From Syntrophobacterales bacterium (GTDB lineage Bacteria; Desulfobacterota; Syntrophobacteria; BM002): a stretch of 64,000 nucleotides of DNA. This document shows positions 1-64,000 of the stretch, piece after piece (positions within the stretch are counted from its first letter, which is position 1; every line of letters starts with the position of its first letter). The translations under genes and the position numbers were made by a program. Where the stretch lies: contig JASFEM010000006.1 in assembly GCA_050124835.1 (NCBI GenBank), forward strand, positions 6,110 through 70,109. The letters are read 5' to 3'. Under the pieces are notes generated by a model. It made no database searches. It had not been told where the DNA came from and saw only the letters and a program-made list of their open reading frames with translations.

Positions 1-575
1 GACTCTGCGGAAGCCAGTGATTCCAAAACAATGTCGCAGACATCCAGGCCGGCGCGGTTGCAACATTTAACGATATTTTGGGCTGAGGTAACCGCGCCGG
101 TGACGATGTGAACCTTGGCCTCCATGCGCACCCCCGACATGCCCAGCGGGTTTTGTATGCCACCCTGGTCATCAATAATGTATTCCTGCGGAAGAATATG
201 AATAACCTCTCTGTCGAACGGTATCGCAACGGCCTTGGCAGCATCTATTACCCTGTCGATGTCTTGCTGGCTGACTTCACGGTTTTTTACGGCGATAACG
301 CCGTGGCTGTTATGCCCTTCGATATGCCCGCCGGCAATGCCGGCATAAACCGCGTTTATTTCGCAGCCTGCCATTAACTCGGCCTCTTCTACTGCCCGTT
401 TGATCGACTCCACTGTGCTCTCTATGTTGACCACCACACCTTTGCGCAGACCAACAGAGGGATGGGTGCCGATGCCAACTATGTCTATTCCCTCTGAGGT
501 CACCTCGCCAACCACGGCGCAAATCTTAGTGGTGCCGATATCAAGTCCTACGATCAATGATTCCTTCTTGGCCAT
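1..575 (-). CDS. ftsA: Cell division protein FtsA, N-terminal part (runs off window edge)
   Basis: Manual translation from ATG at 575: MAKKESLIVGLDIGTTKICAVVGEV...GLRKGVVVNIESTVDSIKRAVEEAELMAG, the FtsA N-terminus; directly downstream of ftsQ. Not in the ORF track. Confidence 0.95.
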   Translation of the reverse strand, partial: MAKKESLIVGLDIGTTKICAVVGEVTSEGIDIVGIGTHPSVGLRKGVVVNIESTVESIKRAVEEAELMAGCEINAVYAGIAGGHIEGHNSHGVIAVKNREVSQQDIDRVIDAAKAVAIPFDREVIHILPQEYIIDDQGGIQNPLGMSGVRMEAKVHIVTGAVTSAQNIVKCCNRAGLDVCDIVLESLASAE

Positions 576-577
576 CT

Positions 578-1405
578 TTACACCCCCCTTTGCTTACGGT
601 GGTCTCGTTGGAAAACCGGAAAGTTTCCCCTGACGAAAACCCTATTTCCGTGGCTAAGATCAATCCCCCGTAGCTTGGTGTGAACCCCCTTTTTCTCCAA
701 ATAGCTCAGCACCTTTTTAAGCCTGTCTATCCTGGGGCCGTAGTTACCGTTACCCAGGTCTACCTGAATTCCACCCTGGACAGTGAAGATGCTCAACCCC
801 GCATGGCTGTCCCAACGAATTTCCGAAATAAGTCGCCAGGGCAGTTTCAGCTGGCACTCTTTGTAGAGATCCTGGAAGAGTCCAGTAAACTTCCGGGGCA
901 GGTTAAGACCCGGACCCAAAGACTTCGGGTCGAGTCCGGTAATAATCGGCAAACCTCCATATTCGCCTGGCATCGCGCGAGTGAAACATATGCCCCGGGA
1001 ATCAATCAGGTAGAAGTGCTGCCCTTTGACCAGGGCAACAGGTTTGCGTTCCTCGATCTCTATGCGAATCCGGTCCGGGATCTCACGATTGATCAGGGCC
1101 GAGACTATCCAAGGATGGCTGGTGAGCCTCCGGCTAACACTATCCAGATCAAGAGATAGAATGTTGATGCCAGAAGGAATTCCAGCTTGCTGAATGACTG
1201 TTTGCGGGTCAAGCCGCTTCAAGCCGCTAACATTTATACTGGTGACCTGGAGCACAGGTGAGGTCAGCAGGGTGCGATAGACGCCAAAACAAAGCCCGCT
1301 CAGTAGCAAAAAACCGAGGCAGACAAAAAGGAACTGCAACCCCCAGCGTAGTATCCGGTACAACCTGCGCTCCTTCAGACGATACTTATTAAATTTGGCC
1401 ACCAT
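578..1405 (-). CDS. ftsQ: Cell division protein FtsQ/DivIB (POTRA)
   Basis: Basic N-terminus, one TM helix, POTRA-like segment (INVSGLKRL...WIVSALINREIPDRIRIEIEERKP), position just upstream of ftsA. Confidence 0.9.
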   Translation of the reverse strand: MVAKFNKYRLKERRLYRILRWGLQFLFVCLGFLLLSGLCFGVYRTLLTSPVLQVTSINVSGLKRLDPQTVIQQAGIPSGINILSLDLDSVSRRLTSHPWIVSALINREIPDRIRIEIEERKPVALVKGQHFYLIDSRGICFTRAMPGEYGGLPIITGLDPKSLGPGLNLPRKFTGLFQDLYKECQLKLPWRLISEIRWDSHAGLSIFTVQGGIQVDLGNGNYGPRIDRLKKVLSYLEKKGVHTKLRGIDLSHGNRVFVRGNFPVFQRDHRKQRGV

Positions 1406-1539
1406 ATTTATGAACTCAGTTTCATTCGAATCTGGGCAACCTGGTCCTTCCCCCGCATAATGGGATCTTCGACAGACCTGGGTTCTTTACTGGTCAGTTT
1501 GTTGTGTCCGTCCATAACCGCATTTGGCAGTGCGACCAG

Positions 1540-2460
1540 TTACGTCTTATTGTTGTTGCCAACGACTTCAATCTCCAGTTCGAGATTGACGCCAAATTTT
1601 TGTGAGACCTTCTCCTGTGCAAGGTTGATCAGAGCGAGAATATCGCGCGCTCGAGCTTGGCCGCGATTTACGATAAAGTTGGCATGCCGCATGGAAATCT
1701 CGGCGTCGCCGACGCGGGTGCCCTTCAAACCAGCTGCCTCAATGAGCCGACCGGCATAATCCCCTGGTGGGTTCTTGAAAACAGAACCAGCAGATGGTAG
1801 CTGCCATGGTTGTTTCTCCTTGCGTGCCTTGAGCAGCTGACGAAGCTGCTCTCTCATGTTTTCCCGAGAGCCAGGGGTAAGGGAAAACTCAGCCTCCAGC
1901 ACCACAGAGTCTGCTGGCAGTTCAAGTTTGCGATACGAGAAGCGGAGCTGAGCTCCTGATAGCCGAGTCAGGGAGCCATCAGAGAGAAGAAGGGCCACCT
2001 CTTGGCAGACATCGGCCATGACGCCTGCGTCGGTTCCAGCATTCATACGGAGAGCGCCCCCCACAGAGCCGGGTATGCCCACGATAAACTCGAGACCGCT
2101 GAGGCCCTCTCGCAAGCAGAAGCGGAGAAGCCCACGGAGCCTTAACCCGGCACCCACCTTTACCGTTCCTGAAGATCCCACTCGCTCCACCTGGGAAAAG
2201 CCACTCTCAAGGCTTATGGCTGCTGCGCGAATACCCGTATCGTGAACCAAAAGATTGGTTCCACGGCCAAGAATAAAGTGAGGGTAATGGTTTTGATTCA
2301 GTACCTGGACGGCGGACCGCAACCCTGCCAGACTTAGAGGACGAATTAGACAGGACACCGGCCCCCCTACCCGCAATGAGGTATGTCCTGCCAAAGTCAC
2401 ATTCCAGTCAACTTCCACACCGTCCAGGTACCGAAGCTGTTTTTTTAATTTAGAATCCAT
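1540..2460 (-). CDS. murB: UDP-N-acetylenolpyruvoylglucosamine reductase
   Basis: HTSLRVGG, GRGTNLL, GIPGSVGGALRMNAG, PSAGSVFKNP, HANFIVN motifs. Confidence 0.97.
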   Translation of the reverse strand: MDSKLKKQLRYLDGVEVDWNVTLAGHTSLRVGGPVSCLIRPLSLAGLRSAVQVLNQNHYPHFILGRGTNLLVHDTGIRAAAISLESGFSQVERVGSSGTVKVGAGLRLRGLLRFCLREGLSGLEFIVGIPGSVGGALRMNAGTDAGVMADVCQEVALLLSDGSLTRLSGAQLRFSYRKLELPADSVVLEAEFSLTPGSRENMREQLRQLLKARKEKQPWQLPSAGSVFKNPPGDYAGRLIEAAGLKGTRVGDAEISMRHANFIVNRGQARARDILALINLAQEKVSQKFGVNLELEIEVVGNNNKT

Positions 2461-2466
2461 TGTTTA

Positions 2467-2535
2467 TTTCGCATTAATCATTTCACATTTATCATTAATC
2501 TCGCCGCGTCAACGCGTCTTCGTGTCGCCGTGTCG
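2467..2535. repeat. Heptamer (TTWMKCA) array followed by octamer (CGCCGYGT-like) array
   Basis: tttcgca ttaatca tttcaca tttatca ttaatct, then cgccgcgt caacgcgt cttcgtgt cgccgtgt. Confidence 0.75.
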
Positions 2536-2569
2536 TTTTCAAATACAGACTAAACTTCGTTCATAGCTT

Positions 2570-3958
2570 TCAGCCTCCCTCTCTTTCCTGCAAGCGTTTG
2601 AGCAACTCTTCGCCCGTCTGCCAGACGTTTCCTGCGCCAAGGGTGAGGATCACATCACCCTCCTGTGCTTCGTTAACAAGCAGCGACACCAGGTCGATGT
2701 GGTCCGGAACATACCTGGTGTTGCCATGGCCGTGTTGCTGGATGGCCGCTGCTAGCTTTTCTGCATGGACCCCATGAATGGGCGGCTCACTGGCAGCGTA
2801 AATGTCAGTAACGATGAGAACGTCCGACTGGTAAAAGGCAGTGGTGAAGTCATCGAAAAGCGCGTGCGTGCGGGTGTAACGATGCGGCTGGAAGAGTACC
2901 AAGCGACGTCGGCCCGGATAGGACTGTGCTATGGTTTTCAGCACGGCCTTGATCTCGGTTGGATGGTGGCCATAGTCATCAATTATGGTGATGTCATTTA
3001 CCTCTCCCTTGATTTGAAAACGACGCTGCACTCCGGTCATTCCCTGAAGACCTCGACAAATAGCAGAGAAAGGGATCTCTAATTCGTGACCAACAGCCAC
3101 GGCTGCCAGGGAATTCAAGACATTGTGCCAGCCAGGAATTGGCAGATTAACCCTTCCCATTTCAGTGCCACGGTAGGCGGCTGTGTAAGAGCAGTTGAGT
3201 CCGTCAAAGGCCACATCACGTGCTTGAAAATCGGCCTGCGCCGAGAAGCCATAAGTGACAAGGCGTTTCTTGATCCGAGGGAGCAGGCTCTGAATGTTCT
3301 CATCTTCAAGACAGAGGATGTTGAGCCCATAGAACGGGACCTGGTTGATGAATTCAAGAAAAGTCTCACTGATCTCATTCAGGTCCTTGTAGTAATCAAG
3401 ATGTTCGGTATCAATATTGGTCACCAGGGAAATGGTCGGAGAATAAAGCAGAAATGTACCATCGCTTTCATCCGCTTCAGCCACCACAAAATCGCCTTGG
3501 CCGAGTTTTGCGTTGGTTCCCCAGGCGTTTAATCGACCCCCGATTACCACGGTAGGATCAAGGCCGCCCTCAGCCATCACCGTTCCCACCATGGAGGTGG
3601 TGGTCGTTTTGCCGTGAGCCCCAGCCACCAGTACTGCATACTTTAGCCGCATAAGTTCGGCGAGCATCTCGGCTCTCTTGATAACCGGTATATGGTAATC
3701 CTTTTCGGCCGCAACCACTTCAGGGTTGTCTGGGGCAACGGCGGATGAGACCACGGCAACTTCAGCGTCGGCTACGTGCTGACTCGCATGGCCGTAATAG
3801 ATCTTAGCCCCAAGAGTCTCGAGACGACGGGTAATTTCACTCTCAGTCAGGTCAGATCCACTTACCCGATGACCGATATTCAAGAGCAATTCAGCGATAC
3901 CACTCATACCGATGCCACCGATGCCAATGAAGTGAATATGGTAAGAACGCTTGTACAT
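2570..3958 (-). CDS. murC: UDP-N-acetylmuramate--L-alanine ligase
   Basis: IHFIGIGGIGMSGIA, GAHGKTTTT, EADESDG, DDYGHHPTE, FQPHRYTRT motifs. Confidence 0.98.
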   Translation of the reverse strand: MYKRSYHIHFIGIGGIGMSGIAELLLNIGHRVSGSDLTESEITRRLETLGAKIYYGHASQHVADAEVAVVSSAVAPDNPEVVAAEKDYHIPVIKRAEMLAELMRLKYAVLVAGAHGKTTTTSMVGTVMAEGGLDPTVVIGGRLNAWGTNAKLGQGDFVVAEADESDGTFLLYSPTISLVTNIDTEHLDYYKDLNEISETFLEFINQVPFYGLNILCLEDENIQSLLPRIKKRLVTYGFSAQADFQARDVAFDGLNCSYTAAYRGTEMGRVNLPIPGWHNVLNSLAAVAVGHELEIPFSAICRGLQGMTGVQRRFQIKGEVNDITIIDDYGHHPTEIKAVLKTIAQSYPGRRRLVLFQPHRYTRTHALFDDFTTAFYQSDVLIVTDIYAASEPPIHGVHAEKLAAAIQQHGHGNTRYVPDHIDLVSLLVNEAQEGDVILTLGAGNVWQTGEELLKRLQEREGG

Positions 3959-3963
3959 GAGTC

Positions 3964-3992
3964 AGTTTAGCCTGTTGTGCCGGTTTAGCCGG
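3964..3992. repeat. Nonamer array in the ftsW-murC gap
   Basis: agtttagcc tgttgtgcc ggtttagcc gg. Confidence 0.55.
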
Positions 3993-4021
3993 TCACAAAA
4001 ATCTGTGCACTTCAGTAAATT

Positions 4022-5212
4022 CTAGCCATTCCTTATCTTTTTCCTCCTGCCCGGACTGCCAGCCGACCAGTTTGCTTTGGCCGCGCTCTGTTCCTTGCCT
4101 CGGCTACTGATATTCAGGAGAATCCCAATGGCTGCCAGGTTGGTCAGCAGAGAACTACCACCGTAACTCATAAAGGGGAGCGGAAGCCCCTTGGTGGGCA
4201 GCAGGCCCATGACAACCGCACCGTTAATCAACGCCTGGAGGCCGATGACCATGGTCAAGCCGAAGGCCAGGTAGGTGCCGTAGCGGTTGGGTGCCCGTAA
4301 GGCGATTTTGATCCCTTTGTAGACCATCAAACCATAGAGCAAAAGAACAAAGGATACACCCACCAGACCGGTTTCTTCACCAATGACCGCCAAAATGAAA
4401 TCCGTATGCGCTTCAGGTAAATAAAAAAGCTTCTGCTGGCCGGAACCAAGACCAACTCCCAACGGACCGCCCGAGCCCAAGGCGAGCAACGAATGGAGCA
4501 GCTGAAAACTCGAATCGCTAGGATCCCGCCACGGATTGAGAAAGGCGAGCAATCTCTCCAAACGGTAACTAGTTTGGGCGATGGCCAGACCGAGAAGGGG
4601 AATCACTGCGATGCCGGTGGCAAAAAGATAGCGAGACCGCACGCCGCCGACAAAAAGCAGGAGAAAGACCAGGGTCGCGAAGGTTACAGCAGTGCCCAGG
4701 TCGGGTTGCATAACAACCAATCCGATAAAAAGCGCGGAAATCAGGAGGTGCGGCAGATAGCCTATGGAGAACTCTTGCACCCTATCGCCTTTTTTGGCCA
4801 AAGAATATGAGATGTAAATGATGAGGGCCAGTTTGGCGAATTCAGCAGGTTGCATAGAAATTGGGCCGAATCGAAGCCAGCGCCTAGCGCCCCCAACCCG
4901 GTGTCCCACTTGCGGCAGAAGCACGACGATGAGACTCAACAGACTCACCCCGAGGATGATGTAGACCAGGCGGCGGTACACTCCAAAGGGCAGATTCTTA
5001 CTGACGATGAGCACAGCGATGCCAATAAGGGCAAAAAGCATTTGTTTCTTGACAAAATACATACTATCGCCGTAACGCTGCTGAGCCATAATGGAACTGG
5101 AGCTGTAAAGCATAACGAGACCAATCCCCATCAGAGCCAAAGTGGTCAGCAACAGAACCAGATCGTAGCTGTTTCTATCCTCGCTTCTCACAGCCATAAG
5201 CCTTGACGCCAT
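4022..5212 (-). CDS. ftsW: SEDS peptidoglycan polymerase FtsW
   Basis: Multi-TM; GARRWL, QPAEFAKL, QPDLGT, LPEAHTDFI, LPFMSYGGSS motifs; dcw context. Confidence 0.96.
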   Translation of the reverse strand: MASRLMAVRSEDRNSYDLVLLLTTLALMGIGLVMLYSSSSIMAQQRYGDSMYFVKKQMLFALIGIAVLIVSKNLPFGVYRRLVYIILGVSLLSLIVVLLPQVGHRVGGARRWLRFGPISMQPAEFAKLALIIYISYSLAKKGDRVQEFSIGYLPHLLISALFIGLVVMQPDLGTAVTFATLVFLLLFVGGVRSRYLFATGIAVIPLLGLAIAQTSYRLERLLAFLNPWRDPSDSSFQLLHSLLALGSGGPLGVGLGSGQQKLFYLPEAHTDFILAVIGEETGLVGVSFVLLLYGLMVYKGIKIALRAPNRYGTYLAFGLTMVIGLQALINGAVVMGLLPTKGLPLPFMSYGGSSLLTNLAAIGILLNISSRGKEQSAAKANWSAGSPGRRKKIRNG

Positions 5213-5222
5213 TTGTCATAGT

Positions 5223-6653
5223 TCATTTGTGAGCATTCAGTTTTCTTTTGTCCCTGATAGAAGCTATCCAGGGACAACTGATACGATTATTCGTTTTCTC
5301 TTTTTCAGCGGCCAATTTGTGAACCAGAGCCCTGAAATGATCCCCCCGCTCTTGGTAGTTGTCGTAGAGATCAAAACTCGAACAAGCTGGAGAAAGCAGG
5401 ACCACATCGCCAGGGACGGCGGCGTCTAGAGCAACTGAAACTGCCGCGTCCATGTTGTCCACCACCACCGTGCAAGCGAGATTTCCCAGAGCCTTGGCCA
5501 ACCGAAATCGAGCTTCACCCATGAGCACAAGCATCTTCACCCGCTGGCGCACCAAGGCTGTGAGCGGTGCATAGGAGCCTTCCTTGTCACGACCGCCGGC
5601 CACAAGGATGATGGGTGAGGTGAAGCTTTCCAGGGAGCGCACCACTGAGTCCACGTTAGTGGCTTTGGAGTCGTTGTAAAACTGGATACCACGCCAGTGG
5701 TGAATAGGTTCCATGCGGTGCGGGAGTGTTTTGAAGTTGTCAATGGTCTCCTGAATAGCCTCAGGCTCACCACCCATACAGGTGGCCGCAAGTACTGCAG
5801 CCAGAAGGTTTTCTTGGTTGTGGCTACCAGCGAGTTGCCAGTGACGCAGATCATAGCGACGCGTCTGACCTGGCGCTATGCGGCAAACTATCCCACCCGA
5901 TTCCAGATGGGCGTGAGCTGAAGGTCTGGTCAAACTAAAGTGCAGCTGGGTACCGCGAATGGTACAGCGTGTGCTAATAAGGGGAGCATTGTCGGGAATT
6001 ATCGCGGTATCATCAACTGTCTGATTAGCAAAAAGTCGGCATTTGCTCGCCACGTAGTCTGAAAAAGAATGATAGCGATCCAAATGATCCTCACTGATAT
6101 TGAGGAGGACTGCAACCTGGGGGTGAAAGGTCTCCATGGAGTCAAGTTGGAAGCTGCTCACCTCAACGACCGCCATCTCGAACGTTTCCTTTTCTTGAAA
6201 AATTCCGATCAGCGGGTTGCCGATGTTTCCGCCCACGAAGACTTTCTGACCACTGTTCTTGAGCATGTCTCCCACTAATTCTGTGGTCGTGGTCTTGCCA
6301 TTGGTGCCGCCTATGGCCACAATGGGCAGCCGGAGAAAACGACAGGCGAGTTCCAGTTCTCCGATGATTGGCACACCTTTTCTTCTTGCTATTGACAATT
6401 GAGCCAAATCCAGGGGGATACCTGGACTGACAACTATGAGGTCCGCGGTGTTAAACAGTTCCGCAGGATGATCCCCCAGTGTCACGGAGCACCCAAGCTC
6501 GCGGGCACGATCCACCGCCGTACCAAGAGCCGTGGCGGGGAGCTGGTCGTTGATGGTAACGTGGGCACCCTTGTTCTGAAGGAACTCAGCCGCGGCAAGA
6601 CCACTGCGGGCCAGTCCCACGACCAAAACATTTTTATCCTTGAAGTTTTTCAT
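5223..6653 (-). CDS. murD: UDP-N-acetylmuramoyl-L-alanine--D-glutamate ligase
   Basis: VLVVGLARSG, GTNGKTTTT, GGNIG, EVSSFQL, NISEDHLDRY, NDSKATN, SPACSSFD. Start set to ATG 6653; the ORF-track start at 6722 lies inside a repeat array. Confidence 0.96.
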   Translation of the reverse strand: MKNFKDKNVLVVGLARSGLAAAEFLQNKGAHVTINDQLPATALGTAVDRARELGCSVTLGDHPAELFNTADLIVVSPGIPLDLAQLSIARRKGVPIIGELELACRFLRLPIVAIGGTNGKTTTTELVGDMLKNSGQKVFVGGNIGNPLIGIFQEKETFEMAVVEVSSFQLDSMETFHPQVAVLLNISEDHLDRYHSFSDYVASKCRLFANQTVDDTAIIPDNAPLISTRCTIRGTQLHFSLTRPSAHAHLESGGIVCRIAPGQTRRYDLRHWQLAGSHNQENLLAAVLAATCMGGEPEAIQETIDNFKTLPHRMEPIHHWRGIQFYNDSKATNVDSVVRSLESFTSPIILVAGGRDKEGSYAPLTALVRQRVKMLVLMGEARFRLAKALGNLACTVVVDNMDAAVSVALDAAVPGDVVLLSPACSSFDLYDNYQERGDHFRALVHKLAAEKEKTNNRISCPWIASIRDKRKLNAHK

Positions 6654-6705
6654 CACGATCTTAACAACTGCCATCTCAAGGCGATCGACATAAGACGTGG
6701 GATAA

Positions 6706-6754
6706 CCCATCTCGCATCCCACATCTCACATCCCATATCGACTTCTTACATCTC
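6706..6754. repeat. Heptamer array (CACATCY) in the murF-murD gap
   Basis: cccatct cgcatcc cacatct cacatcc catatcg; same unit recurs at 61208-61232. Confidence 0.75.
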
Positions 6755-6780
6755 CATTCAGATCCAGTTTTGCTCAGCTC

Positions 6781-8202
6781 TTATTCTCTCTCAGACTCAG
6801 CCAAAAGAATCTCCACTACCTTCTCCATTCGCATTCCCCTAGAACCCTTCACCAGCACCCAATCACCAGCAGCTATCAAACGCCGAACCCGCAAAGCCAT
6901 TTCCTGGTGATCGTTCGCTTGAGTCAAACATCCGCTGTCCATGCCGGCCTCAGCAGCGCCAGCAAGCAGATGAGAGGCCTGCGCACCCATGGCCAGAAGA
7001 TGATCAACCCCTTCTTTGGCTGCTATACTGCCAACCTGCCAGTGCAGGGTCGCAGTGTCCTCCCCCATTTCCAGCATGTCACCGAGGACTGCGAAAGCTC
7101 TCCCCTTCTTCTTCACTTTCATCAAGGTCTCCAGGGCAGCAGCTACGGAGCCGGGATTGGCATTGTAAGTATCATTAATGATATGTATGTCCTCAGGAAG
7201 AACGAGAATCTCCATGCGCTTGTCAACCGGGTGGAAATTTGCCAGGGCCTCGGCTATGGTACCTACCGGTAGGTTTAGGCTCCGAGCAACGGCTGCGGCT
7301 GCCACGGCGTTGTTGATATGGTGGCGGCCGATCACCGGCAGGTAGATTTCGTAGCTTTCTTTCGCTACTTTCAGAAGGAACCGACTCCCATTTGCATCTA
7401 TGGCGAGAATCCGCTCGAGTGCTACCTCCCCATTGGCTCCAGCTGCGGAAAAGCTCACCTGACGACCAGGGAACGAAGAGGCCAGGTCGAGGACTCTAGG
7501 ATCGTCCCGGTTGACCACGATGGTCGCGGTCGCTGCCATACCCGCGAAGAGTTCGCCCTTAGCGGCCTGAATTCCCGCGAGGCTTCCAAGTCCCTCAAGG
7601 TGGGCTGGCTGAATATTGGTAATGAGGCCCACATCTGGACGGACGATTTCGGTCAACCGCTGGATTTCTCCTGGTTGATTCATTCCCAGCTCTACCACCG
7701 CTCCCTGGTGGGTGTCGTCAAGTTGCAGCAAGGTAAGCGGCAACCCCACCAGGTTATTAAAGGTTCCCTCGTTTTTTAAAACCTTCCAGGATCTACTGAA
7801 AATAGCAGCAACCATCTCTTTTGTAGTGGTTTTGCCATTGGAACCGGTTATCGCCACCACGGGGACAGGGTGACGGCGGCGCCAGTAGCCGGCCAGATCT
7901 CCAAGAGCATGAAGGGTATCACCCACCCCAACAACTGAGACCTGAAGTTCCTGAACCGCAAGTCTCTCTGTCTCGTCCAGAGCCACAATGAGGCCAGTTG
8001 CCCCGCCGCTTACCGACTGTTCCACAAACTGGTGCCCATCAAAGGTTTCTCCCTTTAGGGCTATAAATAGTTCTCCCGGACGCAGCGTGCGGCTGTCGGT
8101 GGAAATCCCGACAAAACGTTGCTCTCCACCTGTTGCCAAAAGCTCACCGCCAGTTGCTTCCAGGACCATATCGAGTGTCCATATGTACTTGTCATTGGTC
8201 AT
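6781..8202 (-). CDS. murF: UDP-MurNAc-tripeptide--D-Ala-D-Ala ligase
   Basis: STDSRT, GETFDGH, ITGSNGKTTTKEM, ELGMNQPGEI, NDTYNANP, LGDMLEMG, KGSRG motifs. Confidence 0.97.
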   Translation of the reverse strand: MTNDKYIWTLDMVLEATGGELLATGGEQRFVGISTDSRTLRPGELFIALKGETFDGHQFVEQSVSGGATGLIVALDETERLAVQELQVSVVGVGDTLHALGDLAGYWRRRHPVPVVAITGSNGKTTTKEMVAAIFSRSWKVLKNEGTFNNLVGLPLTLLQLDDTHQGAVVELGMNQPGEIQRLTEIVRPDVGLITNIQPAHLEGLGSLAGIQAAKGELFAGMAATATIVVNRDDPRVLDLASSFPGRQVSFSAAGANGEVALERILAIDANGSRFLLKVAKESYEIYLPVIGRHHINNAVAAAAVARSLNLPVGTIAEALANFHPVDKRMEILVLPEDIHIINDTYNANPGSVAAALETLMKVKKKGRAFAVLGDMLEMGEDTATLHWQVGSIAAKEGVDHLLAMGAQASHLLAGAAEAGMDSGCLTQANDHQEMALRVRRLIAAGDWVLVKGSRGMRMEKVVEILLAESERE

Positions 8203-8222
8203 CAGCTAGTAGTTCTTAGTTC

Positions 8223-9773
8223 CTAGTGCTTTTCTGTTTGGCGTTTCCTTCTCTCCTCTAGCGCTTCGGTTGCCACAAGGCGATCATCGAAGTCAATGCG
8301 TTTGTCGCCGAGAATCTGGTAATTCTCATGACCCTTGCCGCCGATATAAACGACATCCCCTTCACCAGCGCAATCGATTGCCTGCCGGATGGCTTTGGAA
8401 CGGTCCACCACCAGGGTGTAGCCGCGATGGCAGTTGTTCCTACATTCGGCAAGGGAAGAGAGCAGGGGGAGACCTTGTCCACGAACGCCAGCTTCAATGT
8501 CGGCCATGATGGTCTCGGGCACTTCACTCCTGGGGTTGTCAGAGGTAATCACCACTAAATCGGCACGCAGCGCTGCTGCCTCTCCCATGAGGGGACGTTT
8601 GCCACGATCGCGATCTCCACCACAGCCAAATACGCAGATGATCTTTCGGAACTGAAGCTCTCTCAGGGAGTCCAGAGCCTTTTCCAGGGCATCCGGAGTG
8701 TGGGCATAGTCCACGAGAACCTGGAAACCCATGTCGTTTGGAACGGCCTCTAGACGCCCAGGAACTCGAGCCAGAGATTGCTCCCCGCGACTGATTGCCT
8801 CCAGGGAAAGTCCGAGGCCCACTGCCACTGAGGTGGCTGCAAGAAGATTGTAAAGATTCAATCGACCAAGCAGAGATGAATGCACCTGCAGTAAACCCAC
8901 AGGGGTATGCAGCTGGGCTTGAATGCCGGAAGAGTCGCACTGAACCGTGTCGGCTCGAATCTCAGCGTCGGCTGCCATGCCGTAGCGAAGAAGTGGACCG
9001 TCGATCTGCGAGCAAAGTCGTCGGCCCCAATCATCGTCGATATTGACGACGGCGAGGGCTTGAGCATCTCCATTTTGCTGAAGAATCTGAGAAAACAGTC
9101 GGCTTTTGGCCCCAAAATACTTCTCCATACTGCCGTGATAATCTAGATGATCCTGGGAAAGATTGGTGAAAAGACCCACGGCAAAGCGGGTTCCATCCAC
9201 CCGGTGCATGTCTAGGCCATGTGAAGAGACCTCCATAACCACGTGGGTAACTCCTGCATCCAGCATTTTTCTGAGGTTCTGCTGCAGATCGAGAGACTCC
9301 GGGGTAGTAACTGGTGCCGGACGAAGATGGCCTGGATATCGAATGTTGACAGTACCTATAACCCCAACCTGCAACTCGCAGGCTTCGAGGATTGACTCGA
9401 GCAGGTAGGCGGTGGTGGTTTTTCCGTTGGTTCCGGTGATGCCGATGACCGTGAGTCCATGAGAAGGAAAACCGTAAAATCGGTTTGATATGCGAGCGAG
9501 AGCAGTTCTGGTGTTGGGCACCTCAATGGTTGTCACGCCTGGCACAGGGTCGAGTGGTTTCTCCACTACGAGGCTATGGGCGCCCCGCTCTATTGCTTGA
9601 CCGATAAAGTCATGGCCATTACTCTGGGTGCCCTTAATGGCGACAAAGAGGCTGCCTTCGCCGACCTGCCCACTGTGGTAAGCGACACCCTTCACCTCAC
9701 GCTGCAGTTCACCGTGCAAATGCACTATGGAAAGATCCTGAACCAGATGTTCCAGCTGCATGCGTCTCCTCAC
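8223..9773 (-). CDS. murE: UDP-MurNAc-dipeptide--meso-DAP ligase
   Basis: ITGTNGKTTT, MEVSSHG, TNLSQDHLDYH, VDYAHTPDAL, GCGGDRD, DNPR (meso-DAP-type motif), GKGHE. Confidence 0.97.
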   Translation of the reverse strand: MRRRMQLEHLVQDLSIVHLHGELQREVKGVAYHSGQVGEGSLFVAIKGTQSNGHDFIGQAIERGAHSLVVEKPLDPVPGVTTIEVPNTRTALARISNRFYGFPSHGLTVIGITGTNGKTTTAYLLESILEACELQVGVIGTVNIRYPGHLRPAPVTTPESLDLQQNLRKMLDAGVTHVVMEVSSHGLDMHRVDGTRFAVGLFTNLSQDHLDYHGSMEKYFGAKSRLFSQILQQNGDAQALAVVNIDDDWGRRLCSQIDGPLLRYGMAADAEIRADTVQCDSSGIQAQLHTPVGLLQVHSSLLGRLNLYNLLAATSVAVGLGLSLEAISRGEQSLARVPGRLEAVPNDMGFQVLVDYAHTPDALEKALDSLRELQFRKIICVFGCGGDRDRGKRPLMGEAAALRADLVVITSDNPRSEVPETIMADIEAGVRGQGLPLLSSLAECRNNCHRGYTLVVDRSKAIRQAIDCAGEGDVVYIGGKGHENYQILGDKRIDFDDRLVATEALEERRKRQTEKH

Positions 9774-9778
9774 TAATC

Positions 9779-11779
9779 TTAATCTGCCACCAGGATAAGG
9801 CTACATGAATCAACCGTGCTAAGATTGCTGCCCGGTTCAGGATTCTGTCCCACCACCCGGCCGCAGCCGTGAATGTCTAAGGAGCCAGTAAAATTTCGCA
9901 GCTTGTCAAGAGCAGCTCTAAGGCTGAGCCCAGTGAGGTCAGGCATCGCCAGCTTATGGTCGCTGTCTATCTGGTCATACGCTACCGGCTGTAGAGCCGT
10001 CAGCCGTTTTTGCATTTGGGGGTCGGTGCTGTCCCGCCCTGCAATGCTCTTGGCCTTGTTCTTAATCTTTTCGGGAGGTAGCTGGAGGGCGTGAAGAGTT
10101 TGCTGGGCGATACGACGAAAAGCAGGTGCTGCCACCACACCACCGTGGAACCCCTTTTGAGGTTCGTTGATCACCACAACAACAAGGATTTTTGGATCCG
10201 TCACAGGTACAAAACCAACAAAGGAAGCGGTGTAAAGATCCTCCGAGTATCCACCACTCTGTCGATTGCTTCTCTGGGCAGTTCCGGTCTTGCCAGCCAC
10301 CTGATATTGCGCGAGCGCGGCCTTAGCGCCTGTACCTCCTGGGGAGATAACATCAGCTAGCAGCTGCTTCATACGTTGGGCGGTGTCCGCACTGATCACA
10401 CGACGAACCACCCGGGACTTGTTCCGCCCGACGACTTTACCTCGCGCGTCCAGCACTTCTTTAACGAGCAAAGGTTGCATCAGAAGGCCATCGTTGGCCA
10501 CAACACCTAGGGCGGTGGCGAGTTGTATGGCGGATACTGAAAGGCTTTGTCCAAAACTGGCGGCGGCAAGGTCCACGGTTGACCACTGCTCAGGAGGACG
10601 GATCAAGCCGGAGGTTTCACCCGGCAAGCCAATACCGGTGGCTTTGCCGAAGCCGAAGGAGCGAATGTAGTGGTAAAAACGGTTCGAACCCAATTTTTCC
10701 CCAACTTTGGCAGCGCCAATGTTACTGGAATAACGAAGGATATGAGCTAGAGAGAGCCAGCCAAATTTACGCAGATCATGGATCGTGTGGTTCAGCACCC
10801 GGTAACTGCCCTGCTCGCAGAAAAACAGGTCATCTGGATGAACCAATTTCTCTTCCAAAGCTGCCGCCACCAGAAATATCTTGAAGGTGGACCCCGGTTC
10901 AAAAGCATCAGTCACTGCACGGTTTCGCCAAGAGGAGGGGCGATAAGAGGAAAAAGAATTGGGGTTGAATGACGGAAAAACTGCCATGGCCAGAATCTCG
11001 CCCGATTCCGGTTCCATCACTATAGCGGTACCGCTTTTCGCCTGGTGACTGCGTACTGTCTCCTGCAGTTCCCTTTCCGCGATGTACTGGATACGTTTGT
11101 CCAGGGTGAGTCTGAGGCTGTACCCCTGGGGATCGGATTCGGCAGGCAGCCCCTGGGTGTAAATTATTTGACCTCGCGCGTCCTTGGTTCCGGGATGAGT
11201 GTCAGAATTGCCGCGCAATAGAAGATCCATGGAAGTTTCCAATCCCTCGAGACCGTGATGTTCTCTGCCAACGAATCCGATTACGTGGCCCGCGAGTTCT
11301 ACATTCGGGTAATAACGGCGGTCCTCTTTGACAAAGTGGATTCCCTCGAGATCAAGCGCCCTAACCTCATCGACCTGTCGAGGAGTGAGGTAGTGTTTTA
11401 GCCAGACGAAAGCTCGAGGCTGACTCAACTTTTCTACCAGTTTCGGAACAGGGACCTTGATGGCAGCAGTGAGTTGTCGAGCCGTGGCTGCGGGATTCTT
11501 TATGACTCGCGGGTTGGCGGCCAGGGATTCCATCTCAATGCTTACAGCCAACTCTTGCCCGTTTCGGTCGTATATATCTCCTCGCTTTGGCTCAAAGAGG
11601 AGACTTCTCCTGATCTGGTTGTTGGCAACGCTTGACCAACCCTCCGATTGAAAAAACTGAATCTGGAAGCTCCTGGCTATCAGTAGCGCGAAGCCCACGA
11701 GCAGCCCCCCAGCCACTAGAATGACCCGGAGCTTGATCCAGCGAACCTCAGGATTGTGAGAGCGGGGCTTAGGTGTCAT
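9779..11779 (-). CDS. ftsI: Class B penicillin-binding protein FtsI/PBP3 with C-terminal PASTA-like domain
   Basis: RGDIYDRNG, RYYP, GLEGLE, EPGSTFK (SxxK), YSSN (SxN), GKTGTAQ (KTG); C-terminal MPDLTGLSLRAAL. Confidence 0.95.
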   Translation of the reverse strand: MTPKPRSHNPEVRWIKLRVILVAGGLLVGFALLIARSFQIQFFQSEGWSSVANNQIRRSLLFEPKRGDIYDRNGQELAVSIEMESLAANPRVIKNPAATARQLTAAIKVPVPKLVEKLSQPRAFVWLKHYLTPRQVDEVRALDLEGIHFVKEDRRYYPNVELAGHVIGFVGREHHGLEGLETSMDLLLRGNSDTHPGTKDARGQIIYTQGLPAESDPQGYSLRLTLDKRIQYIAERELQETVRSHQAKSGTAIVMEPESGEILAMAVFPSFNPNSFSSYRPSSWRNRAVTDAFEPGSTFKIFLVAAALEEKLVHPDDLFFCEQGSYRVLNHTIHDLRKFGWLSLAHILRYSSNIGAAKVGEKLGSNRFYHYIRSFGFGKATGIGLPGETSGLIRPPEQWSTVDLAAASFGQSLSVSAIQLATALGVVANDGLLMQPLLVKEVLDARGKVVGRNKSRVVRRVISADTAQRMKQLLADVISPGGTGAKAALAQYQVAGKTGTAQRSNRQSGGYSEDLYTASFVGFVPVTDPKILVVVVINEPQKGFHGGVVAAPAFRRIAQQTLHALQLPPEKIKNKAKSIAGRDSTDPQMQKRLTALQPVAYDQIDSDHKLAMPDLTGLSLRAALDKLRNFTGSLDIHGCGRVVGQNPEPGSNLSTVDSCSLILVAD

Positions 11780-12096
11780 GGCAGCACTACAATTTGCTCC
11801 TTGGTTGGGTGCCTTAGGCCCAGCTGTTGGATGGCAATGCGCTCCACGCGCTCAGGGGCCTTAAGTCTGGCCAGCTCCAAGTGCAGCTTCTTGTTATCAT
11901 TCAACAATTGGGTGTGTATCCGGTGAACGTCGGACAGCAAATAGCCCAAATGAACGACCTGAACCCGGCACCAGACATAGCCAAAACCACTCAAGAGAAG
12001 CCATACAAAAACGGCCACGGTTGCGAATATCCGGCGATTTTTCAAGGCCTGCTTTGCAGACTTACTGGCTGTCTTTTTTCTTGGTTTCTTGCTCAT
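11776..12096 (-). CDS. ftsL: Cell division protein FtsL
   Basis: Basic N-terminus, one TM helix, coiled coil ending RVERIAIQQLGL; lies between rsmH and ftsI. Confidence 0.88.
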   Translation of the reverse strand: MSKKPRKKTASKSAKQALKNRRIFATVAVFVWLLLSGFGYVWCRVQVVHLGYLLSDVHRIHTQLLNDNKKLHLELARLKAPERVERIAIQQLGLRHPTKEQIVVLP

Positions 12097-13045
12097 TTAT
12101 CTTTTCCACCACCCGCAAACGGCCACTTCTGGCTCTAGGATTTACCTTTATCTCATCAGCCCCTGGCAGCACGGGCCTTTTGCGAATCAACCGAGCCAGG
12201 GCCTTTCTTTCACAACTACAAACCGGCGAGTCTGTCGGGCAGCGGCATGAACGCGCCCAGCTGGCGAAAGTCTGCTTCACCAGCCGATCCTCCAGGGAAT
12301 GAAAAGAGATGATAGCCAGCCGACCACCTGGCCGGAGCCAATCAAGAGCTTCCTGGAGGAAGGCCCGCAGATTATCAATTTCCCGATTCACTGCCAGCCG
12401 TAAGGCCTGAAAAGTGCGAGTGGCCGGATGGATTTTTCGTGACCTTTTGCCTGGTGGAACGGCAGCGACTACCAGCTTGGCTAAACGCTCAGTCGTGTCA
12501 ATAGTCGCTTCAGCCCTGGCCCTGACAATGTTTCGGGCAATTCTCCGACTCCAGCGCTCTTCTCCTAAACACCGGATGAGCTCAGCCAGTTCCTTCTCAC
12601 TCAGGTTGTTAACCAGTTCGGCAGCGGTGGTCCTACCACTGGTATTCATGCGCATGTCCAGCGGACCAGACTGGCTGAAGCTAAAGCCTCGTTCGGCTGC
12701 ATCCACCTGGAAAGAAGATAAACCTAAATCGAGGAGGATGCCGTCCACCGCTTGGACCTGCAGCCTGCGTAGAATTGATCCCATTCGGGCGTAGTTGTCA
12801 CAAACCAAAACGAGCCGTTCCGAATAGGATTGCAGGTTTAGCCGCGCCTGGCTCAGGGCATTTTCGTCCCAGTCGATACCGATTAATCGGCCATCGGGCG
12901 CGGTCTTTTCCAAGATGGCCCGGGCGTGACCACCACCGCCCAAGGTGCCATCCACATAATGTTTTCCAGGGGCGCAGCGCAAAAGCTCGACCACTTCAAA
13001 AAGAAGAACCGGCTTGTGCTCAAGCTGCTTGGCTGCGCTCATCAC
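12062..13045 (-). CDS. rsmH: 16S rRNA m4C1402 methyltransferase RsmH (MraW)
   Basis: HKPVL, YVDGTLGGGGH, DLGLSSFQ, PLDMRM, HPATRTFQALR, ISFHSLEDR, NPRARS motifs. Confidence 0.98.
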   Translation of the reverse strand: MMSAAKQLEHKPVLLFEVVELLRCAPGKHYVDGTLGGGGHARAILEKTAPDGRLIGIDWDENALSQARLNLQSYSERLVLVCDNYARMGSILRRLQVQAVDGILLDLGLSSFQVDAAERGFSFSQSGPLDMRMNTSGRTTAAELVNNLSEKELAELIRCLGEERWSRRIARNIVRARAEATIDTTERLAKLVVAAVPPGKRSRKIHPATRTFQALRLAVNREIDNLRAFLQEALDWLRPGGRLAIISFHSLEDRLVKQTFASWARSCRCPTDSPVCSCERKALARLIRKRPVLPGADEIKVNPRARSGRLRVVEKINEQETKKKDSQ

Positions 13046-13198
13046 CGGACAAAGTCATCCCAAATTTGATCCCGCATCAGACAATGTGATGTGGGGATTA
13101 CTTACAGATTACCTTGGAAAACCCAGTAGGGCCGTTTCAGACATTATCCGCCGTTGGCAGTTACTTCGGCGGAGCTATGACGGCTCAGCCCATTGGAC

Positions 13199-13349
13199 TG
13201 ACGCGGGGACGGGGAGAAGCGGCAACGTAGAGTAGAATTGGTCTGCGCTGTTCATATGTTTTGATCCGTGATGCCCCAAATGTCTTTGCCCACCATTGGT
13301 TTTTGGGTTAAGGTTAACTCTGTTACCGCTTCTCCGCGTCCCCGCGTCA
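13199..13349. repeat. MITE-like element: 28-bp inverted arms (2 mismatches) built from octamers, 95-bp core
   Basis: TGACGCGGGGACGGGGAGAAGCGGCAAC (13199-226) versus reverse complement of 13322-349. Confidence 0.85.
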
Positions 13350-13448
13350 TGAAGGGGTAGAGGGAGGATCACAATGCTACCTCCCTTCCAGCCGCTTTAA
13401 AATCAATGACTAAAATTTGAAATTGTGTTAGTGTCATTTTCCCTGTTC

Positions 13449-13889
13449 TTAGATACCGAGCTCGGCGAGGGTCGAAGTGATCTGGGAGAAGTTTTCGTGG
13501 GATCTTTTTATTTCGTCATCCCACATTGGCTTGCTCCAGATTTCAAAACTTTTAACCATGCCGGCCAGTACCACTTCACGCTCAAGTGAAGCGTGTTCTC
13601 GCAGGGTCGGAGGAATCAAAACTCTTCCCTGCTTATCAAAGTTGCACTCAATGGCGCCGGAAATGAAAAAGCGCTGAAACGCCTTAACGTCCTGGCGAAC
13701 TAATGAGAGCTCTCCTAATTTTTCTTCGATTTTTTCCCACTCTTGAAGGGGATAGGCAATCAGGCAGCGGTCGTAATTGGTGATGATAAAACGGTCATTG
13801 TAGAGGCTCTTGAGGATCTCCCGAAACCGTGAAGGAATGCGGATACGTCCCTTGGCATCCAGGGTATGTACTGAACGGCCCCTGAACAT
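13449..13889 (-). CDS. mraZ: Division/cell-wall cluster transcriptional repressor MraZ
   Basis: MFRG...LDAKGRIRIP and DKQGRVLIP duplicated AbrB-like motifs; first gene of the dcw cluster. Confidence 0.96.
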   Translation of the reverse strand: MFRGRSVHTLDAKGRIRIPSRFREILKSLYNDRFIITNYDRCLIAYPLQEWEKIEEKLGELSLVRQDVKAFQRFFISGAIECNFDKQGRVLIPPTLREHASLEREVVLAGMVKSFEIWSKPMWDDEIKRSHENFSQITSTLAELGI

Positions 13890-13915
13890 GCACACCCCAT
13901 AAAGTTATTGGATTG

Positions 13916-13980
13916 ACACTTTTGACCACTTATTACCACTTCTTGACACCACTTATACAGATGCCACCACAAAAAGTCAA
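13916..13980 (-). promoter_or_regulatory. dcw promoter (TTGACT-N17-TATAAG) with MraZ-type GTGG direct repeats
   Basis: Minus strand -35 at 13975-13980, -10 at 13952-13957; AGTGG/AGTGT boxes at 13949-53, 13936-40, 13926-30, 13916-20, the last three at 10-nt period. Confidence 0.75.
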
Positions 13981-14115
13981 TAAAAAAACAAAATCAACGG
14001 ATTAGAGCAGCTTTCCCGCCACACCACAGCCTCGACTTGATATCAATATATAGAATAATCAGCCCATAAACAACTACATTATGTGGCAATTGCCCCATCG
14101 TAGGTCTAATAAATT

Positions 14116-15147
14116 TTATCGCCTTTTCTGGTGGCGCAAAACCGCAGCGTTATGTTCGGCCAAGGTGGCGGAAAAATGATGAGTGCCGTCCTTTTTGGCG
14201 ACAAAATAGAGATAGGGGGTGGGGGTGGGATTTAGTGCCGCCTCGATTGAAGCCGCTCCAGGGTTGCAGATAGGCCCGGCGGGTAAGCCCTGGCGGGTGT
14301 AGGTGTTGTAAGGTGAGTCTGTGTTGAGGTGGACTCTGGTGAGATTGCCATCGAAATCTTTGATTCCGTAAATTACAGTCGGATCACTTTGTAGTCGGAT
14401 CCGTCGTCTGAGTCGGTTCATGAAAACGCCGGCAATCAATGGGCGCTCGGCCGCTACGGCGGTCTCTTTTTCCACCACTGAGGCGAGGATGACCACCTGG
14501 TGGCGAGTGTAACCTAGTTGGCGGGCCTGATCTTCCTGGGCGGGGCCGAAATGTTCGCTGAATCTAGCCACCATGGAACGCACAATGCTCTCTGCGGTCA
14601 GTCCTCGAGCAAACCGATAGGTGTCCGGAAATAGGTAGCCTTCCAAACTGGAGGCCTGAATACCTAGCTGGTGGACGAAATCTGCGTCGGTTGCTGCTGC
14701 GATGAACAGATCAGCGTTGGCCAAATCTTGAGCTGCGAGGAGTTGGGCCATCTGCCTTATGGTATACCCCTCGGGAAATGTGATCTGACGAAGGATAATT
14801 TCCCCGCGGACCAATTTGTCGAGAAGTTCCATAGGGCGCAGACCGGTTGAAAGTTGGTACTCACCAGCCTTAATTTGATTGGCGGCTCCTTTGAGCCTGG
14901 CCAGCCAGCGAAATTTCACAGCATTACGGACCACTCCCTTTTCTTCCAGCATAACCGTCAGAGCCGGAAGCGACGTGCCCATAGGGACCTCTACTATCAC
15001 TTCCACGGGATCAGAACTGGCAGGAGTTCGGAGAAAATAGAGTAGATCTACTGACACCCAGACCAGGACCAGGAAGATGGGAATCAATAACCACGCGAGG
15101 TAGCGAAATTTCCTCTTGCTTTGACTAGCTGGTTTTACGCTGTCCAT
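14116..15147 (-). CDS. mltG: Endolytic transglycosylase MltG (YceG family)
   Basis: N-terminal TM, LEGYLFPDTY, LASVVEKET, LQSDPTVIYG, SPYNTY, GLPAGPICNPG, YLYFVA. Confidence 0.95.
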   Translation of the reverse strand: MDSVKPASQSKRKFRYLAWLLIPIFLVLVWVSVDLLYFLRTPASSDPVEVIVEVPMGTSLPALTVMLEEKGVVRNAVKFRWLARLKGAANQIKAGEYQLSTGLRPMELLDKLVRGEIILRQITFPEGYTIRQMAQLLAAQDLANADLFIAAATDADFVHQLGIQASSLEGYLFPDTYRFARGLTAESIVRSMVARFSEHFGPAQEDQARQLGYTRHQVVILASVVEKETAVAAERPLIAGVFMNRLRRRIRLQSDPTVIYGIKDFDGNLTRVHLNTDSPYNTYTRQGLPAGPICNPGAASIEAALNPTPTPYLYFVAKKDGTHHFSATLAEHNAAVLRHQKRR

Positions 15148-15195
15148 TTTCCTTCCCGGCTATCAACGTTCAGCTGGTGGGCATTGTCCAATCTT

Positions 15196-15485
15196 GGTAA
15201 ACGGTGAACAGTGAACGGTGAACAGTGAACGGTAAACGAAACAGATACCCATTTTTTAAATCCGAAATCCGCAATCCGCAATCCCAAATCCGCAATCCCC
15301 AGCACTAAATGCCTAAAACATACTGAAGTCTGCAATCTACAGTCTCCATTCTGCCCTCTGCTTCTGATCTCCGACCTCCGACTTCTGACCTCTTTCTGCT
15401 GCCCGCTGCAAGCTGCCTGCTGTCTTTTGCCCCAAGGCAGAAACTTTTTTCGCCGCGTCTCCTTATCACCGTGTCCCCGCGTCGT
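15196..15485. repeat. Composite cassette of several short-unit arrays
   Basis: (RGTGAAC)x6, linker, (TCCGCAA)x5, then CTGACYT, GCTGC and octamer modules. Confidence 0.85.
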
Positions 15486-15506
15486 TAAGTGCTGCCGAAC
15501 CGCCAT

Positions 15507-16298
15507 TCATATATCTCCAACGCTAACCCGCTGGGATAAAAGCTGATAGATATCTAACCCTGCTGCGGCGAACCCTTTGAGACCGTAGACCATATTGGCC
15601 TCTAATACCAGATATTCGCCTTTGCAGTAGCAAAGATCAAGCCCAACCTCATCGAACTTACAAAGGCGGGCCACCTTTTCAGCTAAACGTAATGCGGTGG
15701 AGGGAATATCCTGTAGCGAAATGCGCCCACCGAGGGACACATTTGTTCGGAATTCTCCGGGCCTGGCAATTCGCCAGTAGGCGTGTACCACCTTCGCTCC
15801 CAGCAAAACTATTCTTAGATCCCGGTCAATGGGAAGATATTCCTGTATATAGGCGGGGGAGCACTTTTTAAGGTAACTTTGGAGGTCTCCCTGTGTTCGG
15901 ATTAGAAAAACGCCTCTACCCTTTGAAGAACCTCTGGGAATTTTGGCGATAAAAGGGAAGGGAAAATCAGTGGGGATTTGATGTGTCTCCTGGCTGGAGC
16001 CGTACATCCGGGTACGGGGGTGTGGGATATCGAGCAAAGTGAAGAGCTCTGTCTGTTTGATTTTGTCGCCCATATAGCGGTAGTAATTTGCTGGGAAGAC
16101 CCGTTTGCCCAGCGAGAGGAAGACGTCTTCGTAGAGACTAGTTGGATAATAGATGGTACCTGCACTCCGGAGCAGCTCCAGTTCAGTCTCGCTGTAATCG
16201 TCAATATTGGGACGTAATCCCAGGCTTTGCACCAGGGGACTGTGTCGGAGTCTTTTTCCCAGGGCGATCTTTTTTTCAGTCATACCGCAATAGCGCAA
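15507..16298 (-). CDS. RimK/LysX-family ATP-grasp ligase
   Basis: FIAKIPRGSSKGRGVFLI, YIQEYLP, DLRIV, FRTNVSLGG, GLDL, LEAN motifs. Confidence 0.8.
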   Translation of the reverse strand: MRYCGMTEKKIALGKRLRHSPLVQSLGLRPNIDDYSETELELLRSAGTIYYPTSLYEDVFLSLGKRVFPANYYRYMGDKIKQTELFTLLDIPHPRTRMYGSSQETHQIPTDFPFPFIAKIPRGSSKGRGVFLIRTQGDLQSYLKKCSPAYIQEYLPIDRDLRIVLLGAKVVHAYWRIARPGEFRTNVSLGGRISLQDIPSTALRLAEKVARLCKFDEVGLDLCYCKGEYLVLEANMVYGLKGFAAAGLDIYQLLSQRVSVGDI

Positions 16299-16446
16299 AG
16301 CGCATAGCGTTTTTTTATTCAGTCAGAATGACAACCAATACGTCATCTAGGAGCAACCTCCCGATTGCAATGAGAGATCTTGAGATCAGCTTTTATCGCA
16401 AGCAGAGCTTACTCCTAGAATAATTTTTTACCAAGAAAAAACCTGA

Positions 16447-17562
16447 CTACTTGATCACTTCCTCCAGCGGCTTATAAGGATAACCCAGATCCTGGGCCAC
16501 GGTCGCGTGGGTCACATGGTTGCGATAGATGTTTATCCCCTTTGCTAAGGCAGGATCAGCGGCGACAGACTCTTTGATTCCTAGGTTAGCAATTTTGAGG
16601 GCGTAAGTGATGGTCACATTGGTCAGGGCGAAGGTACTGGTTCTTGGAACAGCGCCGGGCATGTTGGCCACGCAATAGTGGATGACTTCATTCACCTTGA
16701 AAACGGGCTGGTCGTGGGTGGTGGGGCGGCATGTATCACAACACCCTCCTTGATCCACCGCCACGTCCACAATCACAGTACCTGGTTTCATCTGCCCGAT
16801 CATATCGCCACTAATTAGGTTGGGGGCACGACCACCTGGAACCAAAACTGCACCGACTACAAGGTGAGACTCCCGCACTGAGCTCTCGATGGTGTCAGGG
16901 TTGGAAATTAGGGTAGTGATGGCGGAACCGAAAATATCATCCAAGGCCATTAGGCGAGCCTGGTTGATGTCGATTATGGTAACCCTGGCCCCCATACCCA
17001 CGGCAATCTTTGCTGAGTTGGTGCCAACCACCCCACCACCGAGGATGGTGACCTGACCGCGGTACACCCCCGGGACACCCCCGAGAAGCACGCCGCGACC
17101 GCCCGCGGTTTTCTCCAGATAATGGGCGCCCACCTGAACCGCCATGCGCCCGGCAATCTCACTCATGGGTGTGAGAAGAGGCAGAGAGCCGTCGGCAGTT
17201 TGTATCGTCTCGTAGGCAATAGCGATAATGTCTTTGTCCAGGAGAACTCGCGTCAGCTCCGGCGCAGGAGCCAGATGCAGATAGGTGTAAATTGCCTGGC
17301 CGGATCTCAGCAAGTCATACTCGGGTGGCAGGGGTTCTTTGACTTTCATCACCAGCTCTGCCTCACCATAGACTTCGGCGGCTGAGCCTACCAGATGGGC
17401 ACCAGCAGCCTCGAATTCCCGGTCCGTGATGCCTGCGCCCTCACCCGCACCCTGTTCAACCAGCACGCGGTGGCCGGAGTTGGCCAGAAGACGTACACCA
17501 ACTGGAACGACTCCCACACGATACTCCTCCGTTTTTATCTCTTTGGGCACTCCTATGATCAT
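16447..17562 (-). CDS. ald: Alanine dehydrogenase
   Basis: MIIGVPKEIK, KVKEP, PMSEIAGR, GGVLLGGVPG, DVAVDQGGC, HYCVANMPGAVPRTSTFAL. Confidence 0.97.
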   Translation of the reverse strand: MIIGVPKEIKTEEYRVGVVPVGVRLLANSGHRVLVEQGAGEGAGITDREFEAAGAHLVGSAAEVYGEAELVMKVKEPLPPEYDLLRSGQAIYTYLHLAPAPELTRVLLDKDIIAIAYETIQTADGSLPLLTPMSEIAGRMAVQVGAHYLEKTAGGRGVLLGGVPGVYRGQVTILGGGVVGTNSAKIAVGMGARVTIIDINQARLMALDDIFGSAITTLISNPDTIESSVRESHLVVGAVLVPGGRAPNLISGDMIGQMKPGTVIVDVAVDQGGCCDTCRPTTHDQPVFKVNEVIHYCVANMPGAVPRTSTFALTNVTITYALKIANLGIKESVAADPALAKGINIYRNHVTHATVAQDLGYPYKPLEEVIK

Positions 17563-17577
17563 GAACGACCTCCCTCA

Positions 17578-17680
17578 GTCATTGGTCATTTGACATTTCT
17601 CATCTGGCATTGATCATTGGGCTTCAAATATTAAATGCTCAATGTGAAATGCTCAATGCGAAATGTGAAATGATAAATGT
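17578..17680. repeat. Inverted pair of heptamer arrays (nnCATTK / MAATGnn)
   Basis: Six left units and seven right units around a 13-nt spacer between ald and the DUF2156 gene. Confidence 0.8.
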
Positions 17681-18597
17681 TACGTCTTTCTCAGAATGAA
17701 CTTATTGGACATGTGGTCCGGATAATAGGAGAGCTTGGATTGCCGCAGCCCGGCTTCACCCAAATCCTGCTCCCGGTTGATATAAGTGAAATCGCTCCAA
17801 GCGTGTTGACAGAATTCCTGGTTTATCACGGCGTAGCTTCCGGAAAATTCTGGATTGGCCTTCTCAAGGTGAATCACGACGGTGTCGGGATTGAGGGGTT
17901 CTCCCAGACTGAATGCAACCACCCTGCCATCCACCAGGATCACACCGCCATGACAGTCAAGTTCGTCAAAGTGGATCAAGGCCTCGCGGATGGCCTGTTC
18001 TTCGTTGAGAAGCGCCGGATTTTCAGCACAGCTGCGCAAACGACACCACTCCTCTTCCAGTCCTAGACTGGCTTCTATATACTCCTTACTGAGATGTTCG
18101 TACGTGTAGGAATAGCGAGTTCTGAATTGGTTCAGATGGTTACGCTTCCGATGGTATTTCCGTCCGCTCAAATTGATGAGCGATTCGGTGCGGTAGACAT
18201 AATCGCTGTTGGCAGGGTCCTGTTCAACAGCGAGTGAAAGAGCTTCACCGTAGCGTTGTGCCAAAATCTCGGGAACCCGGTGGATTTGGGGTTTGGGTGT
18301 CAGTTGGCTCAAAAAATCAAACAGCATGCGAAAAGAAGGGGTTAGATCATGCGGACCAACCGGTGGCAAACCGAAGGGCAGCCCCTCAGCGTTTTCCCCG
18401 GTAATCAGCAAGGAGTCAGCGCCAAGGCACCACTGGTATTTATAATGGTGCCGCCACATGAACAGATTGGTGAAGGTTAGTTCTGAGGTAACCGGTGGTT
18501 GTCTGCTAAAAAAGGAGGTAATCTGGCCCCGGTCTTCTAGGCTCAACGGCTTAAAATCAGGATAGTGTGGCGTTGACTGCATGCAGTTCCAGATCAA
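17680..18597 (-). CDS. DUF2156 / phosphatidylglycerol lysyltransferase C-terminal-like domain protein (soluble)
   Basis: SELTFTNLFMW, DYVY...L.GRKYHRKRNHLNQF, VIHLEKAN, YINREQDLG..GLRQSKLSYYP, typical of this family. Start may be ATG 18582. Confidence 0.8.
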   Translation of the reverse strand: MIWNCMQSTPHYPDFKPLSLEDRGQITSFFSRQPPVTSELTFTNLFMWRHHYKYQWCLGADSLLITGENAEGLPFGLPPVGPHDLTPSFRMLFDFLSQLTPKPQIHRVPEILAQRYGEALSLAVEQDPANSDYVYRTESLINLSGRKYHRKRNHLNQFRTRYSYTYEHLSKEYIEASLGLEEEWCRLRSCAENPALLNEEQAIREALIHFDELDCHGGVILVDGRVVAFSLGEPLNPDTVVIHLEKANPEFSGSYAVINQEFCQHAWSDFTYINREQDLGEAGLRQSKLSYYPDHMSNKFILRKT

Positions 18598-18839
18598 GTC
18601 ACCTAGACTGGCTGTTTAAGATTTGTTTTGTTTAGTAATTAGACCTGAGGCAGAGGATCCAAGAGCCGAAATCCGAAGTACGAAATTCGAAACAAAAGGA
18701 CGTTTTGACTATGTCATATCCCGGATAGGGAGTCAACGTTACAAGATTTTTCTTGACATGGCAAACTCTCCATGATTTAAGTAAACATTTTAAGAAGTAC
18801 TGGGTTCATCATTCCAATTAATAACGGGGGGACAGTGCA

Positions 18840-18968
18840 ATGATAAAGAGCCCTTGCGTAGGTTGTGAGTTGGTCAGCGAGGATAAAAACAAGTGCCTTG
18901 AGAACTGTGATAAGCTCAAGGAATACCAGGAGATTATCCTCAAACAGGGAATCTATGCCAAGATATAG
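18840..18968 (+). CDS. Small Cys-rich hypothetical protein (42 aa), below ORF-track cutoff
   Basis: MIKSPCVGCELVSEDKNKCLENCDKLKEYQEIILKQGIYAKI; G-rich SD (GGGGGAC) upstream, TTGACA at 18753-58, strong terminator directly after. Confidence 0.65.
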   Translation: MIKSPCVGCELVSEDKNKCLENCDKLKEYQEIILKQGIYAKI

Positions 18969-18988
18969 TGAGACTCTCACACCTGAGC

Positions 18989-19021
18989 AAAAAAGGCGGC
19001 CTGCGGGCCGCCTTTTTTTTT
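18989..19021 (+). terminator. Intrinsic terminator, probably bidirectional
   Basis: AAAAAAGGCGGCC-TGCG-GGCCGCCTTTTTTTTT hairpin with A-run before and T-run after. Confidence 0.85.
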
Positions 19022-19382
19022 GACCCCCATAATGGTGTTTGTAAATCCTCGTGAAAGTAAGTGCCACGAAATGCAGAGCGAGATTACGGCTAAATGGCGT
19101 ACTGGAGTGTTGGGAATGGTTTGAACTTGCTACAGGTAATATATTCTATAACGCCACTCCACCATAGATTCTCTATCCGGTTTGAGGATAAACTTGGAGG
19201 CCGATCGCGGCTTCTATCCCTGAGTGCCAACGGAAATACCTTGCCCTTCAAGGCAAAACTCCATAAAATGCGGGAATACCGAAGAAAAGTACCCTCGATT
19301 GAGATACGAGAATAGCGGTTGATGCTTTACCCTATGACAAATAACTTTCGATTGAGTGTTATCGCTTAATCGAGGAAATAGT

Positions 19383-21173
19383 ATGGCAGAGCAAGGTCGT
19401 TGGACATCTTTTTTCCGCTATTTGAGAGAGCATACTATCTCGCGCTGGATGCTCTATAGTCTAGTCATCGGTCTGGTTGCGGGGTTGGGCGCTGCTGCCT
19501 TTTTTTTCTCACTGGAATGGCTCAAGTACTTTGTCTTGGATTACCTGGCCGGCTATCCCATGGAGCCGCCAGCAGGCGAACGAATAGTTCACAACATGCC
19601 TCATGGCTCACCAAAAGCCTGGCTTCTGTTCCTTGTTCCTGCTATCGGTGGCTTGCTCTCGGGCCTTGCCGTCTACACTTGGGCACCTGAGGCCGAAGGT
19701 CATGGCACCGATGCCATGATAGACGCCTTCCATAATAAGCAAGGTGAGATCCGTACCCGGGTGCCATATATCAAAAGCGCGGCGTCGGTCATCACCCTTG
19801 CTACGGGCGGAAGCGCAGGCCGCGAAGGTCCCATTGCTCAAATTGGTGCTGGCTTCGGATCATGGCTTGGTCGCGTGTTCAACCTAACCGCTAAGGAACG
19901 GCGAATCCTTTTGTTGGCAGGATGCGCCGGCGGTCTGGGCGCTATTTTTCGAGCTCCTCTCGGTGGTGCCATTACCAGCATAGAGGTGCTTTACACGGAA
20001 GACTTCGAGAGCGACGCCATCATCCCGTGTATCATGAGTTCAGTGGTGGCCTATTCATCCTTTACCTTTATTTTTGGACACCAGCCCATTTTTGCCACAC
20101 CAACCTGGACGTTTACCGATCCTCGAGAACTGTTGCTCTACGCGGTTCTAGGCCTGGTATGCGTCCCGGTAGGCTGGGTTTACTCCCGCTCGCTCTATGG
20201 GCTCAGGGACCATTTTTTCAGGCGGATTCCCATCAAGCCCCACTTTGTCCCTGCCATAGGTGGCCTGCTTGTGGGCTGCATAGGCCTTTTAACCCCCAGG
20301 GTACTCAGTGGTGGCTACGGCACCATTCAGCTTGCTCTGCTGGGGAAACTTTCTGTGGGGTTGATGGCGGTGATGGTTCTGACCAAGATTTTTGCCACCT
20401 CCTTTACCATTGGTTCGGGAGGTAGTGGCGGCGTCTTCGGACCCTCGCTTTTTATAGGTGCCATGCTGGGCGGCGTGGTGGGACAGCTGGGCAGTCAATA
20501 TTTTCCAGAGGTAGTCAGTCATCCAACCGCCTTTGCTTTGGTGGGAATGGCGGCATTTTTTGCTGGGGTGGCAAAAGCTCCAATCGGCGCTCTGCTGATG
20601 GTCTCAGAGATGACCCGAGGTTATGGACTCGTGGTGCCGCTGATGTTTGTTTCTGCTATCCCCGTAATCCTGTCTGGTCGTTGGGGTATCTATGAAAAGC
20701 AGGTCAAGAACAAATTCGCCTCTCCTGCGCACCTGGCAGACTTAACTATCAATGTCTTACAAAACATACAGGTGCGAGACATCTACAGGCCAGAAAAGCC
20801 GCTAACCATGCTTCCCATGGACATGCGTCTCAAAGAGATGAAGCGTCTGATGACCCTGACTAGAGAGTCCTTCTTCCCAGTGGTGGACGAAGAAATCCGT
20901 TTGGTGGGAATCTTGTCGTTTCCCGACATGAGAGCTATTCTTTTTGAGGATGCCTTGTCGGATCTGATCGTTGTGGGAGACCTGGCAGAAAAACCCGTGG
21001 CCATAGGTCTCAATGAAACTCTCTACGAGGCTTTGATCAAATTCGTTCGTAGTGGATACGGACTGCTTCCCATTTTAGAGGATGAGAGGTCTGGGCGGCT
21101 GGCTGGAGCTCTGAGTCTGGAGGAACTCATGAACGCTTATCACCAGGAAATGGTCCGGGCGGAAGCGGGATAG
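19383..21173 (+). CDS. ClC chloride channel/antiporter with C-terminal CBS pair
   Basis: GHGT, GSAGREGP, GGVFGPSLFIG signature motifs; CBS domains (FFPVVDEE...GILS, LLPILE). Start set to ATG 19383 after GAGGA. Confidence 0.9.
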   Translation: MAEQGRWTSFFRYLREHTISRWMLYSLVIGLVAGLGAAAFFFSLEWLKYFVLDYLAGYPMEPPAGERIVHNMPHGSPKAWLLFLVPAIGGLLSGLAVYTWAPEAEGHGTDAMIDAFHNKQGEIRTRVPYIKSAASVITLATGGSAGREGPIAQIGAGFGSWLGRVFNLTAKERRILLLAGCAGGLGAIFRAPLGGAITSIEVLYTEDFESDAIIPCIMSSVVAYSSFTFIFGHQPIFATPTWTFTDPRELLLYAVLGLVCVPVGWVYSRSLYGLRDHFFRRIPIKPHFVPAIGGLLVGCIGLLTPRVLSGGYGTIQLALLGKLSVGLMAVMVLTKIFATSFTIGSGGSGGVFGPSLFIGAMLGGVVGQLGSQYFPEVVSHPTAFALVGMAAFFAGVAKAPIGALLMVSEMTRGYGLVVPLMFVSAIPVILSGRWGIYEKQVKNKFASPAHLADLTINVLQNIQVRDIYRPEKPLTMLPMDMRLKEMKRLMTLTRESFFPVVDEEIRLVGILSFPDMRAILFEDALSDLIVVGDLAEKPVAIGLNETLYEALIKFVRSGYGLLPILEDERSGRLAGALSLEELMNAYHQEMVRAEAG

Positions 21174-21238
21174 CCCCTTAACTGAAAGAATCCAGGTCCA
21201 GAGGAACTGGAAGTCCCCGGGCTGCCGTTGAATGTAAT

Positions 21239-21278
21239 TGGAGTAGTGGAATAATGGAATAATGGCATGATGGAGTTG
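21239..21278. repeat. Octamer array (TGGARTAR)
   Basis: tggagtag tggaataa tggaataa tggcatga tggagttg. Confidence 0.75.
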
Positions 21279-21309
21279 GGCAGAAAGACGTATGGAGGAG
21301 TTCAGCGTT

Positions 21310-21825
21310 ATGGATGGGAGGCGGCCATTCACACTTCTTGAAAAAAGAATTATCCATGAGTTGCAGCAAGACCTGCCGGTTGTGAAGCGACCCTTTGCTG
21401 CTGTGGCCAAGCGACTTGGAATAAGCGAGACTGAACTACTCGAAAAGGTTCGTGAATTGGTGGCTGACGGGACTATCCGACGCTTTGGGGCTACACTCAG
21501 ACACCAGCGTTCTGGATTCGAAGCAAACGCTATGGTGGTGTGGGAGGTGGAACCTGAAAGGGCCGAACAAGTGGGAAGTATTTTTGCCTCCTGCCGCGAA
21601 GTAACCCACTGCTACCAGCGACCTGCAAAGCCAGATTGGCCCTACCGCATCTTCACCATGATTCACGCACCTTCGCCAAAAGGATGTCGGCAGATCGCCA
21701 AAAAGATGGCTAAAGCAGCCGGACTCAAAAAGTATGATCTCCTTTATACCGAGGAGGAGTTGAAGAAAACAACGATGGCCTACTTCAGTGAGTCTGAAGC
21801 GGACACCCATAAGGATAATAGGTAA
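21310..21825 (+). CDS. Lrp/AsnC-like siroheme decarboxylase beta subunit (AhbB/NirDL-like)
   Basis: LQQDLPVVKRPF, IRRFGATLRHQRSGF.ANAMVVW, VTHCYQRP..PDWPY.IFTMIH, ELKKTTMAYF; adjacent to hemL. Confidence 0.8.
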   Translation: MDGRRPFTLLEKRIIHELQQDLPVVKRPFAAVAKRLGISETELLEKVRELVADGTIRRFGATLRHQRSGFEANAMVVWEVEPERAEQVGSIFASCREVTHCYQRPAKPDWPYRIFTMIHAPSPKGCRQIAKKMAKAAGLKKYDLLYTEEELKKTTMAYFSESEADTHKDNR

Positions 21826-22009
21826 AAGGTGAGCGTAAGGCATCACTAAGTCATTTGGCTTCGCCGTCATTTGGTCATTAAGTCATTAGGTCGTAGCGAT
21901 GAATATCTACTAATGACAGAAATGTAGGGTGGGCATTTCCCACCGACAAAGCCAATGCAAAATGATAAATGTGAAATGATAAATTAGAAATGCCTCGGAG
22001 GAGAACGCA

Positions 22010-23293
22010 ATGGTTCAAGTTAGTAGCGATAAATTGTATCGGCAGGCCGAAGAAGTGATCCCTGGTGGAGTGAATAGCCCGGTACGTTCCTGTCGAGCCG
22101 TGGGTACTAACCCTTTGTTTGTCACGAAGGGGCAGGGGTCAAAAATTTACGATGTGGACGGCAATGCTTACATCGATTATGTGGGCTCCTGGGGCCCGCT
22201 CATCCTCGGTCACGCACATCCAGAGGTGGTGGCTGCTATTAAGGCTGCTGCTGACAACGGAACCAGCTTCGGTATCCCCACCACCATGGAAGTTGAACTT
22301 GCCCAAATGATCTCTCAAATAGTGCCTTCCATGGAGATGGTGCGCATGGTGAATTCGGGCACGGAGGCCACCATGAGCGCCATCCGGTTAGCACGCGGCT
22401 ACACGGGTAGAAGCAAGATTATCAAGTTTGACGGCTGCTACCATGGTCATGCGGACTCACTGCTGGTCAAGGCGGGCTCAGGTGCCGCGACTCTGGGTAT
22501 ACCAGGGAGTGCCGGAGTCCCGAAGGATTTTGCCAAACACACCCTGTCTTTGAGGTTCAACGACTTGGGGCAGGTGGCAACGGTGATGCAGAGCCAAGCA
22601 GAGGACGTTGCTGCCATTATCATCGAGCCAGTGGCTGGAAATATGGGAGTGGTGATTCCCAGGCAAGATTTCCTCGAAGGTCTCAGGTTCTGGTGCGATG
22701 AAACCGGAGCCTTACTCATTTTCGATGAGGTTATGACCGGTTTCCGAGTAGCGCTGGGCGGGGCACAGTCTCTATATGGGGTGCGCCCGGATCTCACTTG
22801 TCTGGGTAAGGTCATCGGGGGTGGACTGCCTGTGGGTGCCTACGGAGGGCGGCGGGATGTAATGAGCAAGGTGGCTCCTCTGGGAGAGGTTTACCAGGCT
22901 GGTACCCTCTCAGGCAACCCTCTGGCTGTAACGGCTGGGATGACAACCCTGAAGTTGCTCACTAAACCTGGTGTTTACGACGAACTTGAGGAACGTTCCG
23001 CTTACCTATTTGATGAAATGAGCCGGCTAGCAGCGAAACATGAATTGCCATCAAGCATGAATAGAGTGGGGTCTATGGGGAGTCTTTTTTTCACAGACCA
23101 ACCCGTGATAGATTTTGACTCCGCTCAGACTTCAGACACCCAAAGATTCGCCCGCATGTTCTGCGCCATGCTGGCGCGGGGTGTTTATCTGGCTCCTTCA
23201 CAATTCGAAGCGGCCTTTGTCAGTCTAGCCCACGACCAAAAGGACATCGATAAAACGCTGGCGGCAGCGGACGAAACGTTTAAAGAAATATAG
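22010..23293 (+). CDS. hemL: Glutamate-1-semialdehyde 2,1-aminomutase
   Basis: [63 protein letters not shown]. Confidence 0.98.
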
Positions 23294-23309
23294 CAGACAG
23301 GGAAATGTT

Positions 23310-23462
23310 ACGGATTGCGGATTGCAGATTTTAGATTTTAGATTGCAGATTTAAGAATTTCGGGTTTGGGATTTCGGATTGCGAATTTCGAATTTAAGAA
23401 AAGGTATCTGTTCCCTTGACCCTTGACCCTTCACTCTTCACGATTCACCCCTCACCCCTTAC
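23310..23462. repeat. Composite heptamer cassette between hemL and atp
   Basis: Long (GATTKCR) array, linker TTAAGAAAAGGTATCTGTTCC, then (CCTTGAC/CCTTCAC) array. Confidence 0.85.
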
Positions 23463-23534
23463 TGTCACTCATTTGCGAACGCAATTCTTTTCACAAAAAA
23501 AAGTTGACTTTACTAAAGTGCTGTGGTACGAGGT

Positions 23535-23552
23535 ACGTGAAGTTTTACACGA
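23535..23552 (+). promoter_or_regulatory. Candidate Rex operator upstream of the atp Fo genes
   Basis: ACGTGAAGTTTTACACGA resembles TTGTGAA-N4-TTCACAA; just downstream of TTGACT at 23504-09; rex lies 2 kb downstream. Confidence 0.55.
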
Positions 23553-23624
23553 ACTCAAATACTGCTTCTAAGCAGGTATTTTTTTGGGCAGGTGGGCAAG
23601 GCCAGGCAGAGAGGGGTGGACTTC

Positions 23625-23846
23625 ATGAAGGAAGACACCAAGAAAGCTCTCAAGCTGGTTGGGCTCGCCAGCACTCTGGGACTCACCATTGTCATCGCCA
23701 CCTTTATTGGCTTGGCTGTGGGACTCTGGTTAGACAGAGTGTTCAATACCAGCCCGTGGCTAACCGTCATCTTTCTCATACTCGGTATTATTGCAGGATT
23801 TCGCAACTTCTACCGTTTCATGACTAAGCGCGCTAAGGAGGAGTGA
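23625..23846 (+). CDS. AtpZ/AtpI-family small membrane protein
   Basis: Two TM helices, GLWLDRVFNTSPWL...LGIIAGFRN motif; first gene of the atp block. Confidence 0.85.
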   Translation: MKEDTKKALKLVGLASTLGLTIVIATFIGLAVGLWLDRVFNTSPWLTVIFLILGIIAGFRNFYRFMTKRAKEE

Positions 23847-23869
23847 GGGTCGTTTCTGGCCCGGCCACC

Positions 23870-24268
23870 ATGCTTCTAAAGGATGAGGCCCTTCTTAAAC
23901 GAATAGAGCAATTCAATTGGATCCTGCTGGCACTTCTCACCAGCGGTAGTTTCGCCTTTTTTTCCCGCAAGTTTGCCCTAGGAGTACTGGTTGGTGGAGT
24001 GCTTTCAATCGCCAATTTCTATCTGATGAAGCGGAGTCTGCTCAGGGCCCTTGATCCTGAGAGAAAAGGAAAGACCCGCTTCGTTTATCTGTTGAAGTAT
24101 TACCTGCGATTTGCGGTTCTGGGCATCATCATTGCGCTGTTGCTGATCAAGGGGTGGGTGAGCCCCTTTGGTATGCTGTTAGGTTTATCCATAATCGTTA
24201 TCGGTATTGCGCTGGTGGGTCTTGACGAAGCGCGTAAATCCTTTTTCAACTTCAAGGGGGTAGTCTAG
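23870..24268 (+). CDS. atpI: ATP synthase subunit I
   Basis: Four TM helices with LGVLVGGVLSIANF and KYYLRF motifs; precedes atpB. Start refined from 23843. Confidence 0.8.
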   Translation: MLLKDEALLKRIEQFNWILLALLTSGSFAFFSRKFALGVLVGGVLSIANFYLMKRSLLRALDPERKGKTRFVYLLKYYLRFAVLGIIIALLLIKGWVSPFGMLLGLSIIVIGIALVGLDEARKSFFNFKGVV

Positions 24269-24271
24269 GTT

Positions 24272-24994
24272 ATGGAACACCCGATTATCTTTCTGAATCT
24301 TCTTTTTGAAGCACTTGGTCTTCCCATTGTCCACGATTTTGCTGAAGCGCACACCTTGCTGGAGAAGCTGCTCCTGCCATATGTGACCTACACCTGGCTA
24401 GTCATGATCTTTCTGGTGGTCGTGGTAAAGCTGACCGTCCGCCGCATCGAACTCGTGCCGCAGGGTGGCCAGAACTTCTTCGAGGTGGTGATCAGCGGTA
24501 TTGAGGAATTCATGGTGGGAGTTACCGGAGAAGAGGGCCGCTACCTGTTCCCCCTTATAGGCACACTGGCATTTTTCATTCTTATCAGCAATTACCTGGG
24601 AATGGTTCCAGGCATGTTCGGCCCCACCGCCAATGTCAACACCACCTTGGCGTGTGCCATTATCGTGGTCTTTTACACCCACGTAATCGGAGTCAAGTTC
24701 CACGGGCCAAAATACGTAAAACATTTTATGGGCCCCATTTGGTGGCTATCACCCCTCATCTTCGTTGTTGAGGTAATCGGTCATCTTGCCCGCGTTCTCA
24801 GTCTATCCATCCGACTTTTCGGCAACATCTTCGGCGAAGAACTGGTGCTCGCCATTTTAATGTTTCTGGCGGGTCTTTACCTTGCACCCCTGCCGGTGAT
24901 GTTCTTGGGTCTGTTTACCGGCGGCGTGCAGGCCTTTATCTTTTGCTTGCTTTCCATGATGTACTTTGCCGGAGCGATCGAGCATGCCCACTAA
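24272..24994 (+). CDS. atpB: ATP synthase Fo subunit a
   Basis: GQNFFE, PTANVNTT, LSLSIRLFGN (essential Arg), VQAFIF motifs. Confidence 0.97.
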   Translation: MEHPIIFLNLLFEALGLPIVHDFAEAHTLLEKLLLPYVTYTWLVMIFLVVVVKLTVRRIELVPQGGQNFFEVVISGIEEFMVGVTGEEGRYLFPLIGTLAFFILISNYLGMVPGMFGPTANVNTTLACAIIVVFYTHVIGVKFHGPKYVKHFMGPIWWLSPLIFVVEVIGHLARVLSLSIRLFGNIFGEELVLAILMFLAGLYLAPLPVMFLGLFTGGVQAFIFCLLSMMYFAGAIEHAH

Positions 24995-25114
24995 AGATTT
25001 GTGGTGATGCCTCTGGTCCGATGTGGGCTAGGCAAGCAGAAGCAAAAAACTTGGGAAGAAGGTCGTAATAGGAAGAAGGCCAACAAATAATTACAAACAA
25101 GGAGGGCTTTTTGC

Positions 25115-25489
25115 ATGAAGAGGAAAGTGCTGTTTCTGACTCTGGTACTGGTTCTGGGTTTCGCCGCTTTAGCGTTTGCGGCTGAGGCGACAGAAGCTGA
25201 GAAGGTTGTGGGCCTCAGGTTCTTCCTGTACTCCGCCGTGGCAGCTGGCTTCTCCATTGCCATCTCCTCAATCGGCTGTGGTCTGGCCCAGGGGATCTCC
25301 ATCAAGAGTTCGGTGGAAGGTGTAGCCCGAAATCCGGAGGCTTCCGGAAAGATAACCGTAACCATGATGATTGGTCTGGCGATGATCGAGTCTCTTTGTA
25401 TTTATACCCTGGTTATCTGCCTGATTCTCATCTACGCCAACCCGGTGTCCAAGCTCATCCAGGGCTTCGTAGGACTTGTTGCTCACTAA
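25115..25489 (+). CDS. atpE: ATP synthase Fo subunit c with N-terminal leader
   Basis: GCGLAQG, EGVARNPEA, GLAMIESLCIY; strong AGGAGG SD. Confidence 0.95.
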   Translation: MKRKVLFLTLVLVLGFAALAFAAEATEAEKVVGLRFFLYSAVAAGFSIAISSIGCGLAQGISIKSSVEGVARNPEASGKITVTMMIGLAMIESLCIYTLVICLILIYANPVSKLIQGFVGLVAH

Positions 25490-25510
25490 GAGTTTAACTT
25501 GAGACCGTCA

Positions 25511-25547
25511 GCGAGGGATTGGCCGCAAGCGTGGGTCAATCCCTTGC
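25511..25547 (+). other. 14-bp stem-loop after atpE (terminator or mRNA stabiliser)
   Basis: GCGAGGGATTGGCC / GGTCAATCCCTTGC arms (two G-U pairs), 9-nt loop, no U tract. Confidence 0.5.
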
Positions 25548-25682
25548 TCACCCTCAGAGAAGGATCGGCTGGCCTGCCTGCCAGATTTCAGCTGGTTGCG
25601 ACTGCTTCTGCCCGGTTTTTGCAGGGGGAAGTGGAGTAAGGTCGTAATAATTTTTGTTGATTTGCAGAAGGAATCTTAGGTT

Positions 25683-26321
25683 ATGATGAAGTTCGCCAAA
25701 ATTCCTATGGCTACAATTAACCGCCTGTCCATCTACCTTAGAAATCTCGACGAATTGATGGCAAATGACGTGGAGGTAATTTCCTCGGAGCGACTTGCCA
25801 AACAGTGTGGGGTGAATCCAGCCCAGATTCGGAAGGATCTCGCTTACTTCGGTGAATTTGGTGTGCGAGGTGTCGGCTACCGGGTCAAAGATCTCTACGA
25901 TCAGATCAAAGAAATACTCGGCCTCAACCGTCCGTGGAACATGGCACTGTTCGGTGTGGGCAACCTGGGCTCAGCCCTTATCCGACACGCCAACTTTCTG
26001 AAACACGGATACGAGTTCGTGGCTGCCTTCGATGTGGATCCCGAGAAGATCGGCAAGACGCTGCCCAACGGCCTCGTCATCGAACACGTGGACCGCTTTG
26101 AGGAAGTGGTTAAAGAGCGGAACGTTGAAATGGGAATCATCGCTGTGCCACCTGCCAGCGCACAGAGTGTAGCTAATCAGCTTATTCTGGCTGGGATCAA
26201 CGGCATTTTGAACTTCTCTCCGGTGCAGATTCAGGTTCCCGACTGCTGCCGAGTGGAGAATGTGGACTTCTCAATCAAGCTAGACAATCTCGCCTACCAT
26301 ATTTCTTCATCCACCACCTAG
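25683..26321 (+). CDS. rex: Redox-sensing transcriptional repressor Rex
   Basis: ATINRLSIY, ISSERLA, QIRKDLAYFGEFGVRGVGY, GVGNLGSAL, ILNFSPV. Confidence 0.96.
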   Translation: MMKFAKIPMATINRLSIYLRNLDELMANDVEVISSERLAKQCGVNPAQIRKDLAYFGEFGVRGVGYRVKDLYDQIKEILGLNRPWNMALFGVGNLGSALIRHANFLKHGYEFVAAFDVDPEKIGKTLPNGLVIEHVDRFEEVVKERNVEMGIIAVPPASAQSVANQLILAGINGILNFSPVQIQVPDCCRVENVDFSIKLDNLAYHISSSTT

Positions 26322-26570
26322 TGGCATCTCACTATCAAAAGGGGATATACCCTTAAAGGGTGACCTATGTTGATTCAATGTTTGGTCACTAGGCTTTGCC
26401 GCCACTAGACACCACTCCTACGTCGCTCCGCTGTCATTATGCTTTGCGTCATTTCTTGGCGCTCGCCCGAGTTACTTAATGACTTCATGTCGAGAGATTA
26501 GTACCAAAAGGTGGGAAATTCTTGAAAGGGCTTCCGATACAGTTCGAATCTTTAATAAGCAGGTCTAAAT

Positions 26571-27464
26571 CTATCTTGCTATCACCATGAGTACAGAGCC
26601 TTCTATCCGCTCGGCAAGCACCTCCAAACTGTCCGAGTGCCGCGGCAACACGTCGATAACGAAGTCTTTTTTCGGCAACTGAGGGAGAAGCTTTTTGACA
26701 GAGGCAATTTTGAGGACACAGCTGGCGTTTTGCATTATGCGGATGTGCCCGTCCTCTATATCCCTGATGCCGAGCATGGAAGTGACTACCCCAACTACTT
26801 CACCGTTCATGTTCAGCAAAGGTCCGCCACTATTGCCGGGTTGAATCGGCACGGTAGTATGGTAGCTCGAAGGGTCGTCCCGCAGGCCATTTACGCTGCT
26901 AATCACACCAGTGAAGAGTTTCGGCGTCTTCCCCATGTAGTGCACCCGGGGAAATCCAATAGTGAACACGGCGGTACCCAATTTTGCCTTCGTTTTCGCT
27001 AAGGGTAAAGCCGGCGGCAGTTTCCGAGGTTCACTGACCTCTAGTAGCGCGATGTCACTGACTTCATCTCGAAGTACCGCCCGGGCAGGCAGTTCTTCGC
27101 CCAGCCTGCTGATGACGACCACGTCATTACAATCCGAAACCACGTGGTTACTCGTTACCACATAGCCGGATACGGTGGGCCAGCCCGTACCCACCAATGC
27201 TCCCCTCAATGTCTTTACTAAGGGCTTAGGGCGTCCTTCGAGGTTCAAAGCAGATTTTTTGCTCTCAATTTGTGCATGGGTTGCAGGGCTCTGCCGATTC
27301 TTGTCAGATTCATCGAACGTGTTGGCATCACTCTCGAGCCCAGCACTTATCGACTGGCGGGAAGGCGTGGGGCTTTCTGCAAGACAGTCAGCGGAAATTA
27401 GTACAAACAAGACAATAGCCAACGCTAATATCCAACCGCCTTGCCCTCTAAAGTAATGCTTCAT
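26571..27464 (-). CDS. Secreted trypsin-like (S1C-like) serine protease without PDZ
   Basis: Signal-like N-terminus; catalytic triad motifs VTSNHVV, SDIALL, PGNSGGPL. Confidence 0.85.
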   Translation of the reverse strand: MKHYFRGQGGWILALAIVLFVLISADCLAESPTPSRQSISAGLESDANTFDESDKNRQSPATHAQIESKKSALNLEGRPKPLVKTLRGALVGTGWPTVSGYVVTSNHVVSDCNDVVVISRLGEELPARAVLRDEVSDIALLEVSEPRKLPPALPLAKTKAKLGTAVFTIGFPRVHYMGKTPKLFTGVISSVNGLRDDPSSYHTTVPIQPGNSGGPLLNMNGEVVGVVTSMLGIRDIEDGHIRIMQNASCVLKIASVKKLLPQLPKKDFVIDVLPRHSDSLEVLAERIEGSVLMVIAR

Positions 27465-27840
27465 CTCTAACCCTTGTATGTCCCTGAAACCAACCTACGG
27501 GCCACCTAATTATTGAGAAATCACAAGTTGTGACCTCTAGCGGGAATAGGCCCGAGAACAATCAGCAGTGGTAGCAAAAAGCATGCCCCGGTAATTTTAG
27601 AGACGAGTATAGAGGTGGGGTAAAATCGCTAATCGTCGTTCCCTGGCCAATTCGGACCGTGGGCTACCGAGGCCTTTAAGGGAAGGCTCAAGGGTGCGCT
27701 GATTTCTCGCGGTTGACGATTTTTGTCAACGGATAACACCGGGAGCGACGATGGGACGGTAATAACTTATATAGGAAATGGGCATCAGCAACTGGGAAAT
27801 AAATGGACTGACTTTGATGAAAAACTTCCGGGAGCGCAGA

Positions 27841-27882
27841 AAAAAGCCCCCCAGGAACCGCCTTTTGGTTCCAAGGGGGCTT
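27841..27882 (-). terminator. Intrinsic terminator after the OmpA gene
   Basis: AAGCCCCC..GGAACC / GGTTCC..GGGGGCTT hairpin followed on the minus strand by a T-run. Confidence 0.65.
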
Positions 27883-27925
27883 ACTGCTTCAGCGTGGGGC
27901 CGCTCTAAGCAAGAGGCTGCGGTCT

Positions 27926-29032
27926 CTACCTCGCGGGAAGGATCTCTGACCGCCGATTCTGAGCTCGCCCTTCAGGCGTGCTGTTGCTCGTTACTGGTTG
28001 GGACAAGCCATAGCCGACAGTCTCCATCCGCTCTGGCGCAATACCCTTTGCGCGAAGGTATTCATGGACTGCCTGAGCCCGTTGCTCGGATAGCGTCAGG
28101 TTATAGGTCTCCGGGCCTGTATTATCTGTATGGCCCTGAATGACAACTCTCAAGTCAGAGCGATTGCGCAGGATCTCAGCGGCTTCATCTAACTTCATCT
28201 TCGCTTCAGGGGTGAGATCGGACTTGTCGAATTCAAAATGTACGGTATCCATGCTCGGAACCGCTGCTACTGCCTCGACCGCCACGACCTCTTCTACAAT
28301 CTCTCTAACTTGCACCGTATAGAAGACGTCTTTGGCGAATTGGTCAAGGGCAGCCGCATCCGCTGTTAGCTCATTGCCGTCAGCGTACACGCAGTCATTC
28401 AATTTGGTGATGTCTTGGAGTGTCGTTTTTCCCTGGTCACTGTCAGCCAGTGAGACGGCATGGAAGCAGACATTGGGATATTTTTCAGTCAACGTTTTTG
28501 CTGCTTCCAGCGCATCCATCCCGATGTTCTTCTCACCGTCAGAGACGATAAGAACGGCAGTCTTCCCGGCAGACTTACTGAGCAACCCGTCCATCTGCAT
28601 GATGGAATCACCCAGAGGGGTTCGGTTTCCATGGATTCGGCCAGTCTCCGGCAAGCTTTCGATAGATTCCCCGAATGACGTCCTGTTGAACTGTTCGGGA
28701 CCGATAAGCGATCTGTCTGGCGAGAAGACCATAACTGAACCGTTGTAGCCCAGCTCAGGTAAACGCTCATTCAAGGCAGACATAATATCCTTACCCACTT
28801 TGGCCTTCGCAGGGACTGTGCCTTGCTCGGTCATGAACATCGATCCGGATTGATCGAAAAGAATGATGAAATTGTCAATTTTCGGTATGACTCTGACCTC
28901 AACGTTATCCGTGTAAGCGGCCCTAATCTCCTCTACTATCTTATCGCCGGCTTGTGCGGTCATCGCACTAATTGCGACGATCGCACTGGCGATAACCAGC
29001 AATAGAGCCATACGTTTTAGTGCACTTCTCAT
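27926..29032 (-). CDS. vWA-domain + OmpA peptidoglycan-binding protein
   Basis: Signal peptide; vWA MIDAS DQSGS, TPLG, LIVSDG; OmpA VHFEFDKS, GHTD..G...N..LSEQRA, NRRSEI. Confidence 0.85.
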   Translation of the reverse strand: MRSALKRMALLLVIASAIVAISAMTAQAGDKIVEEIRAAYTDNVEVRVIPKIDNFIILFDQSGSMFMTEQGTVPAKAKVGKDIMSALNERLPELGYNGSVMVFSPDRSLIGPEQFNRTSFGESIESLPETGRIHGNRTPLGDSIMQMDGLLSKSAGKTAVLIVSDGEKNIGMDALEAAKTLTEKYPNVCFHAVSLADSDQGKTTLQDITKLNDCVYADGNELTADAAALDQFAKDVFYTVQVREIVEEVVAVEAVAAVPSMDTVHFEFDKSDLTPEAKMKLDEAAEILRNRSDLRVVIQGHTDNTGPETYNLTLSEQRAQAVHEYLRAKGIAPERMETVGYGLSQPVTSNSTPEGRAQNRRSEILPAR

Positions 29033-29194
29033 ACGATTACCCTCCTTTATACCTCGTCCTAGTTAGATGCCCATCAACCTCACAGCACCAAATGCGCTAT
29101 ATTAGGTGAAATGCCACCAAGGTAGGCTAAGAGAATGGTTAGTAAGCTTTAAATCCATGGTTAAGACAATGAACAATATCGGAATGATAAATAA

Positions 29195-29222
29195 ATGATA
29201 ACCAGGGTCATTAAATTGTCAA
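29195..29222 (-). promoter_or_regulatory. Sigma70-type promoter for the vWA-OmpA gene
   Basis: TTGACA (29217-22) N16 TATCAT (29195-200) on the minus strand. Confidence 0.55.
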
Positions 29223-29277
29223 GGAAAATAGTACATTTTTGGTGAAGAAATCACGCGAAGCTCAATGACAGCGAAGG

Positions 29278-31851
29278 TCAATTATTTAGTGACAATTGTT
29301 GCAGGACCTGCCTGAGATACTGCCCGGTGTGCGATTCGGCGATTTGTGCGATCTCCTCCGGCGTTCCGCTACCGACGATCCTGCCTCCCTCTGCTCCCCC
29401 TTCGGGCCCAAGATCGATGACAAAGTCAGAGGTTTTGATCACATCCAGGTGATGCTCAATGACCACAATCGTATTGCCGGCGTCCACCAGGCGATTTAGA
29501 ACATAGAGGAGTTGTTTGATGTCTTCAAAATGAAGACCGGTGGTGGGTTCGTCAAGCAGATAAAGGGTTCGGCCGCTGCTACGCTTGCTCAATTCACGTG
29601 CCAGCTTGATCCTCTGTGCTTCGCCACCTGACAGGGTAGTGGCTGCCTGGCCGAGTTTAAGGTAACCGAGCCCGACTTCCTGCAAGGTGGTGAGTTTTCC
29701 TTTGATTGGCGGAATGTTTCCGAAAAAACGGTGGGCTTCGTTGATGGTCATATCCAGTGTTTGGGCGACATTTTTGCCTTTGTAAGTAATTTCCAGCGTG
29801 TCTCTGTTAAAACGGAGACCTCCGCAAGCATCACAGGTGACATAAACATCGGGCAAGAAGTGCATTTCTATCTTGAGGGTACCCTGACCACCGCAGGCCT
29901 CACAACGTCCACCCTTGATGTTGAAACTGAAACGGCCCGCTTTATATCCACGTGCCCGCGCTTCCGGAACCTGAGTCAGGAGGTTACGGATTTGGGTGAA
30001 GACACCGGTGTAGGTCGCCGGATTCGATCTGGGGGTACGGCCAATGGCCCCCTGGTCAATGTGAACCACTTTGTCGAACGTCTCTAGACCTCGAATCCGG
30101 CGATGAGCGCCAGGTTCTCCGCGAGCGCGGTACAACTTTTTTGCTGCCGCGTGATAGAGCGTATCCAGGATTAGCGTGCTCTTACCTGAGCCGGAAACAC
30201 CGGTTACGCAGGTAAACAAACCGATGGGAATGGACGCGGATATATTGTCGAGATTATTGGCACTGGCACCTTCAATGGTTAGGAAGCCGCGGCTGGGAGA
30301 CCGCCGTTTCACTGGAATTGAAATGCTCAACCGGCCGGAAAGATATTGGCCGGTTAGAGAGTCTGAATGCTTAAGAAGAGCGTCAGGCTCACCGTTAAAG
30401 ACAAGATGACCACCGTGCACGCCAGCCCCTGGCCCAATGTCAACGACATGGTCGGCTGTCATGATGGTCTCGGCGTCGTGTTCTACAACCAAAACGGTAT
30501 TGCCCTGGTCGCGAAGCGTTCTGAGAGTATCCAATAGACGCTGGTTGTCACGCTGATGCAGACCGATGCTCGGTTCGTCGAGGATATAGAGAACACCCAC
30601 GAGTCTGGAGCCGATCTGGGTGGCGAGCCGCAGCCGCTGTGCCTCTCCGCCCGACAAAGTAGTGGAGGCACGCTCGAGGTTAAGGTAAGAAAGTCCCACC
30701 TGGTGAAGAAACTCTAATCGCTGCTTTACCTGGTCAAGCAACTGCTTAGCCACTGGTATATGCTGCGAAGGAAAGCGGAGTCTATCAATCCAGCCATTCA
30801 AACCAGCCAGGTCAAGCCTACTCACCTGGTAAATGTTCATATCCTCAATGGTTACTGCCAGGGCTTCCGGCCGAAGTCGCGCCCCCTGGCAGGTGCTGCA
30901 CGGCTTCTTGGAGCGAAAAGCGGACGAGCGCTCGCGTTCGTCACCGCTGAGTTGCTGAGGTGGTTTCTTAAGCCAATGTGGAACTGCACCCTCAAAGGTT
31001 TCCCTCATCCCTAGCCCGGCGCAGTCAGGGCAAGCACCGAGGGCGTTGTTAAAGCTGAAGAGTTGAGGAGAGGGTTCCGGCAGCCTGAGGTTGCAGGAGT
31101 GGCAAAGGGGCTGTTCGCTGAAGTCCCATTCGTCGCCGTCAAGAATAGCCACTCGAACTCTTCCTTCACCCTTGCGGAGGGCAAGTTCCATGGAATCTGT
31201 AAGCCGCCTTGCGCCATTTGGTCGGACTACGAGTCGGTCGACAACCACCTCGATCCGAGGAGCGACACCACCGGGCAACTGAATGGGTTGGTCCAGCTCC
31301 AGGACCGTACCATCGATCCGAACCCGGACAAATCCTTCCCTCCGCAGCCGGCTGAAAACATACTTTGGCCGGCCGAGGTCGTTTCCCGCCAGCGGTGCAA
31401 GGATGAGAATCCTGGTGCCCTCTGGAAGTTCTGAAACCCCGTCAACCATCTGCTGAACGGTCATGCCCTGGATCTCTTTGCCGCACCCAACGCAGTGGGG
31501 CTGACCAACCCGCGCATAGAGAACCCTGAGGTAGTCGTAGATCTCGGTAATGGTGCCGACGGTGGAGCGAGGATTCCTGGCGGCAGTTTTCTGCTCGATG
31601 GCAATGGCAGGACTCAGACCTTCAATATAGTCAACATCTGGCCGATCCATCCTTTCCAGGAACTGGCGGGCGTATGAGGACAGGGATTCCACGTAACGCC
31701 TCTGGCCTTCAGCATATAAGGTGTCAAAGGCAAGGGAGGATTTCCCGGAGCCACTGATCCCGGTTATCACCACCAGATGATTCCTGGGAATATCCACATC
31801 AATATTTTTCAGGTTATGCTGTCGGGCACCACGAATAAGGATATTTTTCAC
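29278..31851 (-). CDS. uvrA: Excinuclease ABC subunit A, internally shortened
   Basis: GARQHNLKN, GSGKSSLAFDT, LSGGEAQR twice, GVSGSGKS, FSFNIKGGRCEAC; 857 aa. Confidence 0.95.
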   Translation of the reverse strand: MKNILIRGARQHNLKNIDVDIPRNHLVVITGISGSGKSSLAFDTLYAEGQRRYVESLSSYARQFLERMDRPDVDYIEGLSPAIAIEQKTAARNPRSTVGTITEIYDYLRVLYARVGQPHCVGCGKEIQGMTVQQMVDGVSELPEGTRILILAPLAGNDLGRPKYVFSRLRREGFVRVRIDGTVLELDQPIQLPGGVAPRIEVVVDRLVVRPNGARRLTDSMELALRKGEGRVRVAILDGDEWDFSEQPLCHSCNLRLPEPSPQLFSFNNALGACPDCAGLGMRETFEGAVPHWLKKPPQQLSGDERERSSAFRSKKPCSTCQGARLRPEALAVTIEDMNIYQVSRLDLAGLNGWIDRLRFPSQHIPVAKQLLDQVKQRLEFLHQVGLSYLNLERASTTLSGGEAQRLRLATQIGSRLVGVLYILDEPSIGLHQRDNQRLLDTLRTLRDQGNTVLVVEHDAETIMTADHVVDIGPGAGVHGGHLVFNGEPDALLKHSDSLTGQYLSGRLSISIPVKRRSPSRGFLTIEGASANNLDNISASIPIGLFTCVTGVSGSGKSTLILDTLYHAAAKKLYRARGEPGAHRRIRGLETFDKVVHIDQGAIGRTPRSNPATYTGVFTQIRNLLTQVPEARARGYKAGRFSFNIKGGRCEACGGQGTLKIEMHFLPDVYVTCDACGGLRFNRDTLEITYKGKNVAQTLDMTINEAHRFFGNIPPIKGKLTTLQEVGLGYLKLGQAATTLSGGEAQRIKLARELSKRSSGRTLYLLDEPTTGLHFEDIKQLLYVLNRLVDAGNTIVVIEHHLDVIKTSDFVIDLGPEGGAEGGRIVGSGTPEEIAQIAESHTGQYLRQVLQQLSLNN

Positions 31852-31943
31852 TGTTCAATTCTCATTGAATGATTGGTCATTACGCTTCGCTCCATTGCGC
31901 TTTGCACAGTTTCTCGCCTACATTATCTCGTCCTATGTATAAC

Positions 31944-32075
31944 AAATTCCAAATCCCATGCACCAAATTACAAATAAATTTCAAATTCCAATATTCAATG
32001 ACCAAAACATGTTTGGAATTTTGTATTTCGGTCATTGTGTTTTGTTTGTTAGTTGTGATTTGTAATTTGGAATTT
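31944..32075. repeat. Imperfect palindromic element built from AAATTCC/AAATTAC units
   Basis: Terminal AAATTCCAAAT / ATTTGGAATTT and internal CAAATTACAAAT / ATTTGTAATTTG inverted matches. Confidence 0.8.
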
Positions 32076-32092
32076 CAATCACCTTCCGCTTC

Positions 32093-33142
32093 TTATACCT
32101 TCAATCTGCCACCTGCCTGCTGCGTTCTGCGTTTCCTCCGTTGCGCTATACTTGCTGCCAGATCCAGGGCCGCGAATAGACTTTTTGGACTAGCTCTTCC
32201 TGTGCCGGCAATATCATAAGCAGTGCCGTGATCCACTGAAGTTCGAACGATGGACAACCCCAAAGTGATATTAATCGCATCCTGGAAGTGAAGCAGTTTA
32301 AGTGGAATAAGACCTTGGTCGTGGTACATGCTGACCACAGCGTCAAACTCGCCCTGGTGTGCTTGATAATAAACGATGTCGGGTGGCAGCGGCCCCCTCA
32401 CATCCAACCCTTGCTGCCGACAGCGCGACACGGCCGGGCCTATAATGCGTTCCTCCTCATCACCGAACAAGCCACCGTCGCCGGCATGGGGGTTGAGGCC
32501 TGCCACTGCCAATCGCGGTTGCCTGATGTCAAAATCTTTGGCCAGGGCCTCATGAGTAATGATTATGGTCTCTGCGACCAGATCGATGTTGAGACGCTTG
32601 GGTACGTCAGCAAGGGCACAGTGAATCGTTACCAAACTAACCCGCAAAGTGGCGCCAGCGAGCATCATCACAGTTCGGCGAGCGCCGGTAAGGTCTTGCA
32701 GGAACTCGGTGTGTCCAGGAAAGGCAAAGCTCGCCTGTTTCAAAACGCTTTTGTTAATGGGGGCGGTGCAGACCGCATCAACAAGACCTTCTTTTGCGGC
32801 TAGCACCGCTTGACGAATAAAGTCAATAGTGGCGTGGGCAGCCGCAGCAGAGGGGTCACCAAGTTTGATGTCATGTTCAGAAAGACTGGAGATCGCAAGA
32901 AAATATGGTCCTGGATCCTGTAAGCTTTCGGGTTCGATAGCATTGATATGAACAAAAGGATCAGCTTCGCCGACGATCTTCAACCCCCTTTTCATAGCGC
33001 TCTGGTCCCCAACCACCAAAATCCGGTAATTGCTCCCCATGTCGGCACGCTGAAAGAGCATGGCGATAATCTCCGGGCCAATGCCGGCGGGGTCTCCCAT
33101 GGTGATCGCAACTAGAGGCAGCGCCGAATCAATTTCTTCCAT
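32093..33142 (-). CDS. pdxA: 4-hydroxythreonine-4-phosphate dehydrogenase (PdxA family)
   Basis: ITMGDPAGIGPE, TAPINK, GHTEFL, GLNPHAG, MYHDQGLIPLK, RTSVDHGTAYDIAG. Confidence 0.95.
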   Translation of the reverse strand: MEEIDSALPLVAITMGDPAGIGPEIIAMLFQRADMGSNYRILVVGDQSAMKRGLKIVGEADPFVHINAIEPESLQDPGPYFLAISSLSEHDIKLGDPSAAAAHATIDFIRQAVLAAKEGLVDAVCTAPINKSVLKQASFAFPGHTEFLQDLTGARRTVMMLAGATLRVSLVTIHCALADVPKRLNIDLVAETIIITHEALAKDFDIRQPRLAVAGLNPHAGDGGLFGDEEERIIGPAVSRCRQQGLDVRGPLPPDIVYYQAHQGEFDAVVSMYHDQGLIPLKLLHFQDAINITLGLSIVRTSVDHGTAYDIAGTGRASPKSLFAALDLAASIAQRRKRRTQQAGGRLKV

Positions 33143-33240
33143 GCGGTTATCCCAATCCTGTCTCTCCGCGCGCGTTAGAGGGTAAATCAGAAGTAAGCAT
33201 TATACAGAATAGGTTGCTAAAGAGGAATGGAGTAGCAAGG

Positions 33241-33312
33241 AAAACGGGGTCAGAGCTTAATTATTAACTAGAACCGCTTGTCAAATTAATAATTAAGCTC
33301 TGACCCCGTTTT
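33241..33312. repeat. Perfect 27-bp inverted repeat (REP/MITE-like, GGGGTCAGA...TCTGACCCC)
   Basis: AAAACGGGGTCAGAGCTTAATTATTAA (33241-67) and its exact reverse complement (33286-312), 18-nt spacer. Confidence 0.9.
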
Positions 33313-33318
33313 TTCGGT

Positions 33319-33849
33319 TCATTCGCTCTTCGCTGCCAGCTCGCTGACGTCTGACCAACCGTAAGCTACTTGAACCAGCCGTGATCCCCCAATTTCAATG
33401 GTTTCTTCACTTACGACCTGACCTCCTAATGACTCAAAGAACCCACGGTAGGGATTCACCGCAAATGTCCATAGCATCACGGACTTCAAGCCGGATTGTA
33501 GCAACTTCTTGCTTGCCGCCGCAATCAGGCTTCGTCCGATGGACTGACCTTGAAACTCCTTCAGAATGTAGATAGAGTAGAATTCACCTTCATAAGGCCG
33601 GTTTCCTTCACGCTCAGGCCCGCCTGCTATATACCCTACGATCTGTCCTGCATCATTTTCAGCGACATAGACAAACCCCTGTAAATCAGAATCAATTAAG
33701 ACGTCATTCCAAAACTTCTCAGCTTTGAGATACGACAAATCAGCTAGAAAATCCCCAGGCACGATACCATCATAAGTGCTTCGCCAACAGTCTACATGCA
33801 CTTTCGCGATTCCATTTGCATCAGATTGAGTCGCCTCTCTGATGATCAT
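33319..33849 (-). CDS. GNAT-family N-acetyltransferase
   Basis: IREATQSDA.GIAKVHVDCWRSTY, YSIYIL..FQGQSIGRSL, FFESLGG. Confidence 0.88.
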   Translation of the reverse strand: MIIREATQSDANGIAKVHVDCWRSTYDGIVPGDFLADLSYLKAEKFWNDVLIDSDLQGFVYVAENDAGQIVGYIAGGPEREGNRPYEGEFYSIYILKEFQGQSIGRSLIAAASKKLLQSGLKSVMLWTFAVNPYRGFFESLGGQVVSEETIEIGGSRLVQVAYGWSDVSELAAKSE

Positions 33850-34440
33850 TCCTATACTCCTCTGTTTAAGCTCATGTTACAGAGGATAGTCTGGCAGATA
33901 CTCTTGGTGTCGTCAACCAGCTACATCATGGGGCCTGGCAGCGGGATGCGGCTGTTGGACAGTGAAGGGAGGATGGATGGCTGTATTTGTTACATAGCCG
34001 TGACTTTCAGCAAGAATAATATGCAGGAAGTTTTTGCCAAGTGCTTCTATTCTTCTTTGTGGTTTTTCGGTGTTGGTAGCTTGAGTTTGAAAAGCAAAAT
34101 TGCAACCAAGAGAATAAGTAGAAGTGCCCCAATAAAACTCATCGACTCCAGAGAAACTTCACCAACAACATCGTGATATACTGGCACCATAAACTCGTAT
34201 TCCACTGCTCATCCCTCAGAAGGTAGATACCCTTTCATGCTAATCACTCGACGAATCATTCTTACACGGGTGATTACAAGTCAACTGAGGAATAGTCGGA
34301 ATATGGGGGAAATAGTTACAGAGCCGATTAAAGAGTTAGCGTCCTATTTTTTCTCATTTGAATACATGAGGTATATCAGGAGTGGTTAGCAGGGTGAATC
34401 TGATTTGGTCAATATCAATACAACGGGATGGAGGTGTTTG

Positions 34441-35103
34441 ATGGAAAAGTTGTTGAAATCTCTAAGTCAGGCCGGAACAGCGGTTATCGCAGACATTTTC
34501 GACACCCTAGGTCGTTTGCCGCCGGTGCTCGACAACAGCCTCTTTCCTATTCCTGGCCCGGGTGTACGATTCGCCGGTCCCGCCTACACCATTTCCGGTG
34601 AATCGCAAAGCTGGTCGGGCCGAGGTGATCGAGACAAATTGGCAGCCATCGATGGTATGCCTGCTGGCGTAGTTGCGGTTTGGGCGGGCAATGACATCCG
34701 CGGCGTCTGTTGTTTCGGTGACCTGCTTGCTACAGCTATGAAGGCTCGCGGATGCGCTGGCGTCGTGGTTGACGGTGGTGTGCGGGATCTCGCCTACCTT
34801 CGAGGCCTGGATTTACCAATGATGGCGCGCTACCGCACGCCGGCCCAGTCAATTGGTCGGTGGCGGGTAATTGCTCGCCAAGAACCCATACGGGTTCGCG
34901 GTTCCTTGGAAGATTGGGTGACGGTGGCGCCGGGAGATGTGGTTCTGGCTGATGATGACGGGGTGATTGTGGTGCCGGCTGTTCTCTTGGACCAGATTGC
35001 CGCAAAAGCGGTGGAATGGGCGAGCAAAGATTCCAGAGCCCGTGAGGATATCAGCAAAGGCACCCCACTGCTGGAGGCCCTGGATACTTACGGCCATCTG
35101 TAA
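34441..35103 (+). CDS. RraA / HMG-aldolase family protein
   Basis: GDLLATAMKARG.AGVVVDGGVRD, V.PGDVVLADDDGVIVVP; start refined to ATG 34441 after GGAGG. Confidence 0.85.
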   Translation: MEKLLKSLSQAGTAVIADIFDTLGRLPPVLDNSLFPIPGPGVRFAGPAYTISGESQSWSGRGDRDKLAAIDGMPAGVVAVWAGNDIRGVCCFGDLLATAMKARGCAGVVVDGGVRDLAYLRGLDLPMMARYRTPAQSIGRWRVIARQEPIRVRGSLEDWVTVAPGDVVLADDDGVIVVPAVLLDQIAAKAVEWASKDSRAREDISKGTPLLEALDTYGHL

Positions 35104-35123
35104 CAGAAATGATGCAATGAAGA

Positions 35124-36512
35124 CTATTTCGCTTCGCTTGTTTGCACTGCTGTGGCTTCCTCACGCTTCTTGTGCAGGGCACACGCCCAGCTTAGGCAAA
35201 GAAGGCCTGCCACTGCCGAAAAGATTGAACCCAGCAGAATTCCCAATTTTGAGTAGTTGAGTAATAGGGGTGAGGTGAAGGAGAGACCGGAGACGAATAG
35301 GGACATGGTGAAACCGATACCCCCAAGCATGCCGGCTCCGAGGATGTGTGACCATCTGACCCCCTTGGGGAGCACAGCCAGACCCGTTTTTACAGCAATA
35401 AAGGAAAACAGAGCAATACCCAAGGGCTTTCCAACGAAAAGCCCCAGGGCAATACCTATAGTGAGAGGTTGCGCCAAAACGCTTGCGAGGTTCATCCCCT
35501 CCAGAGAAAGCCCGGCGTTGGCAAAGGCGAACACGGGGAGGAGCCCAAAGGCAATCCACGGGTGCAAGGCGTGTTCGAGCCGCTGCAATGGCGTTTCCAC
35601 ATCATGGCAGGCAAGTTCCAGGGAGTGGACCGCATTGAGGTGGCCACGGTCTAGAAGGATGGAGTAGCCGCAGCTCTGCTCCTCGCACTCGAACTCATCC
35701 ATGATCTCCTTCACCTTCTTAACGAATATATCGGTGTCATACTTCGCCCGGGCTGGAATAAACATGGCGACCACGAATCCTGCCACAGTCGGATGGACTC
35801 CAGAGCCCAGGACAGCGACCCAGATGCCAAGACCGAGGAGGGCATAGAGGAAGGTCCACCTGATCCAGAGGAGATTGGCAATTACGAGCCCAATCACGAA
35901 GAAAATACAGATGATGAGATAATTCCAGACAATTCCTTTGGTGTAAAAGACCGCAATGATGATTACTGCCCCCAGGTCGTCGGCAATGGCGAATGCGGAG
36001 AGAAACACCCTCAGGCCGACGGGTAATCTTCTACCAAATACAGCGATGGCCCCCAAAGCGAAGGCGATATCGGTGGCCATGGGTATGCCCCAACCATTAA
36101 CGGTGGCAGTGCCACGGTTGAGTGCGAAAAAGATAGCACCGGGGACGAGCATGCCTCCAAGTGCTGCAACTACAGGGAGAAGGGCGCTCTTGCGTGAAGA
36201 AAGCTCGCCAACGAGGATTTCGCGCTTGATCTCCAGACCCACAATAAAAATAAAATAGGTCATGAGACCATCATTGATCCAGTGGGCCAGAGTCTTGGTG
36301 ATACGGTATTCACCGAGTGCAAGGGTGAGATCAATGTGCAAGAGATCGTGGTAAATTGGGGCGAGAGCGGAGTTGGCCCAAATAACAGCTCCTATGCTTG
36401 CCACAAGCAGTAGAACACTGCTGGAAGCCTCTTTCTTGAAGAAAGACTCCGCTGGTCCGACGATGTAGTCGGCAACTAGCTTTTTTGGCAGTGATTTGCT
36501 GTTGTCGCTCAT
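35124..36512 (-). CDS. nhaA: Na+/H+ antiporter NhaA
   Basis: WINDGLM, GLEIKRE, GWGIPMATDIAF, AIADDLGAVIIIA, GVHPT, PVFAFANAG, GIGFTMSLF. Confidence 0.95.
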   Translation of the reverse strand: MSDNSKSLPKKLVADYIVGPAESFFKKEASSSVLLLVASIGAVIWANSALAPIYHDLLHIDLTLALGEYRITKTLAHWINDGLMTYFIFIVGLEIKREILVGELSSRKSALLPVVAALGGMLVPGAIFFALNRGTATVNGWGIPMATDIAFALGAIAVFGRRLPVGLRVFLSAFAIADDLGAVIIIAVFYTKGIVWNYLIICIFFVIGLVIANLLWIRWTFLYALLGLGIWVAVLGSGVHPTVAGFVVAMFIPARAKYDTDIFVKKVKEIMDEFECEEQSCGYSILLDRGHLNAVHSLELACHDVETPLQRLEHALHPWIAFGLLPVFAFANAGLSLEGMNLASVLAQPLTIGIALGLFVGKPLGIALFSFIAVKTGLAVLPKGVRWSHILGAGMLGGIGFTMSLFVSGLSFTSPLLLNYSKLGILLGSIFSAVAGLLCLSWACALHKKREEATAVQTSEAK

Positions 36513-36637
36513 TCTCTAAATGAAAGCTCTTAATGAAAGGAGGTTTAAATAAGGTTGCTGCAGAGCTCTTCTTTGCGGGGCGGGCCTGAAATTCGTGAAA
36601 TTGTCATCAGGCCCAGATGGAAAATCTAGAGCGTTGG

Positions 36638-37255
36638 TCAACTGCTCTTGATTTTTAGATTATTTATAATCTTGTCCGCGGCTTCTTCAACAGAAATTTT
36701 TCCCATGTCGATGACCAAATCGTAAAGATGTACGTCATCCCAATCGACATTAAAGTAGTGTCTGATCAAACTCTTTGAATCCTTTTCTTCTCTATTGATG
36801 TAATCCTTGGCTGCCTTTCGGCCTATTTTGAAACGCTTCATGATGGTTTCAATTTTCCCTTCCTCATCTTTGATCAGCCGCACGTGGAGTGCATCGGGCT
36901 TGCCCCGCAAAATACACTGCCCAGCCCAGCCAAGAATAATGGCGTCCTCGGATTCGTAAATGTCCTCAACCAGTCTCTTGGTGGTGTCGAAGTACGCATT
37001 GTCATCCAGGCAGCCGCGCTCACGATCCACCACCTTCTGTACCAGCGAACATGTATATCTATCTACAAAACGAAGTAGGCGCGACTGTGAGTCTTGCCGG
37101 AACGCTTCCACTTCGCTTTCTGAAATGCGTAATTCTTCTGCTATCCTAGCTACCAACTTTTTTCCTATATATTCCCAACCCAGTTTTTCCGCCAGGAGAG
37201 ACGCCACCTTCTCGCTTTCCACACCACATTCCCTACTGATTGTAATCACTGCCAT
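36638..37255 (-). CDS. Cytidylate kinase-like family protein
   Basis: VITISRECG, AIILGWAGQCIL, LHVRL, YFNVDW.D..LYDLVID. Confidence 0.85.
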   Translation of the reverse strand: MAVITISRECGVESEKVASLLAEKLGWEYIGKKLVARIAEELRISESEVEAFRQDSQSRLLRFVDRYTCSLVQKVVDRERGCLDDNAYFDTTKRLVEDIYESEDAIILGWAGQCILRGKPDALHVRLIKDEEGKIETIMKRFKIGRKAAKDYINREEKDSKSLIRHYFNVDWDDVHLYDLVIDMGKISVEEAADKIINNLKIKSS

Positions 37256-37371
37256 GAAGCTCTCCTCCTATACTTCGGACCTAATTCTTAAGAGTTCTGG
37301 ATTTTGCAACGCAGGCATAATACTCCAGTCCCCACAAATTGTCTAGGTAGAAGCATAGAGCATGGGGCTAG

Positions 37372-37640
37372 ACCATTTCGGATTTCGGATTTCGGATTGC
37401 GGATTTAAAAAAGGGCATCTGTTCCGTTTACCGTTCACTGTTCAGCTCTCACCAGAGGGATTTCGGATTTTGAAACTATAAATAGTGATCTCTGCCCTCT
37501 GATCTATGACTTCTGATCTCTAATCTTTTCTAATCCCCGTTTCGCCGTTGCTCCCAATCCCCGTGTCATTCCGCTGTGCCTAGTGCTTAGTTCCTAGTGC
37601 CTAGTTGCAACGGCTGCCAGTTGCACGCTGCCAGCTGGTT
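37372..37640. repeat. Composite cassette, copy A
   Basis: Same module order as 57445-57780; first 73 nt differ at only 2 positions. Confidence 0.9.
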
Positions 37641-37672
37641 GCGTGTCCGACGAAAGAGTACTTTCAATGCCC

Positions 37673-38302
37673 CTAGAACCCTGCTGCAATCGCTTTGGCC
37701 TGCTCTCTGGCCGCCGCCATACCCTTTTCTTTGTCTTCAGGCGATCCCAGCATCGGTTCCACTAATATGGTCTGGAAATCGCCGAAACCAATGAATCCCA
37801 AAATATGTTCCAGATAGGGCCTTTGCAGATCGTAGGCTTCAGCGCCAGTACCAGAACCGTAAGCACCACCCCGCGCGTAGATGGCAGCAATCGGTTTACC
37901 GGTTACCAATCCTCTATAGCCTTCCTCAGGACTGAAACTAAAGGTGTAGCCGGGCTGAACGATTACATCGATATAATGCTTAAGCTTGTAGGGTATGCCG
38001 AAATTCCACATGGGCAGGGAAAAAAGATACTTATCCGCGTCGGCGAATTGCGAGATGATACTTTCCACCCTGCTCCAGGCCTGGCGCTGTTCGTCCGTGT
38101 GCTCGAGACCGTGAAGGATGAAGTACTTGGAATCAATGACGTGGCCGTCAAATTCTGGAAGTGTGATGGACCAAAGGTCTAGAGTTTCGACGGTATCGCC
38201 GGGGTGAGTTCGCTCATATTCTGAGATGAAAGTTTTGGCGATCTCGATGGAAGCAGATCTCTCTTTTCGGGGTGATGATTCGATATACAATAAATGTGAC
38301 AT
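37673..38302 (-). CDS. FMN-dependent NADH-azoreductase (AzoR/AcpD family)
   Basis: IESSPR...SAS, ADKYLFSLPMWNFGIPYKLKHYID, ARGG.Y. Confidence 0.92.
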   Translation of the reverse strand: MSHLLYIESSPRKERSASIEIAKTFISEYERTHPGDTVETLDLWSITLPEFDGHVIDSKYFILHGLEHTDEQRQAWSRVESIISQFADADKYLFSLPMWNFGIPYKLKHYIDVIVQPGYTFSFSPEEGYRGLVTGKPIAAIYARGGAYGSGTGAEAYDLQRPYLEHILGFIGFGDFQTILVEPMLGSPEDKEKGMAAAREQAKAIAAGF

Positions 38303-38412
38303 TCTGAGCCTCCTCTGTTGTGTCTCAAACCAAATTTATTGCAGGAAAATGGTCGGTTTTTCTAAACAGTTGCCTCAAATATAGTCACGAATAAGGCCGA
38401 TGCAACGGTAAT

Positions 38413-38590
38413 TGCCTAAAGTGAGCTAAAGTGTCTAAAATGTCTAAAATGGAAATTGTCTGGGTGGCGAGTCGCCCAACCTTACTGGTTGAGAAATGAA
38501 AGTAGTTTTATTATATTCCTTTCCCTAGCGAGTGTAGTCCTCCGGATTTTAGGCACTTTAGCTCATTTTAGCTCACTTTAGACACTTAAC
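38413..38590. repeat. Inverted pair of 9/10-mer arrays (TGCCTAAAR / TGAGCTAAAR) around a ~95-bp core
   Basis: Left 38413-451, right (reverse complement) 38546-590. Confidence 0.85.
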
Positions 38591-38604
38591 TCACGGAGTG
38601 CCCT

Positions 38605-39042
38605 ATGCAATCAAAAGTGAAAGTTTGGCTGTTTGGTGTAGTTTTCAGCCTTATGGCGTTCGCTGTTTGCCCCCTGGTCGGCAGCGGGGAAATAGGGCCG
38701 CAAAAAGTGGACTGCGACGTCAATGCTGGCCCGTGCAGCGCGGTTGTGGCAGGGAGTCAGGTGAGCCTGGATATCAATCCCAAACCTGTCAAGGCCATGG
38801 AAGACCTCACTTTTACCGTGACCTTTACTGGAGAGAAAAGTTCGTTCAACCCATACATCGATCTTGGAATGCCTGGCATGAACATGGGCAGAAACAGGGT
38901 GATATTGAGTCCAGCGGGAGAGTCCATTTTCCAGGGCAAGGGAATCATCGTCCGATGTCCCAGCGGTCGACGGACCTGGAAAGCTACAGTAGTGATACCT
39001 GAAAGAGGCTCGGTGGAGTTCGTCTTCGATGTCATCTACTGA
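38605..39042 (+). CDS. Exported YtkA/FixH-like protein (putative Cu-handling)
   Basis: Signal peptide, CDVNAGPC, DLGMPGMNMG Met-rich motif, RCPSG; translationally coupled to the DsbD_2 gene. Confidence 0.55.
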   Translation: MQSKVKVWLFGVVFSLMAFAVCPLVGSGEIGPQKVDCDVNAGPCSAVVAGSQVSLDINPKPVKAMEDLTFTVTFTGEKSSFNPYIDLGMPGMNMGRNRVILSPAGESIFQGKGIIVRCPSGRRTWKATVVIPERGSVEFVFDVIY

Positions 39043-39721
39043 AACAATTTATTTCATCCTTTTTTCCTCGGGCTTTACCGTGGGCTTTGGCCACTGCATC
39101 GGTATGTGCGGGCCAATTGTCGCCTCGCTTTCCCTTAGCCTGAAGGGAAGGGGTGTCATGGTACCCCATCTGCTATACAACGGAGGGAGAATCACCACCT
39201 ACGGTTTACTCGGCGGTTTTGTGGGAGTTTTGGGAAGCTTTACCCGAGTAACCTCAAGTATCGCGAGCCTTCAAAAAGGTGTGATGATATTTGCCGGCGT
39301 ACTCATCATCGTGCTTGGACTCGCCATGGCAGGGTGGGTTCCCTTGGGAGCAATTTTTGGAGATTACTGTAACCCCAAGGGTGTCCTGGGCCGCGGCTTT
39401 CGCAAGTTGTCCGACGCCAGGACCACCGGGACTTACTACCCTCTGGGATTGTTGTTGGGACTGCTGCCCTGCGGGCCGGTGTACACAGCCCTGATTGCCG
39501 CAGCGCGAGCCGGGATGGAGGCCCGAAACTCAACGGAGGGATTTATCCTCGGAATGGGGCTCATGCTGTCATTTGGCCTGGGCACGGTGCCAGCTCTTTT
39601 TCTGGTTGCCAAGCTTACCGACCTCGGCTGGTTGAAAAGGAGAGATGTGATCTACAAGGCATCCGCGGTTCTCATGGTCATTGTGGGGGTTTATTTTGTG
39701 ATCAAAGCAATCAGGTATTGA
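39029..39721 (+). CDS. DsbD_2 / sulfite exporter TauE-SafE-like membrane protein (oxidase/metal assembly type)
   Basis: GHCIGMCGP, YNGGRITTY, GLLPCGPVY, FGLGTVP motifs. Confidence 0.85.
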   Translation: MSSTETIYFILFSSGFTVGFGHCIGMCGPIVASLSLSLKGRGVMVPHLLYNGGRITTYGLLGGFVGVLGSFTRVTSSIASLQKGVMIFAGVLIIVLGLAMAGWVPLGAIFGDYCNPKGVLGRGFRKLSDARTTGTYYPLGLLLGLLPCGPVYTALIAAARAGMEARNSTEGFILGMGLMLSFGLGTVPALFLVAKLTDLGWLKRRDVIYKASAVLMVIVGVYFVIKAIRY

Positions 39722-39739
39722 CGGCCTGTTGCCCAATTA

Positions 39740-40065
39740 TGACTTGCCAGCTTGAAAGTCGAATCGTGGTTGGTCCCACAATTCAATCTGTCTTCATACG
39801 AGGACAACTTTGGCTATTAAACCAAAAAAATCACAGAGCAGACAAAGAAGATCTACTTCGAATATCCCAGCGCTAAAGCCCGTTGTGCGCGGGTTAAGTG
39901 TTCTTATTTGTATACCCGCGGGGTGGAGTTCTTCATACCGAATTTGCTTGATATCCACTCTGTAGCCTGCCTTAGACGCTGTGACCGGTCTGATTCCCAA
40001 CCCAGTTACTCTACTAAATTTAATTATTTCAAACACTTGTTTCCTTCCGCGTTGTGAGCCGTTCT
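39740..40065 (-). pseudogene. Possible degraded PilZ-domain gene
   Basis: Fragments in two frames (ERLTTRK; GYRVDI..AGIQIRT; LIAKVVLV*RQIEL..AG) loosely follow a PilZ layout, with a frameshift and stop. Weak. Confidence 0.25.
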
Positions 40066-40162
40066 ATTGGCATTTTTCTTGCTGTTTCAGCGTGGCGTAG
40101 GCAGGCGGCTTCATGAAAATGCCGGGAAACTGGTACTTTTCATTTCGTGTCAGGTTAACTAT

Positions 40163-41605
40163 ATGAAATTATTAAAACAATGGAAGTTTCTCAATTCTAA
40201 AGCGGTGGCATTTTATCAACAAGGCTGGTATTCGGTAGCTGCCAGCTTAGGTGAAGAGACCCTTAAATTTGCCGAGAAAGCATTCGGCACAGACCATCCA
40301 TATGTTGCGGAGTCCTTGAATAATCTTGCGATTATTTACTTCTCACAGGCGAAAGAAGCCGAGGCTGCCATTTTCGAACAAACACTAACCCAGCGTGAAG
40401 GAAAGGTGCTCTGGCCGGACCATCCCGAAACCTCACAATACCTGAACAAACACGTCTTGCATAATCTCGCCCAACGTAAGTACAGTCAGGCAGAATCTCT
40501 ATTTAGACGAACCCTGGAAATCAAGAAAAATGCTCTTGGTCGGGAACCCTCAGAGTGGATGCAAGTATTAGGTAACCTTGCTGACTTACATAAATCCCAG
40601 GGCAAATACGCCGAGGCTGAATCCTATCTGAGATCGCTTAGAGTTAGAGATAAAATAGATTCGCGATACGAACAACTGACTGATGAGGAAACAGAGAACT
40701 CTGATCTGCGGGAGTTGAGTCATAACCGGGAGTACATGCGGTGCAGCGGCTACTTTCCAGCCAGACTATCCAAGTCGGAGAAGACCGGTCACATCAGCGG
40801 GATAACAGAAAACATCAGCCAGGTGGGAACATTCATTAAGACCAAGGACTGGAAATCTTTCAGAACTGACGATCAGGTTTCGATAGCAATCTCCCTTCCC
40901 TCAGTTTTCTCGGAACAGAACGCCACAATCGACATGGAGGGTCGCGGTATAGTAACCCGGGTCGATGAGGAAAACGAAGGTGTGGCCATACAGTTTATGA
41001 GGACTTTCAAACAATTCAAGAGAGTGGGCGAGAAAGAGCTCCCGGGGAAAATTAGATACAAAAAAATCGCTCATTATCTCAAGGTCTTAGAAGATACCTC
41101 ATTGACAAGTTTCGTAGAAACATATCCTAAAGGATTTTTCGTTGAAAGATTTCAGCTCGATTTTGACAGTGATGTGATTTTCCAATTCAGCACAAAACAG
41201 ATAGATATCTTAGATGAGCTATCAGGAAAGGTAATAGATTCCGATTTTTTGGAAGCAAGAGTCATCGAAATAAATAGCAAAAAAATTGAAAATAATGAAG
41301 GCGTAATTACCATAGGAAGATCAGCAAGTAATGATATCGTCTTGTACAATAAAACGGTTTCCAAATCACATGCCTTTCTATATTTTCCTTCTGTTCATGA
41401 TGACGCCTACGTGGCTGACCTGAAATCAACAAATAGCACTTTCATTAATGATGAAAAGATAACACCACACGTCATGTATCAGTTGGCGGATGGCAATGAG
41501 ATATCGTTTGGACCACAAACCAAGCTTATCTTCCTCACATCGAAAACTTTCCATGATTTTCTTGTCTCGCTAAAAAAATCTCGCCAAAGTCAAATGGATT
41601 CCTAA
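40163..41605 (+). CDS. TPR + PilZ + FHA multidomain signalling protein
   Basis: TPR_12-like (DHPYVAESLNNLA), PilZ REYMR...ENISQVG, FHA ITIGRS..ND...VSKSHA...DLKSTNSTFIN; AT-rich; start refined to ATG 40163. Confidence 0.75.
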   Translation: MKLLKQWKFLNSKAVAFYQQGWYSVAASLGEETLKFAEKAFGTDHPYVAESLNNLAIIYFSQAKEAEAAIFEQTLTQREGKVLWPDHPETSQYLNKHVLHNLAQRKYSQAESLFRRTLEIKKNALGREPSEWMQVLGNLADLHKSQGKYAEAESYLRSLRVRDKIDSRYEQLTDEETENSDLRELSHNREYMRCSGYFPARLSKSEKTGHISGITENISQVGTFIKTKDWKSFRTDDQVSIAISLPSVFSEQNATIDMEGRGIVTRVDEENEGVAIQFMRTFKQFKRVGEKELPGKIRYKKIAHYLKVLEDTSLTSFVETYPKGFFVERFQLDFDSDVIFQFSTKQIDILDELSGKVIDSDFLEARVIEINSKKIENNEGVITIGRSASNDIVLYNKTVSKSHAFLYFPSVHDDAYVADLKSTNSTFINDEKITPHVMYQLADGNEISFGPQTKLIFLTSKTFHDFLVSLKKSRQSQMDS

Positions 41606-41900
41606 CCCGCATGATTCACGAAAAGATTCTAAAAGGCTTCACGTTAAGTCCCCTACCAATTCAGGAGGGGAGGAGAATGCCTGTCTTATTCAACAGGCTG
41701 CTGCTAATCTGAAGCGATCTAGTTAATGGCATTACTGGAAACAGAACCTCTACGACGTTTTTCTAGCCTAAGAATTCAGTTATCCCGTCCTCAAACAATA
41801 CGAGTCAAAGCGATATATATAACTAATTATATTGAGTTTTAAAAGAATATAATTTTCTTGTAAATTTTCACTTGACTTACCAAGTTCATGTCGGTAAAGT

Positions 41901-41916
41901 AGTTCATACTATGAAG
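41901..41916. promoter_or_regulatory. Candidate MarR operator 1 (autoregulatory)
   Basis: Palindrome TTCATA-C-TATGAA overlapping the marR ATG and just after TTGACT-N17-TAAAGT. Confidence 0.55.
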
Positions 41917-42390
41917 GATAATGTCACAGATCCCATAGACGAACTGCTGGGTTATCAAGCCGAAAGATTACAAAACCTCATCGAAGAGATTCTGCATTGC
42001 TGTAAAGAAAGAACATCCTACCTATCTAAGAAATTTAACATTCCTGAAGCAGAATTGCGTTGTTTGATGCTGTTTGGCGAAGAGAGATATCTGACGGCAA
42101 AGGGCATCTCTCAAAAGCTTGACGTGGCCAAAAGTCGGGTGACCAAGATTATCAACGGCATGATGGCGAAGAAACTGGTCGAAAGCGTAGACGATCCCAA
42201 GGATGCCAGGATTAAGCTCATCGGCCTTACCCCCCAAGGACAGAAGAAGTCGAGAGAATTGAGTGCCATCATTACGGATCTTCATCAGAAACTGCTATTG
42301 GAATTCGAGCCCGATCAGCGAAAAATGGTGCTTTCATGCCTGGAAGTGCTCCGCTCAAGCATGGAGGCCGTCAAGAAACAATTGGTCTAG
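41911..42390 (+). CDS. MarR-family transcriptional regulator
   Basis: wHTH LTAKGISQKLDVAKSRVTKIINGM..K.LV...DPKDARIKLI.LTPQG. Confidence 0.92.
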   Translation: MKDNVTDPIDELLGYQAERLQNLIEEILHCCKERTSYLSKKFNIPEAELRCLMLFGEERYLTAKGISQKLDVAKSRVTKIINGMMAKKLVESVDDPKDARIKLIGLTPQGQKKSRELSAIITDLHQKLLLEFEPDQRKMVLSCLEVLRSSMEAVKKQLV

Positions 42391-42625
42391 AAACACTTTG
42401 ATATATATTTGTCACAGGGGTAGCTAGTACTTTTACTTTTCCTTCAGAAGGTTTTCGCACTTGGGATGATCATAGCTCGATTTCTTATTTTCTGTCTCTC
42501 CACCGAAAACTGAAAAGAAACCCTTCTTACCCCTATCTCCGACGGAAGTTCAGCTAGATTCTCAGGTTGCTGCACAAGCTCTTACCGGCGAAGGGTTTGT
42601 GTAAAGTGCCAATTTTCTTGATCAT

Positions 42626-42646
42626 ATGGTTAATACTATTAACTAT
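42626..42646. promoter_or_regulatory. Candidate MarR operator 2, upstream of the FadL-like gene
   Basis: ATGGTTAATA-C-TATTAACTAT palindrome; shares core GTT(C/A)ATACTAT(G/T)AA with operator 1. Confidence 0.55.
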
Positions 42647-42808
42647 ATTTCTGCGGTTGACGCCATAAGAGTTTGAAATGGTTTCATAGATAACCACTTA
42701 GTAAAGACACAGCGAGAAAACAATTCATGTAAAGGAGGTGAAGGGAAGACAATTTTAGGAAGTTAACCTGATTGAAGACAAAGGAGGAAAACACGGAGGG
42801 AAATCAAA

Positions 42809-44122
42809 ATGAAAAAAATATTTACGATTCTTGCAATTCTTGTCATGGTTACAACGCTCTCACCTTCTGCTTTTGCCACCAATGGTGACAATTTGATCGG
42901 TGTTGGCCCCATTTCAAGAGCGATGGGTGGCGTGGGAATAGCCGCACCTCAGGATGCCATCAGCGCGGTTTTTGCCAACCCGGCAGCCATGTGCTTCGGG
43001 CCGTACTGCCCCACGTCACAATTTGATTTTGGTGCCACCATGTTTGCGCCCAAACCTAGCGCCGAAGTAACCGCCTTTGGTCAGACCATCAAGGAGGACA
43101 GTGAGGATAATATCTATCCCATCCCCGCCATAGGTTTTTCCGTTCCCGTAGGGGGGGCTGATTCCAGATTGCGGTTCGGACTATCGGCCTACGGCGTATC
43201 AGGTCTTGGGGTGGATTACCGGGACTCCGACCTGGACAACCCGCGATTTTTTGACTTCGATCCTGCTGGCGCTGGCAATCCGGACCAGCGTTATGCCCCC
43301 CTCATTCAGGGAGAGTACACCCAGTTACAGATCATGAAGTTTGCCCCGGCGGTTGCCTATCAGGTCACGCCCCGGTTGTCTTTGGGTCTGGCAGTTCACG
43401 TCAACTATGCAAACCTCGACCTGAGAAACGGCAACTCTCCCAACTGGTCTGCCGGTGTGCAACCGGGTATCATCTATAGGCCTCTGGACAACTTGTCGCT
43501 GGGCTTAACCTACGTTTCGCCTCAAGAGGTAAACCATAGGGATGTACTGCTCGCCGATCCTACGACTAACAATTCGGCAAATCTGAAGTTAGAATCTCCA
43601 CAGCAGGTGGGACTGGGAGTTGCCTACGAGTTTGTCGGGATCGGACTGTTGCTCGAGGCGAATGGGAAATGGATCAATTGGTCGGATGCCAATGGATACG
43701 ACGATTTTGACTGGAACGACCAGTATGTCATTGCGTTGGGGGCGCAATGGGAAGCCATCCCCAAATTGTTCCTCAGGTTAGGATACAACTATGCCGAGAA
43801 TCCGGTGGATGACCATGATGGCTGGGACGGCAGTTTTGGTCCAGCGGGTCCGAATGACACTGTAACTGTCCAGGGAACAACCTTTCCGCGCTACTATTAT
43901 GAATCTTTCAGGGTTGTCGGCTTCCCGGCCATAGTGGAGCACCACCTCACCCTGGGCATCGGCTATGAGTTCAATGAAGCCTTCTCATTTAACCTGGGCT
44001 ACATGCATGCCTTCAAGAACGATCTAGAGGAGACAGGCACGGACCCCTTTGGTACTCCAGCCAAGTTTAAGTCGGAACTCTATGAGAATTCCCTTGATTT
44101 CGGCTTCACCTGGAGATTCTAA
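42809..44122 (+). CDS. OmpP1/FadL/TodX-family outer-membrane transport protein
   Basis: Signal peptide, TNGDNLIGVGPISRAMGG, AVFANPAAM, GLSAYGVSGLG, C-terminal WRF. Confidence 0.9.
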   Translation: MKKIFTILAILVMVTTLSPSAFATNGDNLIGVGPISRAMGGVGIAAPQDAISAVFANPAAMCFGPYCPTSQFDFGATMFAPKPSAEVTAFGQTIKEDSEDNIYPIPAIGFSVPVGGADSRLRFGLSAYGVSGLGVDYRDSDLDNPRFFDFDPAGAGNPDQRYAPLIQGEYTQLQIMKFAPAVAYQVTPRLSLGLAVHVNYANLDLRNGNSPNWSAGVQPGIIYRPLDNLSLGLTYVSPQEVNHRDVLLADPTTNNSANLKLESPQQVGLGVAYEFVGIGLLLEANGKWINWSDANGYDDFDWNDQYVIALGAQWEAIPKLFLRLGYNYAENPVDDHDGWDGSFGPAGPNDTVTVQGTTFPRYYYESFRVVGFPAIVEHHLTLGIGYEFNEAFSFNLGYMHAFKNDLEETGTDPFGTPAKFKSELYENSLDFGFTWRF

Positions 44123-44213
44123 AACGATGATCAACCAGTTATCTCAGTCGTGGACAATGGGTTTTTAGTCGACTAATATTATTTTATATTTGAGATTTAG
44201 GAGGAAAAAAACA

Positions 44214-44657
44214 ATGGCAGAAGAAAAAGAAAAAGCAGCGTTTATTTGTGTAAAGGACACCCTGGATGGGGCTTACCCGTCTCTGGTCCTGGGAATCAAC
44301 GCGGCCCGGCAGGGCATGGAGAGCAAGATCTTCTACTCATTTATGGGGTTGAACATGGTGCTCAAAGGTGGCGCTGAAAGGGCGAAGTTCGTTCCCCCCG
44401 GCGTCATGGGTGCCATCCCCGGGATGTCCAGCATCGCCACCGGCATGATGAAGAAAAAGATCGACAAGGCCAATATTCCCAGCCTGGCAGAACTCCAGGA
44501 GGTGGCTCAGCTGGAAGGGGTCGAGTTGATCGCTTGCAAGATGACCATCGACATGATGGAGATAAAAGAGGACAAGCTGATTGATGGCGTCCCCGTCTGG
44601 ACGGCTGAGGATTTCCTGGTGTACGCCAGGGATTGCAAGATCTGCCTCTTTACCTAA
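44214..44657 (+). CDS. DsrE/DsrF/DrsH-like (DrsE_2) protein
   Basis: TLDGAYPSLVL, IFYSFMGL, MMKKKI.KANIPSL.EL, LIACKMTIDMM (conserved Cys); start ATG 44214. Confidence 0.85.
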   Translation: MAEEKEKAAFICVKDTLDGAYPSLVLGINAARQGMESKIFYSFMGLNMVLKGGAERAKFVPPGVMGAIPGMSSIATGMMKKKIDKANIPSLAELQEVAQLEGVELIACKMTIDMMEIKEDKLIDGVPVWTAEDFLVYARDCKICLFT

Positions 44658-44669
44658 TGTTCTTCATTG

Positions 44670-44700
44670 TCACGGGCGGGGCTAATACCCCCGCCCGTGA
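44670..44700 (+). terminator. GC-rich 12-bp hairpin after the DsrE-like gene
   Basis: TCACGGGCGGGG / CCCCGCCCGTGA perfect arms, 7-nt loop, weak T tail. Confidence 0.65.
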
Positions 44701-45005
44701 TTAAACTATTGACACGCTGATAGCTTTTGCTCAGCAAAATCGCTCTCTCGCCCTCCCATCCCGATGAGATGGAGGACAGCCTGCCCTTCCTCATATCACC
44801 CAAGATCCATTCACTCCGCTATGTAATCATAAGTATTGACACTTTTCTCTTCAGCCTTATCATTGCTTGTAATCTTTAAGTGGAATTATAGAATTTTGCT
44901 TGCAGTGTGACTTGACTTCGGGCAAGCTTGTTGGCCGAATTATAATAAATTGCTTGGCGATTTGAGGCATACCTATTAACGAGTAACTGCAGCTCGAGGT
45001 AGCTT

Positions 45006-47483
45006 ATGCGATGGCGTAGCGTAAAAACTTTTTTGTTGGTTGTAATACTGACCGCCACTTTTGTGACGTTTTCCATACAAGTGACCGCTCAGGAACCACC
45101 AACTGCAAAACCTGCCCCTGCTGAAGAAGAAAAACCGGCTGCGGCACCGGGTCTGGCCGAACTTGACCCCAAAGCCACTGCATTGGCCGCGCGCTTGACC
45201 GATCTCGAAAATGAGATAGCAGCACTTCCCGATCTATCCCCCATTAAGGAAAACATCAAGAGCGTAGCGAAAAATGAGCAGATGCTCTCCCAACGGTTGG
45301 AGAGCTTGAAACTCTCCAAAACTTACGAAACCAGCCAGTACAGCAAGTTCAAGGAAGAATTACGCGTGGAGAGCGCTTTCCTTGAAAGAGCCATCCAGCC
45401 TCTTACCCAATCGCTTAATCGAATGGAGTCTTGGAAAAAAGAGTGGTCTGACGAGAAAGAACTCTGGAAGCAATGGCAAGCATCGCTGCCGAAAGAGGTG
45501 CCAGCCAGCGCGGTGAAACCCACCTTCACTAAAGCCCAAAAAACAATCGACAAAGCGCTGGCTCTCATCTCCCAGCATTTGAAGCCAATATTAACGTTAC
45601 AACAGGAAGCGGGTGACCTGCAGGCCTGGCTTTACTCCCTGGCCTCCGGAGTAGATGCTTTGATGGCAACCTTACGCGTAGACATCCTGCGCAAGTCAAC
45701 TCCCCCGATGTATTCGTCTCAATACTATGCCAAATTCAACAAAAACTTGTGGGAGGAGTTGCAGCGAGGATTGGCTGCATTTGCCTGGCCCGGAAAACAG
45801 TTCTTTAAAAGCTCAGGGGTGTTGATTGCATCACAGGTTTTCCTTGCGCTGATCATCATCTTTGTCATAGTTCGTTACCGAACCTTCCTGGAGGAAGAAA
45901 AGCGGTGGCGGTTTTTTGCCTACCGGCCGATCTCTGTTGGCGTCTTTGTCGCCGCTGTTACGCTTAGTGCCTATTACCAAACAATGCCTCCTGCCTGGAC
46001 TTTAATCTTGTGGTCTGCCCTCAGCATCGCTGCAGCTCGGCTCGTCGAAGGGTTGATTACTGGATTCTGGAGAATACGGCTTTTCTTTGGCTTGGCCATC
46101 CTGGTGATAATCACCAAATTATTAGAGGTTTTTGCGCTGCCCCTTCCACTTTTCCGCTTGTACGTTTTCTTGATGGCTCTGACTGTCGTGTTTTTCTGCT
46201 TCTGGCGATCTCTCGAAGCCAGACGCAAAGACGGTTCACCTTTCTACATCTGGTCGCTACGATTGTGCGGCCTCGTTTTTATCTTGGTATTCGCAGCAGA
46301 GGTGGTGGGTTACAGCGACTTGTCCATCGTGCTGTTCGAGGTTTCGCTCAGCACGATTTATGTCATCCTGCTGACCTGGATGCTTATGTTCATGGCGCGC
46401 GGCGGTTTAGAACTGGCTGTCCGCGGCTCATTTCTCCGAGAAATCCCTTTCGTCCGCAGTAATGCTGAGGTGATCATTCGGCGCTCTGCGCTTTTGACCA
46501 ACCTCCTCATCGCCTTTGTGTCACTTGGTTACCTTCTTGAGGCTTGGCAGTTATACACCACCCCAATCGAGGCACTTCGATCGTTGCTGTCGGTGAGTAT
46601 TACCATCGGCTCCTGGCGGATTAGCGTCGGCTTGGTTCTTGCGGCGGCTGCTGTTCTCTATGGCTCCCTGCTTTTGTCCTGGATTGTGCAGGCGTTGCTC
46701 ATGGAGGGATTTTTTACCAAACGTGAGTTGGAAGCCGGCGTGCGGATCTCAATGGCACGATTGGTCCACTATGGTTTGGTATTGGTGGGCTTTCTCCTGG
46801 CTCTGGTAGCGCTGGGTTTTAACCTCAGGAATTTCACCATCATTGCCGGTGCCTTGGGCGTGGGAATTGGTTTCGGACTCCAGGGTATCGTGAACAACTT
46901 CGTCTCCGGTCTCATCCTCCTATTTGAACGGCCTGTCAAAGTTGGTGATTACATCCAGTTGGGCGAGCAGTGGGCTCAGATCCAAAAAATTGGCCTCCGG
47001 GCAACAGTCATCCAGACTTTTGACCGCTCGGAAATCGTCGTTCCCAATAGCGATCTCATCGCCAACCAGGTGACCAACTGGACGCTTACGGATCGGTTTG
47101 CCAGGATTATCGTACCGGTGGGGGTGGCTTATGGTTCTGACGTTCCCCTGGTGTTTGAAACGCTCATGGAGTGCGCCATGGCAAACTCCAAGGTGATGAG
47201 GTTGCCCGAGCCGCAGATTCTCTTCATGGGATTCGGTGATAGCTCACTGAATTTTGAGCTTCGAGTCTGGATATCCAATGTTGACGACAGGCTGACGGTG
47301 CGGAGTGACCTTCACCGTGATATTGATGCAAGGTTCCGACAGGCGGGCATCGTGATCGCCTTTCCCCAGAGAGACCTCCACATACACAAGGTGGACAAAA
47401 AGGCTGCTCCGGGTCATCAGGATTATGAGATTCGGCGGTCCAGTGAGGCGGCGGTGGGCGGCGATGGCGAAGACAATGGCTAA
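45006..47483 (+). CDS. Large MscS-family mechanosensitive channel (MscK-like N-terminal extension)
   Basis: Signal peptide, coiled-coil region, many TMs, GALGVGIGFGLQ.IVNNFVSGLILLFERPVKVGD, VPNS, VGVAYGSD, AFPQRDLH. Confidence 0.92.
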   Translation: MRWRSVKTFLLVVILTATFVTFSIQVTAQEPPTAKPAPAEEEKPAAAPGLAELDPKATALAARLTDLENEIAALPDLSPIKENIKSVAKNEQMLSQRLESLKLSKTYETSQYSKFKEELRVESAFLERAIQPLTQSLNRMESWKKEWSDEKELWKQWQASLPKEVPASAVKPTFTKAQKTIDKALALISQHLKPILTLQQEAGDLQAWLYSLASGVDALMATLRVDILRKSTPPMYSSQYYAKFNKNLWEELQRGLAAFAWPGKQFFKSSGVLIASQVFLALIIIFVIVRYRTFLEEEKRWRFFAYRPISVGVFVAAVTLSAYYQTMPPAWTLILWSALSIAAARLVEGLITGFWRIRLFFGLAILVIITKLLEVFALPLPLFRLYVFLMALTVVFFCFWRSLEARRKDGSPFYIWSLRLCGLVFILVFAAEVVGYSDLSIVLFEVSLSTIYVILLTWMLMFMARGGLELAVRGSFLREIPFVRSNAEVIIRRSALLTNLLIAFVSLGYLLEAWQLYTTPIEALRSLLSVSITIGSWRISVGLVLAAAAVLYGSLLLSWIVQALLMEGFFTKRELEAGVRISMARLVHYGLVLVGFLLALVALGFNLRNFTIIAGALGVGIGFGLQGIVNNFVSGLILLFERPVKVGDYIQLGEQWAQIQKIGLRATVIQTFDRSEIVVPNSDLIANQVTNWTLTDRFARIIVPVGVAYGSDVPLVFETLMECAMANSKVMRLPEPQILFMGFGDSSLNFELRVWISNVDDRLTVRSDLHRDIDARFRQAGIVIAFPQRDLHIHKVDKKAAPGHQDYEIRRSSEAAVGGDGEDNG

Positions 47484-47630
47484 TCAAGTCGAACAGTGAC
47501 TACAATACACTGCTTTCCATCATCCCCGATCCCAGATCAGATCTGTGGATTTGTTTCGTGCTCTTGCCTGCGGAATTCTGCCATGTGGACCTCCTGAGAC
47601 GGTCACCAAATCTAGAGGAAATTTTGGGCC

Positions 47631-48806
47631 ATGATTATCGAACCGAAGATACGAAATAACGTCTGTGTAAATGCACATCCTCTAGGTTGCGCGGCTCAGG
47701 TGAAGGCCCAGATCAATTATGTAAAGGCTCGGGATAAAGTTGCCAGCCCGCGGCGAGTCGTTGTTATTGGTGCTTCAAATGGCTATGGCCTGGCTGCAAG
47801 AATAGTCTCCGCATTCGGTTCAGGTGCCGCCACCATTGGTATTGGCTATGAGAGCTCGGGCACAGCATCAAGACCGGGCACGGCAGGATGGTACAATACC
47901 GAGTCATTTAAAATGGAGGCTGAGAAAGAGAGATACCAGGCTTGGAACGTGAACGGCGATGCTTTTTCGGAAGAGATCAAGTCCGAGGTTCTGGAGATTG
48001 TCAGAGAAAACCTCGGTGAGGTTGATTTTCTGGTCTACAGCATTGCTGCACCGAGAAGAATGGATCCGAAGACAGGGGAGCTATACTCTTCTGTCATTAA
48101 GCCCATAGGTAAGAGGTTCACCTCCAAAACCGTTAATTTTCTCACAGGGGAGGTAAGTGAGATAACCGCAGATCCTGCCACTGAAGAGGAGATTGGTCAC
48201 ACCGTAAAAGTCATGGGGGGAGAGGATTGGCGACTCTGGATAGGGATGTTCCAGAGAGAGGGGGTACTGGCCAAAAACTTCCTTACCACAGCTTTTTCTT
48301 ACGTCGGCCCCGATTTTACCAGGGCCATTTACCGGGATGGAACCATCGGCAGGGCGAAGAAGGACCTGGAGGAAAAGGCGGTTCAGATCAATGAGCTTCT
48401 GAAGCCGTCCGAGGGAAGGGCAGTTATCAGTGTGAACAAGGCGCTGGTGACAAGAGCAAGTGCCGTAATACCCGCAGTTCCCCTCTATATTGCCCTTCTT
48501 TACAAAGTAATGAAAGAGAAGAAACTGCACGAGGGTTGTATCCAGCAGATGTACAGGTTGTATCACGAGTTTCTCTTTACGGGGGGGCCACCCCCGGTTG
48601 ACCATAAGGGCAGGATACGTCTGGACGATTGGGAAATGCGTGAGGATGTCCAAAAAGAAGTGGCCGGGCTCTGGGGAGAAGTGACAACCGACAACATCAG
48701 AGACCTGGCAGATATGGATGGCTTGCGGGATGAGTTTTTGAGACACCACGGTTTTGGTATGCCAGGAGTAGACTATACTCAAGATGTCGAACCTGACATA
48801 TTCTGA
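47631..48806 (+). CDS. fabV: Enoyl-ACP / trans-2-enoyl-CoA reductase (FabV/Ter family)
   Basis: AHPLGC, IGASNGYGLA, GTAGWYN, NGDAFS, YSIAAPRR, VMGGEDW, GTIGRAK, HEGCIQQ, RLDDWE. Confidence 0.93.
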   Translation: MIIEPKIRNNVCVNAHPLGCAAQVKAQINYVKARDKVASPRRVVVIGASNGYGLAARIVSAFGSGAATIGIGYESSGTASRPGTAGWYNTESFKMEAEKERYQAWNVNGDAFSEEIKSEVLEIVRENLGEVDFLVYSIAAPRRMDPKTGELYSSVIKPIGKRFTSKTVNFLTGEVSEITADPATEEEIGHTVKVMGGEDWRLWIGMFQREGVLAKNFLTTAFSYVGPDFTRAIYRDGTIGRAKKDLEEKAVQINELLKPSEGRAVISVNKALVTRASAVIPAVPLYIALLYKVMKEKKLHEGCIQQMYRLYHEFLFTGGPPPVDHKGRIRLDDWEMREDVQKEVAGLWGEVTTDNIRDLADMDGLRDEFLRHHGFGMPGVDYTQDVEPDIF

Positions 48807-48899
48807 CATACGCCCATTGCCTTAACAGCACGCGAAGGCCTGAAAGCTCAAGTAACTCTGAACACATTTCCACACTCAATTAAGAAGGAAAGATAGAGC

Positions 48900-51077
48900 A
48901 TGCTTGTCGAACTCGAGGGGCAGCTCGAGCGAATCACTTACGCCAATGAGGAGACCGGTTTCACCATCGCCAAGGTGAAAGTGCATGACCGCAAAGAGCT
49001 GGTGACCGTGGTGGGAAATCTTGCCGCTCCCACTCCTGGAGAGGTTATCGCGATGAAGGGCGAGTGGGTGAATCACCCCAGATACGGCGAGCAGTTTAAA
49101 ATAATCCACTACAAAACTCAAACGCCAGCCTCGGTACAAGGTATTGGGAAATACTTGGGTTCCGGCCTCATCAAAGGTATCGGTCCGGTAATGGCCAAAC
49201 GTATTGTGGAAAAATTTGGCAAGGAGACCCTGGAGGTAATTGAAAACAGGGTAGAGAAACTTGCTGAGGTCGAGGGTGTCGGAAAAAAGCGCATCCAAAT
49301 GATCAAAAGAGCCTGGGCCGAGCAGAAGGACATTCGGGAGGTAATGATTTTCTTGCAATCTCATGGGGTCAGTTCAGGCTATGCCACAAAGATTTTCAAA
49401 CACTATGGTAGCAGGTCCATCGAAATGGTGAAGCAGAACCCTTATCTTCTGGCGACAGATGTTTTTGGCATCGGTTTCGTCACAGCCGACAGCATCGCCG
49501 AGAAGTTGGGGTTTGCCCGAGATGCTGAGCTAAGGGCCGAAGCGGGGATTCTTTACGTGCTCAACCAACTTGTCGAAGATGGTCATGTGTACTTTCCCTA
49601 TGAGCGATTGGTAAAGAAGTGCCAGGAGATCCTCAAGGTGGACCGGCAGGTGGTGGTCGAAGCGTTTGGCAGAGTTAGTGTCGACCAAAAAATTGTTATC
49701 GAGGATCTGAACCAAGATATCGAGGAGTTTCGAGAAAACTATAAAGCGGTTTACCTGCCCAAGTACCACTTTTCCGAAACCAATGTTGCCGCTAGGCTTA
49801 AGATTCTGCTGAACACCCCCAAAACGATAAGGAGGATTGATACCGGCAAAGCCGTCGAATGGGTTCAGAACCAACTTCATATCACCCTGGCCCAGAAACA
49901 GTTGGCGGCAATAAGGTGCGCTGCCGAGGACAAGGTGCTGGTGATCACTGGGGGACCGGGGACCGGGAAAACCACAATCATAAACGCGGTTCTGAAAATT
50001 TTTGCAAAACTCGGGGTGGATATCATGCTGGCTGCACCCACTGGCAGGGCGGCGAAACGGATGAGTGAGGCCACAGGTCATGAGGCCAAGACCATTCATC
50101 GGCTATTGGAATATAGCATGCAGAAGGGTGGGTTTCAGAAAGATCAGGATCGGCCACTCAAGTGTGACCTGCTGATCGTGGACGAGGCCTCGATGATTGA
50201 CACTATCCTGATGCACCACCTGCTCAAGGCTGTTCCCCCGAACGCCACCTTTATAATGGTGGGGGATGTTAATCAGCTACCATCGGTTGGCGCCGGAAAC
50301 GTGCTCAAGGACATCATCGACTCGGGTGCGGTCAAAGTGGTGGAATTAGACGAGGTCTTTCGCCAGGCCCAGGAAAGCTCCATCATCGTCAATGCGCATA
50401 AAATCAACAATGGTATTATCCCCTCACTCAAAACCTCTGATAGAAGGGACGACGATTTCTATTTTATCGAGCAGGAAGATCCAGAAGAGGTTTTAAGGAT
50501 CATACTGGAGCTCACGAGAGAGCGGATACCCAACCGTTTCGGCTTGGACCCTGTTGAGCAAATTCAGGTACTGACTCCCATGCACCGGGGTACGGTGGGG
50601 GCTGAGAACCTGAACCTGAGGTTGCAGCAAGCGCTCAATCCTCGAGAAGAGAGTATAAGCCGAGGAGGCATGCATTTCCGGGTCGACGACAAAGTCATGC
50701 AAATAAGAAACAACTACGACAAAGAGATATTCAATGGTGATATGGGGAGAATCGCTCGCATTGATTTTGTAACCAAGGAAGTGACCATCGTTTTTGATGG
50801 GGTTGAAGTATTATACGACTATGCTGACATCGACGAAGTTGTCCTGGCCTACGCCATATCTGTCCATAAAGCGCAGGGCTCCGAATATCCGGCGGTAATT
50901 ATCCCCATTTTGACCCAGCACTACGTGCTCTTACAAAGGAACCTTGTCTACACGGCTGTGACCCGGGGTAGCGAACTAGTGGTCCTGGTCGGCACAAGAA
51001 AAGCGCTTGCTCTTGCGGTCGACAACGATAAGACGCAGAAACGCTATACTTATCTCAGCCACAGGCTGGGCGCGTAG
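48900..51077 (+). CDS. recD2: ATP-dependent RecD2-like DNA helicase
   Basis: HHH region (GIGPVMAKRIV), ITGGPGTGKTT, AAPTGRAAKR, IVDEASM, VGDVNQLPSVG, LAYAISVHKAQGSE, YTAVTR. Confidence 0.95.
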   Translation: MLVELEGQLERITYANEETGFTIAKVKVHDRKELVTVVGNLAAPTPGEVIAMKGEWVNHPRYGEQFKIIHYKTQTPASVQGIGKYLGSGLIKGIGPVMAKRIVEKFGKETLEVIENRVEKLAEVEGVGKKRIQMIKRAWAEQKDIREVMIFLQSHGVSSGYATKIFKHYGSRSIEMVKQNPYLLATDVFGIGFVTADSIAEKLGFARDAELRAEAGILYVLNQLVEDGHVYFPYERLVKKCQEILKVDRQVVVEAFGRVSVDQKIVIEDLNQDIEEFRENYKAVYLPKYHFSETNVAARLKILLNTPKTIRRIDTGKAVEWVQNQLHITLAQKQLAAIRCAAEDKVLVITGGPGTGKTTIINAVLKIFAKLGVDIMLAAPTGRAAKRMSEATGHEAKTIHRLLEYSMQKGGFQKDQDRPLKCDLLIVDEASMIDTILMHHLLKAVPPNATFIMVGDVNQLPSVGAGNVLKDIIDSGAVKVVELDEVFRQAQESSIIVNAHKINNGIIPSLKTSDRRDDDFYFIEQEDPEEVLRIILELTRERIPNRFGLDPVEQIQVLTPMHRGTVGAENLNLRLQQALNPREESISRGGMHFRVDDKVMQIRNNYDKEIFNGDMGRIARIDFVTKEVTIVFDGVEVLYDYADIDEVVLAYAISVHKAQGSEYPAVIIPILTQHYVLLQRNLVYTAVTRGSELVVLVGTRKALALAVDNDKTQKRYTYLSHRLGA

Positions 51078-51407
51078 CGGGAAACCAGCAGGCAGCCGGC
51101 AGCAAAGCGTAGCTGAAAGCGTCCCCTAAAGTACAACTAGGCACTAAGCACCAAGCACTGTGAATCTGATTGAATCCTCGGAAGTTACTATAGATAGTGG
51201 CGGGATCTCGAATGACGAAGCGTAGATTAAAGTATGTTAGTTGAAGTCCTCTACCTGATTACTAGGGCTTCATATTTTAGCGCCTATAAGGCCTCCTCTT
51301 GTCAAGGCATAGACTTATCCCAATAACGCTTAAGAGAAATCGCTCCATACCCCTACTTGTCATTGACGAAGATCTTGTTGCCTAGTCCATTCCGTTGGCT
51401 TACAGAA

Positions 51408-51600
51408 TTACAGTTCACACGGCTTTTGAAGATCCTGGCACCCATGATCAGATCGACCTAAATCTAAATAGGCAGCCCCCGGGTTGACGTAGGCTATGGC
51501 AAGCCTCGGGTTTAGATCTAGGGCCTTAGCAATAGTGGGTGGCTTTGCCGAGGTCATGCCAATGATTGGGTCGGCTTTGGTTTTGCCCTTGCTTGGAAGA
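51408..51600 (-). pseudogene. Frameshifted TPR-protein remnant
   Basis: Minus-strand translation KALDLNPRLAIAYVNPGAAYLDLGRSDHGCQDLQKPCEL*, preceded by HDLGKA in another frame. Confidence 0.5.
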
Positions 51601-51673
51601 TAAAGGCAAAGTATCCAGATTACAGTCGGGATTGGCTCTAAGAAGGGATAAATCCTTTAAAGCTCTTTTTTGG

Positions 51674-52234
51674 CTACTCTTTTATGAAACGCAAAACATA
51701 TCCTTGGGCATAACCGCCGAAGTGAACAAGTCTATTCCAACTCTTCTCTTCAAATCGGAAATTTGCGGCATCTATTTCTTCTATAACATCTTCTATCTCC
51801 AGATCGGCGAGGCACCACATAGGAAAATCTGACTTGCAGTGTTTCGGATAAACGGAAAGAATCCCCTTTTTCTTCAAAACCCGGTACACTTCCTCATACA
51901 AGTCTTTCCGCTGCCGGATATAATGCAAAACATCGTAAAGGAGAACTGCATCAACACTTTCATTGCCTAGGTCAACCTTCAAATCTCTTTTGCAATTCAT
52001 AAAAACAATATTGTCTAAGCCTATCGATCTTGCCCGCTCTGAGAGTTTCGTGAGGACTTCTTTGTCCTTGTCAACTGCGTAGATCTTTCCTTGGCCGTCA
52101 ACCACAATGGCGGCCGGTATGGTATAATAGCCTTCTCCACAGCCGAAATCCAAAATGTACTGCCCCTCTTGGATGCCAATATCCTGCAAAAACACGATTC
52201 CATGTTCAGCGAACCATTTTTCCATTTCTTTCAA
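51674..52234 (-). CDS. Class I SAM-dependent methyltransferase
   Basis: ILDFGCGEG, IYAVD, VDAVLLYDVLH, RVLKKKG. Confidence 0.88.
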   Translation of the reverse strand: MKEMEKWFAEHGIVFLQDIGIQEGQYILDFGCGEGYYTIPAAIVVDGQGKIYAVDKDKEVLTKLSERARSIGLDNIVFMNCKRDLKVDLGNESVDAVLLYDVLHYIRQRKDLYEEVYRVLKKKGILSVYPKHCKSDFPMWCLADLEIEDVIEEIDAANFRFEEKSWNRLVHFGGYAQGYVLRFIKE

Positions 52235-52423
52235 TTTACCCTGTGATGAGCATTTTCACCAGATCAATATGAAAAGGTCATCATTGCGCAGGTTTTCATG
52301 ATCAGCAGGATAAAAACATGAAGGATCTCCTGAGCTGATCAGTATGGCGAGTCTGCGGTAGGGTGTGTTTGGCCGTCGAGGAAGATTGAGTCTGTAGATC
52401 TGAACTGATACGTCACCCTCTTC

Positions 52424-52633
52424 TCAGTAGCCTACTTCCCCTGGAACCTCAGCATATGCCAATTCTTTTTTCAGCCACTCATTATCCTTTTTCAACCGCT
52501 CGTTTTCTGTCTCCAACTCCTCAACACGCTGAAGCAGCCAATCGATGTCGTCTTTGACTGGCCCCGGCGAGGCCTTGGAAAGCCGATCTTTTACCTCACC
52601 TAGTCTATTGCCGGACATTTTCTCATCCCTCAT
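52424..52633 (-). CDS. Small coiled-coil hypothetical protein
   Basis: 69 aa, GAGGGG SD, heptad pattern LLQRVEELETENERLKKDNEWLKKEL. Confidence 0.6.
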   Translation of the reverse strand: MRDEKMSGNRLGEVKDRLSKASPGPVKDDIDWLLQRVEELETENERLKKDNEWLKKELAYAEVPGEVGY

Positions 52634-52954
52634 GTCTACTCGTAGCTTTTGAGTCTATCTTGTAAATTTCATTATTGCACATAAAACCCATAGAAGCGAA
52701 GTAATACCGATCAATCCAGAAAACTCATTCCAATCCCTCCTTTGACAAAGGTGGATAAAGAGATTTTCCGACAATGTCTTCCCTAATACAAACTATAGGC
52801 TCTAAAGACCCTAGTACAGAATGTGGTAGGCGTTTCTAGGGGGGCAGAGTTTAGATTAAAGTATGTAATTCACATTTCAGGTGGTCCAGTTTGGACTTCG
52901 GTTGAGCACGCTTACACTGCTGACCTGGGTCAAAGCGAGCGCTGAGGGAGCTCC

Positions 52955-55159
52955 TCAATCGACCCAGCCGAGAACATCGCGGATCACCGACCACCGCGGC
53001 TGCCGCGGCTTGGCACCGCTCCCTAGGATCCAGTGCTCGTAGAGCTGGTCGAGCGTCTTGTCCTCGCGCTTCAGACGCAACCAGGCATTGATGAAGTCGT
53101 TGAGGGGCTCGGCGTCGCGCGCCATACCGATGGCGACAGGTGCGGCGAGCACACTCGGCTGTGGGATCGCCACGCTGAATTCGGGGTGCATCAGTGTCCA
53201 CGCTGCGCCCCGCTCTCCGGTAATGAGCATCGCGTCCAACTCATCGCTGCGCTGGCGAAAGAAATCTTCGGGTGATGCGAGTTTAACTATCTCCGCATCC
53301 GGAAGGAGTTCCCGGAGTTCATCCACGTAGTAGGCATTTTCGAGCACTCCAATACGCGGTCTCACCAACGACCTGACAGCCTCTCGACTGGCGAATTTCG
53401 ACCGCACGTGGTCTCGCACAAGGAAGCTCATCGTGGCCTTCATGTAGGGATCTGAGAACCTCATCTGGAGCATGCGATCCGGCGTGATCGTCAAACCGGA
53501 CATCACCACATCACATCGACCAGAAGTGAGATCGGCTGCCATCGAATCGAGTGACACCTTGACAAATTCGAGATCGACTCGCATTTCGCGTGCGAGGACA
53601 TTGGCCAGATCAACATCAAGGCCGACCAACTGCGACTTAGAGTTGACGAACACGTTCGGCAGAGAGTCCTCAAGATACCCCACTCGGAGTACGCCGCGTC
53701 GGACGATCTGGTCTAGCCGGGAGATCCCCGGCACGTAGTCGCCTACCGGAACCGTTTCCCGAATTGTGAACGGGACCGGCTCGCCGGCGAGCGTCATCGC
53801 CAAGAAGCTCTCATCCTTCTCGTAATCATGTGGCAGAGCGAATTCGTAGATGGCCCGCAAGCCACCAACCGCGGCAGCAGTGAGGAGCACCGTAATCACG
53901 AGGTAGCGAACAAGGGCAGCTCGCTGTGCTCGAAGTAGCCCCATGGCTGAGCCGCCAATTAGAAGAGCCAGCGCCAACGTGTGAACACCGCCGAGCAACT
54001 GTCCGAAGCGGCCCGTGGAGACATCCAACGCGACGAAGAGCTGGAAGGTGTCGGCGGGTATCCGCATCAAGTCCAGCAGGAATGGCAGCGCGATGACCTC
54101 TGCGAACATGCTTGGGAGACCGGCAGAGAGGAACAGCGGGTACTGACCCGCGGACATCGCGAAGCCTGTCAACCAGCCGGCGAATGGCACGAAACCGAGC
54201 GCGATCAGCTTCCCGAGATGCGGGGTCGTGAAGTTGACGGGCACCGCCACATCGACAGCGCTCTCAGAGTCGCGACTACGCTCCCCGATCTCGGCCAACG
54301 CTTTCTTCGCAGCCTCAGCGATGAGCGGCAAGGTCACGAGTAACGAACCCGTTGCGAAGGCGGTGATGAGCGCATCCTTTCCGAAGCGCATGATCTGGCG
54401 ATAGGAAATCGGCAAGAGCGCCGTAACCAAGCCGGGCACTACCCAGAAGCTCAGCACCAGCGCAATGGCGATGTAAGAGTAGATGTAGACCTGCAGTTGT
54501 ACGAATTCCTCCACGCGCATCGTCCCGGCAGCGACGCCCACAAGTGCGAACACGCCAATGGGGGCCAGTCGCACAACGAATGAGGCAATCGCCATAAAGG
54601 CGTCGGTTAGAGCGTCGAGCAGGGCGAGCACGGACTGTTTCTTCTCCTCCATTGGGATGAGCACGATGCCCAACGCGACACAGAAGAGCACGACGGCCGG
54701 CAGAACACTGTTGGACAAGGATGAGAAGGGGTTCGAAGGCACGTAGAGCCCGATGAAGTCGAAGGCGGGTGGTGTCTCGGCGAGACTGGTGCTGAAGAAT
54801 GTCGCGGAGGTCCAGCTGGGAAAAGTCGCCGGCATGGCGAGTACTGCCAGCGCCCCAATGCCCCAGAACAGAAGCAGTAATGATCCTGCTCGGAGCCCGA
54901 GGCTCGCCGCCTGCTTGGATGTGAGGCGGCCCAGACCGCCGATCAGAGCCACCACGACGTACGGCCACACGGACATCTGGAGCAAACCGATGAACACATC
55001 GCCGACAGGCGCGAAGACCCTCATCATGTCGCCGAAAACGATGCCCGCCACCAGACCGAGGCCGAGGGCAATGAAAATCTGCGCGGAAAGGCCGGGCATT
55101 CGAAACCATTTGCGCTGCAGTGTCTGGGTGTCGCTGACTAAATCCCTGGGAGTACTCAT
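52955..55159 (-). CDS. Dicarboxylate/amino acid:cation symporter fused to a family-3 solute-binding domain
   Basis: N-terminal DAACS-like TMs (TAFATGSLLVTLP), C-terminal SBP_bac_3 (LRVGY...GLDVDLA, DVVMSGLTITPDR, FSDPY); start refined to ATG 55159. Confidence 0.85.
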   Translation of the reverse strand: MSTPRDLVSDTQTLQRKWFRMPGLSAQIFIALGLGLVAGIVFGDMMRVFAPVGDVFIGLLQMSVWPYVVVALIGGLGRLTSKQAASLGLRAGSLLLLFWGIGALAVLAMPATFPSWTSATFFSTSLAETPPAFDFIGLYVPSNPFSSLSNSVLPAVVLFCVALGIVLIPMEEKKQSVLALLDALTDAFMAIASFVVRLAPIGVFALVGVAAGTMRVEEFVQLQVYIYSYIAIALVLSFWVVPGLVTALLPISYRQIMRFGKDALITAFATGSLLVTLPLIAEAAKKALAEIGERSRDSESAVDVAVPVNFTTPHLGKLIALGFVPFAGWLTGFAMSAGQYPLFLSAGLPSMFAEVIALPFLLDLMRIPADTFQLFVALDVSTGRFGQLLGGVHTLALALLIGGSAMGLLRAQRAALVRYLVITVLLTAAAVGGLRAIYEFALPHDYEKDESFLAMTLAGEPVPFTIRETVPVGDYVPGISRLDQIVRRGVLRVGYLEDSLPNVFVNSKSQLVGLDVDLANVLAREMRVDLEFVKVSLDSMAADLTSGRCDVVMSGLTITPDRMLQMRFSDPYMKATMSFLVRDHVRSKFASREAVRSLVRPRIGVLENAYYVDELRELLPDAEIVKLASPEDFFRQRSDELDAMLITGERGAAWTLMHPEFSVAIPQPSVLAAPVAIGMARDAEPLNDFINAWLRLKREDKTLDQLYEHWILGSGAKPRQPRWSVIRDVLGWVD

Positions 55160-55512
55160 TATGCGCTCCAATTGTAAATCTTCATTTCGAGGCAGCCTAT
55201 GCATCGACCACGTGAAGCTGTAGACGCTCGATTATATGGTCCAAATGGGTCTTCAGCCGTCAATAATTAGGCAGAAGTTTTTCTGTATATGCCGACAATC
55301 GAGGACTTTTATAGAAAGTATAGAATCTCTCAATATCTCGGCTACTACAAAAAATAATTATGTGACAGTGACTGTCAATGGGACAAAGCACCCTTGAGTT
55401 GAATTAAGCGGAACAAAAGGAGGGGAGCGAACTGTGGATTACATCCCTTAATCTAAACTTCTGCTGGAATTAAGTCTGACACAAGATGTTGAGATTTTTC
55501 AAGGCAGGGTCA

Positions 55513-56616
55513 CTAGAGGAAAAGTGTCTCACCGTGTTTGAGATGGACCAGGCGGTCTGTCAAACCTTCCTCTTCCATCTCTTTATTGATATCAATCGGC
55601 GGAAAATGGACGGGTTCATCACCCAGGCGGAAGGTTCCCCAGTGGGCAATCATGAGCCTTTTGGCTCCCAGTTCCTTAAAGGCCTGGACCGTTTCTTTTG
55701 GGTTCATGTGGCTGCCTGCCATGAACCAGCGCGGCTCATAGGCGCCAAGGTTAATAACCGCCAGGTCTATGGCGAATTCTCGGCCAATTTCATGAAAACG
55801 GTCAAAATAGGCAGTGTCCCCCGAGATGAAAATCGTTGGGCCACTAGCAGTTCTGATCATGTAGGAACCCCAGAGGGAGCGGTTGGGACCCTCAAATGGA
55901 TTGCGCATGGTCCAATGATCACAAGGCAGGAAGATGATTTCCCTTTTGCTGTCCTGGAAGGTATCAAACCAATCCAGTTGGGTGCGACGGGTCATTTTGA
56001 GATCGGCAAAGGTGTCATTATATCCCAGCGGGGTAATGACGTGGGTGTCTTTGTCCAACTTGGCAAGTGAGTGGGTATCCAGGTGATCGTAGTGGCCGTG
56101 AGTTAGGAGGACGTGGTCGGGTCGGGGCATTTCAGCCAACCCCGATTGCAAAGGAGTGTAATCCTTTATGAAAGGGAATATTTCAAAGAAGACCGGATCC
56201 ACCAGGATATACTGATCTCGGTCTCTGATCATAATACTGGCATGCTTCAGGAAGGTGACGGAGAGCTCTCCGTGAGCTCGAACCGGCTCCCAGTCTATGG
56301 AGACGGGTTGCACCGGCTCTTGGTCGTAATATGACCTGAACTCATTTTCACCGAACAGCTTCCAATGCAAAACGCGCAGCATGTTCCCATGCTTTTTTGT
56401 AGTGAAGGGATTTATGAAGCGGTCTTCGCCGTGGTGTAGTTTTTTTTGAGCTAATCCTCTGAGACTGTAGTCTTTGAAAGGCGACGGCGGAAGGTCCTCC
56501 CCGTGTTTGGCGGCACCAGACTGAAGATTGGTACAACCCAAAGCGAGATTTAGCAGGGCTGCCTTCTTTCCTAAGTTCAGAAGATTTCTGAGAAACATGC
56601 GTCGGTCCATCGTCAC
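55513..56616 (-). CDS. Tat-exported MBL-fold metallo-hydrolase (NAPE-PLD/RomA-like)
   Basis: DRRMFL twin-arginine motif, THGHYDHLD, HWTMR, LWGSY, GDTAY, GAYEP, HWGTFRL. Confidence 0.88.
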   Translation of the reverse strand: MTMDRRMFLRNLLNLGKKAALLNLALGCTNLQSGAAKHGEDLPPSPFKDYSLRGLAQKKLHHGEDRFINPFTTKKHGNMLRVLHWKLFGENEFRSYYDQEPVQPVSIDWEPVRAHGELSVTFLKHASIMIRDRDQYILVDPVFFEIFPFIKDYTPLQSGLAEMPRPDHVLLTHGHYDHLDTHSLAKLDKDTHVITPLGYNDTFADLKMTRRTQLDWFDTFQDSKREIIFLPCDHWTMRNPFEGPNRSLWGSYMIRTASGPTIFISGDTAYFDRFHEIGREFAIDLAVINLGAYEPRWFMAGSHMNPKETVQAFKELGAKRLMIAHWGTFRLGDEPVHFPPIDINKEMEEEGLTDRLVHLKHGETLFL

Positions 56617-56726
56617 TCAAACCATTAATTCTTCCTGTCCTAAAAATGATTACTTTGGAACTGTAATGAGAAACAACTAATAAGCACGGGAAGGGTAAAA
56701 GGCAAGCCTAATAACTGGACGGATGA

Positions 56727-57410
56727 TCAAAGGTTAATGATCAATTGAACAATCTGGTCGGAGTTGGAGAGGTCAGAGACCACATGGTTGGCTTCGGTTT
56801 TATTCAACTGCTCAACTGAGTAGGGGCCGGTGGCCACGGCAATGGAAGAGGCACCGTGGACCCGGGCACATTCCACATCCCTTGGTGTATCGCCAATGAC
56901 CACACAATGGTCGTAGGCCAAAGAGACGTTTTCGATCTCCCTGAGTCTTAGCACAGCAATTGGCAAGAGCTCGTGTCGATCCTCAGAATCACTTCCAAAG
57001 GCGCCGACCTGAAAAAATTCCATTAGGCCGAACTGGCCCAATTTGAGCTCCGCCCCTTTTTTGAAATTGCCGGTCAGAAGACCGAGATGAACATCCTCGG
57101 TGTCGCTAAGTATTTGTAGAATTTCCCAAACGCCAACTTTAACGTGACCTGCGCCATTGGAGAGCTCGCCACTGAGATAAGAAAGATAGAGGTTGATTAT
57201 AGCGTGCGGCAGGTCACCACTTTGGGAAAGGCCCAAACTTTTCAAACCTTCCCTCACAATCTGCAGGTCTGTCTTCCCCGCAAAGCTTATTCCCCTAAAG
57301 CCTTCTTTGACACCTGTAAGCTTTGTCAAGGCACGGTCCAGGGCGCGATTGCTAGCTCCGTCCGACCCTATGAGAGTGCCATCAATGTCAAACAAAACGA
57401 ATTTAGTCAT
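56727..57410 (-). CDS. HAD-family hydrolase
   Basis: LFDIDGTL, GKTD, GLLTGN, VIGDTPRDVECA. Confidence 0.9.
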   Translation of the reverse strand: MTKFVLFDIDGTLIGSDGASNRALDRALTKLTGVKEGFRGISFAGKTDLQIVREGLKSLGLSQSGDLPHAIINLYLSYLSGELSNGAGHVKVGVWEILQILSDTEDVHLGLLTGNFKKGAELKLGQFGLMEFFQVGAFGSDSEDRHELLPIAVLRLREIENVSLAYDHCVVIGDTPRDVECARVHGASSIAVATGPYSVEQLNKTEANHVVSDLSNSDQIVQLIINL

Positions 57411-57444
57411 TGTTGATTCCAAATTACTGAAGGCATAGAGCTAT

Positions 57445-57780
57445 ACCATTTCGGATTTCGGATTTCGGATTGCGGATTTTAAAAAGGGTATCTGTTCCGT
57501 TTACCGTTCACTGTTCACCTTTGACCCGCGGGAGTTGGGATTTCGGATTTTGAAATTATAAATAGTGATCTCCGTTCTCTGATCTCTGACCTCTATCGTC
57601 CGCCCTTTAATCCCCTTCTCGCCGTTTCTCCCCGCCCCCGTGCCTGCCCGCCATCGGCTTCGCCTTCAGGCGAGGCGGGCGGGTCGTCCCGCTGTGCCTA
57701 GTGCTTAGTCCCTAGTGCCTAGTTTTCAATGCTGCCAGCTGCTGGCTGTCTGCTGCAAGCTGGGCAAAGGCCTTGCGCCT
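57445..57780. repeat. Composite cassette, copy B, with an inserted hairpin
   Basis: Homologous to 37372-37640, plus a GC hairpin at 57643-57683. Confidence 0.9.
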
Positions 57781-57785
57781 TTTAC

Positions 57786-58640
57786 TTATTTCAACCCCAA
57801 CCAAACATAGTCGGCTTCATTGAGTGTTGTGTGTTTTCGGTCCACTCTACCACTAATCTCAGGAAGAATTACTTTCAGCGGAACATCGGCTCTACTACTT
57901 ACCTGTGCCGGTATGCCTCGCTTCCAGGAATGGCCGCTGCCGGCGATGACCACCACTGAGGCGTCCGGGTTCTTCTCAAGGAAGCCAAGTAGACTCCAGG
58001 CCATGGCCGTGTCCCAGACCAATTGGGCTTCGCAAAACCGGGTAAAATTCAAACCCCCGTGCCCGTGCATTGCCAGAGACCGCCGAATGAAGGCCATATA
58101 TTCGGGATCGACCCGGCAGGATACCATGGGAAGGTCGCCACGTTGTTCCGGGGTGAGAGAATCGAAACCCTCACGGGCAACCTGTTTGGTTACCTCTGGT
58201 GGTACGTTGAGGCCAACCAGGGGGATCTTATGCTCTCTGGCATATAAGAATATGTCTTTGTACAAGGGCCAGGGATAATTCCAGTTCTTGTAATAGATCT
58301 TCTCAAATTCTTTCTCGCTCAAATCCCCCTTAACCCATCGGTCGAGATCCGGCTGACTGTCGCGTCTGAACATCTCGAGGCCGATTGCCACTGATACATC
58401 GGCTTGTTTTAAGGCGCGAATCGTTTCAAGCTGAGCATGGTGATGGCTTTGATAGGTGTGAAATTCCCCAACGAAAACCAGTCGGGCTTGAATCAGATCT
58501 TCAACTATTTCAGGGAGGGATAACACCTTGCCGTCGGCCACCCGGAGGATGCGCTCGCTGACTGAGCCGTGGCTACAAAAGAAAAGCAAGAGAGCCAGAG
58601 GTAATGATAGGATTATGGGAAGAGGAAAGCGTTTCATCAA
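57786..58640 (-). CDS. ChaN-family (DUF399) lipoprotein
   Basis: VFVGEFH, IGLEMF...Q..LD.W, PLVGLNVP, AQLVWDTAMA, IAGSGH. Confidence 0.82.
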   Translation of the reverse strand: MMKRFPLPIILSLPLALLLFFCSHGSVSERILRVADGKVLSLPEIVEDLIQARLVFVGEFHTYQSHHHAQLETIRALKQADVSVAIGLEMFRRDSQPDLDRWVKGDLSEKEFEKIYYKNWNYPWPLYKDIFLYAREHKIPLVGLNVPPEVTKQVAREGFDSLTPEQRGDLPMVSCRVDPEYMAFIRRSLAMHGHGGLNFTRFCEAQLVWDTAMAWSLLGFLEKNPDASVVVIAGSGHSWKRGIPAQVSSRADVPLKVILPEISGRVDRKHTTLNEADYVWLGLK

Positions 58641-58649
58641 AAGTCACCA

Positions 58650-59555
58650 TCAGCGGATCTGGTCGAGAAGGCTTTTTATCTCCTTCCCTTTCTTGAGTCC
58701 GTTGACCCACTCCTCAGGTAAGTGCTCCGCTCCCAGATGTGCACCGAGAACCATACCGACAGCCATGGCCCGGGCAGCATTGTCGCCGCCGCCCATGACA
58801 GCCTGAATCAGAGCTTCCCTGAGATCGTCTTCATACTTCGTAATAAGATGGATCACTCCTGGAAAAGCATCTGATGTGTGACAGGATTGTCCCAGGCGAC
58901 CAATGGCAGCCACACTGTCCATGGATCTTGATTCCAAGCCCTCCTGCACCCACTCGTCTATAATGGTGTCTTGAAACATCTCTTGAACAACTTCAGTCAC
59001 GGCTGTGGAGGGAGGTGTTCCCCTCAGACCCTTCCAGGCCACTCTGGCAAAGAACTCTGCGCTCCTTACGGTCAATGGATTGGTATGGGTCATCCTGGTT
59101 TGGACTTTTGCAGCCTCAACCAGACCATCCAGGTCATCCCGGAGACAAAAAACCAGGGGAGCGATGCGGGAGACGCCAGCCAAATTGCTGCTTGGTGAGC
59201 CTGAATCTTCCGGACCCTTTCCTTTCGAAAAATTTCGGAGGGTCCCTTTGGTGGCACCATCATAGTATCCATTATAGTCTTTAAAGAGACTCTGCCAGCG
59301 CTCCGCAAAATCTTTCAGGTCGAAGCCATTTGTTGCAGCCACAGACTCCAGGAGCACAAGTTCCTGATCGCCGTAGTGGGTCAATTCCCCCATGTCTTTG
59401 GTGGGGTGGTAGGAATCTTTTTTTGGCTTTATAAAGGTTTCCACTTGGCCATATTCACCGGAAATTTTCGAGGCATCATAGATCCAATGCACGCCAAGTG
59501 CGAGAGAGTCCCCCACAAATGAGGCCAGGACCATGGTTTTAGCTTTATCCAACAT
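58650..59555 (-). CDS. ADP-ribosylglycohydrolase family protein
   Basis: GDSLALGVHW, THYGDQ, SRIAPL, THTNP, GGDNAAR; start refined to ATG 59555. Confidence 0.85.
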   Translation of the reverse strand: MLDKAKTMVLASFVGDSLALGVHWIYDASKISGEYGQVETFIKPKKDSYHPTKDMGELTHYGDQELVLLESVAATNGFDLKDFAERWQSLFKDYNGYYDGATKGTLRNFSKGKGPEDSGSPSSNLAGVSRIAPLVFCLRDDLDGLVEAAKVQTRMTHTNPLTVRSAEFFARVAWKGLRGTPPSTAVTEVVQEMFQDTIIDEWVQEGLESRSMDSVAAIGRLGQSCHTSDAFPGVIHLITKYEDDLREALIQAVMGGGDNAARAMAVGMVLGAHLGAEHLPEEWVNGLKKGKEIKSLLDQIR

Positions 59556-59793
59556 ATATAATCCTCTATTTTTTTGCATTTCCATATAAAACGAACTTCC
59601 CGGCAAAGCTCTCACAACCTGGAACCAAGCTCTGGGAAGCGTTAGCAGTCCTAATTTTTTTCGTTTATTGAAAGTCAGATACCAGAGATGGGCAATAGGT
59701 CACAGACACTACATGGTTCAGCGAAGTCTGGTTGAGCAATTGCTTTCTACCTGCGCCTAGTGCCTAGTGTTTAGTGCCTAGTGCACACAGTAC

Positions 59794-60972
59794 TCAGCGG
59801 TCTTCCATGGGCACAAACTCGCAGACCTCGGGACCGCAGTAGTCTCCAACATAGTCCGATTCGGGGCGGTAGAGCATTGGCTTTGGCGCCGCTTCAGCAA
59901 ACTGCTCCTCTATTATATGGGCCGTCCAGCCGGCGATCCTGGCGATGGCGAAGATGGGAGTAAACTGATCCATGGGGATACCCATCATGTAGTAAAGCGA
60001 GGCGCTGTAGAAATCCACGTTGGTATAAATGTCCCTATTTTTGCGCTTCTTAAACTCCTCCTTGGCTACTTTTTCGAGGAGCGCCGACATCTCGTACCAT
60101 TTCGATTCTCCAAACCTTTCACCCACGGTCTTGGACATGGGAGCCAGTATCAACGCCCGGGGATCATCTACCTTGTACACCGCATGCCCCAAGCCCATAA
60201 TCCTCTGGCCCGCATCAAACTGTTCCTTGACGTAGCTTTCTACTTTTTCGGGTGAGCCGATATCCATGAGCATTTCCATCACCCGGGTGTTGGCACCTCC
60301 GTGCAGTTCACCCGAAAGGGAACCCACAGCACCCGCTACCGCGGCATACATGTGTGCCCGGGTAGAAGCAATTTCTCGAGCAGCAAAGGTGGAGGCGTTG
60401 AATCCATGCTCGGCGTGCATGACCAAGGCAGCGTCGAAGAAGCCGGCTATATCTTCGTCAGGTACTTCACCTTTCATCATGTAAAGGAAGTTTGCGGCAT
60501 GACTTAGATTGGGATCGGGGTCGATGGGTTCCTGGCCATTACGGATACGTTCCCAGGCGGCGACAACGGTGGCAAATTTGGCTATCAATCGAATTGCTTT
60601 ACGGTGACTGGCTTCTCTGGAAGGATCTTCAACTTCGGGATCATGATGGGCGAGCATGGACGCACTGGCCTGCAAGATATCCATGGGCAAAGCACTGTTT
60701 GGCCTTGTTTTGAGAGCAGCAATTAGCTCGGCAGGTACTGCTCGCTCTGCCGCGAGTTGGGCCGAGAACGCTTTGTTTTGGTCCCGAGTCGGTAAAATCT
60801 CATTGAGTAAGAGATGAACAACTTCCTCAAACGAAGCTTTACCGGCCAAGTCTTTAATCAAATAACCTCTGTAAACCAATCTGCCTGCAGAACCATCTAC
60901 ATCACCGATATTGGTGCTGGCCACAACGACGCCGCGAAGGCCGATATTCTTAAACTCCATTCCCGTCTCCAT
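59794..60972 (-). CDS. Citrate synthase (citrate/2-methylcitrate synthase family)
   Basis: GLRGVV, GRLVYRGY, HAEHGFNASTF, LHGGAN, MGLGHAVYK..DPR, NVDFYS, IFAIARIAGW; start refined to ATG 60972. Confidence 0.93.
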   Translation of the reverse strand: METGMEFKNIGLRGVVVASTNIGDVDGSAGRLVYRGYLIKDLAGKASFEEVVHLLLNEILPTRDQNKAFSAQLAAERAVPAELIAALKTRPNSALPMDILQASASMLAHHDPEVEDPSREASHRKAIRLIAKFATVVAAWERIRNGQEPIDPDPNLSHAANFLYMMKGEVPDEDIAGFFDAALVMHAEHGFNASTFAAREIASTRAHMYAAVAGAVGSLSGELHGGANTRVMEMLMDIGSPEKVESYVKEQFDAGQRIMGLGHAVYKVDDPRALILAPMSKTVGERFGESKWYEMSALLEKVAKEEFKKRKNRDIYTNVDFYSASLYYMMGIPMDQFTPIFAIARIAGWTAHIIEEQFAEAAPKPMLYRPESDYVGDYCGPEVCEFVPMEDR

Positions 60973-61067
60973 AATCGTCTCCTTCTCACCCTCCCCAGTC
61001 CATTCCCCCAATGGACCAGCTTTTGTTCTAAATCAATACAAAATACTAGATTAGAATTATTTTAAGA

Positions 61068-61096
61068 ATTCTAAACATCAAATTATAGCTTGTCAA
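61068..61096 (-). promoter_or_regulatory. Near-consensus sigma70 promoter for citrate synthase
   Basis: TTGACA (61091-96) N17 TAGAAT (61068-73) on the minus strand. Confidence 0.75.
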
Positions 61097-61118
61097 AAAG
61101 GTAAGGGGTAGGGAAGGA

Positions 61119-61290
61119 AATGCCTAAAATGCCTAAAGTGAGCTAAATTGTCTAAAATGCCTAAAGCACAAAAGATGTGTGATGTGGGATAAAGCCCTGT
61201 TTCCGTAGCATCTCACATCTCATATCTCACATCCGCAATCCGCAATCCGCAATCGTCAATGCCCCATGCTCTTTACCCTATGCCCAATGG
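61119..61290. repeat. Composite cassette: 9/10-mer CTAAA array, CACATCT array, TCCGCAA array
   Basis: atgcctaaaatgcctaaagtgagctaaattgtctaaaatgcctaaag; tctcacatctcatatctcac; atccgcaatccgcaatccgcaat. Confidence 0.85.
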
Positions 61291-61307
61291 ACAACTGACG
61301 GAGCAGG

Positions 61308-63785
61308 TTAGTCCTTTTTAAGGAGCAAGAGCGTATTGCCAATTACGCTCAAACTGCTCAATAACATGGCAGAGACTGCGATAAGGGGCGTTAGCAGTCC
61401 GCTCATGGCGATGGGGATACTGACGAGGTTGTAGATGAAAGAGCAGCCAAGGTTTTGGTGAACCTTTGTTTTAACCTTTCCAGCCAGTTCGATGAAATCA
61501 CATATTTGCAGAGGGTCCCCCCGCATTAGGGTCAGGTCTGCCGCCTCTCTGCCCAGATGGCTGCCGGAATGGACCGCGATGGCCAAGTCAGCCTGGACAA
61601 GGGCGGGAGCATCGTTGATGCCGTCGCCCACCATGGCCACCCGAAGCCCTTGATTTTGCAGCGCAGAAATGTAGATTGCCTTCTCTTGGGGCAGTCTCCC
61701 TCCCAGTGCGTCCTGGATTCCCACTTCACGGGCAATTGTTTTGGTGGTCAAGTCGTCGTCTCCGGAAATCAGGGCAACCTGGTATTCGGCTTCCCGTAAG
61801 CACTTAACCGCCTGGGTAGCGGTGGATTTTAGCTCGTCACCAAATATAAAAACACCACAGAGCTTATCTGCAAAGCTCATAAAAACCAGGGAGTGTTCAG
61901 GCTTATTTTCGGGCAGCGGAAGATCAGGGGTGGTCTCAATTTCATCGGCGAGAAATCCTCTAGATCCTATTTTAACCTTCTCTCCATCGAAGACCGCTGA
62001 TATGCCATTTTCAAAGACCTCCCGTTCTTGCAGGGTCGCCAGCTCGGCTTGGTGTTTTGCTGCTTTCCTGGTGATCTCAGCAGCAATAAGATGATCAGAC
62101 TCCTTTTCCAGTGCTGCGGCTAACCCGAGGATCTTTTCTGTGGAAAAAGGTCCAACCGGAACAACCTCAAGTAATGACCATTGTCCCTTGGTCACAGTCC
62201 CGGTTTTGTCGAGAACGAAGGAATTCACTCGGTCTGCCTGTTCGAAGGAGGTGAAGTCTCGGACCAAAATCCCTTTCCTGCCTGCCAGAGATATGCCCGC
62301 TACTCGGGCCATGGGGATTGCAATGCCAAGAGTGCAAGGGCAGGAAATGACTGTGACCGTCACCGCCCGGATCAGTGCCTTCTCGAAAGTGAGCCCGAAA
62401 AGCAGGCAGACTAGGCCGGTTCCTGCTGCCAGGGTCAGGACGACTGGCACAAACCACTGCAAGGCACGCTCCGCCTTGCCCTCGAAGGGTGTTTTTTTGC
62501 CCAGGGCCTGCTCCATGATGGCAATCATCTGCCCAACAATTGAGTCCTCACCCACCCCCTCAGCTTTGATGGTAAGCATCCCTTGAATAACCCTGCTGCC
62601 GCTCTTGATTCGATCTCCAGTTTTTTTCTTAATGGGCAAAGGTTCACCTGTAAGGGACGACTCATCCAAAATTCCCTCCCCTCCCACTACGAGGCCGTCT
62701 GCCGGGAGTATCTCTTTTTCTTCCACCTTAAAGGTATCGCCTCTGCGCAACTGCTGTGCCTCTACATAGCGACCCTGTGGGAACTGCTCAGAGCAGATCT
62801 TTACTTTAGTAGGGCGGAGAGAGAAAAAATTTGCCAGGTCCTCTTGGACTTCATCTTTGGCCCTTCTCTCCAGCAGTTTACCCAGAAGGACCAGGGTGAT
62901 GAGCATGGAGGCGGTGTCAAAATATAGGTGAATACTCGCGCTCAGCAGTCCGTAGATGCTGTAGAAATAAGCACTAAATGCGCCCACCGTTATGAGCGCT
63001 TCCATGCTGAAGGCGGCAGCGGAAATTCCGGCCCAGGCGCGGCGATAGATGTTGCTACCACCGTAAAAGAGAACCACGCTGGCCATGACAAATATGGGCG
63101 AGGAAAGCTTGTAGACATTGTCCCTGCTCAGTTCAGTGAAGAACCCCGAATATAGAGCAAATGACAGCATCATAACATTCATGGTGAGGAATGCTGAAAC
63201 GATAAAGCGGACGAGTTCAGCCTTTCGCTCTTTAGCTTCTCTCCCTTCACCAGGCAAGGAGGCTTCGTAACCAAGTTCCTTTATTGAGGCAATGATCTTT
63301 TGAGGAGAAGTGATAACCGGATTGTAATCGGTCCTCACCCTGTCGGTGGCAAAATTGCAGGAAGCTGAACCAATTCCAGGACTTCTTCTAAGAGTTTCTT
63401 CAATAACCCAGGCGCAGGCGGGACACCACATTTGGTGGACATGAAGGTTTAAACTCAGATTGGTCCCGCTGTGAGAAGCTTCAAGATCTGGTGGCTCTTC
63501 TCCCTCACCAGCAGGAACAGTAACAGCCGGTTCTTGGCCTCCGGCTCTTTCTGCCAACTCGGCCTCAGACCTCGGGATTATGCCAATCTCCTGGCACTTT
63601 CTGAAGAGTTCAGTCTGCCGAAATGATTCAGGATCGGGCGATTCGGTCGCCTCCATCAGCATGTGGAACACCTGCTTACATCCCTGGCAACAGAAGTGGA
63701 AGGTCTTTTCCGAAAAGCTTGAGGTGAACTGTTGATAGCGGAGAGGGAGGCTGCAGAGATCGCAGCGATCTGAGGCAGGATTCAT
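61308..63785 (-). CDS. P1B heavy-metal ATPase, FixI/CcoI-like (Cu)
   Basis: N-terminal CDLC...FCCQGC, HMA CPAC, TGE, CPC, DKTGT, GDGINDAPAL. Confidence 0.9.
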   Translation of the reverse strand: MNPASDRCDLCSLPLRYQQFTSSFSEKTFHFCCQGCKQVFHMLMEATESPDPESFRQTELFRKCQEIGIIPRSEAELAERAGGQEPAVTVPAGEGEEPPDLEASHSGTNLSLNLHVHQMWCPACAWVIEETLRRSPGIGSASCNFATDRVRTDYNPVITSPQKIIASIKELGYEASLPGEGREAKERKAELVRFIVSAFLTMNVMMLSFALYSGFFTELSRDNVYKLSSPIFVMASVVLFYGGSNIYRRAWAGISAAAFSMEALITVGAFSAYFYSIYGLLSASIHLYFDTASMLITLVLLGKLLERRAKDEVQEDLANFFSLRPTKVKICSEQFPQGRYVEAQQLRRGDTFKVEEKEILPADGLVVGGEGILDESSLTGEPLPIKKKTGDRIKSGSRVIQGMLTIKAEGVGEDSIVGQMIAIMEQALGKKTPFEGKAERALQWFVPVVLTLAAGTGLVCLLFGLTFEKALIRAVTVTVISCPCTLGIAIPMARVAGISLAGRKGILVRDFTSFEQADRVNSFVLDKTGTVTKGQWSLLEVVPVGPFSTEKILGLAAALEKESDHLIAAEITRKAAKHQAELATLQEREVFENGISAVFDGEKVKIGSRGFLADEIETTPDLPLPENKPEHSLVFMSFADKLCGVFIFGDELKSTATQAVKCLREAEYQVALISGDDDLTTKTIAREVGIQDALGGRLPQEKAIYISALQNQGLRVAMVGDGINDAPALVQADLAIAVHSGSHLGREAADLTLMRGDPLQICDFIELAGKVKTKVHQNLGCSFIYNLVSIPIAMSGLLTPLIAVSAMLLSSLSVIGNTLLLLKKD

Positions 63786-63786
63786 T

Positions 63787-64000
63787 TTACTTACGGACGC
63801 CGAGAGACTTAACGAAGGCCACTACGCGCCAGCGGTCTTCGACAGTTATGATGAAATGCAACGCTGGTTGGCGGCCATTCGGGATGCCGTAACTAACCGT
63901 TTTAAAAAGCTTACCCTCATTTTCGCTCTGAACTTTTGCGCTGCGCAAATCCGTCGGCAGCGGTTCGAAACTCTGTCCAACGGTACCTCGGCCGTTGTAA
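63787..64000 (-). CDS. C-terminal part of a c-type cytochrome-like protein (runs off window edge)
   Basis: Manual translation YNGRGTVGQSFEPLPTDLRSAKVQSENEGKLFKTVSYGIPNGRQPAL...DRWRVVAFVKSLGVRK*; stop 1 nt before the ATPase ATG. A CxxCH motif is not visible in the window. Confidence 0.55.
   Translation of the reverse strand, partial: YNGRGTVGQSFEPLPTDLRSAKVQSENEGKLFKTVSYGIPNGRQPALHFIITVEDRWRVVAFVKSLGVRK

Follow-up and report, generated by a model that had tools for sequence, protein, structure and literature searches.

The dcw cluster described here lacks mraY, murG and ddl, and the two membrane-step genes lie at a second locus where, as read in a closed relative, mraY is preceded by a gene encoding MurJ, MurG and a HEAT-repeat domain in a single polypeptide. 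We consider it very likely, taking the explanation as a whole, that the dcw cluster keeps FtsW, FtsI and every soluble Mur enzyme, and that the lipid-linked steps are encoded at the second locus, where they would be coupled, as the gene fusion and the adjacency of the genes suggest. The fusion protein and MraY are presumably the housekeeping enzymes that make lipid I and lipid II and flip the latter.

The dcw cluster in the window

Genes in the window, i.e. the whole analysed stretch of 64,000 nucleotides, were called from a list of open reading frames (ORFs) and Pfam domain matches. The cluster is on the minus strand, in the order mraZ-rsmH-ftsL-ftsI-murE-murF-murD-ftsW-murC-murB-ftsQ-ftsA (Table 1). 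The canonical E. coli-type cluster is mraZ-rsmH-ftsL-ftsI-murE-murF-mraY-murD-ftsW-murG-murC-ddlB-ftsQ-ftsA-ftsZ. The remaining genes have the same order and orientation in both, from mraZ to ftsA; the differences are that mraY, murG and ddl are absent here and that murB is present.

Table 1. Genes and spacers of the dcw cluster, in positions of the window.
Feature	Position	Strand	Basis
mraZ, first dcw gene	13449..13895	-	Pfam MraZ, 122.6 bits
rsmH (mraW)	12062..13045	-	Pfam Methyltransf_5, 384 bits
ftsL	11776..12096	-	Pfam FtsL, 29.5 bits (above the cut-off of 22.9)
ftsI, class B PBP with C-terminal PASTA domain	9779..11779	-	Pfam Transpeptidase, PBP_dimer, PASTA
murE	8223..9773	-	three Mur ligase domains; identity by position and order
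murF	6781..8202	-	three Mur ligase domains; identity by position and order
murF-murD spacer, canonical place of mraY	6723..6780	.	ORF list; heptamer repeats at 6708-6739
murD	5223..6722	-	Pfam MurD-like_N, Mur_ligase_M, Mur_ligase_C
ftsW	4022..5212	-	Pfam FTSW_RODA_SPOVE, 369 bits
ftsW-murC spacer (63 bp), canonical place of murG	3959..4021	.	ORF list
murC	2570..3958	-	three Mur ligase domains (Pfam)
murB	1540..2460	-	Pfam MurB_C and FAD_binding_4
murB-ftsQ spacer (134 bp), canonical place of ddl	1406..1539	.	ORF list
ftsQ	578..1405	-	Pfam POTRA_1 and FtsQ_DivIB_C
ftsA, 5' part, cut by the window edge	3..575	-	Pfam SHS2_FTSA and FtsA

The absence of the three genes from the cluster is confirmed. 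There is no mraY between murF and murD and no murG between ftsW and murC, and the same is true of the closed relative G012 (CP070735.1). The spacers (58-127, 63 and 134 bp) are too short for mraY, murG or ddl, and gene remnants are absent from them. The first of these values depends on the start codon of murD, a GTG at 6722 leaving 58 bp and an ATG at 6653 leaving 127 bp. The homology of murD to its relatives begins at residue 23, which corresponds to the ATG at 6653, and the real start is probably this ATG or the one at 6674.

A sequence-only reading of this region had given the murF stop (6781), the ftsW stop (4022), the murC start (3958) and the 134 bp between murB and ftsQ, all of which agree with the ORF list. 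Its upper limit of 130 bp for the murF-murD gap holds with either start of murD. It was also right that no gene fits into the three gaps and that the soluble ligases, FtsW and FtsI are intact; by Pfam, the window has the whole set of MurB to MurF, FtsW and FtsI.

The second locus and the MurJ-MurG-HEAT protein

HMM searches over the rest of the genome, a check proposed in the sequence-only reading, found mraY, murG and ddl; these and murJ are present in single copy, outside the dcw cluster. ddl is an ordinary stand-alone gene beside dnaA on contig C2, in line with the sequence-only reading, which took its absence from the cluster to be less unusual. mraY is at C194:14-1120, starting about 16 bp into contig C194, and is the only PF00953 match and the sole GT4 match in the genome. 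Its product is a full-length MraY (TIGR00445, 308.2 bits against a cut-off of 192.05, model positions 3-321 of 321; PF00953, 108.6 bits) with the MraY_sig1 signature. murG is on contig C252 within one ORF of about 1,199 amino acids that comprises MurJ, MurG and a HEAT-repeat domain. This fusion ORF is continuous and conserved, and it holds the only MurJ match and the only full-length MurG match of the genome. Two other ORFs with a GT28_C domain were considered as MurG and rejected (32-37 bits against a cut-off of 250). A search for Amj in the same genome found none.

The serial order of the second locus, read in the closed relative, is tsaC, murJ-murG-HEAT (about 1,199 codons) and mraY. C252 and C194 align to neighbouring parts of that chromosome at about 95% nucleotide identity and leave about 237 bp of repeat-rich spacer uncovered between them; in the genome under study the last 7 or so codons of the fusion are missing at the end of C252, and the two contigs are not physically joined. 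In the relative, 214 bp lie between the fusion stop and mraY. Within the genus this spacer varies from about 70 to 260 bp, and translational coupling is absent. The module is about 0.41 Mb away from the dcw cluster, whose order in the relative is identical. When the module of the closed relative was scanned for promoters and terminators, no signal exceeded that of shuffled sequences, and the predicted RNA fold of the fusion-mraY spacer was no better than that of shuffles (z = -0.64).

The sequence-only reading had proposed that mraY and murG were relocated together, fused or replaced. The relocation stands, with murG directly upstream of mraY at the second locus, and so does fusion in the case of MurG, which carries MurJ at its N-terminus and the HEAT domain at its C-terminus; replacement does not, since by their scores the two proteins are genuine MraY and MurG. 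Note that other genes separate the two in the canonical order and that their order is reversed at the new site, murG coming before mraY, so the relocation was not the excision of a single block.

The MurJ part scores above the cut-off of TIGR01695 (275.5 bits against 235.55) and matches PF03023 with 255.8 bits. In the AlphaFold2 (AF2) model it has 14 long helices before residue 521, i.e. the 14 transmembrane (TM) helices looked for; they were counted in the model, as a plain hydropathy scan was ambiguous. Foldseek aligns it to MurJ 7waw with a TM score of 0.86 over 512 columns. The residues SRV/FLR/ATD/RR/QRL align with SRV/FAR/ATD/RR/DRL of E. coli MurJ, and the arginines and the aspartate match the E. 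coli motifs RVLGFAR, ATD, RR and DRL. The arginines of the central cavity are R18, R24, R52 and R270 in E. coli numbering.

The MurG part is above the gathering scores of PF03033 (94.6 bits, cut-off 26.2) and PF04101 (87.6 bits, cut-off 22). With TIGR01133 it reaches 220 bits, below the equivalog cut-off of 250.25, over positions 6-353 of 353, and its C-domain has an insertion in the alignment with E. coli MurG 1F0K. All 66 homologues have the motifs GGTGGH, GGYVS, HEQN and GGSQGAR and the E and Q residues unchanged; the G-loops, HEQN, GGSQGAR and the E/Q of the UDP-GlcNAc site align with 1F0K. The fold is GT-B (Foldseek TM 0.85 to MurG 3s2u).

The C-terminal tail of about 260 amino acids matches HEAT_2 (44 bits) and alphaRep structures (E down to 2e-20) and is predicted to be an alpha-solenoid (pLDDT around 90). 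It resembles PBS-lyase-type HEAT repeats in this respect, but its residue conservation is far higher than that of a generic repeat scaffold: among the 66 sequences, down to 50% identity, it is as conserved as the catalytic domains and has dozens of invariant residues. The AF2 model of the whole fusion (pLDDT 81.9) has the 14 TM helices followed by MurG from residue 529; its pTM is only 0.56, which makes the relative placement of the three domains unreliable. The topology is consistent, i.e. MurJ ends in the cytoplasm, which places both MurG and the HEAT domain there, and according to the model MurG is tethered to the membrane via TM14 of MurJ.

Compared with the separate MraY, MurG and MurJ proteins (1F0K, 3S2U, 6CC4, 7WAW), the folds, the catalytic or essential residues and the three consecutive lipid-linked steps are the same. 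E. coli MurG, however, is a peripheral, unanchored product of a separate gene, whereas here it is predicted to be tethered. Natural chimeras of Mur enzymes are known (MurE-MurF, MurC-Ddl, MurC-MurB, MurG-MurC, MurD-FtsW and MraY-MurG) and have been taken as evidence of a multi-enzyme complex (PMC10214165). Our fusion is like them in that peptidoglycan-precursor enzymes share one polypeptide. It differs in that MurJ-MurG-HEAT is not among the types surveyed there, and in that it joins a 14-TM transporter to the glycosyltransferase that makes its substrate and to a non-enzymatic HEAT domain. Literature searches found neither 'MurJ-MurG' nor 'MurG-MurJ' in any searchable paper, nor a description of the natural fusion, nor a HEAT domain attached to MurG.

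Distribution in the class, the phylum and beyond

The arrangement in which murG(-HEAT) is directly followed by mraY occurs in 60 of the 61 sampled genomes of the class. In three families MurJ is fused to MurG, and tsaC is upstream of the module in three families. The sequence-only reading had allowed that relatives might share the layout with ordinary mraY and murG elsewhere. This is half true, i.e. the layout is common to all class relatives and their mraY is ordinary, but the murG found elsewhere is not. As all class relatives share it, the layout is a lineage-level trait and not a peculiarity of a single genome; in other words, the genes were relocated at the level of the lineage, but the lipid II module that they entered is an unusual one.

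Of the 401 genomes that sample the phylum, only 24 have a HEAT domain linked to MurG, and most of the sampled phylum genomes appear to have mraY beside murF (read-through frames of about 830 amino acids). The sister families have an unfused MurG-HEAT and a free MurJ-like protein; in family f30 of the same phylum MurG-HEAT and mraY are apart, i.e. the adjacency of HEAT and MraY is not universal. Taxon names are those of the depositors (Syntrophobacteria-type, Aminicenantes). Distant fusions with the same domain order, labelled Aminicenantes, have mraY directly after them (gaps of -8 to +1 bp), and so do permuted MurG-MurJ-HEAT fusions of 1,191-1,333 amino acids. In either domain order, and under at least two phylum labels, every sampled fusion is immediately 5' of mraY.

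In the MurJ tree, which is unrooted and has long branches and one mis-picked ORF (G105), the fused clade groups with the free MurJ of f30 and f27, whose families are other ones; the free MurJ-like proteins of the sister families fall elsewhere. The unfused MurG-HEAT of the sister families has its own N-terminal TM helix as a tether, and the juxtamembrane segments RWRR / YWGRFR line up between this helix and TM14 of the fused MurJ. The helix was considered as a possible remnant of TM14; the alignment leaves the direction of change undecided.

Alternative explanations and possible coupling

An artefact, i.e. a collapsed or misjoined assembly that dropped mraY and murG from the cluster, or contamination by C194 and C252, is extremely improbable. 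The MAG is fragmented (287 contigs, estimated contamination 3.2%), and mraY and the fusion are on contigs of 6.2 and 4.0 kb, both at contig ends. Nevertheless, the single-contig relatives G012, G002 and G018, among which the ORF order was read directly in G012, have the same dcw cluster without mraY and murG, and the fusion and mraY on the same chromosome. Positions 1-14000 of the window are collinear with G012 at about 96% nucleotide identity, only the murF-murD spacer being unalignable, so the layout does not come from misassembly. The contigs match G012 as described above, their GC contents (0.51 for C194, 0.53 for C252) are close to that of C6 (0.51), and the class-wide murG-mraY pair also argues against an artefact. 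It is likewise very improbable that the fusion and MraY handle another undecaprenyl-linked glycan, the true lipid II enzymes being missing or non-orthologous. The sub-threshold TIGR01133 score and the insertion of the MurG domain would fit such a paralogous system, the GT4 and MOP families have non-peptidoglycan members, and actinomycetes are known to have an alternative enzyme that resembles MurG (PMC8092295). However, MraY is above its equivalog cut-off, has the signature and is the sole GT4 match; the genome offers no second MurJ or full-length MurG match; the substrate-binding motifs of MurG are conserved; and the remaining pathway, including Ddl, is intact and requires these steps.

A neutral rearrangement, in which the fusions to MurJ and HEAT arose by accident and are tolerated and the domains work independently as in E. 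coli, seems unlikely to us. It could point to the differing dcw content among lineages, to the chimeras of non-consecutive Mur enzymes (PMC10214165), and to E. coli, where MraY, MurG and MurJ are separate and a model of affinity gradients explains the passage of the lipids (PMC9046198); moreover, the sister families get by without the MurJ fusion, and the pair is split in f30. But the same three domains fused in two orders, in at least two differently labelled phyla and before mraY in each sampled case, are hard to attribute to chance, the HEAT domain is under the same degree of conservation as the catalytic ones, and MurG and MurJ catalyse consecutive steps on one lipid.

The explanation that we prefer, i.e. 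relocation into a coupled module, hints at a physical link between the final membrane steps in the synthesis of cell-wall precursors. Lipid II would be handed from MurG straight to the fused MurJ, and the HEAT domain may be a docking surface, most plausibly for MraY because the HEAT-bearing gene nearly always precedes mraY. The result would be a hard-wired lipid II module, expressed independently of the dcw operon. A more far-reaching version is tentative, and we regard it as possible rather than probable: MurG, MurJ, the HEAT solenoid and MraY might be physically assembled into a 'lipid II factory'. In it, HEAT would bind MraY or the last soluble ligase, lipid I would go to the tethered MurG and lipid II into the cytoplasmic gate of MurJ, and the factory would replace the dcw-encoded mraY and murG in lineages of at least two phyla. 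If so, the two domain orders, each before mraY, would be independent solutions to the same coupling, and the fusion would supply genetic evidence from nature that MurJ is the recipient of the lipid II made by MurG.

MraY, MurG and MurJ are antibiotic targets, and the passage of lipid I and lipid II between them is debated, i.e. free diffusion along affinity gradients versus a complex. A conserved polypeptide joining the lipid II synthase to the flippase provides a 'Rosetta stone' argument for direct hand-over, strengthened by the recurrence of the fusion in two domain orders, each time beside mraY. It is also a ready-made stoichiometric object for structural work, e.g. cryo-EM of the MurG-MurJ unit with MraY. 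Furthermore, the dcw cluster can lose precisely its two membrane-step genes as a functional unit, although it is often regarded as near-invariant. The automatic names of these proteins ('MurJ', 'glycosyltransferase', 'MurG') hide the architecture, and tools that assess pathway completeness would report murG and mraY as missing if they search for both within the dcw cluster.

The dcw cluster in the window

ORFs were called in six frames across the window and their domains were assigned with Pfam (table below). The sequence-only reading had described a dcw cluster without mraY, murG and ddl, and this is borne out: there is no gene at the canonical sites of the three, where the spacers are below gene size. 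The murF-murD spacer measures 58 bp up to the GTG at 6722 or 127 bp up to the ATG at 6653, at which the similarity of murD to its relatives begins, and the ftsW-murC and murB-ftsQ spacers measure 63 bp and 134 bp, respectively. The PASTA domain of FtsI is C-terminal (27 bits, Pfam cut-off 23.2); this domain is commoner in Gram-positive PBPs and kinases.

Genes of the dcw cluster (window positions) and domains of the MurJ-MurG-HEAT fusion (residues)
Feature	Position	Strand	Basis
mraZ	13449-13895	minus	ORF + Pfam
rsmH	12062-13045	minus	ORF + Pfam
ftsL	11776-12096	minus	ORF + Pfam
ftsI, with PASTA domain	9779-11779	minus	ORF + Pfam
murE	8223-9773	minus	ORF + Pfam
murF	6781-8202	minus	ORF + Pfam
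murD	5223-6722	minus	ORF + Pfam
ftsW	4022-5212	minus	ORF + Pfam
murC	2570-3958	minus	ORF + Pfam
murB	1540-2460	minus	ORF + Pfam
ftsQ	578-1405	minus	ORF + Pfam
ftsA, truncated by window edge	3-575	minus	ORF + Pfam
MurJ part of fusion	residues 12-512		TIGR01695 275.5 bits vs 235.55
MurG part of fusion	residues 528-918		both GT28 Pfam domains; TIGR01133 positions 6-353/353
HEAT repeats of fusion	residues ~940-1192		HEAT_2 44 bits

The assembly comprises 3.97 Mb in 287 contigs (estimated 96% complete, 3.2% contamination; the window is on contig C6), and the question of an artefact was judged against closed relatives. In the closed relative CP070735.1 (labelled 'Deltaproteobacteria bacterium bin40') the counterpart of window 1-14000 is collinear at ~96% identity, the murF-murD spacer being the sole unalignable stretch, and the ORF order is rsmH-(ftsL)-ftsI-murE-murF-murD-ftsW-murC-murB-ftsQ-ftsA. 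In two further single-contig relatives (G002 and G018) and in other families of the class the Mur-ligase matches are spaced like those of the window, and mraY and murG are at distant loci or on other contigs. The missing genes are not an assembly artefact.

The second locus

The whole assembly was searched for mraY, murG, ddl and flippases, and MraY, MurG and Ddl were found on contigs C194, C252 and C2, respectively. The earlier suggestion that mraY and murG had been relocated together, fused or replaced is supported, since murG is part of a MurJ-MurG-HEAT fusion that is paired with mraY.

The single Glycos_transf_4 match in the assembly is at C194:14-1120, with its start 16 bp from the contig end. 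By its profile score (TIGR00445, 308 bits against a cut-off of 192) and the presence of MraY_sig1, the product is a bona fide MraY. There are three GT28_C matches. Two, on contig C11, were rejected as MurG at 32-37 bits with TIGR01133 (cut-off 250); their similarity to this profile is confined to the C-terminal part, and the GGTGGH loop is absent from both ORFs. The third is inside the ORF that occupies C252 (bases 3577 to 2) and continues past the contig end. The fused MurJ is the sole MurJ-family match in the genome, and no Amj was found. The ddl gene (C2:47875-48807; NF002378, 355 bits against 243) adjoins dnaA and the hyp genes; it is a stand-alone gene, divergently oriented with respect to dnaA, and the region of the two is C2:45686-48807.

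The complete fusion ORF of the closed relative encodes 1,199 aa (L017:7594-11193, minus strand). Downstream of it, 214 bp away, is mraY (6273-7379), and then come HAMP-cyclase, LysM-deacetylase and TPR-LysM genes, i.e. the same set as on C194; purD, purE and tsaC are upstream. At ~95% identity each, C252 matches L017:7617-11581 and C194 matches L017:7379-1213, which places the two contigs as neighbours; the gap of ~237 bp corresponds to the last ~7 fusion codons plus the spacer. On the chromosome of the closed relative ~0.41 Mb separates this module from the dcw cluster. The fusion-mraY spacer (L017:7380-7600) contains four copies of GAGGAAT and an inverted copy, and our assembly breaks exactly there, likely because short reads were not joined across these repeats. 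The predicted RNA fold of the spacer in the closed relative is no better than that of shuffles.

The fused protein and its distribution

The MurG part scores 220 bits with TIGR01133, under the equivalog cut-off of 250. It keeps all the motifs of E. coli MurG (1F0K) that were compared, i.e. the G-loop GGTGGH, GGYVS, HEQN, GGSQGAR and the donor-site E and Q, and these are invariant in an alignment of 66 homologues. In the MurJ part SRV-FLR, ATD, RR and the TM8 QRL match SRVLGFAR, ATD, RR and DRL of E. coli MurJ, motifs which we take to carry the essential R18, R24, R52 and R270. The HEAT domain is of the PBS-lyase/alphaRep type, and its conservation in the 66-homologue alignment is about equal to that of the catalytic domains; W988, R991, N992, R1038-N1040, D1065, W1136, Q1137 and R1139 are among its invariant positions. 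In an AlphaFold2 model based on this alignment (mean pLDDT 81.9), 14 long helices reach to residue 520 and MurG opens with a strand at 529. The model also has two Rossmann-like halves, and from ~940 onward it is an alpha-solenoid (pLDDT ~90); at a pTM of 0.56 the mutual placement of the domains is not interpretable. Foldseek matched the domains to MurJ 7WAW (TM 0.86 on target) and MurG 3S2U (TM 0.85). Both termini of MurJ are cytoplasmic, consistent with the structures found by Foldseek, and therefore the fused MurG and HEAT domains should be cytoplasmic and tethered by TM14. Judging from motifs and model, the fused protein looks functional.

In a class sample of 61 genomes (depositors' labels Syntrophobacteria, Syntrophobacterales or Syntrophobacteraceae) murG(-HEAT) is immediately followed by mraY in 60, and tsaC is the conserved upstream neighbour of the murG locus. 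The full fusion is present in our own family (f1) and in families f2 and f4. Families f3, f5 and f6 have a MurG-HEAT protein of ~720 aa whose N-terminus is a single TM helix with RWRR-type residues after it, and encode MurJ-like proteins elsewhere. The unfused proteins of sister families (L020:6747-8897, L021:5229-7397) open with one such helix and an RWRR-type stop-transfer motif; MurG is therefore membrane-anchored even without MurJ. The free MurJ-like proteins of sister families are only remotely related to the fused MurJ and are without the RR motif (IPDFINYLLAG vs LPNLLRRI). Several species of the genus encode, besides the fused MurJ, a free paralogue with ~33% identity to it (e.g. G002:C1:282713-284029), which is absent from our genome and its closest closed relative.

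A MurG-linked HEAT domain was found in 24 of 401 genomes evenly sampled across the phylum, i.e. in the class and in families f30, f46 and f105. In f46 murG-HEAT and mraY are adjacent, in this order; in f30 they are separated, and no dcw gene adjoins either. Many genomes of a 150-genome phylum sample have mraY in a read-through frame of ~830 aa, which we read as mraY beside murF.

A profile-free exhaustive search of 1.84 billion representatives returned collinear MurJ-MurG-HEAT proteins at 31-36% identity (e.g. P0127, P0131, P0137, P0143), one cluster of which is labelled 'Candidatus Aminicenantes'. It also returned a permuted architecture of 1,191-1,333 aa with MurG (1-390), MurJ (~530-990) and a C-terminal HEAT domain. 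Pfam confirms this order in P0128, P0134, P0154 and P0176, the HEAT domain being under threshold in P0176. An MraY-family gene is directly downstream of P0128 (1-bp gap), P0154 (4-bp overlap) and the Aminicenantes protein P0277 (8-bp overlap). Permuted fusions from metagenomic lineages (L077:6001-11053, L082:6001-10664) have ~140 residues between MurG and MurJ, and mraY directly after.

Proposed role, and repeats in the spacers

Exactly the two lipid-carrier enzymes have been relocated at the level of the lineage, from the dcw cluster to a second conserved locus, where their order is reversed, i.e. murG precedes mraY. MurG is membrane-tethered and bears a HEAT domain, and in our own family it is covalently joined to the sole MurJ. 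Taken alone, the dcw gap reflects a relocation across the class and is of modest interest; it points, in turn, to the MurJ-MurG-HEAT and mraY module, which bears on how lipid II reaches its flippase. The module would serve as the housekeeping route by which lipid I and lipid II are made and lipid II is flipped; the fusion may shorten or channel the hand-over from MurG to MurJ, and the HEAT domain could be where a partner docks, MraY being the most plausible one. We infer such coupling because the biochemical steps are consecutive, two independent domain orders exist, mraY is a near-constant neighbour and the HEAT domain is strongly conserved. Against it stand the weak inter-domain model, the long and repeat-rich fusion-mraY spacers in our own genus and the split murG/mraY pair of f30. 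In E. coli, with separate MraY, MurG and MurJ, lipid passage is explained by affinity gradients (PMC9046198).

Natural Mur chimeras surveyed previously include MurE-MurF, MurC-Ddl, MurC-MurB, MurG-MurC, MurD-FtsW and MraY-MurG, and MurJ-MurG-HEAT is not among them (PMC10214165); a paper on dcw evolution does not mention a MurJ-MurG fusion (PMC8871954). In the freely accessible literature that was searched, 'MurJ-MurG' and 'MurG-MurJ' were not found, and nothing relevant was found on MurG with HEAT repeats or with Syntrophobacter. We found no published account of the fusion, which appears to be a new variant among known peptidoglycan machinery.

The intergenic spacers of the window often contain heptanucleotide tandem repeats of 3-7 copies, with a wide variety of units; there are arrays at 6708-6739, 15196-15310, 17578-17679, 23311-23459, 37375-37634, 57448-57723, 61209-61254 and others. 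By a strict count there are 7 arrays at period 7 and 0-1 at other periods between 4 and 15, except for 3 at period 14, i.e. twice the heptamer period; shuffled sequence gives none. The murF-murD spacer holds one array, and the closed relative has a different repeat there (GGTCAYY). A 163-nt intergenic block occurs twice, 20 kb apart (37360-37522 and 57433-57595, 80% identity), with a matching series of ATTTCGG, TGATCTC and GTGCCTA arrays in both copies.

Follow-up and report, generated by a model that had tools for sequence, protein, structure and literature searches.

What are the arrays of 7- or 8-base repeats that crowd the gaps between housekeeping genes in this uncultured sediment deltaproteobacterium, and how do they come to be there? 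Array calls in the window (the whole stretch of 64,000 nucleotides that was analysed) were made with Tandem Repeats Finder (TRF) at a score of at least 30. The original prediction had claimed about 20 array-bearing gaps and named 21 sites, 18 of which were positive by TRF (2467, 3964, 6706, 8207, 15196, 16287, 17578, 18666, 21239, 21841/21866, 23310, 31944/32045, 37372, 38413, 51080, 57445, 59751 and 61119). Site 13199 was recognised by eye as a real inverted octamer pair, GACGCGGGGACGGGGAGAAGCGG ... CCGCTTCTCCGCGTCCCCGCGTC, with a core of about 100 nt between; inspection of the window sequence gave no convincing array at 19097 or 26380. The elements are as follows.

2466..2500, unstranded: heptamer array of CATTNNN type, murB|murC junction (TRF, period 7/14)
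3965..3993, unstranded: 9-mer array GTTTAGCCG, murC|ftsW junction (TRF, period 9, 3.2 copies)
6708..6739, unstranded: heptamer array CACATCY, murD|murF junction (TRF, period 7/14)
8210..8231, unstranded: heptamer array TAGTTCT/TAGTGCC, murF|murE junction (TRF)
13196..13348, minus strand: hairpin element with inverted octamer arms of ACGCGGGG type, upstream of mraZ (sequence)
15196..15422, unstranded: composite chain of (GGTGAAC)n, inverted linker AACAGATACCCATTTTTT, (AAATCCG)n, (CTCCGAC/CTTCTGA)n and (CTGCYGC)n (TRF and sequence)
16286..16309, unstranded: heptamer array CGCAAAG, downstream of alaDH (TRF)
17578..17679, minus strand: hairpin of (CATTNNN)n, an 11-nt loop and (NNNAATG)n, placed immediately upstream of the ribosome-binding site (RBS) of alaDH
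18667..18692, unstranded: heptamer array CGAAATN (TRF)
21239..21274, unstranded: octamer array TGGAATAA (TRF, period 8, 4.5 copies)
21866..21992, unstranded: opposed arrays with a shared CATT core and unequal periods, GTCATTNN (8) and AAATGAN (7) (TRF)
23311..23459, unstranded: chain of (GATTNNN)12, linker AGAAAAGGTATCTGTTCCC and (TTGACCC/TTCACNC)n, upstream of ATP-synthase genes (TRF)
31965..32075, minus strand: hairpin element with AAATTAC/TTTGTAA-type arms (TRF; fold z -4.4)
37340..37640, unstranded: dispersed composite of about 300 nt, copy 1 (sequence and alignment)
38426..38581, plus strand: hairpin element with 9/10-mer arms CTAAAATGT / AGCTAAAGTG (TRF)
51086..51159, unstranded: arrays CAGCAGG and ACTAAGC, after recD2 (TRF)
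57425..57735, unstranded: dispersed composite of about 300 nt, copy 2, which also carries a palindromic insert of 41 nt, about 57641-57681 (alignment)
59755..59784, unstranded: array GCCTAGT (TRF)
61118..61254, unstranded: chain of 9-mer AAATGCCTA x5, opposed GATGTGN / CACATCT arrays and (ATCCGCA)3 (TRF and sequence)

The window null consisted of 100 dinucleotide-preserving shuffles of the gap sequence. The 37 gaps (9.5 kb) gave 37 TRF rows of period 7/14/21, against a mean of 0.29 and a maximum of 2 in the shuffles, and 17 gaps carried arrays (shuffles, 1.09; maximum 4); chance is therefore excluded. Period 7 accounted for 1545 of the 3374 TRF rows genome-wide, and exact arrays of at least three copies numbered 82 at period 7 and 0-4 at each other period from 5 to 11. 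The genome load is about 2400 arrays, period-7 arrays by themselves making up 1.2% of the genome. With an ORF cut-off of at least 120 aa, ORFs hold 16% of the period-7 array bases (the remaining 84% lie outside) against 81% of the genome. The motifs listed in the original prediction showed a 1.2- to 14.6-fold enrichment in density in non-coding DNA, the median ratio of permuted motifs being about 1. Arrays were found within the dcw cluster, as had been claimed, at the murB|murC, murC|ftsW, murD|murF and murF|murE junctions. The units, of 7-10 nt, are contiguous and have no spacers, which agrees with the view that they are not CRISPR (a constant 25-40 nt repeat with unique spacers); neither a transposase nor an integrase is present among the genes of the window, again as stated. 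Within the window there were no matches to Rfam families, no rRNA was found, and the 123-aa ORF at 15135-15506, which overlaps the chain at 15196..15422, had no family match.

A module is a tandem run of about four to five units, usually of 7 nt and more rarely of 8-10 nt. Within a unit an invariant 4-nt core, whose positions are 92-98% invariant, is combined with three variable positions (5-7) that are limited to two or three states; copy number per array peaks at 4-4.5 units and drops sharply beyond 5. The limited vocabulary that had been proposed applies to the cores and fails for whole units, of which the genome holds 261 canonical heptamers; the top ones are GCCTAGT (the most frequent, in 135 arrays), CGGATTT and GCAGATT. 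Modules are assembled in two modes, as hairpins with inverted arms and a variable loop or as unstructured head-to-tail chains with conserved linkers, and both the inverted pairs and the linkers that had been described were found in the sequence.

Inverted-complementary neighbours are 4 times commoner than in random array pairs, and direct matches are not enriched. The 207 inverted pairs of the genome place about 17% of arrays in recognisable hairpins. Their polarity is fixed: GATT leads in all 23 of its pairs, and 128 pairs against 43 have the G-rich arm in front. With respect to transcription, orientation is close to balanced in the main families (52:32, 31:24, 16:19 and 13:13). The window pairs on opposite strands are 13196/13326, 17578/17632, 31965/32045 and 38426/38554, and the large chains are unpaired. 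In RNA folding, the window hairpins are much more stable than their shuffles (z -4.4 to -5.9), as at 13196..13348 (-59.9 kcal/mol, z -5.6) and 38426..38581 (-53.5 kcal/mol, z -5.9); the fold of the opposed arrays at 21866..21992 is weak (z -1.55), and that of the GATGTGN / CACATCT pair within 61118..61254 equals shuffles (z -0.1). Arms matched their own partner at 17.1 of 21 positions and arms from other loci at 17.3 of 21, which speaks against pairing being under selection.

The chains form genuine families of dispersed repeats. Those at 15196..15422 (z +1.0) and 23311..23459 (z +0.5) are unstructured, as are composite copies 1 (z +1.1) and 2 (z +1.9). Copy 1 reads GCATAGA, (ATTTCGG)4, linker AAAAAGGGCATCTGTTCCG, (TTTACCG/TTCACTG), then (TGATCTC)n, a CCCCGT block, (GTGCCTA)4 and (GCTGCCA)n. 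This composite is common to the two window copies and contigs C251, C5 and C33, with 41-nt and roughly 75-nt insertions nested in it. All 10 occurrences of linker AAAAAGGGTATCTGTTCCG lie between GGATTNC and TTCACNG arrays.

The modules sit in transcribed spacers and change fast. Array-spanning RNA contigs were found (assembled contigs only, in which DNA may be included), those over composite copy 1 lying at 37375-37606 and 37578-38314. Orthologous gaps were compared with the relative G012 (96% nucleotide identity), and presence/absence was observed, the differences being indels in multiples of 7 nt, whole-module replacement, and gain or loss of composites of 200-330 nt. The array at 2466..2500 differs by exactly one 7-nt unit, the CGCAAAG array has one extra 7-nt unit in G012, and the murF|murE gap there has additional blocks of 14, 7 and about 13 nt, built from TAGTTCT/TAGTGCC units. 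The 9-mer array at 3965..3993 is nearly conserved and the hairpin upstream of mraZ is about 97% conserved. In the murD|murF gap of G012 the array is entirely replaced by unrelated GTCATNA/TGACCNA arrays, and the right two-thirds of the chain at 15196..15422 are other modules. The alaDH hairpin (inverted match 16/18; fold z -4.8) has arms that recur in three further genomes (G008, G002 and G007) with different loops, so that the stem is kept in four species and the loop varies; it is missing from G012, the closest relative, where the gap is wholly replaced. Composites of 200-330 nt that carry the hairpin head AACCTGGTCCTGTGGGCCAGGTC, itself found in 38 copies, vary in presence relative to G012. 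They were compared with miniature elements mobilised by a transposase (MITEs), which have terminal inverted repeats, a target-site duplication and a cognate transposase in the genome, and neither a clear duplication nor a full-length parent was seen for them. For the arrays, no movement, target-site duplication or mobilising enzyme was seen.

The original prediction had it that similar inverted arrays flank four-helix-bundle (4HB) genes of TIGR02436 and that the window has none; both points proved correct. TIGR02436 had no match on contig C6, and the five TIGR02436/PF05635 genes of the genome (C196, C12, C149, C139 and C18) are all bracketed by inverted 7/8-mer arrays, in cassettes whose design is exactly that of ORF-bearing rRNA intervening sequences (IVS). 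In a phylum survey of 30 other genomes, 27 of 30 4HB genes were bracketed by inverted arrays (20 of period 7, 6 of period 8), against 2-3% of control genes; PilZ and RAYT genes were not bracketed. The gpmA|fba site holds a 4HB cassette in the present genome and in G001, and a gene-less hairpin in G005 and G007, with the same right arm as the cassette, abutting the fba RBS. The 4HB subfamily of this cassette, with GATT-type arms, occurs at other loci in five sister species, and arm cores are common to sister 4HB proteins, even between host families. Among 38 sampled genomes, high array density was restricted to those with at least 7 4HB genes (density against gene number, Spearman 0.40, p = 0.012), and in several genomes that have 11-15 4HB genes the sampled 20 kb contained no array. 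The present assembly has no 4HB cassette with the commonest unit, GCCTAGT, and the loops of gene-less hairpins held no obvious remnants of cassette ends. The 4HB protein is the sole gene-family candidate found for a trans factor.

We consider it slightly more probable than not that the arrays are non-autonomous modules of a lineage-wide family of small, gene-less, intergenic, IVS-like hairpin elements. In a hairpin element a variable loop would separate two inverted modules whose polarity is fixed, the architecture of S23p/4HB-encoding IVS cassettes; chains would be head-to-tail modules with linkers, themselves dispersed families with nested insertions. Change proceeds by slippage in unit steps, by exchange of whole modules, and by composites of 200-330 nt being gained or lost. 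By analogy with the Coxiella IVS, the hairpin class may form double-stranded stems in polycistronic RNA that are cut by RNase III, and a trans-acting factor would let the elements spread or persist. Such stems cannot explain the chains, since the largest window arrays are chains less structured than shuffles. The prediction of non-autonomous or empty copies is supported by the orthologous gpmA|fba site, filled in some genomes and empty in others, by the same 4HB cassette at different loci in sister species, and by the dispersed composites with their nested insertions and presence/absence relative to the 96%-identical G012. An empty cassette fails to cover the chains, because those of the window are unstructured.

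Binding of host proteins is a rather unlikely alternative, in which the arrays are kept for tuning the expression of neighbouring genes. The protein could be a DNA-acting nucleoid-associated protein or global regulator (the IHF/HU idea of Aklujkar) or a single-strand RNA binder that takes 7 nt per domain (of cold-shock-domain type, after MacGregor on TAACTGA). Binding would suit the invariant 4-nt core with strict 7-nt spacing and variable positions that are free, arrays most often of 4-5 units, partner arms without covariation, opposed arms (21866/21960) with one core and periods of 8 and 7, chains that leave accessible single strands, arrays that adjoin stop codons and ribosome-binding sites, and the units MTYCTGA and TCTCCGTS, common to distant families and Geobacter (PMC2700814). 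However, recognition of 261 unit types and dozens of cores would call for many specificities, and unrelated modules are swapped in orthologous gaps of 96%-identical genomes, unlike conserved operators; the near-balanced orientation of the main families and the lack of preference for divergent (promoter) gaps also speak against it.

It is very improbable that the arrays are ordinary long simple-sequence repeats that arose by in-place polymerase slippage, with no elements, mobility or function. Bacterial long simple-sequence repeats are reported to be biased to heptamers (summarised in PMC4679880), a bias that would favour slippage together with the differences of 7, 14 and 7 nt from G012 at 2467, 8207 and 16287. 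It is opposed by array sizes that are peaked and do not decay monotonically, by units that vary at fixed positions within arrays whose cores are invariant, by the fixed polarity of inverted pairs, by gaps replaced as wholes and not lengthened, and by the specific bracketing of 4HB genes; the same linkers and multi-module composites at many loci strain it further. Just as improbable is selection by the host for RNA structures (intrinsic terminators, attenuators or mRNA-stabilising stem-loops) in which the repeats are incidental. The strong hairpin folds, the alaDH stem retained in four species with one compensatory pair, and the position of hairpins nearer the upstream stop codon (median 36 nt) would fit, but a T-run follows just 10 of 104 hairpins in co-directional gaps, convergent gaps are not enriched, arm covariation is absent genome-wide, the alaDH hairpin is wholly absent from the closest relative, and there are zero Rfam matches.

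Beyond the reading as IVS-like elements, heptamer arrays and PF05635 proteins might form one two-part system, a quite unlikely proposal in which a toroidal homopentamer would read about five 7-nt units, one per subunit, each protein subfamily being tuned to its own 4-nt core, with copying, protection or processing in trans of array-bounded RNA or DNA. If this were true, thousands of gene-less hairpins and chains, among them the classic cyanobacterial repeats and the Geobacter 'regulator sites', would be non-autonomous riders that settle at transcribed junctions, with rRNA intervening sequences as one special case.

Among known systems, REP/REPIN elements, mobilised by RAYT (Bertels and Rainey, 2011, PMC3116915), are likewise short, palindromic, intergenic and non-autonomous and form inverted doublets. 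The one PF01797 RAYT-like gene of the genome (C204:4260-5273) has a palindrome of its own on its flanks, the 22-nt AATAGGGGACGTCCGTGAAATT, and no heptamer arrays, and this candidate was rejected. Marine Beggiatoaceae have intergenic heptamer direct repeats as well, TAACTGA in 2-6 copies near start codons, for which a cold-shock-type 7-nt RNA binder was proposed (MacGregor, 2015, PMC4679880). Theirs is one orientation-specific unit upstream of genes, whereas here there are hundreds of units, in near-balanced orientation and frequent inverted pairs. No TAACTGA arrays occur in the present genome.

Cyanobacterial short tandemly repeated repetitive (STRR) heptanucleotide sequences were reportedly described by Mazel and colleagues in 1990. 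They share with the present arrays tandem heptanucleotides, several unit families per genome and dispersal in non-coding DNA, all of which were found here. STRRs have been used for fingerprinting (PMC5088731). The present host is an uncultured deltaproteobacterium and not a heterocystous cyanobacterium, the unit sequences differ, and the present arrays show hairpin pairing as well as composites joined through linkers. HIP1, an octamer characteristic of cyanobacteria (GCGATCGC), shows no enrichment (38 copies).

Paired tandem hepta- and octanucleotides in Geobacter metallireducens were named 'global regulator binding sites' (Aklujkar et al., 2009, PMC2700814) and read as IHF/HU sites without test. 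They too comprise three to five tandem units of 7/8/9 nt (the copy peak here is 4-4.5), intergenic and in tens of copies, in a related phylum. They stand mostly in opposite-strand pairs at variable distance, an arrangement that here, with its 4-fold excess of inverted pairs, covers only about 17% of arrays. Their MTYCTGA resembles CTTCTGA/CCTCCGA at 15369-15392 of the window, and their TCTCCGTS the window octamers CTCCGCGT/CTCCGTGT. The 4HB link, chains and linkers are not reported there (PMC2700814), and the present load is far larger.

The 23S IVS of Coxiella burnetii has a 28-bp stem with tandem GACAGAT heptamers of strain-variable copy number (Warrier et al., 2016, PMC4990558). RNase III cleavage at the first repeat was shown experimentally, the S23p homologue is a homopentamer (PDB 2GSC match), and the IVS as a whole is considered a selfish insert (PMC4990558); ORF-bearing IVS also occur in Leptospira, Brucella and Xanthomonas (cited in PMC4990558). 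The likeness lies in terminal inverted repeats that form a long stem, arm heptamers of strain-variable copy number and an S23p 4HB gene in the loop; the window hairpins have such a stem, with tandem heptamers in the arm. The cassettes of the present genome, however, stand between protein-coding genes, often in operons, and not in rRNA helices. All window elements lie between protein-coding genes and none in helix 25/45 of 23S rRNA, and the window holds gene-less arms and unpaired chains only, with no PF05635/TIGR02436 gene in a loop. Copies run to the hundreds per genome, with many unit types, and cutting by RNase III is a prediction. Since the cyanobacterial STRR, the Geobacter paired repeats and the heptamers of the Coxiella IVS were already known, the family is not uncharacterised in kind, contrary to the original prediction; what is new is the host and the richer form.

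The intergenic arrays are real and far exceed what chance would produce. Tandem Repeats Finder (TRF) recovered arrays at 18 of the 21 sites named in the original prediction, and the site at 13199 was recognized by eye as an inverted octamer pair; those at 19097 and 26380 were unconvincing. The enrichment over a composition-matched null was borne out: 37 TRF rows of period 7, 14 or 21 fell in window gaps, against a mean of 0.29 (maximum 2) in 100 dinucleotide-preserving shuffles, and 17 gaps carried arrays, against 1.09 in the shuffles. Genome-wide (GCA_050124835.1, here G000; 3.97 Mb in 287 contigs, 50% GC), period 7 made up 1545 of the 3374 TRF rows, and exact arrays of at least three copies numbered 82 for period 7 and 0–4 for periods 5, 6 and 8–11. 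Period-7 arrays totalled 46.8 kb and, as proposed, were mainly non-coding (16% of their bases inside ORFs of at least 120 aa, vs 81% of the genome); period-8 arrays showed a similar bias, and those of periods 6, 9, 10 and 12 were mostly coding. The claims that the repeats are not CRISPR and that the window encodes no mobiliser also stood: no CRISPR array was found at the window repeats, and no transposase, integrase or four-helix-bundle (4HB; TIGR02436/PF05635) gene among the window genes. No Rfam family matched in the window.

In-phase alignment of the units gave four near-invariant positions (92–98%) and, after them, three at which two or three bases are allowed, as in GATT[G/T][C/T][G/A]. 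The genome holds 261 canonical heptamer units, with GCCTAGT (135), CGGATTT (89), GCAGATT (55) and GCGGATT (45) as dominant cores. The number of units per array peaks at 4–4.5 and drops sharply above 5, unlike the monotonic decay expected of slippage. Neighbouring arrays were complementary in inverted orientation (at least 15/18) in 8.8% of cases, vs 2.1% of random pairs, and direct matches between neighbours were not enriched in the genome. The 207 inverted pairs have loops of mostly 20–150 nt; arm polarity is constant within a family (GATT-type 23/23, CATT-type 6/6), and overall the G-rich arm leads in 128 pairs vs 43. Four such hairpins in the window fold far more stably than shuffled sequence.

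Hairpins of the window (coordinates; fold z against shuffles)
13196–13345; hairpin; z −5.6
17572–17685; hairpin; z −4.8
31960–32080; hairpin; z −4.4
38420–38569; hairpin; z −5.9

The large arrays at 15196, 23308, 37372 and 57445 are chains, with less structure than shuffles (z +0.5 to +1.9). Conserved linkers join them; one, AAAAAGGGTATCTGTTCCG, has ten copies in the genome (four within the window), each lying between an array of GGATTNC and one of TTCACNG. The two largest window gaps (37340–37640 and 57425–57735) are copies of one composite of about 300 nt, which recurs on contigs C251, C5 and C33; nested insertions (41 nt; about 75 nt) account for the differences between copies. The 41-nt palindromic insert (GCCTGCCCGCCATCGGCTTCGCCTTCAGGCGAGGCGGGCGG, window 57641–57681) is also present in the C251 copy and absent from those at 37550 and on C5 and C33.

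The association with 4HB genes, given in the original prediction for anaerobe genomes, was found in this one: all five TIGR02436/PF05635 genes lie between inverted arrays, forming cassettes with arms of about five units each. Of all genes, 2.2% have inverted-array flanks (direct matches reach the same figure), as do about 3% of small genes. The five cassettes all use different arm units (AAGGCNC, CAGCNGG, GATTNCG, TTCGATA and the octamer TTGGAGTN), and their proteins are mutually only 14–28% identical; sister 4HB proteins have arm cores in common, sometimes across host families. When 30 other genomes of the phylum were surveyed at one locus each, the 4HB gene was bracketed in 27 (20 with period 7, 6 with period 8); this 90% share may be particular to the lineage or owe something to a lenient bracketing criterion. 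The leader GAAAGGGGGCACC is essentially restricted to positions before 4HB or other small genes. In a sample of 38 genomes of the phylum (up to 20 kb each), array load correlated with 4HB count (Spearman 0.40, p = 0.012): the three array-rich samples all came from genomes with at least seven 4HB genes, genomes devoid of such genes had array bases at background (0.21%), and several 4HB-rich genomes had no arrays in the sample. Units frequent in G000 were about 3-fold over-represented among arrays of other families.

Filled and empty sites were seen at the same locus. The gpmA/fba junction carries a 4HB cassette in G000 and the related genome G001, and in two further relatives (G005 and G007) a gene-less hairpin, whose right arm is the same as that of the cassette and abuts the fba ribosome-binding site. 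Five sister species have the same 4HB subfamily (75–80% amino-acid identity) elsewhere in the genome, with GATT-type arms, between or after RND efflux genes. Comparison with G012, a relative about 96% identical in nucleotides, showed rapid turnover: the gaps at 2467, 8207 and 16287 differ in multiples of 7 nt, and those at 6650–6815, 15240–15500 and 17563–17690 are wholly replaced by unrelated modules. The alaDH hairpin is missing in G012; three more distant species have it with different loops and conserve its basal stem, with one compensatory pair. The 13196 hairpin is kept. Between its octamer arms, upstream of mraZ, a core of about 100 nt (13228–13320) is near-identical in G012 and the adjoining spacer diverges; this core may act as a promoter or leader, or encode a small RNA.

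In other parts of the 60 kb compared, MITE-like composites of 200–330 nt were present in one of these two genomes and absent from the other. Each has a palindromic hairpin head (AACCTGGTCCTGTGGGCCAGGTC) together with a tail (GGGCAGCTCAAAGCCAGG(...)GGGTCCTTTGGGCCTGGATTCTTTA); the hairpin enclosed, of heptamers or octamers, varies in type. The head has 38 copies in G000 (e.g., C57:5971, C57:10822 and C22:24808) and none in the window.

Several other origins and roles were considered and rejected. A RAYT/REP origin would call for a transposase associated with the arrays; the sole Y1 (IS200/RAYT-like) transposase, at C204:4260–5273 and with a C-terminal extension, has its own palindromic flanks, an inverted 22-mer (AATAGGGGACGTCCGTGAAATT) on both sides, and is with it a separate REP-type system. 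Gene-less loops were considered as holding remnants of cassette ends, but the leader GAAAGGGGGCACC is essentially confined to positions before 4HB or other small genes, and the likeness of the chain linker to it was too weak to rely on. PilZ genes were weighed as a second cargo, as three stand-alone genes looked bracketed, but the threshold was reached by 1/56 vs 34/1156 controls. The PilZ expansion of G000 is itself unusually large, with about 70 domain matches, mostly small stand-alone genes of 110–160 aa (e.g., C54:3723–4863 and C5:24058–27167).

As to function, array orientation relative to transcription is near-balanced, which argues against a sense-strand RNA motif. Intrinsic termination as a general role was discarded, since a T-run follows 10 of 104 hairpins and convergent gaps show no excess; hairpins of the genome had no preference for any gap class. 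Selection for perfect stems was likewise set aside because partner arms matched no better than non-partner arms. Metatranscriptome contigs span 37375–37606 and 37578–38314, suggesting that the arrays are transcribed together with the upstream gene, although these are assembled contigs and may include DNA. Summed metagenome contig depths for the ATTTCGG and GTGCCTA array words (window 37332–37636) were 640–730, vs about 8–11 for flanking unique DNA, which points to arrays that numerous loci or organisms of the sample have in common.

The window (C6:6110–70109), found in metagenome runs from wetland and marine sediments, contains housekeeping genes only; the nearest named relatives of G000 are MAGs labelled 'uncultured delta proteobacterium'. 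Its genes are the dcw cluster (mraZ, rsmH, an ftsI-type PBP gene, murE, murF, murD, ftsW, murC, murB and ftsQ), mltG, alaDH, a ClC channel gene, hemL, the ATP-synthase genes atpI/B/E, uvrA, pdxA, nhaA, recD2, and genes for citrate synthase and a copper ATPase. The dcw cluster (2570–13045) lacks mraY, which is at C194:140–1120, and murG; murD directly follows murF, and murC directly follows ftsW. The GTG start of the mechanical murD ORF (5223–6722) falls within a repeat gap and the G012 alignment breaks at about 6655, indicating that arrays inflate ORF calls; an ATG giving MKNFKDKNVLVVGLARSG fits as the true start. A 123-aa ORF (15135–15506) is composed of repeats and has no family match. The practical cost of the arrays is broken assemblies, spurious ORFs such as the latter and wrong start-codon calls, as for murD. 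The long 18598–19355 gap holds a short Cys-rich ORF (18841–19020; MIKSPCVGCELVSEDKNKCLENCDKL...) and, after it, a terminator made up of a clean GC hairpin and a T-run. At 40001–42000, GC falls to 41.5% across a TPR/FHA-domain gene (40067–41605), which hints at a foreign origin.

The arrays are best read as a fast-evolving family of putative non-autonomous modules resembling rRNA intervening sequences (IVS), a variant of kinds already known. In Geobacter metallireducens, tandem 7/8/9-mers in sets of three to five, the sets occurring in pairs, have been catalogued, with IHF/HU binding as a guess (Aklujkar et al., PMC2700814). TAACTGA repeats were described by MacGregor (PMC4679880), who also reviewed the preference of bacterial simple-sequence repeats for heptamers and noted that cold-shock proteins have a footprint of 7 nt. 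In the 23S IVS of Coxiella, a 28-bp stem carries tandem GACAGAT heptamers, strain-variable in number, the first of which is the RNase III cut site, and members of the S23p family assemble into a homopentameric toroid (Warrier et al., PMC4990558). PF05635 is also the Avd-like family of diversity-generating retroelements, and the best solved-structure match of a G000 4HB protein is the Xanthomonas S23p-family protein 2GSC. No paper tying gene-less heptamer arrays to 4HB cassettes was found in the literature search. The tandem heptamer arrays of cyanobacteria (STRR, short tandemly repeated repetitive sequences) have been fingerprinting targets since 1990; to our knowledge, no explanation exists for them, for rRNA-gene IVS or for the 'four helix bundle protein' genes, which are very common. 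In G000, filled and empty sites are clear-cut and modules turn over quickly between genomes that are nearly identical, which makes RNase III mapping and assays of pentamer binding to 5 × 7-nt arrays feasible. The genome unites STRR-type arrays, the IVS design and 4HB genes in one architecture, at high copy number and in essential operons.

Follow-up and report, generated by a model that had tools for sequence, protein, structure and literature searches.

The two cassettes analysed here, A (37353-37640) and B (57433-57765), lie on the minus strand, i.e. in the mRNA sense of their flanking genes, within the window, the whole stretch of 64,000 nucleotides under study. Their best explanation, to which we give a probability of about one half, is a genus-restricted and gene-less mosaic repeat of 3'-UTRs, copied piecewise and related to foldback cassettes with heptamer-array arms. 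They belong, as a variant, to a class of bacterial repeats that is known but has yet to be explained, rather than representing a novel RNA gene or transposon, and probably constitute selfish modular 3'-UTR repeat DNA. An earlier note on this DNA had considered their type unrecognised; they are in fact built of STRR-like (short tandemly repeated repetitive) hepta- and octanucleotide arrays, which are on record from cyanobacteria, Beggiatoaceae and Geobacter (PMC2700814, PMC4679880, PMC4692102).

The identity of 71 of 73 nt between 37372-37444 and 57445-57517 reported in that note was confirmed, and so were the three sequences it described as common to both cassettes, each present at two positions only: GCATAGAGC, which precedes them (37353 and 57433), GGGATTTCGGATTTTGAAA(C/T)TATAAATAGTGATCTC (37457 and 57537) and CCGCTGTGCCTAGTGCTTAGT(T/C)CCTAGTGCCTAGTT (37571 and 57689). 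Alignment revealed a collinear homology across ~290-330 nt, with indels, and the match is far beyond chance since a genome BLAST with A as query retrieved B at E = 2.7e-54. Both cassettes lie, as described, between co-oriented minus-strand genes, A between 36638-37255 and 37673-38302 and B between 56727-57422 and 57786-58640. The upstream genes, 37673-38302 (minus strand; Flavodoxin_2/FMN-reductase type, azoreductase-like according to Pfam) and 57786-58640 (minus strand), have their stop codon toward the cassette. The cassettes hold no ORF of their own, those touching them being mostly antisense and within the real flanking genes. A segmental duplication was rejected because the flanking genes of A and B are unrelated and the homology ends at the cassette edges. 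Nor are there only two local copies, the multi-module unit being repeated many times. A profile of 179 positions, derived from the core common to the cassettes, matches A at E = 1.1e-27, B at 4.2e-53 and 60 places in the genome, 15 of them near full length. Each of the other 17 species in the genus has this core, which is nearly absent outside the genus.

Tandem Repeats Finder (TRF) recovered the arrays attributed to both cassettes (ATTTCGG x4.6, TGATCTC, GTGCCTA x4.3 and GCTGCCA-type), with a typical size of ~4 units. Block 1 of A (37353-37445) is composed of a GCATAGAGC/GCATGGG remnant, (ATTTCGG)x4.6 at 37375-37406, the linker AAAAAAGGGCATCTGTTCC and GTTTACC GTTCACT GTTCA (TRF). Its counterpart in B (57433-57519), 94% identical over 85 nt, contains GCATAGAGC, (ATTTCGG)x4.6 at 57448-57479, a linker and a GTTCACC-type array. 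Block 1 occurs a third time in the window (15196-15299), in the opposite orientation and within another mosaic spacer (15148-15506), with 89-90% identity to B over 73-78 nt. Further on, the linker GGGATTTCGGATTTTGAAACTATAAATAGTGATCTC of A (37457-37492) is 97% identical to that of B (57537-57572); its signature TATAAATAGTGATCTC is restricted to A and B, the remaining copies displaying a TATGAGGGGTGATCTC-type sequence. The following part, delimited by TRF and family alignment, spans 37486-37566 in A, with a CTGAYCT heptamer array (37486-37521) and a GTNTCNCC octamer array (~37529-37566), and 57566-57642 in B, where the octamer array following the CTGAYCT array has a CCCCGTG end. The last part (TRF) consists of CCGCTGTG and (CCTAGTG)x4.3 followed by a GCTGCCA array, at 37571-37640 in A, where the latter array holds a 15-nt palindrome, and at 57689-57765 in B. 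Such mosaics are hierarchical in build: STRR-like units make up arrays of ~4 units, which make up two-array blocks, and these the composites.

The earlier note proposed that the multi-module unit is copied as a whole, as a discrete element of 270-340 bp. A repeated gene-less multi-module unit does exist and part of it was truly copied between loci, but whole-unit copying and a discrete element are not supported by the pattern of identity. Only over the left 140 nt is A the copy nearest to B (94-97%; segments B1, B12 and B4), and for B2 it ranks second. Copies other than A are closer to B in the CTGATCT array, octamer, CCTAGTG and GCTGCCA segments, among them those of contigs C33 and C5 for 57689-57765, and the ends and module content of the family members vary from copy to copy. 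Only A and B span the 140-nt tract (q1-140), which the other species of the genus lack. The repeat would have spread by DNA-level copying of pieces between loci, most likely through gene conversion, a non-reciprocal homologous recombination, with arrays already common to the loci as its anchor points; this would account for the species-specific 140-nt tract. The copied pieces would sit within older "shells" made up of arrays of the CACTAGG, octamer and GAGGTCA kinds, and outer-shell parts recur in two further species of the genus, at site A in G004 and at site B in G017. Gene conversion is proposed here solely from the patchy identity, neither a recombination intermediate nor a donor-recipient polarity having been observed. 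Local recombination cannot explain the wider spread of the (GGATTKC)n arrays, which occur in 38 of 401 genomes of the phylum and also in MAGs labelled WOR-3 and TA06.

The multicopy nature of the family and the collinearity of its modules would also fit a discrete non-autonomous transposon (MITE-, REPIN- or PATE-like), moved whole and single-stranded by a HUH/Y1 transposase acting in trans. A gene for a RAYT-like Y1 protein is present in the genome, and in another sample the CACTAGG array of A contains an IS200-like element. This RAYT-like gene, however, has a flanking repeat of its own, an unrelated inverted one of 25 nt (AATAGGGGACGTCCGTGAAATTTTA) with ~12 copies, and the assembly contains no second Y1 gene. 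Together with the patchy identity and variable ends, the lack of terminal inverted repeats or terminal hairpins in A and B makes this origin unlikely. The lack of terminal inverted repeats, already claimed in the earlier note, holds for A and B, in which the sole inverted repeat detected by the search is the 15-nt palindrome (37624-37645), but not for the sister copies C4:69751, C4:66347, C142 and C51, which have inverted (CACTAGG)n/(CCTAGTG)n arrays at both sides.

B carries one extra insert. The 41-nt GC-rich hairpin CCTGCCCGCCATCGGCTTCGCCTTCAGGCGAGGCGGGCGGG (57643-57683, plus strand), missing at the same point of A, has 13 copies, every one at CCGYG^...^TC and in one orientation. It would insert orientation-specifically at CCGYG^TC inside octamer arrays, and this entry into a fixed short target without evident duplication, as for IS200/IS605-type elements, is a further point in favour of the transposon. 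Its mean pairwise identity reaches 97.4%, versus 54% and 41% for the flanks, and its plus strand folds at -31.6 kcal/mol versus -25.6 for the other strand. Identical copies are found in other species of the genus, several of which share only ~76-84% identity in orthologous proteins; this suggests that the hairpin is under constraint or has a conserved partner acting in trans. The small dispersed repeats (SDR) of Nostoc and Anabaena, reportedly described by Elhai et al. in 2008 (ref. 43 of PMC3116915), are said to be likewise very small and highly conserved inserts with a constant short target inside other repeats. The hairpin differs from them in length and sequence and in being GC-rich and palindromic, in a comparison made with SDR by description only.

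The mosaic has a fixed orientation and occupies the spacer that follows a stop codon, ahead of the promoter or start of the following gene. A gene converges on the CCTAGTG end in 30 of 34 core copies (one-sided binomial p ~3e-6), the core beginning 0-70 nt past the stop codon, and among co-directional gene pairs the orientation is 20 versus 2. On contig C1, two core copies 1.4 kb apart have opposite orientations. The mRNA-sense strand of the mosaic is purine-rich (0.59-0.61 versus a genome spacer mean of 0.505), and many heptamer families keep to one strand or position with respect to transcription, such as AGCAGGC (20:4), AATGACC (8:0) and ACTACTG (7:0). This orientation bias is not predicted by a purely neutral DNA-level process and points to an RNA-level function or to a transcription-coupled copying step. 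Moreover, cassette A is transcribed as the ~300-nt tail of the upstream mRNA: in a single metatranscriptome run, unstranded assembled contigs cover 37375-37606 (depth 11.8) and 37578-38314 (depth 13.4), and the body of the downstream gene has a depth of 0. Coverage ends at the terminal (AAATCCG)n array, short of the promoter-like site of the downstream gene, TAGACA-17-TATTAT (37317-37345, minus strand; 10/12 consensus positions), located just outside A. Across the rest of the genus, this promoter block is kept at the orthologous site, unlike the cassette region.

These features raise the possibility, which we regard as doubtful, of a functional 3'-UTR element acting as "operon punctuation". 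The array RNA would offer a multivalent site to a protein that reads single-stranded RNA every ~7 nt, for instance one with a cold-shock domain or one resembling S1 or CsrA, or, if the arrays were paired, to RNase III. The effect would be to fix the 3' end of the mRNA, to make the upstream message more stable or to shield that message from the promoter that follows. Binding of S1, Csp or Csr has been proposed for the TAACTGA arrays (MacGregor 2015, PMC4679880). An excess of G-U pairs in long helices of the sense strand is also consistent with a role in RNA, but it is small (5928 versus 5470). Furthermore, no conserved structure was found, A has no intrinsic terminator, and block 1 (14 genome copies) occurs in either orientation relative to genes, 6 versus 4 in co-directional pairs. 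The orthologous sites are hypervariable across the genus, with wholly different arrays or, in species G003, almost none, despite conserved genes and promoter. Under the preferred reading as a mosaic repeat, the DNA would most likely be selfish or near-neutral and tolerated in 3' untranslated spacers, and any host effect, e.g. marking the mRNA 3' end ahead of the next promoter, would be secondary.

The suggestion that the cassette is a gene for a structured non-coding RNA, driven by a promoter of its own, is effectively refuted. The region is transcribed and the composite recurs, but the RNA depth is the same as that of the upstream gene and no promoter-like site was found inside the cassette. 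The predicted fold is not more stable than that of shuffled sequences on either strand (MFE z-scores of -0.25 to -0.67), and RNAalifold on 11 family members gave -0.69 kcal/mol, with no consensus structure and no covarying pair. Rfam does not name the cassette, with no match even at E <= 1 and a single hit at chance level.

The 4-Mb genome contains 1545 period-7 arrays of 261 heptamer types, the commonest being the CCTAGTG family (135 arrays). By analogy with the paired hepta-/octanucleotide sites of Geobacter metallireducens, for which binding of a regulator was proposed (PMC2700814), such arrays could be DNA-binding sites of a nucleoid-associated or global regulator (IHF/HU-like), with one array of ~28-32 bp per site. 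This would fit their usual ~4 units and their occurrence in either orientation and as inverted pairs, and the octamer family (...TCTCCGTGTCCCCGTG...) matches the Geobacter class-2 consensus TCTCCGTS (PMC2700814). We nevertheless hold it to be very unlikely: 261 heptamer types are more than a few proteins could serve, a transcription-linked bias is unexpected of symmetric DNA sites, and the turnover between species is extreme.

Among known systems, the mosaic repeat shares with cyanobacterial STRR sequences and other heptamer SSR arrays the short tandem 7-nt units, mostly intergenic and numbering hundreds to thousands per genome, their patchy distribution across phyla, the frequent adjacency of differing units and a function unexplained in both. 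It differs from them in its host, an uncultured wetland or sediment bacterium whose array-sharing neighbours are Desulfobacterota-type MAGs, in its unit vocabulary (CCTAGTG, GGATTKC, GCATAGA and others) and in the fixed order of four to six arrays that recurs as a composite, strictly oriented behind stop codons. To our knowledge, such a recurring, oriented multi-array composite is not part of the STRR description. Heptamer SSR arrays were reported in Xanthomonas and Nostoc (Rehm et al. 2015, PMC4692102) and TAACTGA arrays in Beggiatoaceae (MacGregor 2015, PMC4679880).

The Geobacter metallireducens sites (Aklujkar et al. 2009, PMC2700814) similarly comprise 3-5 units of 7-9 nt, often in opposite-strand pairs at variable distance, with insertion sequences adjoining or within arrays, but are described as single or paired arrays rather than multi-array composites. 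Their description comes without transcript, orientation or turnover data, and the IHF/HU idea is hypothetical for both systems. Enterobacterial BIMEs/REP and REPINs with their RAYTs (Bertels and Rainey 2011, PMC3116915) are also extragenic, non-coding mosaics of short repeated modules and variable linkers, usually in transcribed 3' operon regions; their modules are imperfect palindromes of 20-35 nt, unlike the tandem 7/8-mers found here, where the sole RAYT-like gene has unrelated flanking repeats of its own. The cassette family is probably related to foldback cassettes with inverted heptamer-array arms, which would also wrap the "23S rRNA intervening-sequence" (IVS) four-helix-bundle genes of this genome: all five PF05635 genes (5/5) are bracketed by inverted hepta-/octamer arrays, as the sister copies are by (CACTAGG)n/(CCTAGTG)n. 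Unlike the ORF-bearing 23S rRNA IVS, A and B have neither a matching second arm nor an ORF, and are located in mRNA spacers instead of rRNA.

Cassettes A (37353-37640) and B (57433-57765), two gene-less mosaics of similar appearance, were presented in the earlier note as copies of a single multi-module unit. Its description of 71 identical positions out of 73 between 37372-37444 and 57445-57517 is exact, and both long linker strings, as well as GCATAGAGC, are confined within the window to the pairs of positions first described for them. The collinear homology obtained with MAFFT extends from about 37353/57433 to about 37640/57765 and ends at the cassette edges, and B is matched at E = 2.7e-54 when A is searched against the whole assembly with BLAST. 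The location of both cassettes between co-directional minus-strand genes and the absence of a credible ORF in either were also borne out; a small peptide was rejected, the short ATG-started frames of the sense strand differing among A, B and a sister copy on contig C135 (compared by eye). Segmental duplication is ruled out as the source of the pair because the genes flanking A and B are unrelated. Tandem Repeats Finder (TRF) resolves each cassette into a series of arrays, namely ATTTCGG (x4.6), GTTCACC-type, CTGAYCT, GTNTCNCC octamers, CCTAGTG (x4.3) and GCTGCCA, with period-7 arrays at 37375-37406 and 37576-37605 in A and at 57448-57479, 57566-57594 and 57694-57723 in B. Cassette A is stable within the species, as contigs from other samples (L001, L003) are identical to it or differ by one base.

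The proposal that this unit is copied as a whole holds for part of its length only. A is the best match of B for GCATAGAGC with the GGATTTC array (94%), for the whole of block 1, the left part of the cassettes (37353..37445 in A, 57433..57519 in B; 94% over 85 nt), and for GGATTTCGGATTTTGAAATTATAAATAGTGATCTC (97%), and it is 97% identical to B over the linker and GTTCAC array, where it ranks just behind the third block-1 copy of the window (15196..15299). However, the CTGATCT, octamer, CCTAGTG and GCTGCCA arrays of B have loci closer to them than A (on contigs C111, C5, C33, C116 and others), and A and B have unrelated sequences in a 13-20-nt spacer mid-way in the tract of similarity. The 140-nt tract is found as a unit in A and B only; among the other species of the genus, block 1 occurs alone in G010 and G012, and GCATAGAGC with GGATTTC alone in G004, G009 and G013. 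The third block-1 copy has the opposite orientation to those of A and B and belongs to a further mosaic spacer between two minus-strand genes (15148-15506), which holds octamers and CAGCDGG and GAGGTCR arrays and stops just before a TTGGACA -35-like motif.

Comparable arrays are distributed over the whole assembly (3.97 Mb, 287 contigs, 50% GC), with 1545 period-7 TRF rows derived from 261 canonical heptamers and 406 period-8 rows, the two commonest heptamer families being CCTAGTG (135 arrays) and CGGATTT (89). They are dispersed and mostly intergenic, 215 of the 1519 non-redundant period-7 arrays falling in coding sequences according to crude gene calls. Judged by coverage, the genome holds the cassette arrays about 100-130 times, their linkers 3-25 times, and a 42-nt GC-rich insert, which B has and A does not, 16-24 times. 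When BLAST matches were grouped by locus, further multi-module loci of the same order appeared (C135, C251, C4:69751, C4:66347, C142, C51 and C76); the repetition of the unit is thus upheld, but as a family of loci and not as a two-copy pair. The shared core was modelled from seven aligned copies as a 179-position profile running from GGATTTCGGATTTTGAAA to the CCTAGTG array, which has 60 matches in the genome at E < 1e-3, 15 of them near full length. In window + orientation, the shared order is an optional GCATAGA array, the GGATTKC array, GGATTTTGAAATTAT...GTGATCTC, the CTGAYCT array, TAATCCCCGTCTCGCCGTTTCTCC(G/C)YGTCCCCGYG octamers, an optional 41-nt hairpin, TCGTTCCGCTGTG, the CCTAGTG array and the GCTGCCA array. 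Four sister copies (C4:69751, C4:66347, C142 and C51) are foldback cassettes, in which inverted (CACTAGG)n...(CCTAGTG)n arrays bracket the whole composite; A and B are without the second arm, and no inverted partner array was found inside either. The core is multicopy in each of the 17 other species of the genus and gives weak matches in two of four other genera of the family; none was found among 19 genomes of other families.

The orthologous sites point to a rapid turnover of this composite. At site A, the spacers of the nine readable species contain quite different arrays or hairpins, that of G003 being nearly empty; a CACTAGG-octamer-GAGGTCA shell resembling that of A is found in G004, and 'CCATGGCA-ACTAGGCAC', directly past the stop codon, is retained in several species. 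Site B is occupied in most species by an (AGGCGCA)n hairpin, of which B retains a one-unit remnant, and in G017 by a B-like arrangement starting with CACTAGG-octamer and ending with a GCTCTAT array. The remnant is the small hairpin AAAGGCGCAAGGCCTTT (gene sense) at 57766-57785, directly past the stop of the gene 57786-58640; the corresponding (AGGCGCA)n/(TGCGCCT)n hairpin occupies the orthologous spacer in five or more of the other species. We infer that both loci carry old array shells and have recently come to share an inner tract specific to this species, probably through non-reciprocal homologous recombination, which would give a patchy identity with shared arrays on both sides. A search of DNA runs for empty-site alleles at A was overwhelmed by thousands of contigs in which the arrays belong to other loci or organisms.

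Two other readings of the cassettes, a new structured RNA and a transposon moving as a whole unit, are unsupported. Rfam, which does not name the element, gave no match over the whole window at gathering thresholds and a single chance-level one (E = 0.62) for both cassettes at E <= 1; the minimum free energy z-scores of A and B, from -0.25 to -0.67 on either strand, indicate no excess stability, and RNAalifold applied to 11 sense-oriented copies yielded -0.69 kcal/mol, four pairs and no compensatory change. Scans detected no promoter-like site inside A or B, so that the conserved ATAATTTCAAAATCC, although -10-like in look, was rejected as an internal promoter; no terminator was found in A, and the sole terminator-like match near B is located on the + strand, at the gene-proximal edge of the cassette. 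A MITE was discarded on two grounds: terminal inverted repeats are absent from A and B, in agreement with the earlier note, and there is no target-site duplication, the homology ending without direct repeat. The cassettes should be annotated neither as sRNAs nor as MITEs.

Their position relative to genes follows a strong rule. Among the 34 best core matches, scored with our own crude gene calls, the gene on the CCTAGTG side points into the element in 30 cases (one-sided binomial p ~3e-6, own arithmetic), and among co-directional gene pairs only, the split is 20 versus 2. The element thus starts after a stop codon, typically 0-70 nt past it, and the mRNA reads the reverse complement of the window + strand. 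Contig C1 carries two core copies 1.4 kb apart in opposite orientations, which we read as the rule tracking genes and not the replichore; GC skew, used to separate replication from transcription orientation, is confounded with the composition of the coding strand. A similar rule applies to many single heptamer families, ACTAGGC being early and GCCTAGT late in the spacer, with strand splits of 20:4 for AGCAGGC, 8:0 for AATGACC and 7:0 for ACTACTG. Such orientation rules keep alive the main rival explanation, a genuine role of the arrays at the RNA level, which we consider rather unlikely; in 1378 co-directional spacers, the G-U versus A-C asymmetry of long helices amounts to a sense-strand excess of only 8%, and a general purine or GC-skew asymmetry of spacers is absent genome-wide.

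Transcription of the cassettes can be followed at locus A, which is present in three wetland metatranscriptomes. In one of them (run X16), a 233-nt contig corresponds to 37375-37606 with zero mismatches (depth 11.8) and an 819-nt contig covers 37578-38314, including the upstream azoreductase-like gene (depth 13.4), with a depth of 0 for the downstream gene body and for 37149-37331. From this pattern of unstranded assembled contigs, cassette A is most simply the ~300-nt 3' tail of the upstream mRNA, which would end at or in the last (AAATCCG)n array. The expression of the genes around B is too weak to judge RNA coverage. Directly beyond the last (AAATCCG)n array of A lies a promoter-like TAGACA-17-TATTAT block; the other species have retained it at the orthologous site, but not the cassette region. 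On the other side of the azoreductase-like gene, in the divergent spacer separating it from the gene starting at 38605, inverted 9-10-mer arrays (CTAAARTGD and its complement; 38414-38453 and 38546-38587) bracket ~90 nt with a promoter-like TTGAGA...TATTAT; arrays of this kind are found at the same position in several other species of the genus, in contrast with the fast-changing 3' cassettes.

The GC-rich 41-nt hairpin CCTGCCCGCCATCGGCTTCGCCTTCAGGCGAGGCGGGCGGG interrupts B at 57643-57683 (+), A being uninterrupted at the equivalent point. Of the 13 genome copies, 8 are identical; every copy is preceded by ...CCGYG and followed by TC..., in a single orientation and at differing unit boundaries of octamer arrays, and 146 further matches to this target motif are unoccupied. 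Mean pairwise identity among the copies is 97.4% but falls to 54% and 41% in the 41 nt bordering them to either side, and the + strand folds at -31.6 kcal/mol (z = -3.5) versus -25.6 kcal/mol for the other strand. G010, G012 and many further species of the genus have identical copies, the azoreductase-like orthologues of the sharing species having only 76-84% protein identity; the closed genomes of the genus contain 4, 0 and 3 copies, too few for an orientation test. This pattern is the hallmark of site-specific insertion by a miniature element. The assembly yielded no cognate enzyme; its sole PF01797 (Y1) gene (C204:4260-5273, 337 aa) is RAYT-like (NF047646, below cut-off), encodes a DnaA-domain-IV-like C-terminus and is flanked (C204:4203-5298) by a perfect 25-nt inverted repeat, AATAGGGGACGTCCGTGAAATTTTA, unrelated to the hairpin. 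About 12 sites related to AATAGGGGACGTCCGTGAAATTTTA are dispersed in the genome and form with this gene a small REP/RAYT-like system distinct from the heptamer arrays. As these repeats are also unrelated to the cassette modules, A and B were rejected as REPs or REPINs, which consist of 20-35-nt imperfect palindromes in inverted doublets matching those beside a RAYT gene, and the RAYT was rejected as their mobiliser. In a contig from another wetland sample (L002:3714-4351, at a point equivalent to 37575-37600), the CACTAGG array of cassette A is interrupted by a ~640-bp IS200-like element with a 115-aa Y1_Tnp ORF and a subterminal hairpin, GGATCCCCCGGCATAGCCGGGGGC, the insertion falling precisely between two units (...CTAGGAA / CTAAGCA...) and leaving no evident target duplication. 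Two other contigs (L004, L005) end within the CACTAGG array, at or at most 2 bases from this insertion point, illustrating how the cassettes break short-read assemblies.

The same arrays are associated with another type of cassette. All five genes of the assembly for PF05635, the '23S rRNA intervening sequence' (IVS) four-helix-bundle family (C196:5636-5950, C12:16581-16898, C18:1333-1635, C149:743-1042 and C139:5401-5691), are bracketed by inverted hepta-/octamer arrays, including the GCGGATT/AATCCGC and CAGCKGG/CTGCTGC families, which are also components of the cassettes. Three of the five share a conserved leader (GAAAGGGGGCACCAAATG-type) ahead of the start codon. With neither inverted arrays nor a PF05635 ORF as cargo, A and B were rejected as complete foldback cassettes, such cargo being optional in the 'empty' forms of IVS-like cassettes.

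The GGATTKC array is not limited to the genus. The 33-mer of A and B is found unchanged in MAGs that carry the labels WOR-3, TA06, Desulfobacteraceae, Desulfatiglandales and Syntrophobacterales, with an adjacent GCATAGA/GCATGGG array at two of the loci. Two of these MAG loci, labelled WOR-3 and TA06 and therefore assigned to different candidate phyla (L006, L007), are identical over at least 630 nt around the 33-mer, indicating either one organism binned or named twice or the misbinning of one of them. (GGATTKC)3 was detected in 38 of 401 genomes and 20 of 254 genera of the phylum, versus one genome for the reversed control. In four sediment metagenomes (X5, X9, X12, X21), the summed contig depth reaches 3400-13000 over the GGATTTC array (37370-37413) and 500-3200 over the CCTAGTG array (37568-37611), with ~3 over unique flanks, and each sample contains hundreds of different array-carrying contigs, which makes the arrays a community-wide feature of these sediments.

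Taken together, these data lead us to consider, with a probability of about 0.5, that the cassettes are repeat DNA of 3'-UTRs, modular and probably selfish, which is copied in pieces and is related to the heptamer-armed IVS-like cassettes. Another, improbable proposal would make the arrays not passive debris but the substrate of a dedicated, transcription-coupled copying system common to many sediment bacteria and provided with a trans-acting factor conserved across species. Such a system would write its modules (arrays, blocks of two arrays and the 41-nt hairpin) into transcription units at their 3' tails, in fixed orientation and following target rules such as CCGYG^TC. The obvious candidate for the factor is the four-helix-bundle (Avd/IVS-protein-like) family bracketed by arrays, which might act with an RNA or cDNA intermediate; if so, the conserved module order would be a 'grammar' left as the footprint of nested, target-specific insertions. 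Few unexplained repeats of bacterial spacers are as common as tandem heptamer and octamer arrays, and A and B offer unusually clean handles on their evolution: a fixed multi-array order copied between loci, a strict orientation with respect to the upstream stop codon, evidence for a transcribed array tail, and a tiny hairpin with a precise target inside one array type, identical across species. They make it testable whether arrays are selfish DNA or 3'-end signals, and which machinery recognises them.

Among known systems, the 41-nt hairpin resembles the small dispersed repeats of cyanobacteria and also palindrome-type derivatives of IS200/IS605 elements. As with IS200/IS605-type (PATE-like) elements, this hairpin-forming sequence is inserted 3' of a short fixed target, with a single orientation and no duplication, but the assembly contains no cognate Y1 transposase gene with similar element ends. 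The classical units of cyanobacterial STRRs are CCCCAGT, TTGGTCA and CAACAGT. A and B, as head-to-tail tandem repeats of 7-nt units in TRF, conform to the definition of STRRs, whereas the host and the units differ, the top units being here ACTAGGC, AAATCCG and AATCTGC and the array-sharing genomes being labelled as Desulfobacterota-type, WOR-3 and TA06 MAGs. Cyanobacterial STRRs and other heptamer arrays (PMC4692102, PMC4679880) are among the closest descriptions, together with the paired hepta-/octanucleotide sites of Geobacter metallireducens, with their class-2 consensus TCTCCGTS (PMC2700814), and BIME/REP mosaics and REPINs served as working analogies (PMC3116915). The Geobacter sites are made of 3-5 tandem units with consensus such as TCTCCGTS, GTTGCTYN or MTYCTGA (PMC2700814), a composition also found here, where the octamer module GTTTCTCCGTGTCCCCGTG, which includes TCTCCGTG and TCCCCGTG, matches TCTCCGTS; their pairing on opposite strands is absent from A and B but present in the sister copies. 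Compared with these known arrays, the fixed order of multiple arrays, their strict polarity behind stop codons, the transcript evidence and the array-targeted hairpin appear to be additional features.
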